Below, piece after piece: positions 1 through 64,000 of a stretch of DNA of 64,000 bases. A program made the translations under genes and the position numbers. The stretch lies in the NCBI GenBank assembly GCA_965225945.1, contig CBDDBZ010000038.1, positions 192,001 to 256,000 on the forward strand. Direction: 5' to 3'. Below the pieces are notes generated by a model that was not told where the DNA came from, searched no databases, and was given only the letters and a program-made list of their open reading frames with translations. How positions within the stretch are numbered: the first letter of the stretch is position 1; the number at the start of each line of letters is the position of its first letter. This DNA comes from Alphaproteobacteria bacterium. GTDB taxonomy: Bacteria; Pseudomonadota; Alphaproteobacteria; GCA-2731375.

Positions 1-1879
1 CCATCGGCGTCGCGCCGGGGGCGGCGGAATATGCGCTCGTTCTGCAGGCCGGCTCGGCCCTCGACGGCAAGCTGGTGGTGCCGCTCGCCGATTTCCTGCT
101 CGGGGCCGAGTTCACCCGATCGGGCATGAACCTGGAGATCCGGGGCCAGGACGGCACCCGGGTACTGATCCGGGACTATTTCCAACATGACGAGGTGGCG
201 GACCTGTGGACGCCCGGGGGCGCGGTGCTCTCGGGCGAGCTGGTCGCGCGCCTGGCGGGCCCGGTGGCGGAAGGCTGGGCCCAGGCGGCGGGTTCGCCCG
301 CGCGCCCGATCGGCGTCGTCGAGCAGGTGGTCGGCGAAGTGCGGGCGGAGCGGGCGGACGGCGCAAGCGTCTTGCTGACCGAGGGAAGCTCGGTCTTCCA
401 GGGCGACGTGGTGACGACGGGGGCGGGCGCGCGGCTCGGCATCCGCTTCGCCGACGACACCGCCTTCGCGATGGAGGGCGACGGGCGGATGGTGCTGGAC
501 GAGCTGGTCTACGACGCCGGCTCCGGGTCCGGCTCGGCCAGTTTCTCGATCCTGCAGGGCGCCTTCGTCTTCGTCACCGGCCAGATCGCCCTGAGCGATC
601 CGGACCGTTTCGAGGTGAAGACGCCGCTGGCGACGATCGGCGTTCGGGGCACGGTGTTCGGCGGCGTCCTGGGCGAGCGGCTGGACGTCTATTTCGACGA
701 CGGCTTCGGCTTCGTCGTGAACCAGGCGGGCCGACAGGATATCGACGAGGGCCAGAACCTGACGGTGCTGGCGGCCAATCAGTTGCCGAGCGTGCCGGTG
801 GCGACGCCGCCGGGCCTGTTCGACCAGATCTTCACGCTCTCGCTGGGGGTCCTTCCGATCACGCCGTTCACGCCGCCGGGCCGACGCGGCGACATCCAGG
901 ACGGCGATCAGCCCGACCAGCAGGAGGCCACCGCGCCGACCACGGGCTTCGTCGAGGCGACGACCGAGGCCGGTGACGCGACCGCGGGAGGGACGATCAT
1001 CCCGGTCGTAGTCCCTGTCATTCCGCCCCCGCCCCCGTAGTCCCTGTCATTCCGCCCCCGCCCCCTGTCATTCCGCCCCCGCCCCCTGTCATTCCGTCCC
1101 CGCCCGTAACCAACCAGGGCACGACGTCGGATCCCTTCGCCGGCACGGCCGGTCCCGACGAGATCACCGGTAGCGCCGGCGCCGACAACATCACCGGCCT
1201 TGGCGGCGACGACACCCTGACCGGCATTGCCGGCAACGATACCATCGACGGCGGTGCCGACAACGACTTCATCGACGGCGGCGGCGGCAACGACACCTTG
1301 GACGGCGGCGCGGGCAACGACGTGATCGTCGGCGGCACCGGCACCGACACCGCGATCTTCAGCGGCGGGCCGGCCGATTACACCTTTGCGTCTGCGTCGG
1401 GCAGCGTCATCGTCGAGGGCCCGGACGGCAGCGACACGCTGACCGGCGTCGAGTTTCTGGAGTTCACCGACGGGACCACCGCGGCGCTGATCAGCAGCGC
1501 GATCGAGCTCGCGGGTGGTGTCATCAACATCGCCATCGTGCTCGACACCTCGGGTAGTATGATCAGCAGCATCGGTTTCACCGACGTCGACGGCAACACC
1601 GCCTCGGTGCAACGTATCGTGGCGTTGAAGAACTCGACCATCGCCACGCTGACGGATCTGGCGAATTCGGGGGCGGAGGATGTCCGCGTCAACATCGTCG
1701 AATTCAACTCGTCCGCGTTGGTCCTGGGCACCTTCGACCTGATCAGTGGCGGTACGCCGAGCACGGGCCCGGGCAGCCAACTAGAGGCGGCTATCAATGC
1801 CGTCAACGGCCTCAACGCCAGCGGCGGCACCAACTTCACGGCAGGTTTGACTGCGGCCGAGGAATTTATCGGTTCTGCG
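1..1879 (+). pseudogene. FecR-domain / RTX-repeat / VWA secreted protein, frameshifted and truncated
   Basis: Frame open from window start with FecR-like region (TPLATIGVRGT). A 29-bp duplication (1008-1036/1037-1065) shifts frame. The next frame has GGxGxD repeats and VWA motif IVLDTSGSM, cut at the IS4 end. Confidence 0.8.
1008..1105 (+). repeat. Pro-rich linker tandem repeats (ctgtcattccgcccccgcccc) incl. exact 29-bp duplication
   Basis: Read directly; encodes VIPPPPP units. Confidence 0.9.
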
Positions 1880-2846
1880 CACAGTACACGACTCGTTCAT
1901 GCTGGCTTTGGCCTGGGCACCTGGACTGGTGGTTTTCCGGGGACGAGGAAACGAATCAGCTCAATGGCTTGACGCCTGTCGATAGGATTGACGAGCTGTC
2001 GCCTTATCCACTCGAAACCGTATCGGAAGATGGATTTTGCCATCCTTTTGTGGGTTTTGAGGCGGATCGGCTCGGCCTCGTGGAGCCAATCGCCGACTTT
2101 GTGCGCCCAGCAGAAGGTGATGGAAAGGACGGCGGTGAGCTTGGAGATGCGCTCCGGGTCGGTCATGTGGGTGTCTTCGAGGTTGAAGCCACGGGTTTTC
2201 AAGGCGGCGAAGAGGGTCTTGATTTGCCAGCGCTGGGCGTAGATGGCCAAGGCCTCCTCGGGCGCGTCGTTGGTCACGACGATCAACAGTTCGCCGGTCT
2301 TGAGATGGAGCGCGGCGACGAAGACGGGCCTGGCCTTGGGTTTTCTGGCCTCCGAGAGGCGCCTGGCGTTGGAGAGGATGCGGCTTTCCCCGGGTTTGAG
2401 GTCGCGAAACAGCTCCCTCGCCTTGACCATGCGACCACGCGTGTTGGCGATCTTGATGTTGGATCGGATGCGGATGTGAAAGGGGATGGCCTTTTCCTGC
2501 AACCATGCCAGCCAGGCGTCGCCGATGAATTCCCGGTCGGCCAGGAGGCTGGCGATCTTGTCGACCCCGAAGAGCCGGAGGACGTGTTCGAGGATCGCGA
2601 TCCGCTCCTTGGTATTGGAATTGCCCGCCTTGTCGAGCACCCGCCAGCACACGGGAATGGCGATGGCGCGGTTGACGATGCCGATCATCAAGATGTTGTA
2701 ACTACCCAGGTACCCCGCTCCTGACCGCGAGAGGATGATGTAGGTGGTCGCCGGGGCCGGGTTTCCGCCGCCGCGTCGTTGATCGTCTCTTGACTCCATA
2801 GAATCGGGCGTCTATGGGTTGCGCTCTCGTGTGACGGGAGCGGCGC

Positions 2847-3512
2847 GTGGAATATTTTGGGTCGAAGGCGACGAGCGGTCTGTGCCAGGCGCTGATTGCG
2901 CTGATGCCGCCGCACAGCGTTTACATCGAGAGCCACCTGGGGGGCGGTGCGCTGATGAAGCGCAAGCCAACGGGCGTGCGCTCGATCGGCATCGACCGCG
3001 ATGCGCAGGCGCTCGAGGCCTTTGCCTGTGACTACCCGGTCGAGTTGGTGCATGGCTGTGCCCATGCCTTTTTGGCCTCGTTCCCGTTTCTGGGCCCGGA
3101 GCTGGTCTACAGCGATCCCCCCTATCTGCACGCGACCCGCCGTTCGGCACGGCGCTATCGCTTCGACTACGAGGAGGTCGACCATGTCGCGCTCCTGGAC
3201 CTGCTCAAGGATCTGCCCTGCCAGGTGATGGTCTCGGGCCATCCCTCGGCGCTCTATGACGAGATGCTGGCGGGCTGGCGCAGTCTGGCGCTGCAGGTGA
3301 CGACCCAGGCCCAGGTGCGGACCGAGGTCGTGTGGTTCAACTTCGCGCCCGACCGGGTGCATTGGGCGAGCTACGCAGGCCGGAACTTCACCGACCGCCA
3401 GCGCATCAAGCGTAAGGCGGCCAACTGGGGCCGGCGTTACAAGGCCTTGCCGGCGGGCGAACGCCTCGCGGTGCTGGCCGCCATGATGGCCGTCGATGCC
3501 GAGGACCCGTGA
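2847..3512 (+). CDS. Dam-like N6-adenine DNA methyltransferase
   Basis: YFGSK, ESHLGGG (motif I variant), DPPY; overlaps transposase start (GTGA). Confidence 0.85.
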   Translation: MEYFGSKATSGLCQALIALMPPHSVYIESHLGGGALMKRKPTGVRSIGIDRDAQALEAFACDYPVELVHGCAHAFLASFPFLGPELVYSDPPYLHATRRSARRYRFDYEEVDHVALLDLLKDLPCQVMVSGHPSALYDEMLAGWRSLALQVTTQAQVRTEVVWFNFAPDRVHWASYAGRNFTDRQRIKRKAANWGRRYKALPAGERLAVLAAMMAVDAEDP

Positions 3513-5047
3513 CGCTGTCGCGCTGGCACGAGGACCTCGCCGCCCATGACGAGGCCTTCGCGTGCCTGCAAGATCTTCTTGACCCCTCATCCTTCGCAAT
3601 CACAGTCGTCAAGGCCTTCCGGGAATGGGGCCAGGGGCTGTTGCGCCTGGCCACGGCGCTCGTCCGGGAGAATGCCGCGCTCGAGCGGGAGAACGCGACC
3701 CTGCGGGACCGCATCGCCGAGCTCGAGCGGAGCGCGGCGCTTGACAGCACCACCAGCAGCAAGCCGCCCGCCAGCGACGGCCTGCGCAAGAAGAGCGGAA
3801 CCCAGAGGCGCACCCGAAGCCAGCGCGGCAAGTCCGGCAGGCCAAGCGGCGGCCAGCCGGGCCACAAGGGAACGACGCTGGCGCGGACCGAGAGCCCGGA
3901 CCATGTTGTGGATCATGACCCCTCCGCCTGTTCGGGCTGCGGCGCACCGCTGTCGGACGCCGACCGTCACCGCGCGCCCGTCTGTCGACAGGTCTTCGAT
4001 GTGCCCGAGCCACGCCCCCTGGAGGTCACCGAACACCGCGCCCATCGCTGCCTCTGCGGCGCCTGCGCCACCGTGACAGGAGCCGTCTTCCCGGACGGCG
4101 TGACCGCCCCGGTCCAGTACGGGCCACGCATCACCGCCTGGGTGAGCTACCTGCTGTACGCCCAGTTCGTTCCCGAGAAGCGCTTGGCCGAACTCATGAG
4201 CGACCTCTTCGCAGTGTCCATCTCCACAGCCACGATCACCGCCATGGGCCGGCGAATCGCCAGGCGCTTCGAGCCCTTCCTCGCCCATGTCGCAGACGTG
4301 ATCCGCACAGCGGTCCCGGTCAAGCACCTCGACGAAACCGGCCTGCGGATCGCCGCCCGTACCCGCTGGCTCCACGTGCTGTGCACCCCATTCCTGACCG
4401 TCCTGCGCATCGGCGCGGGACGCGGCGATGTCGAAAAGGACCTCGAAGGCATCCTCATCCATGACGATTACGCCGCCTACTTCACCCTCAAGGGCGTGCG
4501 CCACGGCGCCTGCAACGCCCATCACCTGCGCGAACTCCAGGCCCTGATCGACATCGAGAAGGAAGACTGGGCAAAGAGCATGCACCGCCTCCTTGAGCGC
4601 GCACACAGGGCTACCCGCTTCTCCCGTGAGAACGGCCGCGACGTGCCCGCCTCCCTGGTGGCCCGGATCTCGCGGGCCTGGGCCCGCATCCTCGACCACG
4701 CCATCGCCTTCCACGAGGCGCAGCCGCCGCTCCGGACCGGCAAGCGCGGACGAAAGAAACGCCGCATCGGTCATAACCTCGCGCTCCGCCTCCGCAAGCA
4801 CAAGGAGGGATGCCTGCGATTCCTCACCGACCCGCGCACGCCGTTTACGAACAATGAGGCCGAACGTGACCTCCGAATGGCCAAGCTGCGCCAGAAGATC
4901 TCCGGTGGCTTCCGCTCCGAGAGGGGTGCCTACAACTTCGCCAGAATGCGTGCCGTCATCGCCACCGCCCGAAAGCAAGGCTGGAACGTCCTCCAGACCC
5001 TGGTGCATCCCGATCCGATGCAACTAATCCCCCAACTGCGCCTCTGA
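3509..5047 (+). CDS. IS66 family transposase (single-ORF ISBst12-like)
   Basis: Coiled coil, SSKPP, GGQPGHKG, CxxC zinc finger, DETG, NNEAERDLR. Confidence 0.92.
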   Translation: MTLSRWHEDLAAHDEAFACLQDLLDPSSFAITVVKAFREWGQGLLRLATALVRENAALERENATLRDRIAELERSAALDSTTSSKPPASDGLRKKSGTQRRTRSQRGKSGRPSGGQPGHKGTTLARTESPDHVVDHDPSACSGCGAPLSDADRHRAPVCRQVFDVPEPRPLEVTEHRAHRCLCGACATVTGAVFPDGVTAPVQYGPRITAWVSYLLYAQFVPEKRLAELMSDLFAVSISTATITAMGRRIARRFEPFLAHVADVIRTAVPVKHLDETGLRIAARTRWLHVLCTPFLTVLRIGAGRGDVEKDLEGILIHDDYAAYFTLKGVRHGACNAHHLRELQALIDIEKEDWAKSMHRLLERAHRATRFSRENGRDVPASLVARISRAWARILDHAIAFHEAQPPLRTGKRGRKKRRIGHNLALRLRKHKEGCLRFLTDPRTPFTNNEAERDLRMAKLRQKISGGFRSERGAYNFARMRAVIATARKQGWNVLQTLVHPDPMQLIPQLRL

Positions 5048-5555
5048 GAACACCGGCACCGCTACCAGCCCGGACCCCCACGATCCCTCACATACAAACG
5101 CTCGGGCCAATCAGACCTGGGTAGTTACAAGATGTTGACGTCGCGGCGACCCAGCCGCCAGTTGGTCCGGTCCATGGTCAGCCGCCACGGCCCCGCCTGG
5201 AGCCCCATCATCGCGACCAGGAACTCGGCGAGGCGATCGTAATCGAAATCGACTTGCTCGAAAAACCGTTGCAGGCGCCGATAGTTGGAGCTGGATCGCG
5301 CGCGCCCCGGAAAGTGGCAGGCCAAGTGAGAGAGGTTCACCGTCCGGGCGACGAACACGCCGAAGACCAAGACGCAAAGGCTCTCCAGACGGCTCTTGCG
5401 AAAGGCGAAGCCGCATCGTAGCGTCTCACGCAGGGCGTTGATCGGGTTGTCGCGCATGATTTCCCTCTTGACTCGTCGTGGAGTGAATCGGGAATCCTAC
5501 ACCCTTTTCAACGTCCTACGTAAATGCCGTCGTGTACCATGGTCGGCGGGTCAAG

Positions 5556-5718
5556 TTCCCTGTTATGCAGGGAAATTACAGGGAAAATTGCCGAATTTGG
5601 CCGATATCGGCGGAATCGAGGCCTCAATCGCCGCAGTTTTCTGCCGTTCTTGATGCGATTTCCCTAACCACCCGAACAGGGAATTATGTCGCCGTATCAG
5701 GGAAACAGCAGGGAATTT
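5556..5718. repeat. Cluster of CAGGGAA/TTCCCTG direct and inverted motifs
   Basis: About 7 copies in 160 bp of non-coding DNA. Confidence 0.65.
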
Positions 5719-6298
5719 GTCCTTGCACGGCCAACAGGTGATTTTACCCGCTCAGCGCCTTCCGGTCCCTGCTCGGAATCGCTGGCGATGTCACCGCTCC
5801 CACTTCCGCGGAGCTTTACTCGGGCGATTGGGAGCACCCTAAATGTCGTGGGTGTGGGTGAAAACCGGAGAGGCACGCCTCAAGATTTGGATGCGCTCTC
5901 GCCACTGTCACCAAATACGCGGCGGGCCGTCAGTATTGATCTGTAGATGCCGTCGAGCCGCTCGTCAGCAACGATTTTAACGGAACCGGTATAGCAGAGA
6001 TTGTCCATTAATATGCGAACCAAGCTGCGGCGATTTTCCATCGTCTCGTCATCCGACAACATGGTTTTGGTAGATAGCGTCGTATCGCTTAGGGAGTTTC
6101 CTGGTGTCGGGTGCATTGTCCGTGTCCTCGGGCGGCTGTCCGATTGCCTCGTGGTGACTTGTAAATGGTTGGTCCGCACCAACCAGCAAGTGATCGCGGT
6201 CACGTCACATGCCGCGACGACCGCCCCTAGCAAGGCGCCGACCCCCCCCCAGCGGTTGTAATCGGCGGAGCAAAAATACACCACTGAGGCGGCCGGGT

Positions 6299-6506
6299 TG
6301 TCTGGCTGCGGGCGGAGAGAAAATCCGCCACTGGGTAGCCTTTCATCGTCTGGATGGAAGGCTGGAGGATGTACTCAGTGGACCTTTACCTGAAGATCCG
6401 GCTTGCGTGTCGGCATGACGGCCTGAGCGGGCGTGAGGCGGCCCGCCAATTTGGGGTTGATCGGAGGACGGTGGCGAAGATCCTGGCGAAAAAGGGTGTG
6501 CTGTGA
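6299..6506 (+). pseudogene. IS21 left end and istA N-terminal fragment
   Basis: MYSVDLYLKIRLACRHDGLSGREAARQFGVDRRTVAKIL from 6369; IS21-like end motif upstream. Confidence 0.7.
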
Positions 6507-6913
6507 GATGGACGACTTTCACCCGCGCATTCAATGATGCGGGATACCCGACCGAGAATGCGCGAGGCCTTTGGGCCGCGATTACAGAGGACGGTTGGCC
6601 AATAATCACCGTCTGGGCAGAGCGCGCGCGCAGAGAAGGGGATCAATTCGTCCTCGTCGATGATCGCGGAGCAGACCATCCGTCGCGCGAGGCCAGGGGC
6701 TGGGCCAGAAAGGCGAAGGCGCTGCAGTGGGCAGTCGATGAAAGGGACGGCGAATGTCGCGTGGTCTACGTTTATGGAGAGCCAGGCGGGATAGATCGCC
6801 CCGGCAAACCAGAAGGTGCGACCTACAAAGGCGTATGGCGCGTGACGTATTACGATCCGGCATCCGGCGCACATCGGATCGAGAGTGTGGACCTCCAGGG
6901 AAAGTGTTTGTAG
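6503..6913 (+). CDS. Hypothetical protein
   Basis: 136-aa ORF with protein-like composition; start uncertain. Confidence 0.5.
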   Translation: MRWTTFTRAFNDAGYPTENARGLWAAITEDGWPIITVWAERARREGDQFVLVDDRGADHPSREARGWARKAKALQWAVDERDGECRVVYVYGEPGGIDRPGKPEGATYKGVWRVTYYDPASGAHRIESVDLQGKCL

Positions 6914-6931
6914 GGCCTCGCGTATTGCGCC

Positions 6932-7249
6932 ATGGTCGAAGCCAACGCGGACAGCATCGCCGCCGAGGCGGCCGAGCTGCATGGCCTTGACCTGTCGGCC
7001 TCCCGTCCGGCTCTCGTGGTCGCCGCGCCCGACGACTACTGGGCCGGGTACCTGGGCCACCCGAGGGCCGGACGGTGGCTCCTGGCCCTCCGGAGCTTGA
7101 TTGCGGGCCTATCCGACGCGTTGAGCATGGAGGCGCACCTCGTCGCGTTGCAGGATGCTGACTTCGAGATGGGCCTCGGCGGCCAGCCCGCCCGACTCAC
7201 CGGCGAGTGTCGGCTACTGTCGGTCGACCAGCTGCTGGACAGCCGCTGA
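6932..7249 (+). pseudogene. C-terminal fragment of hypothetical protein coupled to downstream nuclease
   Basis: TGATG overlap with next gene; homologous remnant at 37095-37470. Confidence 0.5.
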
Positions 7250-8280
7250 TGTCCTCGGACCACAGCAGCTATGTTTCGGCTGTCGTCGCCCGGCTGTGGG
7301 ACTACGCGGGGCGTGAGTTCGGCGACCAGCCAGAGCTGCTGGAGTCGGCCGAGCCGTCGCCGACCCGCCCGCCAGTGTTCGCCGCCGGCGCCGCCGAGCA
7401 CAACCTCCTGTATCCGTCGGACGCCCTGGCTGAGGTCCGGCGGGCGATCGTCGACGCCATACCCCGGGCCGAGCGACACCGCCACTTCGCCAGCATGCGT
7501 AGCTCGCAGGCTCTGGCGCAAAGCGTCTTCGGATCGCTCGTGGCGCTCGGCAAGGTGGGCATGCTGGCTGGCCTGACCACGGACGACGGGCTGCCGGCGT
7601 TCTTCGACGACGTGGCGCGGAGTCACGTCCAGATGGAATACGCCGTCGGTCATCTTGGCGAACCGAGGCCTACCCAGTTGGACGTGTGGTTCAAGGGGGA
7701 GCGTCGGGTCGCGGTCGAGTGCAAGTTCACCGAGCCGGAGTTCAATCGGTGCTCCCGACCCACCATGCGGCCGGGCCGTGACAAGAACTACGAGCGCGAC
7801 CACTGCGACGGCACCTATACCCGCCAGCGCGGGCGGCGGGCGCGCTGCTCGCTGACCGAGATCGACGTCCGGTACTGGCAGCACCTGCCGGAGCTGTTCG
7901 ACTGGCCTCCGGACCGGGACATGAGCCCGTGCCCGCTGCGCGGCACCTACCAGCTGGCCCGAAACGTCCTCGCCGCCTGCGTCCGGCCAGACGGGACGGT
8001 CGACGTCGGGGGCGGCCATGCCCTGGTCGTGTACGACGACCGCAACCCGGCCTTCCGGACCGGGGGCGAGGCCGAACAGCAGCGGTCGGCGGCGATCCAT
8101 GGGCTGGCCCATGCCGGTCTGTTGCGCCGCTGCTCCTGGCAGAGGCTCGCAGGGCACATCGTTCGGGCGTCTGGACTGAGTTGGCTTGTCGATGGGCTCG
8201 CAGCCAAATATGGGATCGAGCCATGTCGGGAGTTGGGGGTACAGTCCCCGTCAAGCAGACATGGTCCCCAGGCTCACTGA
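7249..8280 (+). CDS. PD-(D/E)xK putative restriction endonuclease (PGN_0703-like)
   Basis: SSQALAQSVF, PTQLDV, VECKFTEPEF, YQLARN; last codons run through the palindromic site at 8223. Confidence 0.65.
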   Translation: MSSDHSSYVSAVVARLWDYAGREFGDQPELLESAEPSPTRPPVFAAGAAEHNLLYPSDALAEVRRAIVDAIPRAERHRHFASMRSSQALAQSVFGSLVALGKVGMLAGLTTDDGLPAFFDDVARSHVQMEYAVGHLGEPRPTQLDVWFKGERRVAVECKFTEPEFNRCSRPTMRPGRDKNYERDHCDGTYTRQRGRRARCSLTEIDVRYWQHLPELFDWPPDRDMSPCPLRGTYQLARNVLAACVRPDGTVDVGGGHALVVYDDRNPAFRTGGEAEQQRSAAIHGLAHAGLLRRCSWQRLAGHIVRASGLSWLVDGLAAKYGIEPCRELGVQSPSSRHGPQAH

Positions 8281-8286
8281 TAGCCA
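8223..8286 (-). repeat. Palindromic site type A, occupied by recombinase+IS91-like element 1
   Basis: Minus strand tggcta...gacggggactgtacccccaactcccgacat. Confidence 0.75.
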
Positions 8287-8410
8287 TAGAACGAAACCGC
8301 TTTCAGCGGTAGTTCGTGGTGCCGGGCGGTGAGGTCGGTGGCGTAACGGATGGGTCGATCCTGTGTTGAGGTTTGGAGTTCCGAAGCTCACGCAACACGG
8401 GAGCAGACCC

Positions 8411-9316
8411 ATGACCGATAGTGACAAGACCATCAGCCCGCTGCGCCAGCGCATGATCGACGACATGGTGCTTCGCGGCTTCAGTGCCAACACGCAGCGC
8501 GGCTACATCAGTGCGGTGGCCGGCTTTTCCGACTTTCTCGCACGCTCTCCGGATCGGGCGGAGGCGGAGGATCTCAGGCGCTATCAAGTGCATATGCGCA
8601 AAGCAGGCGCATCGGCGACGACGATGAACGCGGCGGTCTCGGCATTGCGGTTCTTCTTCGGCGTCACGCTCGGCCGAGGCGACGCCGAGATCGGCATGAC
8701 GACGGTGGCAATGCCGCGCAAGCTGCCGGTGATCCTGAGCGTCGAGGAAATGGCGCGGCTTCTCGATGCCGCCCCCGGTCCCAAATACAAGGCGGCCTTT
8801 TCGCTGGCCTATGGCGCCGGCCTGCGCGCTTCGGAGGTGGTCCATCTCAAGGTCCCGGACATCGACAGCAACCGCAAGACGCTTCGCATCGAGCAAGGTA
8901 AGGGCCGCCGAGATCGCTACGCCATGCTCTCGGATCGCGCCGTCGAGCAGCTCAGGGTCTGGTGGTTGCTTGGCCGCGCCCGCGGCGTGATGCTGCCCGG
9001 CGGTTGGCTGTTTCCAGGCCAGAACCCGGTCAACCCGTTGACCACCCGCCAGCTCCGTCGCGCCCTCGATGGCGCCAAGGCGGGGGCGGGGATCGAGAAG
9101 CGGATCTCGCTTCACACGCTGCGCCACTGCTTCGCCACCCATCTCCTCGAACAGGGCGTCGACATCCGCGTGATCCAGGTTCTACTGGGGCACAAGAAGC
9201 TGGAGACCACGGCTCACTACACCCAGGTCGCCAGCACCACCTTGCGGCGCGCCAAGAGCCCACTGGACCTGCTCGAGCCGCCGACGCCCAAGACCAAGCG
9301 CAAGCCGCCGAAGTGA
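8411..9316 (+). CDS. Tyrosine recombinase (integrase)
   Basis: GLRASE, HTLRHCFATHLLE, LLGH, TTAHY; ATG at 8411 after RBS. Confidence 0.93.
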   Translation: MTDSDKTISPLRQRMIDDMVLRGFSANTQRGYISAVAGFSDFLARSPDRAEAEDLRRYQVHMRKAGASATTMNAAVSALRFFFGVTLGRGDAEIGMTTVAMPRKLPVILSVEEMARLLDAAPGPKYKAAFSLAYGAGLRASEVVHLKVPDIDSNRKTLRIEQGKGRRDRYAMLSDRAVEQLRVWWLLGRARGVMLPGGWLFPGQNPVNPLTTRQLRRALDGAKAGAGIEKRISLHTLRHCFATHLLEQGVDIRVIQVLLGHKKLETTAHYTQVASTTLRRAKSPLDLLEPPTPKTKRKPPK

Positions 9317-9329
9317 GCCGGCGGCCTCG

Positions 9330-10544
9330 GTGCCGCGTCCCGCGCTCGAGGTCCAGGACATCTTCCGCGACCACGGGCCCGGCTTCCGTCGGGCCCGGGC
9401 CGGTCGTCTGAGCCTCGGCCAACTGAAGGTCATGTCGGCGATCGAGTGTTGCCGCACCGCCGCGCTCGGCGGTCATGTCGCGGCCTGCGAGGACTGCGGG
9501 CAGAACCACATCGCCTACAATTCCTGTCGCAACCGCCATTGTCCCAAATGCCAAGGCCAGGTCGCGCGCGAATGGCTGGCGGCGCGAGAGGCCGAACTGC
9601 TCTCCGTCCCCTACTACCATCTCGTCTTCACCCTGCCAGCGGCGATCGCCGACATCGCCTATCAGAACAAGTCGGTGATCTACGATATCCTGTTCAAGGC
9701 GAGCGCCGAGACCATGCTCACCATCGCCGCCGATCCCAAGCATCTCGGCGCCAAGATCGGCATCACCGCCGTGCTCCACACCTGGGGCTCGGCCATGACC
9801 CACCATCCCCACATCCACATGATCGTGCCGGGTGGCGGAATCTCACCTGACGGTAGCAGTTGGATCTCTTGCCGGCCCGGCTTCTTCCTGCCCGTCCGCG
9901 TGCTCTCGCGCCTCTTCCGCCGCCTCTTCATCGAGAAGCTCCTCGCCGCCCACGAGGCAGGGCGCCTGAAGTTCTTCACCGACCACACCAGCCTCGCCGA
10001 GCCGGCGGCCTTCCGTGTCTTCCTCGCACCGATGCGCAAACAAGAATGGGTCGTCTACGCCAAGCCGCCCTTCGGCGGACCAGAGGCCGTGCTCGCCTAT
10101 CTCTCCCGCTACACCCACCGTGTCGCCATCTCGAACAGCCGCCTGGTCAGCTGCGACAGCCAAGGCGTCATCTTCAAGTACAAGGACTACCGGCGCAAAG
10201 GACGCGAGCGCTACAAGACCTTGCCCCTGGCCGTGCCCGAGTTCATCCGCCGCTTCCTCCTCCATGTCCTGCCCTCGGGCTTTCACCGCATCCGCCATTA
10301 CGGCCTCTTCGCCAACGGCGGTCGCACCCGCAACATCTCCCTTGCCCGCGAACTGCTTGCCATGCCGGCACCGGAGAGTGAGGCCGACGATGCCGCGAGT
10401 GACGATGATACCGAACCGCCGTCCCTCTCAGAGCCCTGCCCGCAGTGCGGCGGCCGTATGATCGTCATCGAGCGCTTCGAGGCCGGCGCCCAACCACGCG
10501 CCCCGCCCCGTGCACGGCCCCTGGCCAGGGCCACGGCAGCATGA
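9330..10544 (+). CDS. IS91-family (Y2/HUH) transposase with Zn-binding N-terminus
   Basis: SCRNRHCPKC, HPHIH, YLSRY. Confidence 0.93.
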   Translation: MPRPALEVQDIFRDHGPGFRRARAGRLSLGQLKVMSAIECCRTAALGGHVAACEDCGQNHIAYNSCRNRHCPKCQGQVAREWLAAREAELLSVPYYHLVFTLPAAIADIAYQNKSVIYDILFKASAETMLTIAADPKHLGAKIGITAVLHTWGSAMTHHPHIHMIVPGGGISPDGSSWISCRPGFFLPVRVLSRLFRRLFIEKLLAAHEAGRLKFFTDHTSLAEPAAFRVFLAPMRKQEWVVYAKPPFGGPEAVLAYLSRYTHRVAISNSRLVSCDSQGVIFKYKDYRRKGRERYKTLPLAVPEFIRRFLLHVLPSGFHRIRHYGLFANGGRTRNISLARELLAMPAPESEADDAASDDDTEPPSLSEPCPQCGGRMIVIERFEAGAQPRAPPRARPLARATAA

Positions 10545-10560
10545 CCGACACCGCTTCGAA

Positions 10561-11251
10561 TAACGCTATTGCCGCCGCTCACCCGCGGCCACGATCCCGC
10601 TCGCCGCAACACCATCGAGCGCGCAGGGAACCACCTGCGAGACCCGCCGGCATCGACCCGAAGTCGCCATCAAACCACCCTGCCGGTGTCGTCGCCAATC
10701 AGATCCGAGCCATCCAGCAGCGCCGGCCACCCGAGAAAGCTGGCCCGCCGCTCGCAAATCCCCATAGACCGAGCGTGCCGCACCGCCGAGCCTAGTCCTG
10801 CCCGCGGTTTCCTCCCTTAAGCGTTGTCGGACACCTGCCGATCCAGTCCGCCGGATGCAACCCCTGCGCCTCGGCAGGTGTCCGACAACGCTTAACATAA
10901 CGCTATTGCCGCCGCTCACCCGCGGCCACGATCCCGCTCGCCGCAACACCATCGAGCGCGCAGGGAACCACCTGCGAGACCCGCCGGCATCGACCCGAAG
11001 TCGCCATCAAACCACCCTGCCGGTGTCGTCGCCAATCAGATCCGAGCCATCCAGCAGCGCCGGCCACCCGAGAAAGCTGGCCCGCCGCTCGCAAATCCCC
11101 ATAGACCGAGCGTGCCGCACCGCCGAGCCTAGTCCTGCCCGCGGTTTCCTCCCTTAAGCGTTGTCCGACACCTGCCGATCCAGTCCGCCGGATGCAACCC
11201 CTGCGCCTCGGCAGGTGTCCGACAACGCTTAACATACGACAACGCTTAACA
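10561..11251 (+). repeat. Tandem duplications of the oriIS-side end (337 bp x2 plus 17 bp)
   Basis: 10561-10897 matches 10898-11234; 11235-11251 repeats the terminal cgacaacgcttaaca. Confidence 0.9.
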
Positions 11252-11330
11252 TAGGAAATTTGGAACTGGCCCATCGTCTGTAGATTGCGAGATAGTTTGT
11301 CGTTAAGGTTTCTCGGGAGGGAGGAGTTCT

Positions 11331-12140
11331 ATGTCCGACGCCAACCTATGGGATCTGAGCGGTAATGCCGCAGAGCAATACGAGAAGATTCCAGCTCGAT
11401 ACATTTTAGGACCATGGGATCCCTGTCTTGTCGAGGCTGCCGAAATTCAGCGCGATGAGAGAGTATTGGACATCGCTTGCGGGACAGGTGTGGTTACGCG
11501 TGCTGCCGCGGAGAGACTTGGTCCAGCAGGTCACGTTACGGGTCTGGATTTGAACGAAGGAATGCTCGAAGTCGCAAGATCATTGGGAGATTCCGGCAGC
11601 AGTAATATCGCCTGGGTACAGAACAGCGCGACTGAAATCGATTTTTCCGACGACAGTTTTGATGTTGTCTTGTGCCAACAAGGTTTACAGTTTTTTGCAG
11701 ATCAACGGAGAGGGCTGCGAGAAACGCATCGTGTTCTGCGAGGTGACGGTCGAACGTACTTTAGCGTTTGGCGCGGGGCAGGTCCCTATAACGATGCGTT
11801 GGGCGGTGCACTCTCGAAGCACATCGATGAGGATACGTCACAGAGATATTTAGCCTCCCGCGAAGTGCCCGATGCCAATGCGCTCCAGTCGATGTTTAAC
11901 GACACAGGCTTTAGGCAAGTGAGCATCACGCCTATTGATATGGAGGTGCGTTTGCCCGAGATCGAAAAATTCATTCTGGCGCACCTCCGAGGAACGCCTG
12001 TTGCTGGCGCGGTCGAAGCACTTTCTGAAGATGCACAATCTGCAATCGTGGAGGCCGCCGTTAGAGACCTTTCAAAATTTGCTGACGGCTCTGATGTGAT
12101 TGTGCCTGATACCATAAATCTTGTGTCGGCAAGAAAGTAA
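11331..12140 (+). CDS. Class I SAM-dependent methyltransferase (UbiE-like)
   Basis: VLDIACGTG, FDVVLCQQGLQFF; RBS ggagg; lower GC than flanks. Confidence 0.9.
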   Translation: MSDANLWDLSGNAAEQYEKIPARYILGPWDPCLVEAAEIQRDERVLDIACGTGVVTRAAAERLGPAGHVTGLDLNEGMLEVARSLGDSGSSNIAWVQNSATEIDFSDDSFDVVLCQQGLQFFADQRRGLRETHRVLRGDGRTYFSVWRGAGPYNDALGGALSKHIDEDTSQRYLASREVPDANALQSMFNDTGFRQVSITPIDMEVRLPEIEKFILAHLRGTPVAGAVEALSEDAQSAIVEAAVRDLSKFADGSDVIVPDTINLVSARK

Positions 12141-12161
12141 AGGCTAGCTCGGAACCAAGCT

Positions 12162-12259
12162 AACTTCCGGGTTGGGTCACGAATCTCTGTCAAGCATCTT
12201 GTATTGGAGCGTCCGGACCTGGGGGTGCTCCCGACGTCGATTCGGTGAAAGCTGACATT
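12162..12259 (+). repeat. Palindromic site type B
   Basis: aacttccgggttgggtca...gtccggacctgggggtg...gacgt...aaagctgacatt, 21 bp after the methyltransferase stop. Confidence 0.65.
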
Positions 12260-12327
12260 TTCCCGCGAGTGTCTGCTGTTGGGGGTAGGGTATCGTCCGA
12301 CCTTGGTGAATGGCTATGGAGGTACGG

Positions 12328-13080
12328 ATGAGGTTAGCAGGAAAGGTCGCGCTGATCAGTGGCTCGGCGCGAGGAATGGGTGCCGAGGGAGCCAGGCTGT
12401 TCGCCCGGGAGGGCGCGCGGGTCGTGCTCGGCGACGTGCGCGACGAGGCGGGAGAGCAGGTCGTGGCGGAGATTCGCGAGCAGGGCGGCGAGGCGACCTA
12501 CGCGCGCCTGGACGTGTCCGACGAGGCGGCATGGCGGGAGGCCGTGGCAGACGCGGAATCGACCTACGGGCAGTTGGACATTCTGGTCAATAATGCCGGC
12601 ATCGTCAGCTACAGCAAAGGCGACGACGACAGCATCGAGGACTTCGACCGGCTTATGGAAGTCAACGCCAGGGGGACCTACGTCGGCATGCGCGCCGCCA
12701 TACCGGCCATGCGTCGCGCGGGCGGCGGCTCCATCGTCAACATCTCATCGATTTCGGGTCTGGTCGGTCAGAGGCACGTCCACGCGGGATACAACGCCTC
12801 GAAGGGCGCGGTGTGCATCATGACCAAATCGATGGCGGTGCAGCACGCCCAGGATGCCATTCGCGTCAACTCGGTGCATCCGGGGCCCATCCAGACCGAC
12901 ATGACCAAGGAAGCTTGGATGGACCCGGAGCGTCGCCGACGGACCGAGCAGAGCACCCCGCTCGGCCGCTACGGGCTACCGCTCGACGTAGCTTACGCCG
13001 TGCTCTTCCTGGCATCGGACGAAGCGGCGTACATCACGGGCGCCGAGCTGGTCGTGGATGGCGGCTACACGGCGCAGTAG
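12328..13080 (+). CDS. Short-chain dehydrogenase/reductase
   Basis: SGSARGMG, NNAG, YNASK. Confidence 0.93.
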   Translation: MRLAGKVALISGSARGMGAEGARLFAREGARVVLGDVRDEAGEQVVAEIREQGGEATYARLDVSDEAAWREAVADAESTYGQLDILVNNAGIVSYSKGDDDSIEDFDRLMEVNARGTYVGMRAAIPAMRRAGGGSIVNISSISGLVGQRHVHAGYNASKGAVCIMTKSMAVQHAQDAIRVNSVHPGPIQTDMTKEAWMDPERRRRTEQSTPLGRYGLPLDVAYAVLFLASDEAAYITGAELVVDGGYTAQ

Positions 13081-13289
13081 CACCAAAGCCGATAAAACGG
13101 TGCGCCCAATGTAACGCCCAAATCCGCGCCCGCTTCGCACACGCGCGAGGACGATCTCAACCGCTATGTCGAGGGTTTCCACCACGGCTGGGGTTGGATT
13201 CCTCGTTAGGACTATATCGTGAGTTAGCTCGGCCTTCGCCATCCACAAACAAATTTGCTTTGGCCTTATTCTGGCATCAGCAGGGAATA

Positions 13290-13849
13290 CAGCCAGCACC
13301 TCGCATCGCCGTCATTGGAACCCGGGAGCCCAGCGACGATGGCTTTCGCCGGGCGCGAAGGATTACCGAGCTACTGGTCGAGAAGGGCTATACCTTCGTT
13401 TCCGGTCTCGCCGCCGGGATCGATGGCGCCGCGCACCGGACCGCGATCGAAGCCGGCGGCCGTACGATTGCCGTCATCGGCAGGTCGATCTAACTGGCCT
13501 ATCCGATCGAGGACGCCGCGCTTCAGGATCGGATCGCCGACGACCATCTGCTGATCCCACAGGTTCCGGCGCTTCGGTATGCCGCTCAGGATCCCGGTCG
13601 AAACCGCTACTTCTTCCCCGAGCGCAACGCGACAATGAGCGCCTTGACGAAGGCCAGCATCATCGTCGAGGCGGGGGCGACCTCCGGTACCCTCGCGCAG
13701 GCCCGAGCCGACTTCCATCAAGGTCGGAAGCTCTTCATCCTGAACCCGTGCTTCGAAACATCCGGTCTGACGTGGCCGGCCAGGCTGGAACACGAACATG
13801 GCGCCATTCAGGTGCGTGAGCCTGATGACATCTGGTCCGCTCTCGCCTG
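13290..13849 (+). pseudogene. DprA/Smf-like fragment with internal stop
   Basis: VSGLAAGIDG, FFPERNATMS, IIVEAG; TAA at 13491-13493; N-terminus missing. Confidence 0.8.
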
Positions 13850-14007
13850 AAACGTCGAGAGAAACGCGACTGGGCGATGGCGGCATGGAAGGCCAGGCTG
13901 TACGATTTTGGGTGATCGCTGCCATCATGGAGCTGGAGGCGAGTAGGTCCGATGGAACAGTTCATTGAGCAGCTAATTCCGCCGGTACCGCCCCGGCCAA
14001 TGCCGGC

Positions 14008-14080
14008 ATATCGGCTATCGGGGTATAGTCGCCGTCGGGCCGAAATGCCGGTCACGCCCGGCATTAGCCACAGGAAAATT
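14008..14080 (-). repeat. Palindromic site type A, empty
   Basis: Closely matches 17715-17778; abuts the Rieske gene stop codon. Confidence 0.8.
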
Positions 14081-15933
14081 CACGACTCTCCCCTACCCGA
14101 CGCCTCGGCCGCCTCCATCGCCGCCGGCACGTCCTCGTGGATCCTGCCACCGCGGTGAAGGCGTCGGGCAATATCGGCGGTCTGGTACTGAGACCGTTCT
14201 GTGGGCGAATGGGCGGCAAGGAACCGCGCAACGCCGATGAGGATGTGTCCGCCTTCTTCCGCGCCCTGCCAGCTTTGGTACTGGCGCACCCCAGCCTCCA
14301 GGTTCTGATAAGCGTGAAAGCCCGCGTCCTCGCGCAACAGTGCCCGGGCGAGGGTCACTATCAGCGGTGCGCTCGGGTGCTTCTGGCCGAGAAACCGGGT
14401 AACGATTCGTGCCGCCGCGTCGACCTGGCTTTGCCGGTCCATCACCTCGAGCAACAGGCGGCACAGCCCGTCCGCGTCATCCGGCAAATCGTCGAGCGAA
14501 TCTCCCTGCGCACCGGGCAGTAGGGCGGGCGGGACGTTGAGGTAGCGGTTGACATAAAGCGCCATGGCGCCGTGGAAGACGCCGCGCAAGATATCGGGGT
14601 CGGGGTCCGGGGCGCCGGCGCCCGCCTGCTCCTCACCTTGCGCCCGCGCAAGCAGTGCATCGAGGGCGCTGCAGTAGGTGAAGCTGTGATGGGCCGAGTT
14701 CCAATCAGAATGTTCGTTGGCGGTGCCGAAGCGGGCGAGACGGAGCGCAGCCGCGTAGGCGAGCGTCCGGCCGAGGTCCGTTGCCCGGGCGCCGCTAAGA
14801 ACGGCTTCCTTGATGGCCCCCACGATCGCTTCGGCGTCGTCGGCGAGCATGTCCTCGGCGAGTGTCCGGTGGTGCCGCCATGTGCCCGCTTTGGCCCGGC
14901 CCTCGCCGATCAAGTCCGGAAGCTCGGCAAAAGCATTCTCCAGAATTGGCACCAGGTCCACGGGATGGCGCCAGGTGTTCGATTCTTCCCGCCCTTTTGA
15001 CGAAACCAACCCGCGCACCACGCTCGGCAAGATGTCGGTGGCATGCTCCCAGCCGATGACGTCGAGGCATTCGAGGGCCTTGTTGATGAAATCAAGCGCA
15101 TGGCCGCCATCGGCGTAATACCTGTCGGTGACAGCCGAAAGCAGCATATTCGCGAGCTGGCTCTGGCTGGCCCCGGATGCGATCGCCGTGATCAGGGTGC
15201 GTTCGGCGCCGTCGCGGTGGCGGACGAGGGTCCAGCGCCTGAGCCAGCGCTTCAGGGTCGCAAGATTTGGCGCGTGATCTCCCAGCTTGTCCCGCCCCCG
15301 GCGCGGCGCTTCGCCGGCGCAATCGGCGGCCACCCGGCGCACGCCCTTGTAAAGGGCGAGGGTGGTCTCGTCCTCCGGCAGGGCGGGCATGAGTTTGGCG
15401 AGTGCCGTGAGCACGGTGAGGCCGGTTCCCCAGTCGTCCCGGTTGCGGGCCCCGAACAGGGCCGCCTCGCGGACCACGCTCCGCCAGTCGGTGTCCGATT
15501 CTTGCAAGGCCAGCACCGACTTGGCGATGACGAGGCCGAGGTTGTGGGCCATGCCGTGGGTGAGGCGGCGGTGCCAATGGGCGGCCCCGTCGGCGTGACG
15601 GCATTCGCGCCCCACCCAGACCTCGCCGTCGCGCAACTCAACGGGCGCGCTCGGCACGTCGTCCGCCCAGAGGTCGAATGTGGCGCCACTCTTGATGTCG
15701 AAGCGGGCATGGTGCCAGTGGCAAGTGAGGATGCCGTCCTCGACGGACCCGCGATGGAGTGGAAATCCGAGGTGGGGACAACGGTTGTCCAGCACATGCA
15801 CCTCGCCCTCGTCATAAATGACCAGGAGCGGGCAGCGCCCGCCGCCGACCACCATCTTGCCCTTGGCTTTGAGTTCGTCCAGGGTGCAGGCGCGTATGAA
15901 AGCGTCGCGGATTACGTTACCGGTTGCGTCCAT
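14080..15933 (-). CDS. Rieske 2Fe-2S domain protein with long helical C-terminus
   Basis: CPHLG...CHWH; likely start MDATG. Confidence 0.85.
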   Translation of the reverse strand: MDATGNVIRDAFIRACTLDELKAKGKMVVGGGRCPLLVIYDEGEVHVLDNRCPHLGFPLHRGSVEDGILTCHWHHARFDIKSGATFDLWADDVPSAPVELRDGEVWVGRECRHADGAAHWHRRLTHGMAHNLGLVIAKSVLALQESDTDWRSVVREAALFGARNRDDWGTGLTVLTALAKLMPALPEDETTLALYKGVRRVAADCAGEAPRRGRDKLGDHAPNLATLKRWLRRWTLVRHRDGAERTLITAIASGASQSQLANMLLSAVTDRYYADGGHALDFINKALECLDVIGWEHATDILPSVVRGLVSSKGREESNTWRHPVDLVPILENAFAELPDLIGEGRAKAGTWRHHRTLAEDMLADDAEAIVGAIKEAVLSGARATDLGRTLAYAAALRLARFGTANEHSDWNSAHHSFTYCSALDALLARAQGEEQAGAGAPDPDPDILRGVFHGAMALYVNRYLNVPPALLPGAQGDSLDDLPDDADGLCRLLLEVMDRQSQVDAAARIVTRFLGQKHPSAPLIVTLARALLREDAGFHAYQNLEAGVRQYQSWQGAEEGGHILIGVARFLAAHSPTERSQYQTADIARRLHRGGRIHEDVPAAMEAAEASGRGES

Positions 15934-16042
15934 ATCCCCTTGTCCCCAGGCCGGCAAGCCGAGATCCCCCAAATGGCGCCCCCAGTTGCCGACGATGGTA
16001 GCACGATGGGCGTTTGCACCACGATTCCAGTCGCATGATCTA

Positions 16043-17221
16043 GTGTCCCGATTCCGAAGTTCGCATGATTTTCGCCTGCTGTTCAGCGATTTCGATTGTT
16101 CGGAGGCAGAACCGCTGGATGGCGGCGAGGATGTCATCGGCGGATTTGGTCCATTTGAAGGGTTTGGGGTTCTGGTTTGTCGTGTCGATGTAGTCGAGGA
16201 TGGTGCGCTCCAGCTCCTTGGTGGAGCGATGGACGCCGCGCCTGATCTGTTTGTCGGTCAGCAGCCCGAACCAGCGCTCGACCTGGTTGAGCCAGGAGGC
16301 GCTGGTGGGTGTGAAATGGGCCTGCCAGCGCGGCCGTTTGGCGAACCAGTCGCGGATCGCCTTGGTCTTGTGGGTCCCGTAGTTGTCCATGACGATGTGG
16401 ATGTCGAGATCACCAGGGACGTTCGCCTCGACGAGGTCGAGGAATTTGCGGAACTCTCGGGCCCGATGGCGCGGGAAACATTTGCCGATGATCTCTCCCG
16501 TGGCGATGTCGAGGGCCGCGAAGAGAGAGGTCGTGCCGTGGCGCTTGTAGTCGTGGCTGCGCCGCTCCGCCTGCCCGGGGCGCATCGGCAAGAGGGGCTG
16601 GGAACGGTCCAAGGCCTGGATCTGGCTCTTTTCGTCGACACAGAGAACCAGGGCACGATCCGGCGGCGCCAAATACAGACCGACGATGTCGCGGACCTTC
16701 TCCACGAAGAAGGGATCGCTCGACAGCTTGAAGGTCTCCGAGCGATGCGGCTGCAAGCCGAAGGCCCGCCAAATGCGATGAATGGTCGAGGGCGCGTGGC
16801 CGCTCGCCCGCGCCATCGAGCGAAGGCTCCAATGGGTCGCGTCCGGCGGCGTCTCTTCCAGCGTCAGCCGGACCGCTTCCGCGATGGCGTCATCGCCGAT
16901 TTGGCGCGGCGCGCCGGGGCGGGGTTCGTCGTACAGACCGTCGAGGCCCTCCGCCGCATAGCGGCGACGCCACTTGCCCACGGTGTCCGCGCTCGCCTCG
17001 AGACGAACGGCGATCTCCTTGTTCTCCAACCCTTCCGCCGCCGCCAAGACGATCCGAGCCCGCCGCGCAAGCCCCTGCGACGTCTTGCGACGACGAGACA
17101 GCGCCTCCAATTCGGCGCGCTCGTCATCGCTCAAAGAGATCGTCACCGCCACTCTCGCCATCAATCGCGCCTCCTGAAAACAAATAGAGACATAATCATA
17201 TCAATTTATCGATCAGGACAC
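16043..17221 (-). mobile_element. IS630 family element (transposase 16040-17164)
   Basis: TA duplication in CTAG; [17 protein letters not shown]; second copy at 60941-62119. Confidence 0.95.
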
Positions 17222-17714
17222 TAGCAGGTGCGGAGGCATTCGGCTCGGCCGTCTCTCACGCCATGGAGGTCGGGCGCCTTCTGATGGAGGCGAAGGAGAT
17301 AGTACCGCATGGCAGTCGTGGTGACGTCGAGTGCCCCCACCTCCGGGGCGTGAAGCTCGACGGCGGGGGCCGCGCGCCTGGGCGTGGTTCTCGCCACCCA
17401 TTTCGTCGCGCCCGTCAAGTGTAGCCCCCGGTTGCACCCCACGGAAGTCGCGTCGAGCAATCTGCATGGCGGGTGTGCCCCGCCACCGGTTCTGACCCCG
17501 ACGGCGGGGGCCGCGCGGCGCGGGGCGCGTAGCGTCACCCCTTTTCGTCGCGCATCGCCAGTGTAGGCGGTTCACGGCTTCCCGAAAACGTCATCACCGC
17601 CCGTTTCGGGACACGAGGTTTCAGGAAACAGTTTCGGGAGACGAGAAGCGGCGGAAACGTGTCGCGACGCCAGCCCCGCGACGGGGCGGCCGGCGCCGCC
17701 CTCGACCCGTACCT

Positions 17715-17778
17715 ATGTCGGCTATCGGGGGTAGACTCCCCGTCGGGTCGGGGTGCCGGTCATGCCCGGTGCTAGCCA
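17715..17778 (-). repeat. Palindromic site type A, occupied by element 2
   Basis: Minus strand tggcta...gacggggagtctacccccgatagccgacat. Confidence 0.8.
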
Positions 17779-18003
17779 ACGATCGGGATAGGGGGGCGCC
17801 TCGCGGCGCCGCCCCTCCCACACCACCTGGCATACGGGTCACGTACCTCGGCGGTTCGACCGGGTTAAGCATGGGCAGAGACATGGAGTCTGGGGAGACC
17901 GAATGAGTCGAAAGCGTGGTTTCGCAGGGCCATTTGGACCGCCGGGTGTCCGGACATGCGCCAGAACCCGGTCGGTGAACCGGCTGCGACCGCTGCATTG
18001 AAC

Positions 18004-18758
18004 CTTGCCTATCCGGTTATCACCCACACCCACTATATGTAGTGTGCACCCATTTTCCTGAGTAAAGCTCGGTGCAGGTCGAAGCGGAGATATCTCCGGC
18101 GATGCCGAGCAGGGACTCGGACGGCATTGTAGCGCCTTTTAGGCGACACTTTAGCGTGGTGGAAATCCTAATCATTGAGTCGGATTTGGCAAAACGCCAC
18201 GTTGCATAAAGGACCGTCACTTCATTGAAATTTATCTGAAATCGGAGGTGAACGACACCGATGGAATATTCCAGGAAATCAGAGCTTCATTGAATTGTAG
18301 GATTCGAGTGCCGGATTATTCACAAATAGCTCTGTGAACTGGTTTTCAAGTTCGCTCAATACGTCATATGAAGTAAACGGATTGAGGATCACGTTCTTGC
18401 GTGTCGCTTCGTCTTCGCTGCGACTCAAAACGCGCAGGAGACTAACAGGCGCGGACGGGTTCTTCGCAACGATTCGTGCCAGCGCGTCGCTTTCTTCGAC
18501 TAGTGCCGTCAATCGCTCAGACGATGTCGTTTCATCAGCAGCTTCCCGTCTGGCCGTGGGTTTCTTCGTTTTTCCCTTGGTCGCCACCGTTCCGTCCCCC
18601 GATGTTAAGTACGTGACGTGAATTAAACTCCGGTTCGGTTTTCAGAACAATCAAGAATTAGCCGGATCGCCTCCTCAATGCGCCTGCGCCGGCCCTTGCC
18701 TGCAGTCCAAGGAGACACACTACATATAGTGGGTGTGGGTGATAACCGGATAGGCAAG
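18004..18758. mobile_element. Non-autonomous insertion cassette with IS1595 (ISSod11-type) ends
   Basis: Perfect 43-bp IRs starting cttgcctatc; 8-bp TSD CATTGAAC; no transposase. Confidence 0.88.
18279..18587 (-). CDS. Small helical-repeat (LRV-like) passenger protein
   Basis: VAKNPSAPVSLL / VILNPFTSYDVL / VNNPAL repeats; RBS upstream. Confidence 0.55.
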   Translation of the reverse strand: MATKGKTKKPTARREAADETTSSERLTALVEESDALARIVAKNPSAPVSLLRVLSRSEDEATRKNVILNPFTSYDVLSELENQFTELFVNNPALESYNSMKL

Positions 18759-20605
18759 CATTGAACTTTGGGACGCCACGACGGCGCAGTTCCTTGAAGC
18801 GGTTTTGCCCGTTCCGCCATTGCCGCCAAAGATACATTCGTAGTCTTCGGCGGATCCAGGCTTCCAGATGGGTGAGCACGCGGGGGGTCTGGCAGAAACC
18901 GAAATAGCCGCGCCAACCGATCAGGTATGGTGCCAGTTCTTCGATCACCTGCTCGAGGCTGAGCCCCCGTGTCCGGCGGGTGAGGTCCCGGATCCGCGTC
19001 TTGAACTTCTTGAGCGCTTGTGGCGCGATGCGCCGCTCGCTCCCATCGTTCGAGATGCTGAAGCCCAGGAACTTGCGCGCCTCCGGTCGCGCCACCGCAC
19101 TCTTGGCCTCGTTGACCTTCAGCCGCAGCTTCTTGGTCAGGAACCGGCTCACCGAGGCCATGACCCGCTGGCCGGCGCGGTGACTGCGAACATAGATGTT
19201 GCAGTCATCGGCATAACGGCAGAAGCGGTGGCCGCGGCGTTCCAGCTCCTTGTCGAGGTCGTCGAGCACGAGATTGCTGAGGAGGGGCGAAAGCGGACCG
19301 CCTTGCGGGGTCCCCTCGTCCACTGGGCTGACCAAGCCGTTTTCCATCACCCCGGCCTTCAAGAAGGCCCGGATAAGCTTGAGCACCCGCTTATCGGACA
19401 GCCGCGCGGCGACCCGCGCCATCAAGCTGTCGTGGTTCACCCGGTCGAAAAATTTTTCGAGATCGAGATCGACCACGATGCCATAGCCCTCGGCTACATG
19501 ACGTTGCGCTTGGGCGACGGCCTGATGGGCGGAGCGCCCCGGACGGAAGCCGTAGCTGTGCTCGAAAAACGTCGAATCCCAACGCGGTTGAAGGACCTGC
19601 AACAGGGCTTGCTGGATCAGTCTGTCGACGACGCAAGGCACGCCGAGCTTTCTGACCCCGCCGTCCGGCTTGGGTATTTCGACCCGTTTGACCGGCTGCG
19701 GCTGGTAACTTCCTTCGAGCAGTTGAGACCGGATGCTTGGCCAGTGTTCACGCAGGTGGTCCCTGGCGTCGTTGATGGTCATACCATCGACGCCGGGACC
19801 ACCCTTGTTCCTGCGAACCTGTTTCCAGGCCCTTTCGAGGTTCTCTCGCTCGCACACCACCTCCATCAGTTGCTCTGCCGTGGCCGGGTTTTCGGGCTCT
19901 GGCGCCGCCATGGGTGGTTCGGCCCCGTGGTGACCGCCGACCGGGGCTTCACCCCGGTCCCTCGGCTCCAGGGCCAGTGAGTACTGGACGTTCCGCCGCT
20001 CTCCACTCATGAGTTGCCAGTCCTACTTGCCTCTCCCGATCGTTCGGGCCTTCGACCATCGTTGCCGGCTCGGCCTATCCGTTGCTCCGCCTTTCGGCCT
20101 GGAGTGCCTCAATAGCCTTGCCGACGCCATGACCTACTATGCCCTCTGCTGACTCCTGCGCCGCGATCAGGTTGCCTTACGGCTTCCTCAGTTCCGAGAT
20201 CGGAACACGACGCAGGCCTCCCCAGGTAAGTTCGGTCGCCTTCCCCGCAGCCCTGCCGGATCTACAGCCTCGGCCCTTGATGGATATGGACTTCGCGGTT
20301 CGTCGCCCGCTCGTCCGGCCAGGGATGCCTCGTATCCGGTTTCTGTTCGTCAGGTCGCGGTTTTGCTCCACACTGCCTTCGGAAGCCACCTCGCGATGAC
20401 CCCCTTGTGCTTCGCTAATCCTTCACCTCCATCAGGTTGGATGGGAGACTTTCACTCCTAAGCTACCGAACATGCTGGGCACACAACGAAACCGCTTTCA
20501 GCGGTAGTTTGTGGTGCCGGGCGGTGAGGTCGGTGGCGTAACGGATGGGTCGATCCTGTGTTGAGGTTTGGAGTTCCGAAGCTCACGCAACACGGGAGCA
20601 GACCC

Positions 20606-21511
20606 ATGACCGATAGTGACAAGACCATCAGCCCGCTGCGCCAGCGCATGATCGACGACATGGTGCTTCGCGGCTTCAGTGCCAACACGCAGCGCGGCTA
20701 CATCAGTGCGGTGGCCGGCTTTTCCGACTTTCTCGCACGCTCTCCGGATCGGGCGGAGGCGGAGGATCTCAGGCGCTATCAAGTGCATATGCGCAAAGCA
20801 GGCGCATCGGCGACGACGATGAACGCGGCGGTCTCGGCATTGCGGTTCTTCTTCGGCGTCACGCTCGGCCGAGGCGACGCCGAGATCGGCATGACGACGG
20901 TGGCAATGCCGCGCAAGCTGCCGGTGATCCTGAGCGTCGAGGAAATGGCGCGGCTTCTCGATGCCGCCCCCGGTCCCAAATACAAGGCGGCCTTTTCGCT
21001 GGCCTATGGCGCCGGCCTGCGCGCTTCGGAGGTGGTCCATCTCAAGGTCCCGGACATCGACAGCAACCGCAAGACGCTTCGCATCGAGCAAGGTAAGGGC
21101 CGCCGAGATCGCTACGCCATGCTCTCGGATCGCGCCGTCGAGCAGCTCAGGGTCTGGTGGTTGCTTGGCCGCGCCCGCGGCGTGATGCTGCCCGGCGGTT
21201 GGCTGTTTCCAGGCCAGAACCCGGTCAACCCGTTGACCACCCGCCAGCTCCGTCGCGCCCTCGATGGCGCCAAGGCGGGGGCGGGGATCGAGAAGCGGAT
21301 CTCGCTTCACACGCTGCGCCACTGCTTCGCCACCCATCTCCTCGAACAGGGCGTCGACATCCGCGTGATCCAGGTTCTACTGGGGCACAAGAAGCTGGAG
21401 ACCACGGCTCACTACACCCAGGTCGCCAGCACCACCTTGCGGCGCGCCAAGAGCCCACTGGACCTGCTCGAGCCGCCGACGCCCAAGACCAAGCGCAAGC
21501 CGCCGAAGTGA
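20606..21511 (+). CDS. Tyrosine recombinase
   Basis: Same protein as 8411-9316. Confidence 0.93.
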   Translation: MTDSDKTISPLRQRMIDDMVLRGFSANTQRGYISAVAGFSDFLARSPDRAEAEDLRRYQVHMRKAGASATTMNAAVSALRFFFGVTLGRGDAEIGMTTVAMPRKLPVILSVEEMARLLDAAPGPKYKAAFSLAYGAGLRASEVVHLKVPDIDSNRKTLRIEQGKGRRDRYAMLSDRAVEQLRVWWLLGRARGVMLPGGWLFPGQNPVNPLTTRQLRRALDGAKAGAGIEKRISLHTLRHCFATHLLEQGVDIRVIQVLLGHKKLETTAHYTQVASTTLRRAKSPLDLLEPPTPKTKRKPPK

Positions 21512-21524
21512 GCCGGCGGCCTCG

Positions 21525-23777
21525 GTGCCGCGTCCCGCGCTCGAGGTCCAGGACATCTTCCGCGACCACGGGCCCGGCTTCCGTCGGGCCCGGGCCGGTC
21601 GTCTGAGCCTCGGCCAACTGAAGGTCATGTCGGCGATCGAGTGTTGCCGCACCGCCGCGCTCGGCGGTCATGTCGCGGCCTGCGAGGACTGCGGGCAGAA
21701 CCACATCGCCTACAATTCCTGTCGCAACCGCCATTGTCCCAAATGCCAAGGCCAGGTCGCGCGCGAATGGCTGGCGGCGCGAGAGGCCGAACTGCTCTCC
21801 GTCCCCTACTACCATCTCGTCTTCACCCTGCCAGCGGCGATCGCCGACATCGCCTATCAGAACAAGTCGGTGATCTACGATATCCTGTTCAAGGCGAGCG
21901 CCGAGACCATGCTCACCATCGCCGCCGATCCCAAGCATCTCGGCGCCAAGATCGGCATCACCGCCGTGCTCCACACCTGGGGCTCGGCCATGACCCACCA
22001 TCCCCACATCCACATGATCGTGCCGGGTGGCGGAATCTCACCTGACGGTAGCAGTTGGATCTCTTGCCGGCCCGGCTTCTTCCTGCCCGTCCGCGTGCTC
22101 TCGCGCCTCTTCCGCCGCCTCTTCATCGAGAAGCTCCTCGCCGCCCACGAGGCAGGGCGCCTGAAGTTCTTCACCGACCACACCAGCCTCGCCGAGCCGG
22201 CGGCCTTCCGTGTCTTCCTCGCACCGATGCGCAAACAAGAACCTGATTACGCATCAACCTCAGCCAATTTGAGGAGCCGATATGGCATGGGGGGCGTGCG
22301 CAGGGCGTCGCGTCCGAGGGCCTCGATCATGTCGGCGAGCCGGTAGCGGCGGTTATATCGGTATTGGAACGCCGCCAGGTAGCGCGGAACGTGTTTGGGC
22401 CGGATCGCATGGTAGGTGCCACGCAGGGTGTTCTTGAGATTGCCGAGGGTGGTGTTGACCCATTTGAAGGCCGGCACGGCGACGGCCCCTGGTCCGGAGC
22501 CGGTGGGTATCGGATGGTGGGCGCAGCCTTGCGCGGTGACCGCGGTGAAGCAGTTGAGCCCGTCGCTGAAGACGCTCGTCCCGGGGCTCAGGTCGCGCTT
22601 GGCCATCTTGGCGATTTCGGCCTTGCGGAAGCCCTTGACGCGGCGCAGCTTGATGCGCACGGGCTGGCCCTCCGCCGTGGTCTGGACGGCGGCGACGAAC
22701 GGCGTCTTGCCCGGCGCGCCCCGGCCGCGCTTGGCCCCGGAACGGCGGCCGCCGAGGTAGGCGTCGTCCATCTCCACCCGCCCGGTGAGCGGCAATTTGG
22801 CGTCGCGCTCGAGCATGGATTGCATCAGTTTCTGCTTGATCTTCCAGGCCGTGGTCTGGGTGACGCCGAGCCGGCGGCCGAGTTCGATGGAGGAGATCCC
22901 CTTCTTCGATTGGGTCATGTGATAGATCGCCGAAAACCACAGGGTCAGCGCCAGCTTGGTCGCGTGGAAGAGCGTGCCGGCGGTCAGCGAGACTTGATGA
23001 CGGCAGGCGGCGCATTGGTAGAGTTTTCGCCCGGCGATCTCGCAATGGCGCGTGGCACCGCATCGGGGGCAGGAGAAGCCCTCCGGCCAACGCCAGCGGA
23101 ACAGGGCCTCGCGGCACTGCTCCTCGGTGCCGTACATTTCACGGAAACGCGGCTCGCTGAGCCCCTTCTGGAACTGAACCTTGTTGCGTGGCATTGTGAA
23201 CCTCCAGAAAAACCACCAAATATTCACGATTTGTACCACATCAATCCGGCTGAGTAAGGTGCGTAATCAGGAACAAGAATGGGTCGTCTACGCCAAGCCG
23301 CCCTTCGGCGGACCAGAGGCCGTGCTCGCCTATCTCTCCCGCTACACCCACCGTGTCGCCATCTCGAACAGCCGCCTGGTCAGCTGCGACAGCCAAGGCG
23401 TCATCTTCAAGTACAAGGACTACCGGCGCAAAGGACGCGAGCGCTACAAGACCTTGCCCCTGGCCGTGCCCGAGTTCATCCGCCGCTTCCTCCTCCATGT
23501 CCTGCCCTCGGGCTTTCACCGCATCCGCCATTACGGCCTCTTCGCCAACGGCGGTCGCACCCGCAACATCTCCCTTGCCCGCGAACTGCTTGCCATGCCG
23601 GCACCGGAGAGTGAGGCCGACGATGCCGCGAGTGACGATGATACCGAACCGCCGTCCCTCTCAGAGCCCTGCCCGCAGTGCGGCGGCCGTATGATCGTCA
23701 TCGAGCGCTTCGAGGCCGGCGCCCAACCACGCGCCCCGCCCCGTGCACGGCCCCTGGCCAGGGCCACGGCAGCATGA
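21525..23777 (+). pseudogene. IS91-family transposase split by IS1595
   Basis: MRKQE|EWVVY junction across the insertion. Confidence 0.92.
22242..23271 (-). mobile_element. IS1595 family element (transposase 22247-23239)
   Basis: CCTGATT/AATCAGG ends, TSD AACAAGAA, zinc ribbon, VEMDDAY. Confidence 0.95.
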
Positions 23778-24174
23778 CCGACACCGCTTCGAATAACGCT
23801 ATTGCCGCCGCTCACCCGCGGCCACGATCCCGCTCGCCGCAACACCATCGAGCGCGCAGGGAACCACCTGCGAGACCCGCCGGCATCGACCCGAAGTCGC
23901 CATCAAACCACCCTGCCGGTGTCGTCGCCAATCAGATCCGAGCCATCCAGCAGCGCCGGCCACCCGAGAAAGCTGGCCCGCCGCTCGCAAATCCCCATAG
24001 ACCGAGCGTGCCGCACCGCCGAGCCTAGTCCTGCCCGCGGTTTCCTCCCTTGAGCGTTGTCCGACACCTGCCGATCCAGTCCGCCGGATGCAACCCCTGC
24101 GCCTCGGCAGGTGTCCGACAACGCTTAACACAACCGGACTGTGAGAGTTCTCTAATGCATTCCTGTGGGATCGA

Positions 24175-24639
24175 TCATGCCAACAGTTCTGGTTGCAATA
24201 GCCACGCGATTGTCCAGTTACCCGTCTCGGCACGTTCGAGGCAGGCCATACTCCCGGGCTGAAATGCGACCGTCTCAGCGGCATCGCTACCGACGATTAG
24301 GTGCGAGACAATCCGGCCCAAGAAGGGTAAATGGCCAACAACCAGTACGTTTTCTCGCCAACCCTCAGCCTTGTCGGCAAATGGTTCGGGCGGATCGTTC
24401 GGATCAATGCCGGAGGTGGCCGCGATGTCGACGTCGGGCCCTAACGCGAACGCGAGTATCTCTGCCGTTTGCTGTGCTCGGGCCTTACCGCTATGAAGAA
24501 TTCGTGAGAACTCCAGCCCGCCATGCGCTAGAAAGCCGGCAAGACGCTCGACATCATGGCGACCTGCCTCGCTCAGCGGACGGTTTGGATCCACTTCCCT
24601 GGGCAGGGCATCGCCGTGCTGAACCAGATAAAGCCTCAT
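24175..24639 (-). CDS. sixA: Phosphohistidine phosphatase SixA
   Basis: LYLVQHG, RAQQTA, VGHLP. Confidence 0.85.
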   Translation of the reverse strand: MRLYLVQHGDALPREVDPNRPLSEAGRHDVERLAGFLAHGGLEFSRILHSGKARAQQTAEILAFALGPDVDIAATSGIDPNDPPEPFADKAEGWRENVLVVGHLPFLGRIVSHLIVGSDAAETVAFQPGSMACLERAETGNWTIAWLLQPELLA

Positions 24640-24791
24640 GGCATGGAGGTTACCACCAATCTGCTTGAATTCTTACCATCCTCGCCGGCCGGTGCCTGAG
24701 ACGGCCGACGTCAACCTTCGATATGAATGCAACTGGGGCATGTCACCCAGAAGCCCTTGAGCCGATACAAGACCGGTCTCCACTTTTCGAT

Positions 24792-25151
24792 TCAGTTGCG
24801 CAAAGGCCTGGCAAAGCTAATCTCATGGCCGTCTGGATCGGTCAGGTGGAAGTAGCGCTCGCCCCATTCAGCGTCTTCAGGCGTGGTGTCCGGGTCGAGC
24901 TCGCTGGCCACGGCGTGCTGGTAGAGGGCGTCGACGTCAGAGACGTAAAAGATGACCCGTCCCCACCATGACCATTGGCGGCCCACCGGTTGGGCAATGA
25001 GGTTAAGGTAGCCCGTGCCGACCTGGAAGCTGGTGAACGATGCGTTCTCGCTGCCGTGGATCACCTCAAATCCGAGTGTTCGGTAGAACCGTACCGCCCG
25101 CGACATGTCGTGGGTCGCCAGCGTTATGGCACTGATGCATTCAATGGTCAT
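24792..25151 (-). CDS. VOC/glyoxalase family protein
   Basis: WGERYFHLTDPDGHEI. Confidence 0.88.
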   Translation of the reverse strand: MTIECISAITLATHDMSRAVRFYRTLGFEVIHGSENASFTSFQVGTGYLNLIAQPVGRQWSWWGRVIFYVSDVDALYQHAVASELDPDTTPEDAEWGERYFHLTDPDGHEISFARPLRN

Positions 25152-25254
25152 GCGCGCATCGTAGCAAATTTGCCGCCGAGTTTCGTTTGACGATCAAGGT
25201 CGCGCGTAGGCAGTGTATTGCTTGGCACCGCATTGGTAACCGGCGGCCTCATGG

Positions 25255-26172
25255 ATGTCGTTGCAGGCATTGAGGTTGATCCCAAGAGAGATTATCGCCT
25301 TGGCTAACCAACGACAGGACCATGGCGCGCCGCCGACCGCAGAGGTCGCGCCGATCCGCAAGATCAGGGCGCGGGGCGGCGTCGAGATGCCCGCGCTCGG
25401 CCTCGGCACCTGGAGAATGGGCGAGAAGAGATCGCGGCGGAAGCAGGAGATTGCGGCGCTCCGCCTGGGTTTCGACCTCGGCATGACCCTGGTGGACACC
25501 GCGGAGATGTATGCCGACGGCGGTGCCGAGGAGGTCGTCGCCGAAGCCGTCCGAGGGCGCCGCGACGAGCTGTTCATCGTCACCAAGGTTCTGCCGGAGA
25601 ACGCGTCCTACGAGGGCACGATAAAGGCCGCCGAACGGAGCCTGCGGCGGCTCGGCACCGACCGGATCGACCTCTATCTCCTCCACTGGAAGGGGTCGCA
25701 TCCCGTAGAGCAGACCCTCGAGGCGCTCGAACGGCTCGTCCAAGAGCAGAAGATTCGCCATTACGGCGTCAGCAACTTCCATGTCGCCGACATGGAGGCG
25801 GCCGAACGGCACCCGCTCGGGCCGGGCATCGCGGTAAACCAGGTCGAGTACAACCTGACGCGGCGCGACATAGAAGGGGACCTCTTGCCCTGGTGCATCG
25901 AACGGCAGGTCGCCGTGATGGCCTATTCGCCCGTCGGCCAGGGGCGGTTGACGGTGAAGCGGGCTCTAACCGCCGTCGCCCGCCGCCACGACACGACGCC
26001 CGAATGCGTCGCGCTCGCGTGGACGCTCCGTCAGCCGATGGTCGTGTCGATCCCCAAGTCGGCGAACCCAGACCACGTGCGAATCAACGCGAGGGCGGTG
26101 ACGCTCGAGCTGTCGAAGCAAGACCTGGAGGCGCTGGATCGAGACTATCCGCCTGCAGGACGTGGCGTTTAG
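25255..26172 (+). CDS. Aldo/keto reductase (start probably downstream)
   Basis: LGLGTW, DTAEMY, DLYLLHW, GVSNF, IPKS. Confidence 0.9.
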   Translation: MSLQALRLIPREIIALANQRQDHGAPPTAEVAPIRKIRARGGVEMPALGLGTWRMGEKRSRRKQEIAALRLGFDLGMTLVDTAEMYADGGAEEVVAEAVRGRRDELFIVTKVLPENASYEGTIKAAERSLRRLGTDRIDLYLLHWKGSHPVEQTLEALERLVQEQKIRHYGVSNFHVADMEAAERHPLGPGIAVNQVEYNLTRRDIEGDLLPWCIERQVAVMAYSPVGQGRLTVKRALTAVARRHDTTPECVALAWTLRQPMVVSIPKSANPDHVRINARAVTLELSKQDLEALDRDYPPAGRGV

Positions 26173-26280
26173 CCAAGGCTGTTTGCAATAAGGTTGCGGC
26201 TTTGCAGGGATTGGAGCAACAGGTTGGCAAGGCCCCTAATCCCATCGAGCCCATGAACGTACCCATCGGCCACACGAGTC

Positions 26281-26393
26281 GTCGTCGCGAGCGAAGCGTG
26301 GCGAGCCAGGGCCGCGCGCCCGGCGCTTCGAGGTTTTGGCGCGGCTTCGACGCCTACGGGATCGCCACACTCGCTTCGCTCGTTCGCGATGAC
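26281..26393. repeat. REP/RPE-like long hairpin
   Basis: gtcgtcgcgagcgaagcgtggcga...tcgccacactcgcttcgctcgttcgcgatgac. Confidence 0.7.
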
Positions 26394-26675
26394 GTCGAGA
26401 AGCGGGGAAGTCGATGAGTCATTTCGCAGGCTCGCCGGTATAACACCGGGCGATGCATCGCGGAACGCCAATGGGCGTATAGTGACCCGATGTGGTCAAT
26501 CGGGCAGCCCCGCCTTGCGTAAAGCGTTCGCTTCGGCGGCTGCCAGATCTTGCCCCTGCACCGGATATCGACACAGATCCGGCTCCAAATTGTCGTCGCG
26601 AGCCCAAGTGGCTACTCTGATGGTGGGACCAGCGCATGATTCAGGAATTTCAGACGGGCCATCGTCGGCCAAGAA

Positions 26676-27986
26676 ATGGGGAGTGAAACCGCTTTGAGTG
26701 GGCCAACCAAGCGTGACGACGGACCGTTCCGGCGCCAGCCGTTGCCGACGCGCTTCTGCAACCTGGAGCGGCTGCTCGACGCCTTGGTAGGACGCGGGCT
26801 CGACGGCATCGTCGCCACCGCCCCCCAGAACGTCTTCTACCTCTCCGGCTTCAACGGCATCGCCCACAAGTCGGACGAGCCCCGCCCCTATGCGGTCATC
26901 GTCTCGCGCCACGCGCCCGAGCACCCGATCATGGTGATCGCTGACTATTATCTGGCCACGTTCCTGGCCCAGCCGACCTGGATCGAGGATATTCGGCCGT
27001 TTCGCGCGGTGATGATGGGCCTCGATCTGGCACCGACGCCCGGCGACATCGACCGATTTATTCCCGCCGCCGGCGCCACTGTCGATTGGCTCGCTCGGGC
27101 CAGGGATCGCTATAGGTTCGACATGGGAAGCGCCATCCATGGCGCTCTCAAGGAACTCGGGCTGATGCGCGGCCGCGTCGCCTTCGACGATATGGCCTTC
27201 GGTTTTCGTCTTGGCCTCGACGACGTCGAGGTGAGCGACGGTTACGACCCGCTGATGGCCGCGCGGGCGGTCAAGACAGAGGCCGAGCTCGGCTTGATCG
27301 AGCGGGCCACGGCACTGAACCAGATGGCCATCGAACGCACCGTCGCGGCCTGGAGCAAGGGTGTCACCTGGCGCGATCTCAATCGCGCCTACCACAAGGC
27401 AGCCATCGAGCTCGGCGGCTTCATCCGCGATCCCGGTGCCATGGTCTGGGGTCATCCGAGGGGCACCGACCCGGCGCTGACGCTGCAGACCGGCCTCGAG
27501 GACTTCGACGTCGAGCCGGGCACCCACGTGCTGTTCGACTGCCACGGCACGCTAGACCTCTACTGCTGGGACGGCGGCAAGACCTGGGTCGTCGTCGACG
27601 CACCGGGCGCCGTCTCGAAGCATCACGCCGCAGCCGTCGGCGAGGTCGCCCAAGTCCTCCTCGAGACCATGCGCCCGGGCATCAAGGTGAGCGAATTGCA
27701 AGCCCTGGGCCGCGAGACCTTCCGCAAATGCGGCGTGCCCGACGCGGCGGCGGCACTCATCTTCTTTCACGGTCTCGGCCTCTCCCACATGGACTTGGAG
27801 CTGACCACCGCGGAGGGTGAGCCGAATGGCGACTGGACACTGGCGGAGAACATGGTCGTGCCCCTGCACCTGCTCTACCCCGGCGGCGAGCGGGAGCGCG
27901 TCTGGCTCGAGGACGTGATCGTGGTGACAGCGAGCGGCGGGCGCGCCCTGTTCTCTTGGGGCTTGGATCCGTTCATCGCCGCTTGA
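26676..27986 (+). CDS. M24 (Xaa-Pro peptidase/creatinase) family protein
   Basis: Creatinase-like N-terminus, VKTEAE, HGLGL, LED. Confidence 0.8.
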   Translation: MGSETALSGPTKRDDGPFRRQPLPTRFCNLERLLDALVGRGLDGIVATAPQNVFYLSGFNGIAHKSDEPRPYAVIVSRHAPEHPIMVIADYYLATFLAQPTWIEDIRPFRAVMMGLDLAPTPGDIDRFIPAAGATVDWLARARDRYRFDMGSAIHGALKELGLMRGRVAFDDMAFGFRLGLDDVEVSDGYDPLMAARAVKTEAELGLIERATALNQMAIERTVAAWSKGVTWRDLNRAYHKAAIELGGFIRDPGAMVWGHPRGTDPALTLQTGLEDFDVEPGTHVLFDCHGTLDLYCWDGGKTWVVVDAPGAVSKHHAAAVGEVAQVLLETMRPGIKVSELQALGRETFRKCGVPDAAAALIFFHGLGLSHMDLELTTAEGEPNGDWTLAENMVVPLHLLYPGGERERVWLEDVIVVTASGGRALFSWGLDPFIAA

Positions 27987-28250
27987 AGGAACGCTGGCCT
28001 CAGCGGCGTCATGGGCGAATTTATGCCTTGCCCACAGAAGGATGGTACAAGAACCGATTAACGGCCTACGACCGCTGTCCTTTCCGAAAATCACATCCGC
28101 ACGTCGGCATGGTGGAAGCCATGAAGAATCGGAACGGCAGTGATGCGACCAGATAGCTGGGGCTGGCGACAACGAGGAGCAAAATCCAGACGCGCTTAAA
28201 GTGCTCATGCACGAGGGTCATATGAAAACGCAGCACCATTTCTGGCCGCT

Positions 28251-29363
28251 CTAGTCGTGCCAGACCCTTCGCACGGTTTCCGAAAGCAGCTCGAGTTTGC
28301 ATTGCTGTTCCTCAAGGGAGAGATTGTTGCCGACGATGGAGGTGGCGAAGCCGCACTGCGGGCTGAGCGCCAGCCGTTCCATGGGCACGAAGCGACTGGC
28401 TTGCCTGATGCGATCGATGAGCGCGTCCGCCGTCTCGAGGTCGGCGCGCTTGGTCGTGAGCAAGCCGAGCACGACCACCTTGTCGTCGGGCACAAAACGC
28501 AACGGCTCGAACGATCCCGATCGTTCGTCGTCGTATTCGAGCAACAGCCGCTCCGCGCTGACGCCTTCGAAGATCGGTTTGGCAATCAAATCGTAACCGC
28601 CTTCGACCAGCCAGCGACTGCCCTGGTTGCCGCGACAGAGGTGGAAGCCGAAGGTCACTTCCGGAAAGCCTTCCATGACTGCGTTGTCGAGAGCGATTCC
28701 CAAATCCAGCCACTCGTCCAGCGCCCAGCCCCTAGTTTCGTAAAAGGCCCGGGTCTTGGGATCCAGCATCAGGGGATAATGAGGTGCGTCGATTTGGATA
28801 TAGACGGCGCCGAGACGGGCCAGTTCCTCGACCTCGTCCCGCAAGATCGCCACGACATCGGCCAGGAAGCTCTCGAGGTCGGCGTAGGCCGCGCTGGAGC
28901 CCTCCGGCGACCAGAAATTAGCGAACAGGCCGGGGCTGGGCAGGGTCACCTTGGGAATTCGGGTCGTCCGGGCCCTGAGGTAGACGAACTCTTCCGCCGA
29001 GAGATGGCGTTTACGCCTCAGTCGATCGACGACTCCCAGGTTTTCCGGCCGCTCGCGACGCCACTCGCCGAGCGTATCGTCGCCATGCCACTCGCCCCAG
29101 AGAAAGGCATCGATGTCCCAATCGCCAAAGCCGTCGACGGCCTGAACCAACTGACTCTGAAACGAGAGCCGGCGCATTTCGCCATCGGTGACCACCTCGA
29201 GTCCCGCCGCCTCCTGCAGCGCGATCGCCTGATCGACGGCACCGTCCTCGATCCGCTTGAACTCCGCCCGCGTCATGTGGCCCTCGGCCAGCGCCGTCCG
29301 CGCCGCCAGCAGCTCGGGCGGGTGGAGCAGGCTTCCGACAACATCGGCGTAGGCGGTGATCAT
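28251..29363 (-). CDS. Cobalamin-independent methionine synthase II family protein
   Basis: VGSL, TDGEMRR, HLCRGN, LSPQCGF. Confidence 0.9.
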   Translation of the reverse strand: MITAYADVVGSLLHPPELLAARTALAEGHMTRAEFKRIEDGAVDQAIALQEAAGLEVVTDGEMRRLSFQSQLVQAVDGFGDWDIDAFLWGEWHGDDTLGEWRRERPENLGVVDRLRRKRHLSAEEFVYLRARTTRIPKVTLPSPGLFANFWSPEGSSAAYADLESFLADVVAILRDEVEELARLGAVYIQIDAPHYPLMLDPKTRAFYETRGWALDEWLDLGIALDNAVMEGFPEVTFGFHLCRGNQGSRWLVEGGYDLIAKPIFEGVSAERLLLEYDDERSGSFEPLRFVPDDKVVVLGLLTTKRADLETADALIDRIRQASRFVPMERLALSPQCGFATSIVGNNLSLEEQQCKLELLSETVRRVWHD

Positions 29364-29637
29364 CGGACGCTCGGTCGGGGCGTAGCCAGATTCGGAAGTC
29401 AGGCGAATCAAGTGAAGCTGTCAGACCGGTAGGATACACTAAGCCCGAACAACGTCGCAGCGGAGAGTGCAACGATGAATGAGTTCGACGAAATCTGGGT
29501 CTGGGACGATGCTGCGGTCCGGGCCGCGCTAGGCTGGTATCTTGGGATCGATCGGCTCCATGGGATCCCCAAACCTAGCTGGTGCACGAGGCTCCCCATA
29601 TTTCAACGGATGGAATATTCGGAAAGGACACGGCGCA

Positions 29638-29760
29638 CGGCCATGAGGAACATGACCGACTTGCCGGCTGCATGAGGCGAGAAGAATTCCGTCACGTCGC
29701 CGTCAGCCCCATGGCCCCGCAGCCAAGTGCGTAGGCCGCCAGATAGACCTTGCCGCCCCG
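29638..29760 (-). pseudogene. Remnant of nitroreductase 3' end
   Basis: Degenerate copy of about 35115-35247. Confidence 0.7.
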
Positions 29761-29794
29761 GGATAAACTGGCTTCGGCGGTCGGATCGTAACGG

Positions 29795-32700
29795 CTATTG
29801 ATGGAACTGGTTCAACGCCGAACCAAGCCTGAACCATTCGAGCTGGGATTCGCCGAAGGAGTGATCCACTTTGAGGGTCTCGACGGTACCGTCGGAGTGC
29901 GTGACGATACACTCTATCGGCTTGTCGCGAGCCATGTCGGCCAGTCCAACGAGGCTTATGCGGTCGTCCTCGAGTATCTTGTCGTAGTCTGCGGAATTCT
30001 GGAAGGTCAACGCCAGCAGGCCTTGCTTCTTGAGGTTGGACTCGTGAATACGGGCGAAGCTGCGCACGATGACTGCGGCGGCGCCGAGCAGCCTCGGCGA
30101 CAGGGCGGCGTGTTCACGGCTTTAGCCCTCACCATAGTTGTGATCACCGACGACCACCCACTTCACACGCTCCGCCTTGTAGTGTCTCGCGATTTTAGAA
30201 ATTGCCTGACCTTCCTCTCTCGTCAGCACGTTCTTGCCGGTGCCGGCGTCGCCGGTGTAGGCGTTGGTGGCGCCCATGAACATGTTGTCGCTGAACTTGT
30301 CGAGGTGTCCGCGTAGGCGCAGCCAGGGGCCGGTGGGAGAAATGTGGTCCGTTGTGGTCTTGCCCTTGGTCTTGATCAGCACGGGCATATCCACGAAGTC
30401 GTTGCCATCCCAGGCCGGCCAAGGTTCCATCAGTTGAAGCCTCTCGCTGTTGGGATCGACCTTGAGCTCGATATCGCTTCCATCCTCCGGCGGCGCCAAG
30501 TAAGAGGACTGGCCCTTATCGAAGCCTTTTTCCGGGACCTCCGGGGCGGGTCTGGGAGGCGTGAATTCGAACGCCTCGCCATCGGCTCCGGTCAGGGAAT
30601 CGGTCAAGGGGTTGAACGAGAGCTTCCCGGCTATGGCAAGGGCGGTGACGATTTCGGGGCTGGCGATGAAATTCATCGTCGTCGGCTGACCGTCGTTGCG
30701 CCTCGGGAAGTTGCGGTTATACGAAGTGACGATGGTGTTGGGCACGTCCATCATCTCCTTGGCCCGGCGCCATTGACCGATACATGGGCCGCAGGCATTG
30801 GCGAGGACCGTGCCGCCGATTTCTTTTAGGGATTGCATCTGCCCGTCGCGCTCGATGGTCGCGCGCACCTGCTCGGAGCCAGGCGTGACCATGAAGGGCA
30901 CCGCCGAATTCAGGCCATGGGCTTTGGCCTGATCGGCTACGTCCGCGGCGCGGCTCATGTCCTCATATGATGAGTTGGTGCAGCTGCCGATCAGCGCCGT
31001 CGAGATGTCGTCGACGAATTCGTTGCCGGCGTTGGCGACCTCGGCCGCGAGCCGGGAAATGGACCGCGCGCGGTCGGGAGAGTGGGGGCCGACGACGTGC
31101 GGCTCGAGCTTGGAAAGTTCCAGCCTGACGACCAGATCATAATGTTTCTCGGGCTCGGCCTCGACTTCATCGTCCGGGGCCAGCAGGTGGCGGTGCTTCT
31201 CCGCTATCGGAACCAGGCCACCCCGGTCGGTGGCTTCCAGATATTTGGCTATGTGCGCGTCGTAGGGGAACATGGAAGTCGTAGCCCCCAACTCTGCTCC
31301 CATGTTGGTAATGGTGGCCTTCCCCGTGGCGCTGATGGTGCGGGCGCCGGGGCCGATATATTCGACGATGGCGTTGGTTCCGCCGGCCACGGTCAGTTCG
31401 CCGGCGACGTAGAGGATTATGTCCTTGGGCGCCGTCCAACCACTCATCTCGCCCGTGAGATAGACTGCGATATGCTTGGGATAAAGCACCTCCCACGGGA
31501 GTCCCGCCATCACTTCTACCGCGTCGGCGCCGCCAACGCCCACCGAGCAGGCCCCGAGTCCGCCGGCATTGGGGGTGTGGGAATCGGTGCCGATCATCAA
31601 CTCTCCGGGGAAGGCGTAGTTTTCCAGCGCCACCTGATGAATGATACCGGCGCCCGGTCCCCAGAAGCCGGCCCCGTACTTGGCCGCCGCAGAGCGAAGG
31701 AAGTCATAGACCTCGCTGTTTTCCGCCAAGGATTCTCTAAGGTCGGCGGCACCCTCCACTCTGGCCTGGATGAGGTGGTCGCAGTGGATGGTGGTAGGGA
31801 CGGCAACTTTGTCCCTCTTGGTCTGCATGAACTGCTGCATTCCGGTCTGTCCCAGCACGTCCTGCAAAATTACCCTGTCCGGGCGAAGGAACAGATAACT
31901 CTCGCCGGGTTCCATGTCTTGATTTTCAGGGTCGTCCAAGTGTCCCAGCAGGACCTTGTCCGCCAGGGTCAGATCTCTCCCCAACCTGCGGCGGACGACC
32001 GCGAGATTGCGCTCCATGGTGTCATAGATATTCCTGATTACGCACTAACCTCAGCCAATTTCAGGAGCCGATATGGCATGGGCGGCGTGCGCAGGGCATC
32101 GCGGCCGAGGGCTTCGATCATGTCGGCGAGCCGGTAGCGGCGGTTGTATCGGTACTGGAACGCCGCCAGGTAGCGCGGCACATGCTTGGGTCGGATCGCA
32201 TGGTAGGTACCGCGCAGGGTGTTTTTGAGGTTGCCGAGGGTGGTGTTGACCCATTTGAAGGCGGGCCCGGCGACGGCCCCGGGTCCGGAGCCGGTGGATA
32301 TCGGATGATGCGCACAGCCCCGCGTGGTGACGGCGGTGAAGCAGTTGAGCCCGTCGCTGAAAACGCTCGCCCCAGGGCTCAGGTCGCGCTTGGCCATCTT
32401 GGCGATCTCGCTCTTGCGGAAGCCCTTGACGCGGCGCAGCTTGATGCGCACGGGCTGGCCCTCCGCCGTGGTCTGGACGGCGGCGACGAACGGCGTCTTG
32501 CCCGGCGCGCCCCGGCCGCGCTTGGCCCCGGAACGGCGGCCGCCGAGGTAGGCATCGTCCATCTCCACCCGCCCGGTGAGCGGCAATTTGGCGTCGCGCT
32601 CGAGCATGGACTGCATCAGTTTCTGCTTGATCTTCCAGGCCGTGGTCTGGGTGACGCCGAGCCGCCGGCCGAGTTCGAGGGAGGAGATCCCTTTCTTCGA

Positions 32701-33105
32701 TTGGGTCATGTGATAGATCGCCGAGAACCACAGGGTCAGCGCCAGCTTGGTCGCGTGGAAGAGCGTGCCGGCGGTCAGCGAGACTTGATGACGGCAGGCG
32801 GCGCATTGGTAGAGTTTTCGCCCGGCGATCTCGCAATGGCGCGTGGCGCCACATCGGGGGCAGGAGAACCCCTCCGGCCAGCGCCAGCGGAACAGGGCCT
32901 CGCGACACTGCTGCTCGGTACCGTACAACTCACGAAAACGCGGCTCGCTGAGCCCCTTCTGGAACTGAACCTTGTTGCGTGGCATTGTGAACCTCCAGAA
33001 AAACCACCAAATGTTCACGATTTGCACCACATCAATCCGGCTGAGTAAAGCGCGTAATCAGGTGATATTTGCAGCCATCTCAGGAGTGGATTCTATCGTT
33101 GCCAT
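29795..33105 (-). pseudogene. Aconitate hydratase (mitochondrial-like), IS1595-split and with nonsense codon
   Basis: HCDH, DSHT, GSCTN, CGPCIG, TTDHIS; start MATIES at 33105; TAA at 30122-30124. Confidence 0.9.
32033..33062 (-). mobile_element. IS1595 family element, diverged isoform
   Basis: Same ends as 22242-23271; imperfect TSD tagatatt/tgatatt. Confidence 0.93.
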
Positions 33106-33202
33106 TTCCCAGCCATCCCAAAGCAATCTGAATTAACAAATCTAAAAGAGTCTTGAACTCACTCGCGGGCAAGGCTCTTTAAAACGGCACCTGCGCGTGT
33201 GC

Positions 33203-33590
33203 GAGCTATGGCCGAAAGTTGGTGATGGCCTGACCAGGCGGCGTTTTGGATTTTCCTGATTCCGTCCTCAAACCTCACGCCTCGGATGACTTCGGCGAGC
33301 CGATTGGATCCATTGAGCCTGCGCCATTTCTTACGCGCGCTCAAGAGCAACTTGAAGACCGTGGCGAGCGCCGTCTTCCGGCTGAGGCAGCCCTTGGTCT
33401 TTTCGGTCCTGAGCCGCACCGTGGGACAAGTGCTCTCGATCGGGTTGGTCGTGCGCAGGTGGTTCCCGTGCTCGGTCGGAAACGCGTAGAAGGCGAGCCA
33501 AGCGAACTCGGTCTTGGCCAGGCAGGCGACCGGCTTGTCATACTCAGGCCGTAGGCCCGATGAAGAAGTCGAAGGCCGCCTCCATGATCC
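33203..33590 (-). pseudogene. IS256 transposase C-terminal remnant
   Basis: LRTTNPIES, KTKGCLSR...KKWRRLNG. Confidence 0.75.
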
Positions 33591-33873
33591 CTGCCAGTCG
33601 CGTCACCTTGCGGCCGCGCTCAAGTCGGGAAATTTTTTAGCTCTTGCTCGTTCGGAGAAAGTCTCGCAAAGCCGCCAGCAAACGCCTAAGCGCGCCGCGC
33701 GAGCTCCAAGTCTTCCGCAAGCTCGGCGGTGTCCTTGGCCTGCGACGTGCCCTCCAATGCAGCACTGGCGGTCTCCAGCCTTAACTGTAGCTCTTCCATC
33801 CCCTCTGGAATATAATTCGCCTCAAGAACATTGGTAGTGTCCTTCGTCGCTTCCTTCCCGGCATCAGCCCCAG

Positions 33874-33901
33874 AATGTCCGAAGCTGGGGGCAAACTCAC
33901 C
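33874..33901 (+). repeat. Partial palindromic site (type B core)
   Basis: aatgtccgaagctgggggcaaactcacc. Confidence 0.45.
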
Positions 33902-33916
33902 GTCGAAGTGACAAGG

Positions 33917-34130
33917 CTAGACCACATGTCCGGTTGAGTCCGGGGCGACCCGCCTCACGATATGCAGGCTTTCGAGGATTGCGTCGGATTGGCCGGCGCA
34001 GGGCCTCATGCATAGGAGACGAGTCATGAACGAGAATATCAGGTTTGTCGGTCTGGACGTGCACAAGTCGTCCACCCATGTGGCGGTCGCGGAGCGCGGC
34101 GGCGAGATGAGGGAGCCCGGGCCAGCCGAG
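33917..34130 (+). pseudogene. IS110 left end and transposase start
   Basis: MNENIRFVGLDVHK at 34026 (DEDD N-terminal motif). Confidence 0.7.
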
Positions 34131-34239
34131 CCGACGCTATAGGGGTAATCTCGGTGAAGGTGAGGTAGCGTCAGAGTTTCGGGCACGGATCCGGACCCAG
34201 CCCACCTCAAAGCGGCGGGGCAACAGGAGGCGCGGCGTC

Positions 34240-34974
34240 ATGCGGTATGAACTCTACTATTGGCCATCGATCCAGGGCCGCGGCGAGTTCGTTCGCTTGG
34301 CCTTGGAAGCGGCCGGTGCCGACTACGTCGATGTGGCGAGAGGCGCGGAGGCACAAGGCGCCAGCATGTCCGCACTGCTCCGCTTGCTCGATGGCGAGAC
34401 GATTCCGCGTCCGCCCTTCGCGCCACCCTTCCTCAAGGCGGGCAAGCTCATGATGGGTCAAACCGCCAACATCCTCTTGTTCCTCGGGGCCCGCCATGGC
34501 CTAGCGCCGGCGAGCGAGGCGGGTCGATCGTGGGCCCATCAGCTGCAGCTCACGCTCGCCGATCTCGTAGGGGAGGTGCACGACACGCATCATCCGATCT
34601 CGAGCGGCCTCTATTACGAGGACCAGCGGAGGGAGGCCCGTGAGTGTGCCGCGGACTTTCTGGCGACGCGCGCTCCGAAATACCTCGGATACTTCGAGCA
34701 GGTCCTGGCGCGCAATCCCGCGGGCGAGCGGCATCTGATCGGGGCGAGGCTCAGCTATCCCGATCTCTCGCTGTTCCAGGTCGTGGCAGGGCTGCGTTTC
34801 GCCTTCCCACGGGCGATGGCGCGGCTCGAGGAGACCCATCCCCGAACCGTCGCCTTGCACGAGAGGATCGCAACACGGCGTCGCATCGCCGCCTATTTGG
34901 CCTCGGATCGTCGGATTGCCTTCAACGAGGACGGAATATTTCGCCACTACGAGGCGCTCGACTCCGAAACCTGA
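34240..34974 (+). CDS. Glutathione S-transferase
   Basis: YYWPSIQGRGE, PFAPP, GQTANI. Confidence 0.9.
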   Translation: MRYELYYWPSIQGRGEFVRLALEAAGADYVDVARGAEAQGASMSALLRLLDGETIPRPPFAPPFLKAGKLMMGQTANILLFLGARHGLAPASEAGRSWAHQLQLTLADLVGEVHDTHHPISSGLYYEDQRREARECAADFLATRAPKYLGYFEQVLARNPAGERHLIGARLSYPDLSLFQVVAGLRFAFPRAMARLEETHPRTVALHERIATRRRIAAYLASDRRIAFNEDGIFRHYEALDSET

Positions 34975-35080
34975 CCGCTGCCCCGCCTGGTTTTTCGTCG
35001 CGACGCTAACGCGTCGCATGGCCCGGCGGGCCGCGCGAGCGGCCATCGACAAAGAGCCGCGAGGGGGTCGGCGCGGGTGC

Positions 35081-36625
35081 TCATGAAACGGCGTAACGGC
35101 GGGCCGGGCGGCCCACGGCCATGAGGAACATGACCGACTTGCCGGCGGCATGGGGCGAGAAGAATTCCGTTACCTCGTCATCGAGGAAGGTGAGCCCCGT
35201 GGCTCCGCAGCCGAGCGCGTAGGCCGCCAGATAGACCTTGCCGCCCCGCATCCCCCCTTCGAGCTGGGCCGCGCGATAGCCACGCTCACCCAACCGTGCC
35301 ACCGCGCGCGGGAGGTCGGCGAGATAGTAGAGGTTGACGCTGGCCTCGCCCGCCAGTTCTTGTCCCAAGGCCAAATCTCGGGCAACCTCGCGGAACGCTC
35401 CCTCGCGCAGCAGCTCCAGGCCACCATGGCTCGCCACGTAGGCGTAAGTCCCGGCCGCAAGCCCGTCGACGGCGTTGACGATCAGGTAGAGGTCGCAAAG
35501 GGAGGCGCCGGGCGGGTTGAGAAAGTCGGCGGAGATGGCGCGGCTGGTCCGCGCCACGATCACCGAGAGTTGCGCGAAGGATATGCTCTCGTCGCTAAAT
35601 CGGCGGGTAGAGCCGCGCCGCCGGATCACCCTCTCCACCGCATCGGCGCGAAGCGCGTCGTCCCGGGCGCTCTCCAAGGGGAAGATCCTCCCTGGCGGCG
35701 AACCTGGCTCGCGCTCCAGCGCCACGCGCCACACCGCCGCCTCGCCGCCGGTGTTCAGGTTCGAGGCGGCGTGGGCGGCGGGGATCTCGGGGTAGGCCAC
35801 CTCGTGGCGGGAGAGCGGTTCCGTCGAGAGAGCGAGAGGCTCGAAGCGGGGCGCGGGCGTCGAGGGGGCCGGACCCCCGCGCCCGATCGCCAGCAGCGCC
35901 AGGGAAGCCTCCCTCGAGGCATCGACGTCGAGCAGACGGTTCACGGAATTATCGCCATAGCCGAGAACCACCTGGGCCGGAAGCTCGAGGGCGACCGCTT
36001 GGGCGAGAAGGTTGGCGATCATGCAGCCCGAGTCCCACCAGGCGTGGCGATAGGCCCGCGCCCGGTACTTCCAGGCGTTGCGCCACCAGGTGCTGGTCAG
36101 GACGAGCACCGCCGGCGCTTGTGCCACCGCGGGGTGAGCGCCGCTCGCCACGACGAGAGCTTGCCGGTAGTCGCCGGCCCGTAGCGGGCAGAGCGAGAAG
36201 TCCTCCGGCTGGAACTGATAAACGCCCGCCGATAGCCCGTCCAGGTCGGCCGAGACCAGGTAGACCTCGATGTGATAGAGCGCGCCGGTGCACGAGGCGG
36301 CGCGGAACGCCATCTCGCCCCCCGGGGTGCGCCGCCGTTTGGTGATGGCGACGGCGGACAGCAGATGGGCCAAGTCGTTCAGGCTGGGCACCCGATCGGC
36401 GCCGGGGCGCGCGCCCGCTTGCGCCAATGCCGCAAGTGCCGGAACGGCGCTTTCCGTCCATTCCCTCGGCAGCGGCTTGCGCGCCACGTCGGAATAGATC
36501 TTGAAGGGGCGCGGCATGTTCGCGAAGTCGAGCGAGTGGGGGTCCGCGTGGATGCGCTCCCAGGAGTGCTTGGTGGCTTCGTGGTAGTCCAGTGCCTTCA
36601 TCACCGACTCGCTCGATGGGGGCAT
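35081..36625 (-). CDS. SagB/ThcOx-family tandem nitroreductase
   Basis: YHEATKHS, AWKYRARAYR, IRRRGSTRRF. Confidence 0.87.
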   Translation of the reverse strand: MPPSSESVMKALDYHEATKHSWERIHADPHSLDFANMPRPFKIYSDVARKPLPREWTESAVPALAALAQAGARPGADRVPSLNDLAHLLSAVAITKRRRTPGGEMAFRAASCTGALYHIEVYLVSADLDGLSAGVYQFQPEDFSLCPLRAGDYRQALVVASGAHPAVAQAPAVLVLTSTWWRNAWKYRARAYRHAWWDSGCMIANLLAQAVALELPAQVVLGYGDNSVNRLLDVDASREASLALLAIGRGGPAPSTPAPRFEPLALSTEPLSRHEVAYPEIPAAHAASNLNTGGEAAVWRVALEREPGSPPGRIFPLESARDDALRADAVERVIRRRGSTRRFSDESISFAQLSVIVARTSRAISADFLNPPGASLCDLYLIVNAVDGLAAGTYAYVASHGGLELLREGAFREVARDLALGQELAGEASVNLYYLADLPRAVARLGERGYRAAQLEGGMRGGKVYLAAYALGCGATGLTFLDDEVTEFFSPHAAGKSVMFLMAVGRPARRYAVS

Positions 36626-36845
36626 CCGTCTGCTTGAGATACTAGCGTCCCTTCCGGACCCTTTTTAAATCTGTGACTGAAGAGCGCATAAATCAACCCA
36701 GCTTGTCGCTCGTTCGCACTTCAATATTACGGACCGGCTAATGATGCAGTGGACGGCTCCTGCCATCGGCATCGCAATGTGCCAAATTGCGGTTGCTTTT
36801 GAGGAGCCACCTACCTGAAATTTTGTCCACACATTAGAAAGATGG

Positions 36846-37084
36846 AATGTCAACTCTTGGCTGAGGCTGTTGAAAAAGTCGGTCAAGCGCCCGCTCGGTG
36901 GCGTTCGGCGAAAGAAAAGAATCGGGGGAGGGCCTGATCTGGTGCCATCTTTCGTCGGGGTTGGCCGGCGCGCATCAATCTTTCGAGCGCGAGGACCCAA
37001 AATACTTTTTCAACAGCCTCGGCTATCAATGACCGAATCGACCACCACGGCCCAACGGGGATTCTACCCCCAACATACGACATT
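36846..37084 (+). repeat. Palindromic site type A, interrupted by a MITE
   Basis: Removing the MITE gives aatgtcaactcttggcta...acggggattctacccccaacatacgacatt. Confidence 0.75.
36863..37020. mobile_element. 158-bp MITE (IS1182/IS5-like ends)
   Basis: IR gaggctgttgaaaaagt/actttttcaacagcctc, TSD GGCT. Confidence 0.85.
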
Positions 37085-37094
37085 CGAGCGGCGC

Positions 37095-37470
37095 TCACGG
37101 GCCAGGCGGCTCGATCCCGTACTTCGCCGCGAGGCCGTCGACGAGCCAGGCCAGCCCTGGCCCCTCGGCGCACCTACGGCGCCGCGCCCCGGCGGGTAGA
37201 GCAAGTTGTGCTCGGCGGCGCCGGGAGCGCCGAACTCGTGCTCGGCGAAGTCCCAGAGGTGGGGCAACGACGACCGACACATAGTCTCCGTGCGAGCCCA
37301 AAGTCAGCAACGGCCCCCGCCGGACAGAAATCTGGTCCAGCGATTCGCCCGGCTGGCCGCCGAGCCCCATCTCGAAGTCGGCACCGCGCGGCGCGATCAG
37401 GTGCACCTCCACGGATAGGCCCTCGGCGACGCTCCGGAGCCCGGAGAGCCACCTTCCGGCCCTCGGGTAG
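37095..37470 (-). pseudogene. Deleted paralog of the 6932-8280 nuclease locus
   Basis: PRAGRWL, ADFEMGLGGQP, AAEHNLLYP, WLVDGLAAKYGIEP. Confidence 0.8.
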
Positions 37471-37474
37471 GGGG

Positions 37475-37978
37475 CTAAGGGATTCACACATCTTCATGGA
37501 GTGACCAACCCTGTTGCATGGCTTGGAACTGCTGCCAGCCGTTGTGCATGGTTATGGGGCCGGGAGGACGTTCGGACTTATAGCCGTTCCACCCGCCGAG
37601 ACGGGCGATGATCCAGGCGAGCCAGGCCAGTGTTCCCTCGCGATGGGGATTCTTTTGCTTCCGTGTCTTGCCTTCGAGCCTGTGCAGCAGCGTGCGCGCG
37701 AAGGGATGGAACTCGGGCGCCAAGACATCGCTGGCCGGACGCTTGAGCCGGCCGTCGCGGGCGAACACCAACTGCATGATTCGGATCGCCGCCACGAGCG
37801 CCATCGCCGCCAGGTTCATCAGGGCCTCGGCGCTCGTGAGCTGGCTGCTCTCGATGTTCAGGCCCTGGCGCTTGAGGGTGCGGAAGACTTGCTCGATATG
37901 CCAGCGCTGGCGATACCAGCCGACGATGCGCCATGCGTCTTCCGCGCTTTCGACCTCATGGGTGGTCATGCCCAACAA
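37475..37978 (-). pseudogene. IS4 family (IS50-like) transposase C-terminal remnant
   Basis: YRQRWHIEQVFRTLK, IARLGGW...PPG. Confidence 0.8.
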
Positions 37979-38345
37979 CGCCCGACCGGCCGGACTCGTG
38001 GTGTCGACGCCCTGCCGGTCGAGGTAGAGGTCGACGCCGAGGGTACGGAGTGTCGCAAACAGCCCGACCAGCTGCCGCGGCGACCTCCCAAGGCGCCTGA
38101 CGTCGCTGGACCACTTCCCCTCCGGCGCCCCGCGGCCCGGCGCCAGAGGCGGTCGGGGGATATGACCAGCGGGTCGAAAGAGGGAACGACGGCCTCGCCG
38201 AGGCTCCCCAGCACGCGACTGGCGGTACCAGAGTATGTTCCTGGCGGCGAACGCCCCGACCGCGCGACGCGCGCCATCGTCCCCTGGCGCCGATCAGGAG
38301 ATCCAGGCGCCTTCACCGGGACGCGTATGGGAGCCGGTCGGCGGT

Positions 38346-38375
38346 CTTTCCCATTTCTAACCTTTAATGGGAAAG
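38346..38375. promoter_or_regulatory. Inverted repeat, candidate recombinase site/operator
   Basis: ctttcccatt-N10-aatgggaaag; extra arm at 38444-38453. Confidence 0.55.
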
Positions 38376-38392
38376 TCTGCTATCCTCGGCCT

Positions 38393-39025
38393 ATGGAAAA
38401 CAAGCCTCTATCACCCAAGTCGAAGCCCAGGCCGAACACCGTAAATGGGAAAGTCCCCCCGCCGCGTCGGCCGAACGCCGCGCGACGGCCGCGTGAATAT
38501 CTGACCGAGAAGGAAGTCGACCAGCTGATCGAGACGGCCCGCAAGCGGGGACGCCACGGGCATCGAGACTCGACGGCGATCCTCGTCGCCTACCGGCACG
38601 CGCTCCGCGTGTCGGAGCTCTGCTCGCTCCGATGGGACGCGATCGACCTCGAAAGCGGCCTCATGCACGTCCGGAGGCTCAAGAACGGCACGCCGAGCGT
38701 CCATCCCCTCCGTGGCGTCGAGATCCGCGCACTCCGGAGGCTCGAACGCGAGACGCCGGTCTCTCCCTACGTCTTCACGACCGAGCGCCGGGGGCCCATG
38801 ACCCCGGCGGGGTTCCGCAAGACCTTGGCGGCGATCGCCGAGGCCGCGTCCTTCCCCTTCCCGATCCATCCCCACATGCTTCGCCACTCCGCCGGATACA
38901 AGCTGGTGAACGACCGTGAGGACACCCGCTCCGTCCAGCACTACATGGGGCACAAGAACATCCAGCACACCGTGAGATACACGGAGCTCGCCACGGGTCG
39001 GTTCGACAGCTTCTGGGAGGACTGA
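38393..39025 (+). CDS. FimB/FimE-like short tyrosine recombinase
   Basis: RHALRVSE, RRLKNG, HPHMLRH, GHKNIQHTVRY. Confidence 0.88.
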   Translation: MENKPLSPKSKPRPNTVNGKVPPPRRPNAARRPREYLTEKEVDQLIETARKRGRHGHRDSTAILVAYRHALRVSELCSLRWDAIDLESGLMHVRRLKNGTPSVHPLRGVEIRALRRLERETPVSPYVFTTERRGPMTPAGFRKTLAAIAEAASFPFPIHPHMLRHSAGYKLVNDREDTRSVQHYMGHKNIQHTVRYTELATGRFDSFWED

Positions 39026-39297
39026 TCAGATGGGGCCTCGGACGGGCCTCGACGGCTGCGTGCGGTGTATCGATCCTTCCCGCTGGTCAACGGGGCCCGG
39101 AAGCGGAAAGGTCCCGGGGGCGCGTCTTCCTCTCCAAGACGACCCTGATCCTGGCCCAGGCCCCCGAGGCGCGGGCCAGGCGGGGATCATCCTCCACGAC
39201 GAGTCGCTGCGACGATCACCAACTCGGCGAGCTGATCACCGAGGCCGCCCCCTGGTCATCCCGCCGTGGATTCTGCTCGCCCTGAAATCACGATTCG

Positions 39298-39492
39298 CTA
39301 ACGCACAGGTGGATAATCCGCGTAAACCACCGGCTTGTCCTTGTAATAGGCTTCCCACGCCTCGACCGATGAGAATCCGTAGGGCACGAAGAGCCCCTGG
39401 CCGACCTCCCGGTAGCGCCCGACGAGTTGGTCGTCGGTTATCCGTCCCGTCCTGAGGCGAACCTCGAAAAGGAAATCCCGGAACTTACCCAT
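39298..39492 (-). CDS. Small hypothetical protein
   Basis: Overlaps the upstream gene stop. Confidence 0.4.
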   Translation of the reverse strand: MGKFRDFLFEVRLRTGRITDDQLVGRYREVGQGLFVPYGFSSVEAWEAYYKDKPVVYADYPPVR

Positions 39493-40051
39493 CCGTGCCA
39501 TCCTTGACCGCGTCGATCTTCTCGATGAGCTCGATCAGCAACGTCTGCTCCGCCTCGTCGAGCGCCATGATATCGGACGGGTCCAGGACCGCCACGGCGT
39601 GCAGGTGGGCGTGACGGTGGTCGACATCCCCGCTGTGCTCGACGCGTTGTCGATCGGACCACTCGGGGTTCAGGCGCGAGGCGACCCGCAACAGCAGGCG
39701 GTTGTCGTATTCCTCGATGTAGTCCTTGAGCTCGCCCCGCGAGAAGACGGGCCGCCGGGTCGGGGTCATGGCGCGTCGCATGATCTCGGTCTCGACACGG
39801 GCGAGCGCCGCCTCCATGGCGCGCTCCCAGGCCATCGCGAATCTGGGGTCCCGCTTTCGCTCGTCGCGGAAGGTGCTGAGGCCGCCGTGCTCCCCGGTCG
39901 CCCAGGGGGTGGCCGCCTGGGCGGCGGCCACGGTGGAGCCGGTCTCCGCTAGCGTGTCGAGGAAGACCTTCTTGCGCTCGGCGGTCAGGGTATGTTGCCG
40001 GGCCGGTGGCGCTGGAGACGCGGCTTGCAAAGTACGTTTCTCCCGGTCCAA
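39485..40051 (-). CDS. Terminase small subunit-like protein
   Basis: FLDTLAETG..AAAQAA, DPRFAMAWERA, YDNRLL, VEHSG. Confidence 0.55.
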   Translation of the reverse strand: MDREKRTLQAASPAPPARQHTLTAERKKVFLDTLAETGSTVAAAQAATPWATGEHGGLSTFRDERKRDPRFAMAWERAMEAALARVETEIMRRAMTPTRRPVFSRGELKDYIEEYDNRLLLRVASRLNPEWSDRQRVEHSGDVDHRHAHLHAVAVLDPSDIMALDEAEQTLLIELIEKIDAVKDGTDG

Positions 40052-40314
40052 GTCGTAGTGATATTATGTATTATTCGGCTTTCCTAGTAAAGTAGAATTA
40101 TTGGAATCTTAAGGCTTACCGTCATCGCTTCGAAGATCTCGCGCGCGAAAGGATCATCGCGCGGGCCGCGCGGCCGAGTGTCTGTACGACACCGCGGTCG
40201 GTGGGCTCCTGCCGGAAAGAACGAGGTGCCAAATGACGGCGCAAATGCCACTCTCTGGGGACGGACCGGAGCCAGTGGAGCCGGCTCCAGAGCATTGTTT
40301 CATTATTGGGGAAT

Positions 40315-40520
40315 GCCATGAGGAGAGGAGCAGAAGGGAAAGGATATAGGAAAACAATAGGACGGTGCCGGCTCCACCGGCTCCAGGTGTGGAACGGCGT
40401 GCAAAGTTGACCCCTGTGCCATGAGGAGAGGAGCAGAAGGGAAAGGATATAGGAAAACAATAGGACGGTGCCGGCTCCACCGGCTCCAGGTGTGGAACGG
40501 CGTGCAAAGTTGACCCCTGT
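40315..40520 (+). repeat. 103-bp exact tandem duplication overlapping the IS21 left end
   Basis: 40315-40417 = 40418-40520. Confidence 0.9.
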
Positions 40521-40596
40521 TGAGGGGTGATCGGCGTCCCCCCTGAGCCTGGCTAGTCCAAGTCACCTCGTTTTTGGGCGGACGAGGTGGTGGGGG

Positions 40597-42108
40597 ATGT
40601 TGGTCGTGGAGACGATAGCGCGGATCCGGCGGGAGTATTTCGTCAAGGGGAAGCCGATCAAGGAGATCGTGCGGGACGTGAAGGTCTCGGGCAACACGGT
40701 GCGCAAGGTGATCCGTTCGCAGGCGACGGCGTTCACCTACGACCGGCGGGTCCAGCCGATGCCGAAGCTGGGGCCGTGGACGGCCGAGCTGGAGCGGATG
40801 CTGGAGGCCAACGAGACCAAGTCGAAGCGGGAGCGGCTGACGCTGCTACGGATCTCCGAAGCCCTCGAGGGTCTGGGCTATGGCGGCGGCTACGACGCGG
40901 TGCGGCGCTACGCCAAGGCGTGGCGGTGGCGCCGTTCGGCATCGACGGCGCAGACCTATGTGCCGTTGGTGTTCTCGCCGGGCGAGGCCTATCAGTTCGA
41001 CTGGAGCCACGAGTACGTGGTGCTGGCGGGGGTGACGACCAAGGTCAAGGTCGCGCACGTCCGGCTGTGCCACAGCCGAATGTTCTTCGTCCGCGCTTAT
41101 CCGCGCGAGAGCCAGGAGATGGTGTTCGACGCCCACGACCGGGCATTCCGGCTGTTCCAGGGTGCCTGCCGGCGAGGCATCTACGACAACATGAAGACGG
41201 CGGTGCAGACCGTCCTCATCGGCAAGGAGCGCGCGTTCAACCGGCGCTTCGTGCAGATGTGTGGCCACTACCTGGTCGAACCGACAGCATGCACGCCGGG
41301 AGCGGGATGGGAGAAGGGGCAGGTCGAGAACCAGGTCGGGATCATCCGCGGTCGGTTCTTCACCCCGCGGCTGCGCTTCAAGACCTACGACGAGCTCAAC
41401 GCCTGGCTCTTGGACCAGTGCGTCGCCTACGCCCGGCGTCATCCCCACCCGGTGTTCAAGGACAGGACTGTCTGGCAGGTGTTCGAGGACGAGCGTCCGT
41501 CCCTGGTCGGCTATCGCGGGCCGTTCGACGGCTTCCACGCGGTCCCGGCGTCGGTGTCGAAGACCTGCCTGGTGCGCTTCGACAGCAACAAGTACAGCGT
41601 GGCGGCGCGCGCCGTCGGCCGTCCGGTCGAGGTCCATGCCTACGCCGATCGCATCGTCATCCGCCAGGACGGCGAGATCGTCGCCGAGCATGCCCGGCGC
41701 TTCGGCCGCGACCAGACCGTCTATGACCCGTGGCACTACGTGCCCGTGCTGGCGAGGAAGCCCGGTGCGCTTCGTAACGGCGCGCCGTTCAAGGACTGGG
41801 CGCTGCCCGGCGCCCTGGGTCGCGTGCGCGTCCGGCTCGCCGGCCACGACGACGGCGACAGGCAGATGGTCGAGATCCTCACCGCCGTGCTGGCGGATGG
41901 GCTGGCGGCGGTGGAGGCCGCCTGTGCCGAGGCGCTCGCTGGCGGCGTGTGCAGCGCCGACGTCGTGCTCAACATCCTCAATCGTCGGCGCCAGCCGTCC
42001 GAGACGGCGCCGATCCCGACGCCCGCGAACCTGCGTCTTCGCTTTGAGCCGGTGGCCGATTGCACCCGCTACGACCGCTTGAGGGGGGTCGGCCATGGAG
42101 CGCCATGA
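40597..42108 (+). CDS. istA: IS21 transposase
   Basis: [18 protein letters not shown]. Confidence 0.93.
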
Positions 42109-42823
42109 GGTCCTGGAGATGATGGCCGCACTCAAGCTCGCCGGCATGCGCGACGCGTTCGACGAGGTGCTCGCCGACGGCCTCAAGCGCCAGCATCCGA
42201 TGCAGCGAATCATCGGCGAGCTGTTGAAGGCCGAGATCGCCGACAAGCAGGCGCGATCCATCAAGTACCAGATGAGTGGCGCCAAGCTGCCGCTGGCCAA
42301 GGAGCTGGCCGACTTCGACTTCACCGACACCCCGGTCAACGAGCCGCTGGTCCGCGAGTTGGCGGTCGGCGGCTTCCTGGCCAACCAGCGCAACGCCGTG
42401 CTGATCGGCGGCACCGGCACCGGCAAGAGCCATCTCGCCGTCGCCATCGCGCGGGCCTGCATCCGCGATGGCGCCCGGGGCCGCTTCTTCAACGTCGTCG
42501 ACCTGGTCAACCGGCTCGAGGCCGAAGCCCGCGCCGGCCGTCAGGGCCGGCTCGCCGATCAGCTGGCCCGGCGCGACCTCGTCATCCTCGACGAGCTCGG
42601 CTACCTGCCCTTCGCCCAAACCGGAGGCCAGCTGCTGTTCCACCTCGTCAGCCGGCTCTACGAGCGCACCTCGATCATCGTCACCACCAACCTGACCTTC
42701 GGCGAATGGCCGTCCGTCTTCGGCGACGCCAAGATGACCACCGCGCTCCTCGATCGTCTGACGCACCACTGCGAGATCATCGAGACCGGAAACGACTCCT
42801 GGCGCTTCAAGAATCGGTCCTAA
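42095..42823 (+). CDS. istB: IS21 helper ATPase
   Basis: [22 protein letters not shown]. Confidence 0.95.
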
Positions 42824-44072
42824 AGGCAACCGATCCACCTGCCGCCCGGTCGCCCAGGTGGGCCCACAGGAACCTCCCACGCGCGGTCCGCCGCCAGCCG
42901 CGTGGTGGGCGCGTCGGCCCGCGCGCGGGCCCCTCCTATGGACTACCTGTACGACCTCCGCCGTGCATCCCCAAAGGGGTCAACATTGCACGCCGATAGG
43001 GGGTCAATGTTCAACGCCGATTGACATAGCACCGGCCGCTGATCGGTGAAAAACGAGAATATCTCGGCCAACGCATGGATATTTTTCATGCGAGATGCGC
43101 GGTCGATACTGACTGGAAGTGAAATAGAATGTGCCTCACCGCCACTGGGTGGCCGGCATGGTGGACCGGGTGCTCGGGGTGCCGGTCGCCCTCGACGAAA
43201 ACTCGATACTTGCGCTCAAGGAGCCGTGTAAAGGCGCGGCCTGGCTTGGTCACACTACTACAGCAAGTCCTATTCGAACCGACCCGGCCAGCGGGATCGC
43301 CAACCGCTCGTGGTGAACGGCCTCGTGGAGAAGCTGTCGGACGTCTCGGCGCCGCCTCTCGGCGATCGACCGGTCGCGCTGCTGGAGGTCGCAACGATCT
43401 TCGCCAAGTGGTGTCGCCACAGGAGACGCGAGTATCCCTTGTTCCACGAGACCCGGGAGGTGGCCGCTGCGCTTGACGAGTGGTCCGCTGTCACTGAGAC
43501 CGCCGCGCGCCTGAGGCTTGCCTTGCCCCGCCACGAATGATCCGCCGTCATCTGTGGACGGCGCCTCCTTGGCAAGGGTTTTCTCGGTGTCGATGCAGGG
43601 CTGGTCGGATGCGATCAACTGTAGGTTACATCGTCGCCAGCTTGGCGCTGCGGCTCTACCAACTGAACCGCCTGGAACGGGCCACCAGGACGGTCTGCCA
43701 CGCTCGGTATGGAGGGGAACCGGACTTTTTGAGTTTCCGCCCAGGGCTATTGTTCTCAGAATTCCCAGAATGGAAAACAATGAAAAGGCGAAGATGGGCG
43801 GTATTCAAACCAGTGGCGATGACCTGGAATCCGTCGAGTCTGGCGAGCGGGCCCCCCGGCCACAGGTCAGCCGCCCCCAAGCCCACGCCGGCGCTACGGC
43901 CCGTCGCGAGGCCGTTCAAACGCGTGACGCCGGCCGAGCCGTGGACGAACTCGTGACCTGGCGTTACGCTCAAGCCCAAGCGCAACGGCCGCTTTGGCCA
44001 CGCGATAGGTCGGGATCGCCGGACGGTAACCTTCAATCCCCGCACACCGCCATTTATTCGGAGGAGACCGGA

Positions 44073-44741
44073 ATGAACCTCAAACTCTATTCCAGGTATC
44101 GCAACTCGGCCGGACAGCGCGTTCGCACGTCGCTCAACATCAAGGGCCTCGCGTACGAATACATTCCGGTTTCGCTAGCCGGCGGCGCACCGGATTCGTA
44201 TCGCGAGGAGATCAACCCGCAGGCCCTGATTCCATCGCTCGTGATCGACGGCGAGATCGTAACCCAGTCAACCGCCCTGATCGAATTCATCGAAGAGAGT
44301 TTCGAGGGACCCTCGCTGTTGCCAGCCGACCCGATCGCGCGGGCGCGGTCCCGCGCTTTCAGCCAGGTCATCGCCTGCGAGATCCACCCGGTCATCGGCC
44401 CTAAAATTCAGCGACATCTTCGTGCGACCTTCGATACCGCCAAGGAGGATACGCTTGCCTGGTATTGCCATTGGCTCCACCACGGCTTTGCAACGTTGGA
44501 AGAACTGTTGCGCCGGCGCCCGACCGCAACGCCCTTTTGCTACGACGAAAAACCGACGTTCGGCGACATCTACCTCGTACCGCAGCTCTATAACGCGCGC
44601 CGCGCCGGGGTCGAGCTGGACCTTTCGGATTATCCGCTGCTCACCGAGATCGACGAACGCTGCCGGGCGCTGCCTGAATTCGACCGCGCCATGCCGGAAA
44701 ACCAACCAGATTTCCCGGCGAACCCGGCGGATCGGCGATAG
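44073..44741 (+). CDS. maiA: Maleylacetoacetate isomerase (zeta GST)
   Basis: RNSAGQRVR, CEIHP, PENQPD; RBS ggag before ATG 44073. Confidence 0.8.
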   Translation: MNLKLYSRYRNSAGQRVRTSLNIKGLAYEYIPVSLAGGAPDSYREEINPQALIPSLVIDGEIVTQSTALIEFIEESFEGPSLLPADPIARARSRAFSQVIACEIHPVIGPKIQRHLRATFDTAKEDTLAWYCHWLHHGFATLEELLRRRPTATPFCYDEKPTFGDIYLVPQLYNARRAGVELDLSDYPLLTEIDERCRALPEFDRAMPENQPDFPANPADRR

Positions 44742-44789
44742 CCCCAACCCGCGTCGTCCCGGGAACGCGTAGCGTTAAGTTAGCGTCTA

Positions 44790-44880
44790 GCCCCTCATGC
44801 GCGAAGGCCGGAACGGGCCGGTGGTGCGGAACGGTCTCCGGCGCCGGCGGCCTGTAGCCGAGGGCGCCGTGTGGCTTGGG
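44790..44880 (-). pseudogene. IS3-family transposase C-terminal scrap
   Basis: PHGALGYRPPAPE. Confidence 0.6.
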
Positions 44881-44903
44881 CATGTCTAGCCTCAGGGGTG
44901 GTA

Positions 44904-45761
44904 TCAGTCTCGTGCTCGGGTGCATATGGCCTCGATCAGGCGCTGCATGGTCGCCTTGACCGTTGCGAAGCCGTCGGTCCGTGTGAAGGTTTTGGTGTCG
45001 ATGAACATCCGCTTGTTGATCTCGACGAAGATGCTCTCGACGCCGCTCGCTGGATCGCTGTGCCGCCGCGTGAGATAGCCACCATAGTATGGGAAGTTGA
45101 TGCTGACCGAGTGGCCAGCCGCCTCCAGCGTTTTGGTTGCAAATTCCAAGAATTCGGGTTTGCAGGTGGTGCCATGAACGTCGCCGAGATTGAAGTCGGC
45201 GCGCTCCTGTCCCGGATCGGCATGGGTCGGCGCGCCGACCGCCGACATGCAGTGACACGAAACCTGAAAGGCGCGGCCGTGCTCCGCCTTCATCGTGGCG
45301 AGAATGCGCGCCAATTCCCGGTGGTAGGGCTCGTGATAGAGGTCGAGGCGCGCCCGGACCTCTTCGACCGTCAGCTTCCGCTCCTGCATATCCTCGCCAT
45401 AGCGGGACAGACGTTTGATCAGACCAAGGCCGCGCTCGGTGAAATCGCTCTGCTCGACCGGTCCCGGCCAGGTGCCGTCGATCATTCGCTCGTCGATATC
45501 GGCGGCGCTGCGATTGGTGTCGACATAGGTATTGGGAAAGCTGGCGTAGAGCATGGTCGCGCCGAGCCGTGGTGCCATGCCGCACAGCTCCTCGACATAC
45601 ATCGAGACATTGTCGTGCAGGACCGTGAACGGGATTGGCGAGCGAAAATCGTGGGGGTATTCGCGCCCGCTCCGCGAGACGTCGACGAGCACGGGCACCG
45701 GTCGGCCCACCGGTTCGTAACGCAGGAAGACGCCGGGGCGGACCGCGATCGATACCGCCAT
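44904..45761 (-). CDS. N-formylglutamate amidohydrolase family
   Basis: DTNR, YHEPYH, CHCM, NFPYYGG, VEINK. Confidence 0.85.
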   Translation of the reverse strand: MAVSIAVRPGVFLRYEPVGRPVPVLVDVSRSGREYPHDFRSPIPFTVLHDNVSMYVEELCGMAPRLGATMLYASFPNTYVDTNRSAADIDERMIDGTWPGPVEQSDFTERGLGLIKRLSRYGEDMQERKLTVEEVRARLDLYHEPYHRELARILATMKAEHGRAFQVSCHCMSAVGAPTHADPGQERADFNLGDVHGTTCKPEFLEFATKTLEAAGHSVSINFPYYGGYLTRRHSDPASGVESIFVEINKRMFIDTKTFTRTDGFATVKATMQRLIEAICTRARD

Positions 45762-45788
45762 GCCCCATCCCTTCTCTTCGGTCCGAAA

Positions 45789-45976
45789 TCATGCACCCGC
45801 CATCATACCGTCGAGCCCGGCCGGCGCCGCCGCCTCCATCCTCGCGTCGATCCCGTGAAGGCGGATGCGCTCCCCGGCGATCTCGATCAGTCGCCGTCGA
45901 TCACGCGGCCGGACCCGTGACGTCGGCCAGGGCGAGGGTCGGGAGGAGCGTGAGCACGAAGGCAAGGCGGAGCATG
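45789..45976 (-). pseudogene. Thermonuclease N-terminal fragment
   Basis: IEIAGERIRLHGIDA with frameshifts. Confidence 0.65.
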
Positions 45977-46029
45977 GTGGGGAGCGTAGCAGGGCCGGCG
46001 TGGTGTGCATGCGATGGCCATTCGCCACG

Positions 46030-46125
46030 ATGTCGGCTTTCGCTCAGATCACGTCCGGTGTACCCCCAAGACTCACCTAAACATTAGCTGGCGCTAACGG
46101 GAGATTGTTGATCCGCAGCAGCCAT
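46030..46125 (-). repeat. Palindromic site type B
   Basis: Minus strand ggatca..aatctc...tgggggtacaccggacgt...gaaagccgacat, colinear with 12162-12259. Confidence 0.6.
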
Positions 46126-46443
46126 ACCGGAATGTGGCGGAGAGATTGACCGTCGCCCGCGATTGAGGCTCCACTCAGTCCTATAAAAACTGAGGCAATT
46201 GAAGTCCCGCCATTTTCCGCAGCGGCCTACCAAGGGTTCAAGGATTTGCGACGGCCGGAACCAGGACACGTGCTACTTTGCCAATGCAGGGGGCGCAACT
46301 TGACCCGGTCTGGCCATTACACAAGGAAACAGCCGCCGAAGGAGGGGTGGCAATACCGCCAAACCATCTCCTAAAAATCGCACCGCTTAGATCGAGCCGA
46401 TCTGATAGTGCGGTCCATGCACAAGCAATAGGGAGTATTCGCG

Positions 46444-47257
46444 TTGCCGAAAATGCCGATACCGCCGGACGGCGAGATCAACTATGTGGTCGACGATTTT
46501 GCGTGGCCGTGGGAGACGCCGGAGAGCATTCTCTGCGTGCATGGCGTGGCGGAAGGCACCCGCGCATGGGTCCGTTGGGTGCCCTACCTCGCCCGGCTGG
46601 GGCGGGTGGTCCGCATGGATCAGCGCGGCTACGGAGACTCGACGCCGATGGCGGCGGATTTCGCCTGGAATCTGGATCAACTGGCCGACGACGTGGTGCG
46701 GTTGATCGAACTTGTCGCCCCGGAAGGCCTTCATCTCATCGGCGCCAAGATCGGCGGCCCCGTCGTCACCCGGGCCGCGACGCGCCGCCCGGACCTGATC
46801 AAGACCCTCACTCTTGTCGGCACGCCGATCAAGGGGCCGGAAGAGGCCGATCAAGGGGCCGGAAGAGCATGAATGGCTCGCGATGGTGGAGCGGGACGGC
46901 GTGCGCGCCTGGGCGGAGAAAACCATGGAGGCCCGCCTCGAGGGCATGAGCGATGCGGCCAAGGCCTGGTGGATCGACATGATGGCGGAAACGCCGCAAT
47001 CGACGCTGATCGGATTTTTCCGCTTCGTGTCCAGTATCGACGTCAGCGGCGATCTCGCGAAGATTGCCTGCCCGACCCTGGTGATCGGCTCCGACAATCC
47101 GCGCCGCCCGATTCAAGACGCCCGCGACTGGCAGAAAATAATCCCCAATTCCACATTGGACCTAGTCCCGGGCAAGGGCTATCACGCCGCCGTGACCCAG
47201 GCAGCGAAATGCGCGACGGTCACCTCCGATTTCATCGCACGACATCTGAGTGGCTGA
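46444..47257 (+). pseudogene. Alpha/beta hydrolase frameshifted by a 22-bp duplication
   Basis: DQRGYGDS; 46824-46845 = 46846-46867. Confidence 0.85.
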
Positions 47258-47360
47258 AAATGCAGGATAAATTATCCCGAGTTGTGCTATTTTATTGGCG
47301 CAGCTTTCCCGGCATTGGTTTGAGCTACCGACGATGCATTACATTTTTTGGAGGCATCCG

Positions 47361-47455
47361 GATGATACGCGGTCCGAGTGACCTAAACGACGACTTTCTT
47401 CTCAGTTTGCCCGACGAAGGGCCGGTCGTCGTGGTTAATCTTGTGCGCTTGCAAC
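47361..47455 (+). pseudogene. DUF1330-like N-terminal fragment
   Basis: LPDEGPVVVVNLVRL, then non-coding site sequence. Confidence 0.45.
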
Positions 47456-47675
47456 GGCGAGTCAACCCCCAGCAATTGACCTCCATCGGATGCAGGTCCG
47501 GAATCGCCCCTCGATGGTAACTACCCAGGTCTGATTGGCCCGAGCGTTTGTATGTGAGGGATCGTGGGGGTCCGGGCTGGTAGCGGTGCCGGTGTTCTCA
47601 GAGGCGCAGTTGGGGGATTAGTTGCATCGGATCGGGATGCACCAGGGTCTGGAGGACGTTCCAGCCTTGCTTTCG

Positions 47676-49695
47676 TGAGTCGGACCCGATTTCCTTGGAC
47701 ACAGAATTGGCTTAATCGAAGTGTCCAAGGAGGACCGGAACATGACCGACAATTTTGAGAACAAAGTTGCTGTTGATGGGCCTGTGGTAAACGAGGGCGA
47801 GCTTGGCTCGTCCACGTTTTCCCCGGGCCAGGTTTCGCCGGCAGGCCCGCTGGGACTTGGCCAGCGGTGGACGGTGACGCGCAAGCGTGAGGTTGCCCTG
47901 CGGCTTTTGCGTGGCGAGCCGGTGGAACTTTTGTCGCGGCAGTTGGGCGTGGAGATTTTCCGGCTCGAGCAGTGGCGTGAGAAGGCGATCGCCGGGATCG
48001 ATGCCTCGCTCAAGGAACGCAAGGGCGATCCGGTAAAGGCGGAACTGGACATCATGAAGCGGATCGGGGAGTTGATCATGCAGGTGGAACTGCTGGAGGC
48101 CAAGACGGAGACGTCCGGCCCTTTGGGGCGGCGGAGGTCGCGGCGATGAGTGCCGCCACCTCTCCCGGCACGGGTTTGGCCTACGGCCTCCAGCGGGTCT
48201 GTGCGGCCTGGGGTTTTGCCCGTTCCTCGTTCCTTGCCTATCCGGTTATCACCCACACCCACTATATGTAGTGTGTCTCCTTGGACTGCAGGCAAGGGCC
48301 GGCGCAGGCCATTGAGGAGGCGATCCGGCTAATTCTTGATTGTTCTGAAAACCGAACCGGAGTTTAATTCACGTCACGTACTTAACATCGGGGGACGGAA
48401 CGGTGGCGACCAAGGGAAAAACGAAGAAACCCACGGCCAGACGGGAAGCTGTGATGAAACGACATCGTCTGAGCGATTGACGGCACTAGTCGAAGAAAGC
48501 GACGCGCTGGCACGAATCGTTGCGAAGAACCCGTCCGCGCCTGTTAGTCTCCTGCGCGTTTTTCGCAGCGAAGACGAAGCGACACGCAAGAACGTGATCC
48601 TCAATCCGTTTACTTCATATGACGTATTGAGCGAACTTGAAAACCAGTTCACAGAGCTATTTGTGAATAATCCGGCACTCGAATCCTACAATTCAATGAA
48701 GCTCTGTGAATATTCCATCGTCGTTCACCTCCTCAGATAAATTTCAATGAAGTGACGGTCCTTTATGCAACGTGGCGTTTTGCCTAAATCCGGTCTGTCG
48801 GCCTTGGGGTTTTGCCCGATTCCTCGTTCACGCCATGAAATCCCGGCAGCAGGCCACCGCTGAGCGCCCCCAGCAAAGCGCCGGGGACCAAGCCCTCGAT
48901 CTCGGACGAGGCTCTGCTGGTGGCCATCGAGGCCGACCTCGGCATCCCCCTGGGAGGGCGAGGGACCGCAAGGTCTGGGCTCGGCTTCGGGTCTGTCGTG
49001 GCGATCTGCGTGTTCCCCCTCCCGCAAGGCGGGTCGGCTCCGGGTGATGCGCGCGAGAACAACCTGCTCTCGCCCCATCGCTGCCGCCGCCGTGGCGGAA
49101 ATCCCCATGTCGGTGAGATCATCACCCATGCCCCCAACCTCATGTGGGGCACGGACGGCGTTCGGGTGTTCACGGTGGACGACGGCTGGGGCTGGATATT
49201 CACCGCCATCGAGCATTGGAACGCCGAGTGCGTCGGCTGGCATGTGTGCAAGCGAGGCGACCGCTTCGCCGCCCTTCAGCCGATCTCCATGGGGCTTGCG
49301 AGGCTGTATGCCTCGACCTCCGCCGGTGCGGCGCGGGGGCTGGCCTTGCGGATGGATCACGGCTCCCAGTATCTGTCGGACCACTTCACCAACCAGATCA
49401 AGTTCTGGGGCATCCAGCCGTCCTACGCCTTCGTCGAACAGCCCCAGACCAACGGCGTCGCCGAGAGGTTCAATCGCACGCTCAAGGAACAGATCATCCA
49501 TGGCCGCATCTACCGCAACATCGCGGAGCTGCGGAACGCCGTCCGCGGGTTCGTCGAACAGTACAATGCCCAGTGGATCGTGGAGAAGAACGGCTACCTG
49601 AGCCCCGCTCAAGCTCGTCAGGCGTGGCACACCGCGATGTCACTCAGGCCCGCCGCATGAGACAAACTTGTGTCCAAGGAACCGGGTGCGATACA
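47676..49695 (+). mobile_element. IS3/IS481-like element with 15-bp TSD (disrupted copy)
   Basis: ccagccttgctttcg at 47661-47675 and 49696-49710. Confidence 0.88.
48233..48791. mobile_element. Partial, noisy second copy of the 18004-18758 cassette (inverted)
   Basis: One 43-bp IR and the passenger ORF with small indels; second IR absent. Confidence 0.8.
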
Positions 49696-51171
49696 CCAGC
49701 CTTGCTTTCGGGCGGTGGCGATGACGGCACGCATTCTGGCGAAGTTGTAGGCACCCCTCTCGGAGCGGAAGCCACCGGAGATCTTCTGGCGCAGCTTGGC
49801 CATTCGGAGGTCACGTTCGGCCTCATTGTTCGTAAACGGCGTGCGCGGGTCGGTGAGGAATCGCAGGCATCCCTCCTTGTGCTTGCGGAGGCGGAGCGCG
49901 AGGTTATGACCGATGCGGCGTTTCTTTCGTCCGCGCTTGCCGGTCCGGAGCGGCGGCTGCGCCTCGTGGAAGGCGATGGCGTGGTCGAGGATGCGGGCCC
50001 AGGCCCGCGAGATCCGGGCCACCAGGGAGGCGGGCACGTCGCGGCCGTTCTCACGGGAGAAGCGGGTAGCCCTGTGTGCGCGCTCAAGGAGGCGGTGCAT
50101 GCTCTTTGCCCAGTCTTCCTTCTCGATGTCGATCAGGGCCTGGAGTTCGCGCAGGTGATGGGCGTTGCAGGCGCCGTGGCGCACGCCCTTGAGGGTGAAG
50201 TAGGCGGCGTAATCGTCATGGATGAGGATGCCTTCGAGGTCCTTTTCGACATCGCCGCGTCCCGCGCCGATGCGCAGGACGGTCAGGAATGGGGTGCACA
50301 GCACGTGGAGCCAGCGGGTACGGGCGGCGATCCGCAGGCCGGTTTCGTCGAGGTGCTTGACCGGGACCGCTGTGCGGATCACGTCTGCGACATGGGCGAG
50401 GAAGGGCTCGAAGCGCCTGGCGATTCGCCGGCCCATGGCGGTGATCGTGGCTGTGGAGATGGACACTGCGAAGAGGTCGCTCATGAGTTCGGCCAAGCGC
50501 TTCTCGGGAACGAACTGGGCGTACAGCAGGTAGCTCACCCAGGCGGTGATGCGTGGCCCGTACTGGACCGGGGCGGTCACGCCGTCCGGGAAGACGGCTC
50601 CTGTCACGGTGGCGCAGGCGCCGCAGAGGCAGCGATGGGCGCGGTGTTCGGTGACCTCCAGGGGGCGTGGCTCGGGCACATCGAAGACCTGTCGACAGAC
50701 GGGCGCGCGGTGACGGTCGGCGTCCGACAGCGGTGCGCCGCAGCCCGAACAGGCGGAGGGGTCATGATCCACAACATGGTCCGGGCTCTCGGTCCGCGCC
50801 AGCGTCGTTCCCTTGTGGCCCGGCTGGCCGCCGCTTGGCCTGCCGGACTTGCCGCGCTGGCTTCGGGTGCGCCTCTGGGTTCCGCTCTTCTTGCGCAGGC
50901 CGTCGCTGGCGGGCGGCTTGCTGCTGGTGGTGCTGTCAAGCGCCGCGCTCCGCTCGAGCTCGGCGATGCGGTCCCGCAGGGTCGCGTTCTCCCGCTCGAG
51001 CGCGGCATTCTCCCGGACGAGCGCCGTGGCCAGGCGCAACAGCCCCTGGCCCCATTCCCGGAAGGCCTTGACGACTGTGATTGCGAAGGATGAGGGGTCA
51101 AGAAGATCTTGCAGGCACGCGAAGGCCTCGTCATGGGCGGCGAGGTCCTCGTGCCAGCGCGACAGCGTCAC
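49696..51171 (-). pseudogene. IS66 transposase, interrupted near C-terminus
   Basis: Identical to 3509-5047 up to ARKQGW; tail at 47596-47660. Confidence 0.9.
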
Positions 51172-51833
51172 GGGTCCTCGGCATCGACGGCCATCATGGC
51201 GGCCAGCACCGCGAGGCGTTCGCCCGCCGGCAAGGCCTTGTAACGCCGGCCCCAGTTGGCCGCCTTACGCTTGATGCGCTGGCGGTCGGTGAAGTTCCGG
51301 CCTGCGTAGCTCGCCCAATGCACCCGGTCGGGCGCGAAGTTGAACCACACGACCTCGGTCCGCACCTGGGCCTGGGTCGTCACCTGCAGCGCCAGACTGC
51401 GCCAGCCCGCCAGCATCTCGTCATAGAGCGCCGAGGGATGGCCCGAGACCATCACCTGGCAGGGCAGATCCTTGAGCAGGTCCAGGAGCGCGACATGGTC
51501 GACCTCCTCGTAGTCGAAGCGATAGCGCCGTGCCGAACGGCGGGTCGCGTGCAGATAGGGGGGATCGCTGTAGACCAGCTCCGGGCCCAGAAACGGGAAC
51601 GAGGCCAAAAAGGCATGGGCACAGCCATGCACCAACTCGACCGGGTAGTCACAGGCAAAGGCCTCGAGCGCCTGCGCATCGCGGTCGATGCCGATCGAGC
51701 GCACGCCCGTTGGCTTGCGCTTCATCAGCGCACCGCCCCCCAGGTGGCTCTCGATGTAAACGCTGTGCGGCGGCATCAGCGCAATCAGCGCCTGGCACAG
51801 ACCGCTCGTCGCCTTCGACCCAAAATATTCCAC
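51168..51833 (-). CDS. Dam-like DNA methyltransferase
   Basis: Same protein as 2847-3512. Confidence 0.85.
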   Translation of the reverse strand: MEYFGSKATSGLCQALIALMPPHSVYIESHLGGGALMKRKPTGVRSIGIDRDAQALEAFACDYPVELVHGCAHAFLASFPFLGPELVYSDPPYLHATRRSARRYRFDYEEVDHVALLDLLKDLPCQVMVSGHPSALYDEMLAGWRSLALQVTTQAQVRTEVVWFNFAPDRVHWASYAGRNFTDRQRIKRKAANWGRRYKALPAGERLAVLAAMMAVDAEDP

Positions 51834-51986
51834 GCGCCGCTCCCGTCACACGAGAGCGCAACCCATAGACGCCCGATTCTATGGAGTCAAGAGACGATCA
51901 ACGACGCGGCGGCGGAAACCCGGCCCCGGCGACCACCTACATCATCCTCTCGCGGTCAAGAGCGGGGTACCTGGGTAGTTACCCTC

Positions 51987-52063
51987 GATGTCGTATGTTC
52001 CCCCAGGTACGGGCATGATATCAGAAGATGCTGTTTTACCGGTTATGACCCGAAGGCGACATT
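51987..52063 (-). repeat. Palindromic site type B (continues at 47494-47516 across the IS66)
   Basis: Minus strand aatgtcgccttcgggtca...cccgtacctgggggaacatacgacat; 23 bp after the cyclase stop. Confidence 0.65.
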
Positions 52064-52086
52064 ACCAATCCTTGAAAACCCAACTA

Positions 52087-53853
52087 TTATTCCGGCAGTC
52101 CAGCTGCTCTCAAACCACCCAAAAGGCGCCGAACAATTGCGTTATTGCTGACCATCAAAAGTTCAGGAACGTGCTTAAGACGCAAATTGGGAGCAAACTG
52201 TCGGACTTCCTTCATGGCGTTGGCCGCTTCATCCAACCGTCCAGTCTGGCTCAGGATGTAGGCCTTCTGGAGCCAGGAGTGCAGATGCGTCGGTTCAGCC
52301 TCCAGGATCGCGTCAAACAGCGCCAACGCTTCGTCGAATTCAGAAAGCAGCAGCAGAACCCGCCCCAGACCATTCCTGTACCAGTTCGGACAAAAGGGGC
52401 TGAGCGAGATCGCGGCGCGAAAATGCTCCGCACCCTCGGCGAAGTCTCCAGCGCGGGTTAGTGCAAGCCCGAGATGAGCGCGTGCATGCGCGATACCCGG
52501 ATACAGCTCCACACTACGCCGTGCGATGGCCAGGGCTTCGAAGGCGCGATTCTGAGACCCCGCAACCACGTTACTCAATCCTAGTGCCCAGGGAAGGTTA
52601 TTGTCCAACTCCAGCGCGCGTTCGGCGCATTCCTTGGCGCGTGCGATCTTGGCTTCAGCATCGCCCGTATGGCCCACCCGGCCATCGTGCCAGAAGGTGT
52701 AACCGAGGGTAGCCCAGGCGTAGGCGTAATTCGGGTCGTGGGCCAATGCGTTCTCCGCCAGCGTGCGGGCCTCCAGATAATCCGAGGTATTCCAACGCTC
52801 GATCAGTTCCGTTGCTCTGACACAAAGCTGCCAGGCCTCGATATCCGTGGTACCGCTACCCCATAAACGGGCTTCCTCACCGTCGGTGAGCTTGATGCGT
52901 AACGCTGTGACAATCTCTTTGGTGATCTCGTCTTGAATATCGAAGAGATCATCGATGGTACGGTCGAAGCGTTCGGCCCATACATGGCTGCCGTCGCTCG
53001 CGTCGATCAGCTGCGCGGTGATGCGCAGTCGGTCACCACCTTTCCGGATGCTCCCTTCCATCACATAGCGGACGCCCAGCTCGTTGGCGACCCGGCGCAA
53101 GTCGATGGCTTGCCCCTTGTAGACGAAGGTTGAGTTGCGCGCGATGACGCGCAGTTGCGAAATCTTCGACAGCGCGGTGATGATTTCCTCAGCCATACCG
53201 TCGGCGAAGAACTCCTGCTCGCGATCGCCCGACATGTTGTCGAAGGACATTACTGCGATCGAGGGCTTGTCGGGCAATGGCAACGCGTCACCGCCGGCGA
53301 TTTCCTGAGCGGAGCCAGCGGGCGTTCCCAGGGGAGACCAGCGCCAGACCTGGACTGGCTTGGCGATGTTCTTGACCTCGTGGAGGCCGTCGTCGGTGAA
53401 CTGCGCGTCCGTCTTGCCCTGCACCTGCTCATGGACGTTGCCCGAGATCGCTATGTCGCCGGCCTCGGCAAGCGCCTCCAGACGTGCCGCGACATTGACG
53501 CCATCACCATGGATGTCGTCGCCATCGATGATGATGTCACCGAGATTGATGCCGACGCGGAAGAGCATCCGGCGATCATCGGGCTCGCCCGCGTTGCGTT
53601 CCGCCATTCCCTGCTGAACCTCGATACAGCACCTGACCGCGTCCAAAACACTGGCAAACTCCAAAAGGATTCCGTCGCCGGTCGTCTTGACGATACGGCC
53701 TCGGTGCTCGGCGACCTTGGGATCGACCAGTTCGCGCCGATGCGCCTTCAGCGCCGCCAGCGTGCCATCCTCGTCCACGCCCATGAGACGCGAATACCCG
53801 ACCACGTCGGCGGCGACGATGGCGGCCAGTCTGCGCTGTGTGCCCTCGGACAT
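52087..53853 (-). CDS. Adenylate/guanylate cyclase with TolB-like and TPR domains
   Basis: RRLAAIVAADVVGYS, GDGVNVAARLE, KPSIAV, TPRs. Confidence 0.92.
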   Translation of the reverse strand: MSEGTQRRLAAIVAADVVGYSRLMGVDEDGTLAALKAHRRELVDPKVAEHRGRIVKTTGDGILLEFASVLDAVRCCIEVQQGMAERNAGEPDDRRMLFRVGINLGDIIIDGDDIHGDGVNVAARLEALAEAGDIAISGNVHEQVQGKTDAQFTDDGLHEVKNIAKPVQVWRWSPLGTPAGSAQEIAGGDALPLPDKPSIAVMSFDNMSGDREQEFFADGMAEEIITALSKISQLRVIARNSTFVYKGQAIDLRRVANELGVRYVMEGSIRKGGDRLRITAQLIDASDGSHVWAERFDRTIDDLFDIQDEITKEIVTALRIKLTDGEEARLWGSGTTDIEAWQLCVRATELIERWNTSDYLEARTLAENALAHDPNYAYAWATLGYTFWHDGRVGHTGDAEAKIARAKECAERALELDNNLPWALGLSNVVAGSQNRAFEALAIARRSVELYPGIAHARAHLGLALTRAGDFAEGAEHFRAAISLSPFCPNWYRNGLGRVLLLLSEFDEALALFDAILEAEPTHLHSWLQKAYILSQTGRLDEAANAMKEVRQFAPNLRLKHVPELLMVSNNAIVRRLLGGLRAAGLPE

Positions 53854-54268
53854 GGGTGAAGTCTAACTGAGCTGGCCAACCGCAGGAACTGCGACCTCGA
53901 ACGAAAAGGCGTGTCGGTGCATTAGGGATATTGAATGGAAGGTGTTGTGCAGGTTTCTCGGATGCCTTGCCGGCATAGGGAGTGAGGCGCGGTGTTTGCC
54001 GGCGTCCGAGAAGCGCCAAGGCACGAAATCGCGGGATACAGGCGTCGCTATGGGGATTTGAGCGTGGCGTCGATGGTGGTGTCGTCTGGACGACCCGCAT
54101 ATGGGGCGTGAGGCGCCATAAGGAGATCGTCGAGCGCGGTGAAGCGTTGCCGAGGGGGGCACGAGCGGGGCCGGGGCGGCCAACGATGCCGCCGTTTTCG
54201 GTGTCCCGGGCGAGCGAAGTCGAGCGCCGAGGCTCGGCGGGGAAGGTGGCTGATGTTTTGGGTCGGTG

Positions 54269-55513
54269 TCATGAGCTATCGATGGCCTTCGGCGGTGAAC
54301 GGGCCTTTGGTTGACAGCCGGCCTCGAAGACCTCGACGACGATCATGGGACCGCCACAACGGGGGCACGGTCGGGCGCCCTGGCGTTGGTCCTCGGGAGG
54401 CTCCGAGGCCTCTTCCTCGCTGGCGTCGGGCGCCGGTGGTCCGCCGAGCAGTTCGCGAGCGCGTTTTATGTTGGCGGCGCGGTTGCCGTTTGCAAAGAGG
54501 CCGTAGTGTCGGATGCGGTGGAAGCCCTTGGGCAGGACGTGCATGAGGAAGCGGCGGATGAACTCCGCGACATCGAGGGTCATGGTCCCGTAGCGCTCGG
54601 CGCCGTCGCGGCGGTAGTCCTTGTAGGTGAAGGTAACGGCGCCGTTGTCGAGGCGGAGCAAGCGGCGGTTGGAGATGGCGACGCGGTGGGTGTATCGGGC
54701 GAGGTAGGCGAGCACGGCCTCGGGCCCGCCGAAGGGGCGCTTGGCATAGACGACCCATTCACTCTTGCGCATGGGCGCGAGGAAGGTGCCGAACGCCGCC
54801 GGTTCGGCGAGGCCCGCGTGCTCGGCGAAGAACTTCAGACGTTCGGTCTCGTGGGCGGCGGCGAGCTTCTCGATGAAGAGCCGGCGGAAGAGGCGCGAGA
54901 GCACGCGGACGGGCAAGAAGAAGCCGGGCCGGCAGGCAATCCATTCCGTGCCGTCCGGAGAGACCCCGCCGCCGGGCACGATCATGTGGATGTGTGGTGA
55001 GGCGCCGGTGCGCCATCGGTCCGAGCACGGCGCCGTAAAGCGTCATGGCCGAGCCCCAGGTGTGGAGCACGGCGGTGATGCCGATCTTGGCGCCGAGGTG
55101 CTTTGGATCGGCGGCGATGGTGATCATGGTCTCGGCGCTCGCCTTGAACAGGATGTCGTAGACGACGGCCTTGTTCTGGTACGCGATGTCGGCGATCGCC
55201 GCCGGCAGGGTGAAGACGAGATGGTAGTAGGGGACGGGCAGTAGTTCGGCCTCGCGCTCGGCCAACCAGTCCCGGGCCGCCGCCCCCTGGCACTTGGGGC
55301 AATGGCGGTTGCGGCACGAGTTGTAGGCGATCTGGGTGTGCTCGCAGTCCTCGCAGGCCAAGACGTGCCCGCCGAGCGCGGCCGTGCGGCAGCGCTCGAT
55401 GGCGCTCATGACCTTCAGCTGTTGCAAGCTCACGTGGCCGGCATTGGCCCGACGCCAGGCGGGGCCGAAGTCGCGGAAGATATCCGCGACCTCCAACCCA
55501 TGGGCTGTCACGA
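54269..55513 (-). pseudogene. IS91-family transposase frameshifted next to the HUH motif
   Basis: SCRNRHCPKC, YLARY; 37-bp hairpin insertion 54998-55034. Confidence 0.88.
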
Positions 55514-55524
55514 CCCGGCGGCGC

Positions 55525-56436
55525 TTACCCCGACGGCTTGGCCTTCTTCCGCTTCTTGCCACCGGGCTTGGACAAGAGATCCAGCGGACTCTCGATGGCG
55601 GCGATGGCGCCGGTCGCGACCCGGGTATAGCGCGCCGTGGTGTCGAGCTTGTCGTGGCCCAAAAGCGCTTGGATGTAGCGAATGTCGGTGCCGCGCTCGA
55701 GCAAGTGGGTGGCGAAGGAATGCCGCAACGAGTGCGGCGTCACGTGCTTGGTGATCCCGGCGGCGGCCACCGCCTCCTCGAACAACCGGCTGAACTGCCG
55801 GGTCGTGGCGTGCCGCCCCGCCTCGCGACCGGGGAAGAGCCAGCGCTGTTGCGCAGGCACGCCCGCGTCGTGGCGGGTCGGGCGGGCCCGCCACCATTGC
55901 CTGAGCAACGCCAGCAGTCCCTTCGACAGCATCACGTTACGGTCCTTGCGGCCCTTGCCCTGGACGATACGGATGATGCCTTGGGCGCTGTCGATGTCGC
56001 CGACGCGCAAGCGCACCACCTCGCCCGCTCGCATGCCACAGCCATAGGCGAGCGAGAGCAGCGCGCGGGTCTTCAGGTTCCGGGCCATCACCAGGAGACG
56101 CTTGGCCTCGTCCTGGCTCATCACCTTCGGCAGCCTTTGCGGCTCGCGGATGTGGAAGATCTCCGCCGCGAGATCGAGCCGTCGCAAGGTCACGCGGAAC
56201 AGAAAACGGAGCCCGGTCATGGTCCGGTTGCGGTTGCAGATGCTCATCCCGCTCTCCGCCAGATGAACTTGGAAGCGGCGGACGTCCTCGGCCACGGCGG
56301 TATCGGGCGAGCCATCCAGAAACACGGCAAAGCGCTCGCAGCCGCGGAGGTGGCCCTTCTGCGTGCCCGCCACCAGCTTGCGGGCGTTCATGTCCTCGAT
56401 CATGCGCTGGCGCAATGGGGTCATCGTCGTCGTCAC
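55525..56436 (-). CDS. Tyrosine recombinase
   Basis: GMRAGE, HSLRHSFATH, LLGH, TTARY. Confidence 0.93.
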   Translation of the reverse strand: MTTTMTPLRQRMIEDMNARKLVAGTQKGHLRGCERFAVFLDGSPDTAVAEDVRRFQVHLAESGMSICNRNRTMTGLRFLFRVTLRRLDLAAEIFHIREPQRLPKVMSQDEAKRLLVMARNLKTRALLSLAYGCGMRAGEVVRLRVGDIDSAQGIIRIVQGKGRKDRNVMLSKGLLALLRQWWRARPTRHDAGVPAQQRWLFPGREAGRHATTRQFSRLFEEAVAAAGITKHVTPHSLRHSFATHLLERGTDIRYIQALLGHDKLDTTARYTRVATGAIAAIESPLDLLSKPGGKKRKKAKPSG

Positions 56437-56580
56437 GGAGATGCTCCTTCCTGAGTTGAGGTCGACGAGACCTCAATGATCAGGAACGAGCGCTCGAAGT
56501 GTTATCGATGAAATCCACGGCGGTGGCTGGGCGCGCCATGACCCCTCACCCACGAAATATCGCGTAGCGATTTAGTGCTA

Positions 56581-56645
56581 TGGCTACGAATAGCCGTCCC
56601 GGGCACCCTGGCCCGACGGGGAATGTACCCCCGATAGCCGACATT
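56581..56645 (+). repeat. Palindromic site type A, occupied by element 3
   Basis: tggcta...ggcccgacggggaatgtacccccgatagccgacatt. Confidence 0.8.
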
Positions 56646-56679
56646 GGTGGCCCTCGCCGCGTGAGCTCACCCAACCACC

Positions 56680-56760
56680 CCACGCCCGGCAGATGCCTGT
56701 AGAGCGTCGACGGCGACACCTGCAGCCGCTCCGCCACCTCCGCCACGGAAATGCCGTTCA
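56680..56760 (-). pseudogene. Resolvase-type HTH scrap
   Basis: ISVAEVAERLQVSPSTLYRHLPG. Confidence 0.55.
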
Positions 56761-56991
56761 GCTTCGAGAAGCCCGCCACGCTCACGGCTCATCCGGCTTT
56801 TGTGGGCGCCGTGATCCATGACCTCGTTGGCCCGCCGGCGCGGTAGGCCTGAAAGCCTGTCTGGAGATTGTCCTTGACCCCGCTCTTTCACTTTGGAAGC
56901 TCTAGCGGGTCGGGCAAGCGCTCGACAGTATCAGCAGGATCCGGAAATCCGCCTGGCTCGCGCCGTCGAGGGCGGCAATGAAATGGAGGCA

Positions 56992-57681
56992 ATGATGCAC
57001 AAGATCGACATCCCCCAAAAGGTCATCGATTCCTGCATTCGCTTGCGCGGCCGCCGGCATGCGCTCGAGTCGATTGAGCCCCAGCGTCTCGCCATGATCG
57101 TCGTCGACATGCAGAACAGTTGGGTCGAGCCCGGTCTCTCGCCCCTGGAGATTCCGATGACCCGCGAAATCATACCGAACATCAACAGGCTGGCGGCGGC
57201 TGTGCGCGCCGCGGGGGGTATCGTCGCCTGGACCCAGTCGGTTTTCCCCGAGGACTGGACACGGCACGTCTATGAACATTTCGGAACGCCCGAATGGCGC
57301 GACCGCGTCATCGCCGATACCCAACCCGGCGCGCACGGCCACAAGATCGCAAACCAGATGGACGTTGGGCCCGAGGACGTGATCGTCGTGAAGAACCGCC
57401 CGAGCGCCTTCATTCAGGGGGCGTCGAACCTCGAGGCCGAGTTGCGCCGGCGTGGCCGGGACACCTTGATCATTACCGGCACGCTGACCAATGCTTGCTG
57501 TGAATCGAGCGCCCGCGACGCCGCCGCGCTTGGCTTCGTCAGCATCATGGTGTCGGATGCCATGGCGACCCGGACGGACGAGGAGCACAATGCGACGTTG
57601 ATCAACGTCATGCAGCTGACCGCCGACGTCAGATCGATGGATGAGGTCCTGGGCCTGCTCGAGGCCAGCACGACACGATAG
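56992..57681 (+). CDS. Isochorismatase-family cysteine hydrolase
   Basis: VVDMQN, KNRPSAF, TNACCESSARDA. Confidence 0.9.
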   Translation: MMHKIDIPQKVIDSCIRLRGRRHALESIEPQRLAMIVVDMQNSWVEPGLSPLEIPMTREIIPNINRLAAAVRAAGGIVAWTQSVFPEDWTRHVYEHFGTPEWRDRVIADTQPGAHGHKIANQMDVGPEDVIVVKNRPSAFIQGASNLEAELRRRGRDTLIITGTLTNACCESSARDAAALGFVSIMVSDAMATRTDEEHNATLINVMQLTADVRSMDEVLGLLEASTTR

Positions 57682-57759
57682 CCGGGCGTGCCCATAGAGC
57701 TCCTATAATCGGCCACGTCGGCGGCCGGGATCGCGGCGAGGCGGCGCTCCATGCTTGGT

Positions 57760-59702
57760 CCCCCTTAGTTGGGAGAGTAGCGCCTGAACCATGGCAATCA
57801 TCTCGCGGTCCGCGGAGGACCAGAGCCGCGCTGCTTCCATCACGCACGGCTCGAGGACGCCGTACATCAGCCCTTCGTGGTAGAGCGGAGCGTGCACCAG
57901 AGCGCGGTGCCGAAAGTACTTCAGCTCGTACTCGCGATTGACCAATGATGGATCTGCGGTCGTCACATCTTCGATGTAGAGCGCAACCGGACTGCGCAGG
58001 GCTTCCGCGAACATCGGGTCGTTCTCGACCAGCGACGGAGGCTCTTTTTGCCAGCCGCGATCTTCTCTGGCCAATGCGTATTCCGGCTTACGCTCCCACG
58101 CATGCGTCTGTATCGCACCCGGTTCCTTGGACACAAGTTTGTCTCATGCGGCGGGCCTGAGTGACATCGCGGTGTGCCACGCCTGACGAGCTTGAGCGGG
58201 GCTCAGGTAGCCGTTCTTCTCCACGATCCACTGGGCATTGTACTGTTCGACGAACCCGCGGACGGCGTTCCGCAGCTCCGCGATGTTGCGGTAGATGCGG
58301 CCATGGATGATCTGTTCCTTGAGCGTGCGATTGAACCTCTCGGCGACGCCGTTGGTCTGGGGCTGTTCGACGAAGGCGTAGGACGGCTGGATGCCCCAGA
58401 ACTTGATCTGGTTGGTGAAGTGGTCCGACAGATACTGGGAGCCGTGATCCATCCGCAAGGCCAGCCCCCGCGCCGCACCGGCGGAGGTCGAGGCATACAG
58501 CCTCGCAAGCCCCATGGAGATCGGCTGAAGGGCGGCGAAGCGGTCGCCTCGCTTGCACACATGCCAGCCGACGCACTCGGCGTTCCAATGCTCGATGGCG
58601 GTGAATATCCAGCCCCAGCCGTCGTCCACCGTGAACACCCGAACGCCGTCCGTGCCCCACATGAGGTTGGGGGCATGGGTGATGATCTCACCGACATGGG
58701 GATTTCCGCCACGGCGGCGGCAGCGATGGGGCGAGAGCAGGTTGTTCTCGCGCATCACCCGGAGCACCCGCTTGCGGGAAACACGGATGCCACGACAGAC
58801 CCGAAGCCGAGCCCAGACCTTGCGGTGTCCCTCGCCCTCCCAGGGGGATGCCTCCAGGTCGGCCTCGATGGCCACCAGCAGAGCCTCGTCCGAGATCGAG
58901 GGCTTCGGTCCCCGGCGCTTTGCTGGTGGGCGCTCAGCGGTGGCCTGCTGCCGGGATTTCATGGCGTAGAACGAGGAACGGGCAAAACCCCAGGCCGCAC
59001 AGACCCGCTGGAGGCCGTAGGCCAAACCCGTGCCGGGAGAGGTGGCGGCACTCATCGCCGCGACCTCCGCCGCCCCAAAGGGCCGGACGTCTCCGTCTTG
59101 GCCTCCAGCAGTTCCACCTGCATGATCAACTCCCCGATCCGCTTCATGGCGATGTCCAGTTCCGCCTTTACCGGATCGCCCTTGCGTTCCTTGAGCGAGG
59201 CATCGATCCCGGCGATCGCCTTCTCACGCCACTGCTCGAGCCGGAAAATCTCCACGCCCAACTGCCGCGACAAAAGTTCCACCGGCTCGCCACGCAAAAG
59301 CCGCAGGGCAACCTCACGCTTGCGCGTCACCGTCCACCGCTGGCCAAGTCCCAGCGGGCCTGCCGGCGAAACCTGGCCCGGGGAAAACGTGGACGAGCCA
59401 AGCTCGCCCTCGTTTACCACAGGCCCATCAACAGCAACTTTGTTCTCAAAATTGTCGGTCATGTTCCGGTCCTCCTTGGACACTTCGATTAAACCAATTC
59501 TGTGTCCAAGGAACCGGCCCGGTTCATCGGGTCCGACTCACCCACGCATGCGTCGCCCGTGAGCGACGGGTGTGAGGATCACGAAGGAACAACACACACA
59601 CCGGTCGCAATTGAGCGCCTCGCACAGCACCGGCATCAAGTCGCCAAGCAAGTTGTCAGGCGTAGCGTCGCTGTTCAGTAGAGTATCCAAATCAACTGTC
59701 AT
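57760..59702 (-). pseudogene. GAF-domain protein split by IS
   Basis: ALNCDRCV before and RALVHAPL...GVLEPC after the insertion; also a TG slippage near 59595. Confidence 0.7.
58109..59540 (-). mobile_element. IS3/IS481-like two-ORF element with 14-bp TSD (intact)
   Basis: TSD cccacgcatgcgtc; orfA 59052-59483, orfB 58144-59055 (WGTD, DHGSQY, ERFNRTLK). Confidence 0.9.
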
Positions 59703-59727
59703 GTCGGCTAGGCTGGCCAATGCACAA

Positions 59728-60504
59728 TTAGGCTGCTTGAAGCAGACAGTCGTCGGCGAGGGGCTCCAGCGACTCGGCGTCCCAAGAGGCATAGAACTCA
59801 GGTCGGACACGACGGCGAATGCGGTTTTCCACGTGGTTCAAACTGGAATAGACATTGTTACGCGGCCAGGGCGAGATGTTTGGCGCCGAGGCGTGCGCGG
59901 TACAGCCATGGAAGAACAGCCCAGTCCCAGCCGGTCCCTTCGGCGCGAAAATACCGCTGCTCTCCGCCAGCCGCGCGACCGTATCCCGATCCAGCGCGGC
60001 AAAATCCGAGGAGCCATCGAGCGGCTTCACGGACGCCTCGATCAGGCCATGGCGGTGCGAGCCGGGAATGAGGCAGATCGGACCGTTGAACTCGCCGACC
60101 TCGTCGAGAAAGAGCGCGAAATTGATCGCCCGGGGTTCGGGCATGCCGTCGATGGCGTGCCAGGTGCCGAAGTCCTGATGCCAGGGAAAATCGAGCTGGC
60201 CGAACGGGTGTTTGGTCACCAGCTTGTACTGATGCGAATAAATCGGCCCACCGATGAGCTGGCGCGCCGGCCCGACCATGCGCGGGTGGCGTAGGAGCCG
60301 CGCGAAGGGCTCACTGTAGCGTTCCGGCCGGTGCGCCAGCCGAGGCTCGCCGGTCTCGGTCTTCGGAACTTCCGGCCGGTCGAGTGCGAAGATGCGCGGT
60401 AGCTCGGCCTGTAACACCGCGACTTCGGATTCCGAGAACAGGCTGGGCAGAACCAAAAAGCCATTGCGCTCGAAGGCGGCCACCTGTTTTGGCGACAGCT
60501 CCAT
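59728..60504 (-). CDS. Phytanoyl-CoA dioxygenase (PhyH/EctD-like) family
   Basis: WHQD, IPGSH, HASAPN. Confidence 0.88.
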   Translation of the reverse strand: MELSPKQVAAFERNGFLVLPSLFSESEVAVLQAELPRIFALDRPEVPKTETGEPRLAHRPERYSEPFARLLRHPRMVGPARQLIGGPIYSHQYKLVTKHPFGQLDFPWHQDFGTWHAIDGMPEPRAINFALFLDEVGEFNGPICLIPGSHRHGLIEASVKPLDGSSDFAALDRDTVARLAESSGIFAPKGPAGTGLFFHGCTAHASAPNISPWPRNNVYSSLNHVENRIRRRVRPEFYASWDAESLEPLADDCLLQAA

Positions 60505-60700
60505 CAGGGCGCCACCTCATTCCCCGTCGCCAAGAGGTCGGCACCGCTCACCAGCCTCTCGAACGTGCTTTGGAGCTCGGCGGCAATGTAAGGTTCGAGA
60601 TCGACGATCGAAATCGCCGCCGCCGACAACGAGATCGCTCCACCAAGCGCCATCTCTCGCGACCTCCGTGTGTAGAATTTCAAGTAAGGCTAACAGATTC

Positions 60701-60934
60701 TCACTGTCCGCACCAAACGAGGAAGCGCAGGGTGGCGCTCGCCTCGGCCCCGCATGGCCACGTCACCCCGCGCCGCTCGCAAGCCTGCCGTCCCTCGGGC
60801 GCGTCTATGCCGTGAAGGCGGATGCGCTCGGCCCCGACTTCGATGGTGTCGCCGTCGACCACGCCGGCCGGGCCGGAGACGTCGGCCAGGGCGAGGGCGG
60901 GGAAGAGGGCGAGCAGGAAGGCGAGGCGGAACAT
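60701..60934 (-). pseudogene. Thermonuclease N-terminal fragment
   Basis: Signal peptide, VVDGDTIEV...IRLHGIDAPE, early stop. Confidence 0.75.
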
Positions 60935-60940
60935 GGTCTA

Positions 60941-62119
60941 GTGTCCCGATTCCGAAGTTCGCATGATTTTCGCCTGCTGTTCAGCGATTTCGATTGTTCG
61001 GAGGCAGAAGCGCTGGATGGCGCCGAGGATGTCATCGGCGGATTTGGTCCATTTGAAGGGTTTGGGGTTCTGGTTTGTCGTGTCGATGTAGTCGAGGATG
61101 GTGCGCTCCAACTCCTTGGTGGAGCGATGGACGCCGCGCCTGATCTGCTTGTCGGTCAGCAGCCCGAACCAGCGCTCGACCTGGTTGAGCCAGGAGGCGC
61201 TGGTGGGTGTGAAATGGGCCTGCCAGCGCGGCCGTTTGGCGAACCAGTCGCGGATCGCCTTGGTCTTGTGGGTCCCGTAGTTGTCCATGACGATGTGGAT
61301 GTCGAGATCACCAGGGACGTTCGCCTCGACGAGGTCGAGGAATTTGCGGAACTCTCGGGCCCGATGGCGCGGGAAACATTTGCCGATGATCTCTCCCGTG
61401 GCGATGTCGAGGGCCGCGAAGAGAGAGGTCGTGCCGTGGCGCTTGTAGTCGTGGCTGCGCCGCTCCGCCTGCCCGGGGCGCATCGGCAAGAGGGGCTGGG
61501 AACGGTCCAAGGCCTGGATCTGGCTCTTTTCGTCGACACAGAGAACCAGGGCACGATCCGGCGGCGCCAAATACAGACCGACGATGTCGCGGACCTTCTC
61601 CACGAAGAAGGGATCGCTCGACAGCTTGAAGGTCTCCGAGCGATGCGGCTGCAAGCCGAAGGCCCGCCAGATGCGATGAATGGTCGAGGGCGCGTGGCCG
61701 CTCGCCCGCGCCATCGAGCGAAGGCTCCAATGGGTCGCGTCCGGCGGCGTCTCTTCCAGCGTCAGCCGGACCGCTTCCGCGATGGCGTCATCGCCGATTT
61801 GACGCGGCGCGCCGGGGCGGGGTTCGTCGTACAGACCGTCGAGGCCCTCCGCCGCATAGCGGCGACGCCACTTGCCCACGGTGTCCGCGCTCGCCTCGAG
61901 ACGAACGGCGATCTCCTTGTTCTCCAACCCTTCCGCCGCCGCCAAGACGATCCGAGCCCGCCGCGCAAGCCCCTGCGACGTCTTGCGACGACGAGACAGC
62001 GCCTCCAATTCGGCGCGCTCGTCATCGCTCAAAGAGATCGTCACCGCCACTCTCGCCATCAATCGCGCCTCCTGAAAACAAATAGAGACATAATCATATC
62101 AATTTATCGATCAGGACAC
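60941..62119 (-). mobile_element. IS630 family element, copy 2
   Basis: Near-identical to 16043-17221. Confidence 0.95.
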
Positions 62120-62121
62120 TA

Positions 62122-63199
62122 GCAGGGTCTCGGCCTCGCCCAGCGCCTCGGGGTGCCGCCCGAGCGCTTCCAGCGTCGGCTCGATCTGTCGCTTGTCGTT
62201 GGGGGCCTGGACCACATCGTTGGTGACCACCAGCAGGCTGTCGACCGCCACCGTGGCCTGGGCGTTGTAAGACTGTTCGAAGCCACCGCCGGCCACCGGC
62301 ATGATGCGCGAGTCCGCGTCCGTCAGGTTGACTTGGTCCTTCGGCCCGGGCCCGGCCACCGGCGGCTTGGGGGGACGGCCGCCCGGCTTGCGGCCCGTCT
62401 TCTCGGCCTTCTCCTCGCGCGCCTGGAGCTTCGCCTCGTACTCGGCCCGTTCCCGCTCATGGCGTTCGCGGGCCCGCGCCTCGATCACCGCCTTGGCCTC
62501 GGCGATGCGGGCCAGACGATCCTCGCGCCGCGCCTGTTCCTCGGGCACAGACATCCCGTCGGGCACATCCACCCCATCGGCGGCCTCCGCCAGCGCCATC
62601 AGCTCCGCCACCTCGGCCTTCAAGCGGGCTTCGAGCTCGCAGGCATGTTTCCACGACAGCGCGCTGTGCTTGCTCGCGTTGGCATGCACCTTGGTGCCGT
62701 CCAGCGCCACCGTGCCGAGCTTCAGCATCCCGGTTTCCCGAGCCAGCATCAGCACCTCGACGAACAGCCCTTCGATCGAACCGAGAAAACGCCGACGGAA
62801 GCTGGCGATGGTGTCGTGGTCGGGATGATCGTTGGCGGCGATGAAGCGGAAGGCCACCGAATCATAGCTCGCCCGCTCCAGCTTGCGGCTCGAAAACACC
62901 CCCGTGGCATAGCCGTAGACCAGAAGCCCCAGCAGCACGCTCGGGTGATAGAACGCCGAGCCCGAGCCGCGATAGGCCTTCACGAACGCCGAGAGGTCCA
63001 GATGATCGATCACCTCGACCACGAAGCGCGCCAGATGCCGCTCGGGAAGCCATTCGTCCACCGACGGCGGCAGCAAAAACCCGGTCTCGCGATCAACCGG
63101 TCGGAAGTTGCTCATAACGAATCCCATCACTCGAGAGCGAATCACCCGAGACCGTGGAATCCCATCTCGACCCTCGGCTCAAGTCCGACAGGCTGCTAG
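62122..63199 (-). mobile_element. IS1182 family element truncated by IS630
   Basis: YHP..LL, SSRKLE, PDHDTI, LDGTK, TDADSR; end ctagcagcctgtcggactt. Confidence 0.85.
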
Positions 63200-63239
63200 A
63201 CTGGAGCCACGGCTGATTCATTGGGAAAGGAAGCAGCGG

Positions 63240-64000
63240 ATGAACATAGATCGGTTCGGCAATGCCCATGCTCCGGGGTTGCCCTATGCCCATGGCGGCA
63301 TCATTCAGGATAGCCGCGACGATCACCGCAAGCTGCGACAGGCATGGCGGCATATCAGAGCGCGGGAGAAGAGCCACGGACTGGATGCGATCTATAACCT
63401 CTCCGGCCTGGACAGGCGCTATGAGGCCGCACCCGAAACCTTTCCTCTGATGGATGATGAACTGGCACCGGCACTGATGGGCGGGCGGCTTGAAGAACTG
63501 GCGCTGGATCATTTAGGCGGCGATCCGGCGTCAGACGCGATCATGGTTTTCAATCGTCAGACCGCTGCCATCCTGACTGCGACTCTGACGCTGGTGAATC
63601 CGGGCCAAACAGTGATCGGTGCGTCGCCCACTGGTAGTCACCCCTGCGTCGTCCGGGCAGCAAAACGCGCCGGTGCTGTGTTCATCGACACCTTGGGCTT
63701 GGCGGACTTCGAGAAAGCCTTCGCGGACGCCGAAGACGTCGCCCTGGTCTCCCTGACCCGCTTGGCCGTGAGCTATGAAATCTTCAGCCTCCGCGAGATC
63801 GAAAAAATCGTCACCCTGGCCCATGACAAGGGGGCCCGCGTGTTGGTGGACGATGCCGGAGGTGCTCGTGTCGGACCAGCAATATTCGATCAGCCAAAGA
63901 TGTTGGAACTGGGCGTCGATGTGGGTTCCACAGGGCTTGATAAATACGGCACGATTGGCCCCCGCGTTGGCCTCATGGGTGGGCAGCGGGAACTGGTCGA
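63240..64000 (+). CDS. PLP-dependent SelA-like (MJ0158-type) protein, runs off window
   Basis: Translated by hand: FNRQTAA, SHP, VDDAGGAR, GLDKY..GPRVGL. Confidence 0.7.
   Translation, partial: MNIDRFGNAHAPGLPYAHGGIIQDSRDDHRKLRQAWRHIRAREKSHGLDAIYNLSGLDRRYEAAPETFPLMDDELAPALMGGRLEELALDHLGGDPASDAIMVFNRQTAAILTATLTLVNPGQTVIGASPTGSHPCVVRAAKRAGAVFIDTLGLADFEKAFADAEDVALVSLTRLAVSYEIFSLREIEKIVTLAHDKGARVLVDDAGGARVGPAIFDQPKMLELGVDVGSTGLDKYGTIGPRVGLMGGQRELV

Follow-up and report, generated by a model that had tools for sequence, protein, structure and literature searches.

Dispersed palindromic repeats that bracket single, unrelated enzyme genes raise the question of whether they are the recombination sites of a cassette system or targets of another kind. 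Such repeats occur in the window, by which we mean the whole 64,000-nucleotide stretch analysed here. A preliminary description listed five type A and three or four type B sites, took them to be acted on by a tyrosine recombinase encoded beside an IS91-like transposase and proposed that the enzyme genes are cassettes. We favour a different reading, to which we assign a probability of about 0.6: the A and B repeats form one intergenic family, at the core of which two IS91-family elements preferentially insert, and the enzyme genes that lie between sites would be accessory genes among these insertion hot spots.

Type A elements were found at four of the five places reported: 8220–8293, 14005–14076 and 17711–17784 on the minus strand and 56575–56648 on the plus strand. 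No A motif is present at 36846, where the fifth had been placed; the real copy lies at 37016–37095 (plus strand), and a 168 bp element with 17 bp inverted ends (36858–37025), placed between it and the position first given, sits at its core. The first site consists of an ATGTCGG end, an A body and the core TAGCCATA, which ends at 8290 and directly abuts the left end of an IS element; the core of the third leads directly into a group II intron and that of the site at 56575–56648 abuts the left end of a family 2 IS element. The second site begins 5 nt past the stop of the Rieske gene (14080–16137, minus strand) and, as previously described, forms with the third a direct repeat around this gene. 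An IS630-like element also lies between these two sites. The A core motif is matched seven times in the window against 1.59 expected, and none of 100 shuffles contained at least seven matches. The type B elements are likewise real, and are located at 12161–12258 (plus; core GGGTCA, B body and a terminal GACAT), 46030–46129 (minus) and 51977–52074 (minus), with a degenerate copy at 33862–33974 (minus). The third of these is a complete short element, consisting of ATGTCG, 6 nt, GGGTCATA, the cut point, the body and CGACAT; it is positioned about 20 nt past the stop of a cyclase-TPR gene (52087–53853, minus strand).

Judged by sequence, types A and B belong to a single repeat family, either as its two halves or as variants. 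Alignments and flank tables give a layout of CCAATGTCGGC (the ATGTCGG end), an A body (about 50 nt, not always present), the core RGYCAWN and the cut point, followed by an optional B body of about 80 nt and GCCGACATTGG (the CCGACAT end). In the alignments A extends from TGGCTA to TAGCCGACAT and B from GGGTCAAN to GCCGACAT. B+A composites, the two cores of which are direct rather than inverted repeats, occur in genomes G000 and G002, and short same-orientation arrays of composites, spaced 0.6–4.4 kb apart, are present on C34, C31 and C29. Inverted ends are clear in four of 31 A cores and degenerate in six. The whole genome carries about 85 copies; nhmmer returned about 48 A matches (E ≤ 0.01) and about 30 B matches (E ≤ 0.05), together roughly 0.1% of the genome. 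The family is intergenic (62 of 65 sites against 65 of 300 random windows, the genes for this comparison and for that with stop codons below being crude GC3-filtered ORFs) and almost confined to this genus. The type A model, R1, matches all three genomes of the genus, with 48, 23 and two matches, and one of 58 other genomes, marginally (E = 7e-4). The repeats resemble MITEs in being shorter than 300 bp, intergenic and lineage-specific, in their tens of copies and in the 12 nt inverted ends of the best copies. Unlike MITEs, they display no target duplication, no presence/absence polymorphism or polymorphic empty site was found and the window contains no parent element bearing their ends.

Two families of IS91-family elements are present, each with a tyrosine recombinase gene upstream of the Y2 transposase gene. 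Copy 1 of family 1 (8291–11236, plus strand) has a left-end hairpin starting at 8291 and encodes the recombinase at 8411–9316 and the Y2 transposase at 9330–10544. Its right end, terminating in GCTTAACA, carries a 338 bp tandem duplication (10530–11236) and is followed by a 17 nt partial repeat of that end (11237–11253); the tandem repeats at right ends fit errors of rolling-circle termination. In copy 2 (20486–24134, plus strand) the Y2 gene is split by an IS1595-family element (22242–23271). A group II intron (17781–20486, minus strand; RT/maturase 18658–20010) is placed between an A core and the left end of this copy, and such an intron occurs at three A cores. The family 2 element (53945–56574, minus strand) has a recombinase (55525–56436) with 49% identity to that of family 1, and its Y2 gene is in two pieces (54269–55562). 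Assignment to the IS91 family is based on a Y2 HUH transposase whose N-terminal domain binds zinc (Y2_Tnp and Zn_Tnp_IS91; PF04986, 229 bits, and PF14319, 110 bits; 427.6 bits against NCBIfam transpos_IS91, NF033538, cut-off 125) and on the features of 24 left and 26 right junctions, namely subterminal hairpins, a short specific target on one side and the lack of a target duplication. The right end forms a 24 bp stem, with hairpin arms TTGTCGG/CCGACAA. The zinc-binding Y2 HUH transposase, subterminal hairpins at both ends and lack of target duplication are shared with IS91, IS801 and IS1294; the additional Xer/IntI-like recombinase gene and a strong bias of insertion towards one host repeat family set these elements apart from IS91. 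One plasmid record gives the IS91 subgroup with an upstream recombinase the label 'IS91-like element ISMno24 family'.

Evidence for the hot-spot reading comes from the left junctions, 18 of 24 independent events lying directly after the core in an A or B element (11 at A-type sites, seven at B-type sites and six elsewhere). The events are the 24 unique left flanks of 26 left ends (f1 was dropped as a degraded duplicate of f5, and f0 represents two loci), and the 18 assignments comprise eight nhmmer A matches, five matches to a regular expression for the left part of B and five readings of the flank. The recombinase-side 5′ hairpin end of the element is joined directly after the core, without target duplication. 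B sites are split by the IS at the core, and in seven of 26 rows a B body, identified by eye, follows the right end of the IS. The 3′ end of the element (GTGTCCGACAACGCTTAACA, then the cut) resembles the B-site sequence left of the cut (ATGTCCG, 4–6 nt, GGGTCAAN), so that each insertion leaves target-like sequence behind. Since the IS copies are 99–100% identical whereas the adjoining A sites are only about 70–85% alike, the sites predate the insertions.

Against a role of the whole repeat as target, six of the 24 junctions are outside recognisable A or B elements, related IS elements from other taxa (five loci) follow a short GSCAAN-like motif with no A or B element beside them, and the single IS copy in the sister genome G002 has no detectable A or B match beside it, its flank ending in the full core TAGCCATA. 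These cases suggest that a short motif alone may suffice. The earlier view that the sites belong to the recombinase and Y2 pair survives as regards the tie to the element but not as regards co-occurrence across genomes: the genome with 23 A sites, G002, has one intact element, and Y2 relatives occur in eight genomes that lack A sites.

In the mechanism that we propose, Y2 would produce a single-stranded rolling-circle form in which the element moves, and the element would recognise targets that imitate its own termination end. Such targeting would parallel that of IS91, whose target tetranucleotide, as stated in a passage of PMC13181058, lies directly beside oriIS and is similar to the site cleaved at terIS; a short specific insertion target that looks like an end of the element itself, and termination errors at one end, are likenesses to IS91 that draw on the same passage. 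A difference is that IS91 is drawn with its target at the end downstream of the genes, whereas here the conserved target, RGYCAWN with about 12 preceding nt, adjoins the upstream end. The left end would be the origin, a putative strand assignment that counts against the proposal in that it reverses canonical IS91, in which terIS is upstream of the transposase gene. Either the recombinase or the Y2 transposase is a candidate actor at the core, and the recombinase may serve in the integration of circles or in their resolution.

Two arrangements in the window (8220–12258 and 51977–56648) run from an A core through an IS and a single gene to a core with a B body. They could have arisen by IS91-type read-through (one-ended transposition), in which replication runs past the element's own right end, stops at the next core-like sequence and carries the downstream gene with it, the cores being surrogate termination sites. 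The 17 nt partial repeat and the 338 bp tandem repeats fit termination errors at the right end, the core resembles the right-end terminus and one-ended transposition is established for IS91, according to part of PMC13181058. We nevertheless regard this origin as very unlikely, since the second methyltransferase copy, on C34, lacks an adjacent IS, the 8% divergence between the two module copies contrasts with IS copies that are 99–100% identical and the cyclase gene has its own complete B element behind it, which is more than a core.

The methyltransferase module (11254–12179, plus strand; gene 11331–12140) ends in the core GGGTCAC and has a GC content of about 50–56% in a genome of 66%. Its second copy (C34:265761–266686) is 92% identical over 926 nt. 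The homology starts 3 nt after one core on C34 and 17 nt after it in the window, past the partial repeat of the IS right end, and stops precisely at the following core; outside these limits the two loci have different site bodies. A low-copy homology endpoint is found within 6 nt of four of 50 mapped cores and of none in each of eight shifted controls, and synteny between G000 and G002 (98–99% identity) stops at GGGTCWAG. Together with this module, three breaks in homology or synteny that coincide exactly with cores suggest that the cores are more than passive targets, and a cassette system is possible. The IS-borne IntI-like recombinase would then act in trans to excise and integrate single-gene modules at the cores, the A and B bodies being attC- or attI-like accessory sequence. 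The best matches to TIGR02249 (integron integrase) in the genome are indeed the IS-borne recombinases, which score 175 and 191 bits (cut-off 265), with profile positions 183–234, which we take to be the region of the IntI-specific insert, unmatched; no integron integrase scores above the cut-off anywhere in the genome. The same-orientation composite arrays on C34, C31 and C29 are also consistent with cassettes, as is the diverse cargo, the queried genes being mostly absent from the two sister genomes. IS91-associated recombinases are grouped with integron integrases in a section of 10.1101/542381, and a passage of PMC9229058 places an IS91-like element beside an attC site in a Shewanella integron.

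Several results speak against such a system, which we judge unlikely. There is only one clean module, and of 536 low-copy homology endpoints genome-wide, 26 coincide with the loose core 8-mer, compared with 21–46 in shifted controls, with no homology having both ends at cores. An SDR gene that also occurs in G002 has no sites at its borders in that genome, which retains 23 A sites and a single intact element. Nor do sites concentrate 3′ of genes, and an attC core pair is lacking, as is an integron integrase above the cut-off. The proposal that the enzyme genes are cassettes fits one methyltransferase module, with cassette-like boundaries at two cores, and the genome-wide endpoint test was negative.

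That the sites are neither attC nor dif was correctly recognised: they have no RYYYAAC/GTTRRRY inverted core pair, and the alignments reveal no 11-6-11 layout. We rejected integron attC on the missing core pair, on the lack of an IntI above the cut-off and on the lack of a conserved fold. Like attC sites and CALINs (attC clusters that lack an integrase), the elements are imperfect palindromes of 60–190 nt between accessory genes. Their consensus is species-specific, they form short arrays of uniform orientation, the junction point within a short core is constant and a recombinase related to IntI is encoded close by. They differ in having no attI/Pc platform, no preference for the 3′ side of genes and only one cassette-like module. 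The pdif sites of Acinetobacter plasmids are 28 bp dif-like XerC/XerD sites of 11-6-11 layout. Sites in alternating orientation bracket accessory genes in both cases, but pdif/Xer modules were rejected on a comparison of site layout, with pdif taken by description, as the present elements are 70–190 nt long.

Proximity to gene ends had been a further argument. The Rieske, methyltransferase and cyclase genes do end 5–30 nt before a site, but genome-wide there is no enrichment 3′ of genes beyond the intergenic location: six of 65 sites are within 30 nt of a stop codon, against five of 65 random intergenic positions, and 11 against 10 are within 60 nt. Neither are sites nearer to stops than to starts. 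Their intergenic location, with some only a few nucleotides after stop codons, would suit terminators or REP-like mRNA-stabilising stem-loops, or else decayed ends of old IS, the association with present IS being secondary. Inverted repeats within the sites (GGGG..CCCC and GGCTA..TAGCC) are in keeping with this, as is the resemblance of the ATGTCGG/CCGACAT site ends to the arms of the IS right-end hairpin. We find these readings highly improbable, as the sites have no Rfam match, RNAalifold gives two pairs at −0.77 kcal/mol with no base-pair covariation, compensatory change in hand-drawn helices (two of 11 pairs) does not exceed that in controls and there is no overall similarity between sites and IS ends (best local score 36). 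DNA folding energy is not beyond that of shuffles (z-scores −3.1 to +0.7) and, together with the lack of covariation, this leaves recognition of a folded single strand unsupported. REP/BIME sequences are short palindromes with hundreds of intergenic copies and a RAYT (Y1) transposase. Y1_Tnp genes exist in this genome in three full copies, none of which is at an A or B site by coordinates.

Insertion hot spots in palindromic repeats have precedents in IS1397 and ISKpn1 in REP/BIME, the IS1111-attC group and group IIC-attC introns. Repeated-palindrome targeting by mobile elements is also mentioned in part of PMC9229058. As in those systems, the mobile copies here occupy a constant position within a palindromic repeat that is scattered through the genome. 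Unlike the palindrome-targeting IS, the present elements encode an HUH Y2 transposase together with a tyrosine recombinase; the repeat has a modular build and a greater length (70–190 nt), and its copies, only about 85, are clustered in IS-rich regions.

IS91 and ISCR elements spread accessory and resistance genes, and their target choice is known only as a tetranucleotide. In this genome about 24 natural insertion events can be compared, with a recognisable target that is far longer and imitates an end of the element itself, and one gene module has these cut points as its borders. It can now be tested whether the Y2 transposase or the recombinase chooses the target, whether single- or double-stranded DNA is recognised and whether such elements build cassette-like arrays. 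We think it unlikely that the locus represents a non-integron cassette platform, with single-gene modules and whole IS91-type elements inserted at a 7–8 nt core, within palindromic elements mostly restricted to one genus, by the enzymes of a rolling-circle element, including an integron-like recombinase without the IntI insert. If true, it would be a natural hybrid of integron-type cassette capture and HUH rolling-circle transposition in a sponge-associated alphaproteobacterium. If the hot-spot reading alone holds, this would be a tidy, ordinary case of an IS specialised on a host repeat.

The window (C38:192001-256000 of the source genome) is a mosaic of mobile DNA in which accessory enzyme genes are interspersed among three IS91-like elements, one group II intron and elements of the IS630, IS1595, IS66, IS21, IS3 and IS5 types. 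About 1.7 Mb, or about 27%, of the source genome (G000; 6.27 Mb, 39 contigs, roughly 66% GC) has a BLAST match elsewhere within it. The stretch occurs in sequencing runs labelled as sponge metagenome and in runs of several organisms (runs X1-X20). Among Logan contigs of four runs, which break at repeats, 12114-16066 is contiguous in three. The IS630-like element and the intron exceed single-copy DNA in contig depth by a factor of hundreds to thousands.

The dispersed sites, types A and B, are a real and non-random observation: the A core motif has seven matches in the window against 1.59 expected, and seven was reached by none of 100 shuffles. Four of the five type A sites of the preliminary description stand, at 8220-8293, 14005-14076 and 17711-17784 (minus strand) and 56575-56648 (plus strand), found by motif and nhmmer; the fifth, placed at 36846, lies at 37016-37095 (plus strand). 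Three type B sites, at 12161-12258 (plus), 46030-46129 (minus) and 51977-52074 (minus), were confirmed together with a degenerate copy at 33862-33974 (minus). In the whole genome nhmmer finds about 48 A and 30 B copies.

With all copies oriented so that the core reads 5'-RGYCAWN-3', a left end ATGTCGG(CT) is followed by an A body (optional, ~50 nt, with GGGGGTA-N3-CCCCGTC), the core TAGCCAWN or GGGTCAWN, the cut point, a B body (also optional, ~80 nt, with TTAGC..GCTAAT and GGAGAGTCTCGGGGGTAC) and the right end GCCGACAT(TGG). Judged from this layout, A is the left half, and B the core and right half, of one repeat family. The order B then A within 8-41 nt is common in G000 and is also present in the sister genome G002. 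A elements without an interruption have a closing AGCYGACATTGG directly after the core, clear in four and degenerate in six of 31 A cores. Comparison of the A/B composite with IS ends gave no convincing similarity; the IS630-like ends were rejected as a source because they are unrelated.

Several other features adjoin these sites. A restriction-endonuclease-like ORF (REase-ARP) at 7207-8280 (plus), whose stop is provisional, extends into the A element at 8220-8293. The A element at 37016-37095 adjoins a gene for a 503-aa tyrosine recombinase (37514-39025, plus), the first ~490 nt of which are repeated at least six times in G002 at 89% identity. Two or three loci (56660-56785, minus; C29:162.6k; C35:223k) carry, just outside the A element, a ~120-bp fragment that encodes a resolvase-type helix-turn-helix C-terminus. 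The intergenic DNA at 26235-26455, flanked by genes for an aldo-keto reductase and an M24 peptidase, is another dispersed repeat with many matches of 73-77% in the sister genomes G001 and G002.

The element beside the first A site encodes a 301-aa tyrosine recombinase (8411-9316) and a 404-aa Y2 transposase (9330-10544), both assigned by Pfam and NCBIfam. Two families are present: family 1, whose 20 recombinase N-termini are at least 97% identical, and family 2, with four N-termini and a recombinase that shares 49% identity with the family 1 enzyme. The hairpin-forming left end begins GAACGAAACCGCTTTCAGCGG; the right end forms a hairpin with a 24-bp stem and terminates in ...GTGTCCGACAACGCTTAACA. 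In some copies the right end carries 338-bp tandem repeats, two units in the copy at 8291-11236 (10530-11236), which has an additional 17-nt partial repeat of the right end, and three at C39:252594-253637. The recombinases fall below threshold on Xer and integron-integrase models (175-191 bits versus 265), no integron integrase above the cut-off was found in G000, and profile positions 183-234 are unmatched. A published classification assigns IS91-associated recombinases to an 'integron-like' subgroup that lacks the IntI insert (10.1101/542381). At 22242-23271 an IS1595-family element of ~1030 bp interrupts a Y2 gene at residue ~239. The same position is occupied in at least eight other IS91-like copies, either because a composite is being copied or because the position is a hot spot.

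Where do these elements insert? The 26 left ends have 24 unique flanks; counting an intron-separated flank as two loci and dropping one degraded duplicate leaves 24 events. Eleven lie directly after an A-type core, seven after a B-type core and six elsewhere, the 18 A/B-type junctions being assigned by nhmmer (eight), by regular expression (five) or by reading the flanks by eye (five). A/B matches make up about 0.1% of G000. B sites are split by the element, with the B body coming after its right end. The proposed tie between the sites and the recombinase-Y2 pair thus stands in the form of landing pads, and we favour, at a probability of about 0.6, the reading that the A/B repeats are insertion hot spots used by these elements. 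Element copies are 99-100% identical, so the insertions are recent; the adjoining A sites are only ~70-85% alike, which argues that they are older targets and not the element's baggage. Over its final 20 nt the element is similar to B sites in the 20 nt to the left of their cut, so an insertion recreates a target. IS91 is alike in having a target that resembles its own terminus: its target tetranucleotide resembles the terIS cleavage site, according to an excerpt of PMC13181058.

Other insertions are found at or near cores. In three different A elements the core is immediately followed by the group II intron (17781-20486, minus; from C9:30133; C36:320109), and at two of these loci the intron lies between the A core and an IS91-like left end; a terminator-like hairpin is located just inside the left end that adjoins the intron. 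At least two different variants of the A element carry, at the core, a 168-bp element bounded by 17-bp inverted ends, GAGGCTGTTGAAAAAGT (36858-37025; C33:194727-194887; C19:12252-12412; G002:C4:272539-272705). At G002:C4:264450-264700 a ~170-bp element with TGTGTGAAAAC inverted ends lies 2-3 nt from a core; at the same core G000 has instead a family 2 element after GGGTCAAG.

The preliminary description had taken the sites as recombination sites and the enzyme genes between them as cassettes. They are neither attC nor pdif sites. The case for cassettes depends on a single module together with a few breakpoints. The methyltransferase module (11254-12179; ~50-56% GC) is present again at C34:265761-266686 with 92% identity, its next best protein match among 400 genomes of the class being 37%. 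Homology starts shortly past a TAGCYATA core and stops precisely at GGGTCA, and the repeat bodies outside it differ between the two loci. A low-copy homology endpoint falls within 6 nt of four of 50 mapped cores and of none in eight shifted controls, and a block shared by G000 and G002 at 98-99% identity terminates at GGGTCWAG. There are short same-orientation arrays, some of them formed on C34 and C31 by another family of composite repeats; the cargo genes are varied, and the ones queried are for the most part absent from the sister genomes. Nevertheless, this is the only clean module, and a genome-wide endpoint test was negative: with a loose core 8-mer, 536 low-copy homology blocks gave 26, compared with 21-46 for shifted controls, and no block had cores at both ends. 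The SDR gene common to G000 and G002 is without site boundaries in G002. We consider a true cassette system at the cores unlikely. Capture by read-through, in which IS91-type replication runs to a surrogate end and takes a gene along, would account for two arrangements in the window (A core, IS, gene, core plus B), but it leaves the IS-free second copy of the methyltransferase module unexplained and appears more improbable still.

Other site-bracketed cargo, compared with G001 and G002, gave gene-sized paralog or ortholog matches or nothing, with no informative boundaries, and the 755-bp indel by which the C19/C33 duplicate differs lies away from the sites. The adenylate-cyclase/TPR gene (52087-53853, minus) was rejected as a duplicated module since it belongs to a family of ~30 paralogs in G000, 70-82% identical in nucleotides over the cyclase part. 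The composite repeat that brackets the second methyltransferase copy is ~270 bp long, ends GTGGTATAGCYAWN and occurs in short same-orientation arrays (C34:266687-266960; C34:265537-265753; four at C31:77899-85148; others).

By crude gene calls, 62 of the 65 sites found at E<=1e-3 fall in intergenic DNA, compared with 65 of 300 random windows, and six of 65 lie within 30 nt of a stop codon, against five of 65 random intergenic positions. A position just 3' of a stop therefore holds for the Rieske, methyltransferase and cyclase genes and is no general rule. A structured RNA was also rejected, and a conserved fold was not supported: Rfam detects group II intron domains only and nothing at the sites, RNAalifold gives two pairs, hand-drawn helices show compensatory change in two of 11 pairs without exceeding slid or shuffled controls, and DNA folding z-scores range from -3.1 to +0.7.

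In the literature surveyed, with supplementary tables such as subgroup lists outside its scope, the A/B repeats and the target of recombinase-bearing IS91 elements are undescribed; the nearest report, as excerpted, is of an IS91-like element adjoining an attC site (PMC9229058). A covariance model for type A gives 48, 23 and two matches in the three genomes that make up the genus comparison and, in a further 58 genomes drawn from the family and the class, one marginal match; B sites have BLAST matches in G002, and the strict A pattern has none in metagenome contigs. On these sequence matches the repeat family is largely confined to one genus. The suggested co-occurrence with the gene pair did not hold, as eight of the 11 genomes (among 61) with Y2 relatives are without A sites; G002 has 23 A sites and a single intact element copy.

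That copy is preceded by TAGCCATA, with no detectable A/B match. Relatives in other taxa are preceded by GTGCCATT, GGGCCGAA, GGGGCAAA (twice) or GCGCCAAG and no A/B element; nhmmer found no A/B site beside such relatives at 81 loci (L021-L101), and a multi-copy relative in one MAG has left flanks in which no common repeat was evident by eye. A short motif would thus be the basic requirement. It may suffice as a target, and within this genus the A/B repeats may offer it in a particularly favourable form.

Follow-up and report, generated by a model that had tools for sequence, protein, structure and literature searches.

Three copies of a two-gene IS91-family transposon

The window, a 64,000-nucleotide stretch of alphaproteobacterial DNA, contains three copies of a two-gene IS91-family transposon of ~2.6 kb, representing two families (Table 1). 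In each copy, a gene for an integron-integrase-like tyrosine recombinase is followed by a gene for a Y2 HUH transposase. A preliminary description of this DNA had treated the three elements as alike. Their architecture is indeed the same, but copy 3 represents a second family, with 80-85% identity between families 1 and 2. The left ends lie where they had been placed, while the right end of copy 2 is at 24130, not 24140. The DNA inserted at copy 1 extends from 8287 to 11251, since the 3' end of this copy is repeated there as a tandem array, with the right flank restarting at 11252 with TA.

Table 1 Transposon copies, target repeats and associated features in the window.
Feature	Position	Strand	Remarks
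Type A repeat, occupied by copy 1	8220..8286	+	ends in TAGCCA, 8281-8286; nhmmer hit C38:200208
Copy 1, variable dinucleotide TA at left junction	8287..8288	+	
Copy 1 body, family 1	8289..10897	+	right tip ...GCTTAACA
Copy 1, left end	hairpin 8291-8317	+	G-AAC and hairpin
Copy 1, recombinase gene	8411-9316	+	
Copy 1, IS91 transposase gene	9330-10544	+	
Copy 1, internal relic	10540..10575	+	resembles a right end-TA-left end junction, as read from the sequence; starts the tandemly amplified 3' unit
Copy 1, right-end hairpin	10817-10895	+	
Copy 1, tandem 3' units	10898..11251	+	TA and 335-nt unit (to 11234)
Copy 1, last partial tandem unit	11235-11251	+	TA and last 15 nt of right end
Type A repeat, empty	14005..14070	+	TAGCCA 14065-14070
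Type A repeat, occupied by copy 2	17711..17778	+	
Copy 2, family 1	17779..24130	+	AC and G, then intron and IS1595-family interruptions; right tip 24130
Group II intron in copy 2 left end	17782..20484	-	between NNG and AAC
RT/maturase ORF of group II intron in copy 2	18658-20010	-	
756-nt element	18003-18758		43-nt inverted repeats; inserted in the group II intron of copy 2
IS1595-family element in copy 2 transposase gene	22242..23271	-	8-bp duplication AACAAGAA
Type A repeat, occupied by copy 3	56581..56648	-	
Copy 3, family 2	53946..56580	-	TA and GCAC left end; right tip ...CCTGCACA at 53946

The transposase matches the Pfam families Y2_Tnp (5.5e-68) and Zn_Tnp_IS91, and scores 427.6 bits against the NCBIfam IS91 family transposase model NF033538, which has a cut-off of 125. 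Its translation contains the HUH motif as HPHIH and the YxxxY motif as YLSRY, which identifies it as a Y2 HUH enzyme of the IS91 family, although it is only ~25% identical to enterobacterial IS91-family proteins. In the recombinase, the R..HxxR..H..Y residues of a tyrosine recombinase are readable within a Phage_integrase catalytic domain (1e-40), accompanied by an N-terminal SAM-like domain. Its nearest NCBIfam families are XerA, IntI and XerC/D, all with scores under the cut-off. The integron integrase model TIGR02249 gives 175 bits in two stretches against a cut-off of 265, which places the protein outside IntI proper. The accessible text of one preprint assigns the recombinases of IS91-type elements to an integron-like subgroup that lacks the IntI-specific helical insertion (bioRxiv 10.1101/542381).

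As in other IS91-family elements, subterminal hairpins take the place of terminal inverted repeats. Fold prediction gives a single long subterminal hairpin at the right end, with a stem of ~25 bp (z -9.9). At the left end, a hairpin is predicted in family 1 (z -2.0), and in family 2 a different sequence is still predicted to fold (-4.5 kcal/mol, z -1.25). The left terminus reads GAAC, GCAC or GGAC across the families examined, and hence GTTC, GTGC or GTCC on the bottom strand, all of which are listed as cleavage and target tetranucleotides of IS91, IS801 and IS1294 in the accessible part of a published account (PMC13181058). The element therefore carries the GTTC/CTCG-type bottom-strand tetranucleotide of an IS91-family left (terIS) terminus, but two variable bases separate it from the flank.

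Insertion occurs directly 3' of a CA dinucleotide

Copy 1 joins its target as TAGCCA-TA-GAAC at 8281-8292 on the plus strand, and copy 3 as TAGCCA-TA-GCAC at 56586-56575 on the minus strand. Copy 2 reads TAGCCA-AC-G at 17773-17781, with AAC resuming at 20485, beyond the minus-strand group II intron. The pattern TAGCCA-NN-G(A/C)AC proposed for all three upstream ends is thus present as such in copies 1 and 3, and in copy 2 only once the intron is removed; that all three elements occupy the same position of the type A site was correct. The full motif occurs twice in the window, where 0.09 occurrences are expected, and none of 100 shuffles reached two. Genome-wide, left junctions have the form ...CA-NN-G(A/C)AC, with CA preceding the spacer in 22/22 family-1 and 5/5 family-2 copies, and the family-1 spacer is 2 nt long in 21 of 22 cases and 1 nt in the other.

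Insertion takes place in a single orientation, without target duplication, directly 3' of the CA of the motif R-G-Y-C-A. Across 25 independent sites, the left flank has A at -1 (25/25), C at -2 (25/25), Y at -3 (21/25), G at -4 (22/25) and R at -5 (25/25). Among 18 right flanks no position is conserved, and the element does not share the IS91 feature of a target tetranucleotide abutting the oriIS end. The motif mimics the right tip of the element itself, a hairpin followed by ...TTAACA. The preliminary description had proposed site-specific integration at the shared CA, and both site and orientation specificity hold at all 25 sites. It had also singled out the type A site, and named copies in unrelated targets as evidence against its proposal. 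Such copies exist, as 14/22 family-1 copies sit outside type A repeats, in repeats of a second family (type B), within an ORF of a group II intron and in a coding gene, so that the type A repeat is not the target per se, while specificity for CA is unaffected. These other targets have only R-G-Y-C-A in common, and the motif occurs at the 3' foot of type A repeats, in type B repeats and occasionally elsewhere.

Type A repeats may be REP- or BIME-like short imperfect palindromes, with 44 copies found by nhmmer. Nine of the 40 complete ones are occupied at the same base and in the same orientation, and one more holds a remnant. An Rfam search returned no family matching either type A or type B repeats. 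Predicted folds of the target hairpins have z values of -0.8 to -2.8, which are statistically unconvincing, and the target hairpin was consequently rejected as a recognition feature. We also considered whether copies with an IS1595-interrupted transposase gene form one proliferating lineage, mobile without its transposase. We discarded this idea, since the interrupting elements are not all of one variant or orientation and two of them are another IS, which indicates an insertion hotspot in the transposase gene.

Reconstructed empty sites define the inserted DNA. Joining the flanks of copy 1 (8286 to 11252) gives tagcca/taggaaattt, which agrees with the empty site tagcca/caggaaaatt at 14065-14080 in 8/10 post-junction bases. 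For copy 2, the joined flanks read tagcca/caaccgga and an empty paralogue on contig C35 reads tagcca/caaacgga. Copy C24 provides an exact empty site: when its left flank up to ...GCCA is joined to its right flank, the result matches two paralogues at all 197 nt. Therefore, the TA at its left junction is extra and nothing has been duplicated, consistent with the earlier claim that there is no conventional target duplication and with the IS91 family. The inserted DNA is NN+G...ACA, with NN foreign to the target, and comprises in order the two variable bases, G-N-A-C and the left hairpin, the two genes, the right-end hairpin, and CA. In four further cases the two bases past the right tip are those of the closest empty paralogue, and in a sixth case they are the commonest dinucleotide among the gene-family paralogues (~8/12, counted by eye). 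A search of 30 other genomes for an orthologous empty site of copy 2 found no match to its right flank near the junction. Contigs assembled from public runs contain the left junction of copy 1 in four runs, with the element ~30-fold deeper than the flank; these contigs break at the repeat and show neither an empty-site nor a circle joint.

The variable dinucleotide probably derives from the donor flank

The two variable bases had been suggested to be coupling-like, and their behavior agrees with this suggestion: they are absent from the exact empty site, differ among 99.9%-identical copies, and equal the dinucleotide that follows the right end at four tandem arrays. The 25 independent sites of both families contain eight spacer variants (seven dinucleotides and one 1-nt spacer), while family-1 copies differ elsewhere by few SNPs. 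Genome G001 has a clade recognizable by a shared 1372-nt IS, identical in site and orientation, and its 12 copies show six NN types. In the arrays of tandem 3' units, the junction dinucleotide matches the flank dinucleotide, being TA, TC and TT in genome G000 and CC in genome G003; natively, the internal dinucleotide is TA in G000 and GC in G003. Because of this match at the tandem arrays, we infer with fairly good support that NN is probably the dinucleotide of the donor's right flank and does not come from the new target.

The NN pool of G001 (GA5 TG4 AA3 AG3 AT3 CA3 TA3 AC1) mirrors its right-flank pool (GA6 TG5 AA3 AG3 AT2 TA2 CA1 AC1 TC1 TT1), and NN equals the copy's own flank dinucleotide in only 4/21 cases. 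In G000 the NN pool (TA7 AA6 AC5 and others) is unlike the right-flank pool, which counts against a donor-flank origin. Three G000 copies with a common 6-nt deletion all carry AA, which fits inheritance as well as a common donor. An attempt to find donor copies from a SNP phylogeny was given up, owing to too few SNPs in G000 and a mosaic pattern in G001.

Models for transposition

If NN is carried over from the donor's right flank, the cut points for copy-out and insertion must lie 2 nt apart, and two cut registers suggest two enzymes. From these registers we prefer, with slightly less than even confidence, a reading in which copy-out is the work of the transposase and the recombinase, as the preliminary description had suggested, carries out the integration. 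The HUH transposase would cut 2 nt to the right of each CA, which at the left end falls just outside G-N-A-C and would correspond to a GTNC-type IS91 cleavage tetranucleotide on the bottom strand. The two bases following the donor's right end would then travel in a copy, circular or concatemeric, whose junction reads right end-xy-left end. On insertion, strands would be exchanged exactly at CA: the recombinase would paste in the copy by exchanging one strand only, a reaction for which a shared dinucleotide suffices, and replication would complete the insertion. The right tip and the target co-vary, having CA, GT or CG in common according to family. Integron integrases act on folded hairpin sites, where they exchange one strand. 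An offset of 2-4 nt is impossible for the classical two-strand tyrosine-recombinase reaction, and the putative single-strand exchange would therefore be required. The full division of labor, in which an HUH-generated circle with two donor-flank bases is pasted by the recombinase as a single strand into hairpin-type repeats through CA, GT or CG, is a tentative proposal that we consider possible while giving it less than even weight. By eye, the predicted circle junction has no recombinase-type core site, with inverted arms around an overlap. Unlike in canonical IS91, where the tetranucleotide adjoining oriIS is described as essential in the accessible part of the literature (PMC13181058), no conserved tetranucleotide flanks the putative nick for copy-out, which would lie 2 nt beyond the right tip.

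Conservation solely 5' of the top-strand cut, together with a far end that mimics the target, also suits an HUH enzyme acting alone. On the top strand, the transposase would recognize R-G-Y-C-A and cut 3' of it at two places, the left flank (an oriIS-like end dependent on its target) and the right tip (a terIS-like hairpin with CA), and it would insert 3' of the same motif; the recombinase would be an accessory that resolves tandems or cointegrates, or regulates, and NN would shift through occasional mis-cleavage. The lack of target duplication, the single long right-end hairpin, and the existence of head-to-tail tandems as possible resolvase substrates agree with this scheme. In the available sections of PMC13181058, the IS91 terIS tetranucleotide likewise resembles the target tetranucleotide, and IS91 TnpA supplied in trans suffices for IS91 transposition. 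However, the scheme predicts stable inheritance of NN, which the marked G001 clade contradicts, and array breaks at CA, where the arrays break exactly 2 nt past it. It also leaves the conserved G-N-A-C terminus unexplained and needs genes inverted relative to ori and ter compared with IS91, as the same sections describe it, and we regard it as rather unlikely. The GTNC left terminus on the bottom strand would instead fit canonical IS91 geometry, with right end-first insertion 3' of a loose tetranucleotide, NN supplied by the target and the post-tip bases by the donor. The register of the tandem arrays agrees with this geometry, and A at +3 in 8/18 right flanks (17% A genome-wide) echoes the T at position 2 of the IS91 target reported in the accessible text (PMC13181058). 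The empty site of C24 contradicts it, having GA where TA would be needed (barring a private G-to-T change), with GA also as the post-tip bases. The four closest paralogues and one gene family point the same way, leaving this geometry a very slim chance.

Excision and integration by the recombinase alone, with coupling sequences in the style of Tn916 and CTnDOT and a transposase that only replicates the excised circle, would account for the carried-over flank dinucleotide and for the dinucleotide common to right tip and target. The gene pair is also conserved, with a recombinase relative encoded in 404/494 candidate stretches from many phyla in one scan. Staggered recombinase cuts of the Tn916 type give 5-7 nt at both ends, whereas here the spacer is 2 nt at one end and the right junction retains the target's own bases; the classical two-strand reaction misfits such a spacer. 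Moreover, none of 27 junctions is a product of second strand exchange, ~20 copies at 99.9% identity suit copy-and-paste more than excision, and an IS91-type tetranucleotide lies at the left-end cut, all of which makes the recombinase alone a very improbable agent. NN might also be made afresh each time the element inserts, if a 2-nt gap were filled without a template or with errors. Among dinucleotide spacers, A is present in 23/24 G000 and 21/25 G001 sites, those without A are all TG, and CC, GG, TT and similar pairs are never seen, which speaks for this source. Yet the agreement of junction and flank at four tandem arrays, including TC, TT and CC, and the closely matching G001 pools make fresh synthesis a decidedly unlikely source.

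Relation to known systems

The element resembles IS91, IS801 and IS1294 in its Y2 HUH transposase with a zinc-binding N-terminus, in having subterminal hairpins and neither target duplication nor terminal inverted repeats, in orientation-specific insertion beside a short sequence mimicked by its far end, and in the GTNC-type tetranucleotide at its left (terIS-side) terminus. It differs in its additional recombinase gene and distant transposase, in a conserved target that flanks the left and not the right (oriIS) end and spans 5 nt together with upstream context where those elements have a tetranucleotide, and in the 2-nt variable spacer. IS91-type elements with a tyrosine recombinase include ISAzo26, ISMno23, ISSod25, ISShvi3 and ISWz1 (ISfinder names). 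Such elements have the same gene pair, with the recombinase upstream, and the accessible text of bioRxiv 10.1101/542381 places their recombinase in the integron-like subgroup. The literature searched gave no account of the ends, target, spacer or recombinase role of such elements; ISfinder and TnPedia text lay outside this search and may describe them.

With IntI and attC, the element shares a recombinase that has integron integrase among its nearest named families, hairpin-like targets and right end, and repeats or hairpins that draw a group II intron as well as an IS110-family element, both of which attC sites attract according to the part of PMC9229058 available. It differs in that the recombinase scores too low for the family, IS91 recombinases are said to lack the IntI-specific insertion, and there are no attC-type R and L boxes. 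The sequence GCTTAAC at the family-1 right tip fits the integron core site RYYYAAC, but we attribute it to chance because it is absent in family 2 and G001 and its polarity is opposite to that of attC. As in Tn916, CTnDOT and the strand-biased circularizing elements (SEs), donor flank bases probably travel with the element and come to lie at a single junction after insertion. According to the accessible portion of PMC9345347, SEs copy one strand into a circle while the donor site stays occupied, and they carry over 6 bp. The present element differs from all of these in its 2 nt, compared with 5-7, at one end only, and in its HUH transposase. IS200/IS605 elements and Helitrons likewise insert 3' of a short motif without duplication and have a 3'-proximal hairpin and tandem ends, but they use other transposase families and have no recombinase or variable spacer.

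Distribution of recombinase-bearing relatives

Six more families in other genomes have the same architecture, each with CA, GT or CG as its shared dinucleotide. IS91 relatives with a recombinase gene are widespread, and the junction anatomy offers a concrete, testable handle on the role of this enzyme: a 5-nt target mimicking the right tip, a hypervariable dinucleotide that apparently records the donor, and two registers 2 nt apart. NN could act as a natural barcode that traces which donor gave rise to which daughter copy. If transposase and recombinase do divide the work, the element would combine rolling-circle copy-out with an integron-like paste-in step in one hybrid system, which would also account for its homing to REP-like repeats. 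A Bradyrhizobium plasmid considered as a further multi-copy family was set aside, as it holds only one near-identical copy. RefSeq annotates the gene pair in Bradyrhizobium and Sinorhizobium plasmids, and in the close plasmid relatives examined the recombinase lies upstream of the transposase.

Target and junctions of the elements

Self-comparison and Pfam/NCBIfam scans identify three copies of a 2.6-kb element in the window, each with a tyrosine recombinase gene followed by the gene for an IS91-family Y2 HUH transposase, and catalytic residues are legible in both translations. Copies 1 and 2 are 99.9% identical over their aligned parts; copy 3 aligns with family 1 only in stretches of the transposase gene (about 9348-10319), at 80-85% identity. 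The preliminary description had all three left ends reading TAGCCA-NN-G(A/C)AC, where NN is a variable dinucleotide. Literal matches occur in the window at 8281 and 56586 (minus strand), two against 0.09 expected, and 17773 reads TAGCCA-AC-G, with AAC found only beyond a group II intron. The joined flanks and the empty site at 14065-14080 in that description proved correct on re-reading, and the shared left junction was confirmed when all copies were collected from the 39 contigs of the source assembly (G000). There, all 22 family-1 left junctions read CA, spacer, G, AACGAAACC, with a spacer of 2 nt in 21 and 1 nt in one, and all five family-2 left junctions read CA-NN-GCAC. Twenty family-1 right ends terminate exactly in ...GCTTAACA, and all four full family-2 copies have ...CCTGCACA as their right tip.

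A profile search found 44 type A repeats (REP-like, possibly palindromic repeats ending in TAGCCA) in G000, 40 of them with the 3′ part. In our own classification of the search output, a family-1 element follows TAGCCA directly in four repeats and lies behind the same group II intron in two, NNG with only an intron fragment is found in one, a family-2 element in three, and an IS110-family element a few bases upstream in five, while 25 are empty. Position and orientation within type A repeats are therefore exact, as first proposed, but specificity for the type A site is too narrow a description, because 14 of the 22 family-1 copies lie outside complete type A repeats. Of these, two occupy 3′ halves that resemble type A, five or six occupy repeats of a second family (type B), one interrupts the maturase ORF of a group II intron, one lies in a member of a gene family, and the remainder are in other sequences. 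Across 25 independent sites of both families, the left-flank consensus is R (25/25), G (22), Y (21), C (25), A (25), and no position is conserved in the right flank of independent sites. The right tip of the element (...TTAACA or ...TGCACA) has the same ending as this target.

Features of the window and related loci
Feature	Position	Strand	Remarks
Copy 1	8287-11251	+	Family 1; intact; terminates in tandem array of its own 3′ end
Tyrosine recombinase gene, copy 1	8411-9316	+	Pfam/NCBIfam
IS91-family Y2 HUH transposase gene, copy 1	9330-10544	+	Pfam/NCBIfam
Copy 2	17779-24130	+	Family 1; split by two insertions
Group II intron in copy 2	17782-20484	-	RT/maturase ORF; Rfam D1-D4 matches
IS1595-family element in copy 2	22242-23271		Self-comparison, Pfam
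Copy 3	56580-53946	-	Family 2
ORF with restriction-endonuclease-like domain (REase-ARP)	7207-8280		Stop codon within type A repeat, directly before TAGCCA
756-nt element inside intron	18003-18758		Perfect 43-nt terminal inverted repeats
Further 43-nt repeat of this element	48232-48275		Related sequence at 48233-48792
Perfect inverted repeat, 2287 nt	2698-4984; 49696-51982		Self-comparison; presumably further IS copies
Perfect inverted repeat, 645 nt	49051-49695; 58109-58753		Self-comparison; presumably further IS copies
Perfect tandem duplication, 103 nt	40314-40519		Self-comparison
Same intron in second G000 copy	C9:30137-32073		
Intron in Bradyrhizobium plasmid copy	L123:~1490		Equivalent left-end spot
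Hotspot AACAAGAA in transposase gene	22234-23279		Interrupted: window copy 2; G000 copies on C26, C34, C37, C38, C39
IS110-family elements at type A repeats	C19:8767; C29:109717; C33:199138; C34:8822; C37:331382		Pfam; few bases upstream of CA
G001 copies with 1372-nt IS	L066, L069, L071, L076, L079, L109-L119		
G001 loci with replaced left end	L064, L066, L073, L079, L086, L088, L089, L091, L096, L097, L102, L104, L109, L113		

Empty sites and the origin of the variable dinucleotide

Removing the element on contig C24 and fusing its flanks, the left one through ...GCCA, yields a 197-nt stretch with 100% identity to two further copies of the intron. Because the joined flanks match these paralogues exactly, the insert is TA plus G...AACA, with no duplication and with TA foreign to the target. 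Joined flanks also align without gaps to the closest empty paralogues at two type B sites, for copy 2 and for one family-2 copy; in these four cases the two bases after the right tip are those of the closest paralogue and NN differs. A sixth copy, inserted in the gene family, retains the dinucleotide that is commonest among its paralogues (about 8 of 12, by reading). An arrangement as in canonical IS91, with NN part of the target and the two bases beyond the right tip contributed by the donor, is excluded, since it is the bases after the right tip, and not NN, that match the empty paralogues.

At the 25 independent G000 sites of both families, NN is TA in seven, AA in six, AC in five and AG in three, with one site each for AT, TG, CA and a single A, and it agrees with the dinucleotide in the right flank of the same copy in 1 of 18. 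Apart from NN, the G000 copies differ by a handful of SNPs. In an unrelated genome, G001, a family with a 63% identical recombinase is present in at least 41 copies, and at least 13 of these carry a shared 1372-nt IS, inserted in one orientation at a single site of the transposase gene (after ...IRH and before YGLF...). The IS-interrupted element seems to have spread, presumably with help in trans. Six different NN occur among the 12 IS-marked copies with readable left junctions, which is evidence that NN is not simply inherited.

Tandem arrays bear on where NN comes from. The last ~340 nt of the element are amplified in tandem at three G000 loci, and wherever such an array is present the dinucleotide at its internal junctions equals the one after the last right end: TA in copy 1, TC on C39, TT on C31, and CC in G003, a congeneric genome with a single copy. 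Natively, the internal dinucleotide is TA in G000 and GC in G003, which leaves three of these four arrays informative. This agreement, together with the foreign TA at the C24 site, supports the earlier proposal that NN is coupling-like. Within copy 1, 10540-10575 resembles a right end-TA-left end junction, which suggests that the last ~340 nt arose as a tandemly inserted mini-element.

The G001 pool of NN (n = 25) is nearly the same as its pool of right-flank dinucleotides (n = 25), and NN equals the copy's own flank in 4 of 21, about as often as independent draws from the pool would give. One head-to-tail tandem in G001 has the order ...AT-X-AG-Y-AT-flank, which is what local copying of Y to give X would produce. 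In G000, where TA, AC, GA and CA are among the right-flank dinucleotides, the two pools do not match, and three copies that share a 6-nt deletion all have AA; these observations are compatible with a small number of active donors and lend no support to carry-over of NN from the donor's right flank.

A possible division of labor between transposase and recombinase

On the assumption that NN is the dinucleotide from the donor's right flank, the unit that is copied would extend from G-N-A-C to 2 nt past the right tip. Insertion would then join the target CA to the carried dinucleotide and the right-tip CA to the next base of the target, with the transposase producing the copy and the recombinase, as a separate activity, exchanging one strand at the shared dinucleotide. 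The left cut of this proposed unit falls at the bottom-strand tetranucleotides GTTC, GTGC and GTCC, which are among those given for cleavage or target sites of IS91, IS801 and IS1294 in a published account (PMC13181058).

Between families, right tip and target vary together in the dinucleotide that they share. This dinucleotide is CA in G000 families 1 and 2 and in the MAG families L068/L077 and L014/L019/L020, where right tip and target are both seen, GT in G001, and CG in L050/L054/L059; in L016/L029 and L055/L065, CA is seen in the left flank only. We infer that the two registers and the co-varying dinucleotide are the best available argument for copying by the transposase and exchange of one strand by the recombinase. 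An HUH enzyme acting alone would also suit, as the asymmetry of the target is compatible with it, reading of the sequences found no recombinase core site, and no circular form was observed in the assembled contigs. Integron integrases perform single-strand exchange on hairpins. The recombinases of IS91 elements are placed in an integron-like subgroup in a preprint (bioRxiv 10.1101/542381). Integration by the recombinase, as first suggested from the window, is plausible but unproven.

Among plasmid-borne proteins, the nearest relatives of the transposase (73% and 58% identity) are likewise preceded by a recombinase, whereas enterobacterial IS91-family transposases are about 25% identical to it and, in the one record examined (H4), the transposase stands alone. 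By these sequence relationships, the gene pair marks a deep, known subgroup of the IS91 family. The literature searched yielded no description of this subgroup's ends, target, spacer or recombinase role, although ISfinder/TnPedia or supplements may have one.

Other elements associated with the element or the type A repeat

Two G000 copies have the same group II intron at one and the same spot of the left end, after NNG and before the hairpin, and an intron lies at the equivalent spot in the Bradyrhizobium plasmid copy, which looks like homing to the left-end hairpin. An 8-bp site in the transposase gene, AACAAGAA, is an insertion hotspot: all seven interrupted copies examined are struck at the same position, five by IS1595-family variants in both orientations and two by a different IS. 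Given the IS110-family insertions at five of its copies, the type A repeat also draws site-specific IS of a second kind. Fourteen G001 loci lack the first four bases of the left end and have in their place one and the same foreign sequence, with ...CCCAT-AGAAT(C/T) as its end, probably a further element that has the left end as its target.
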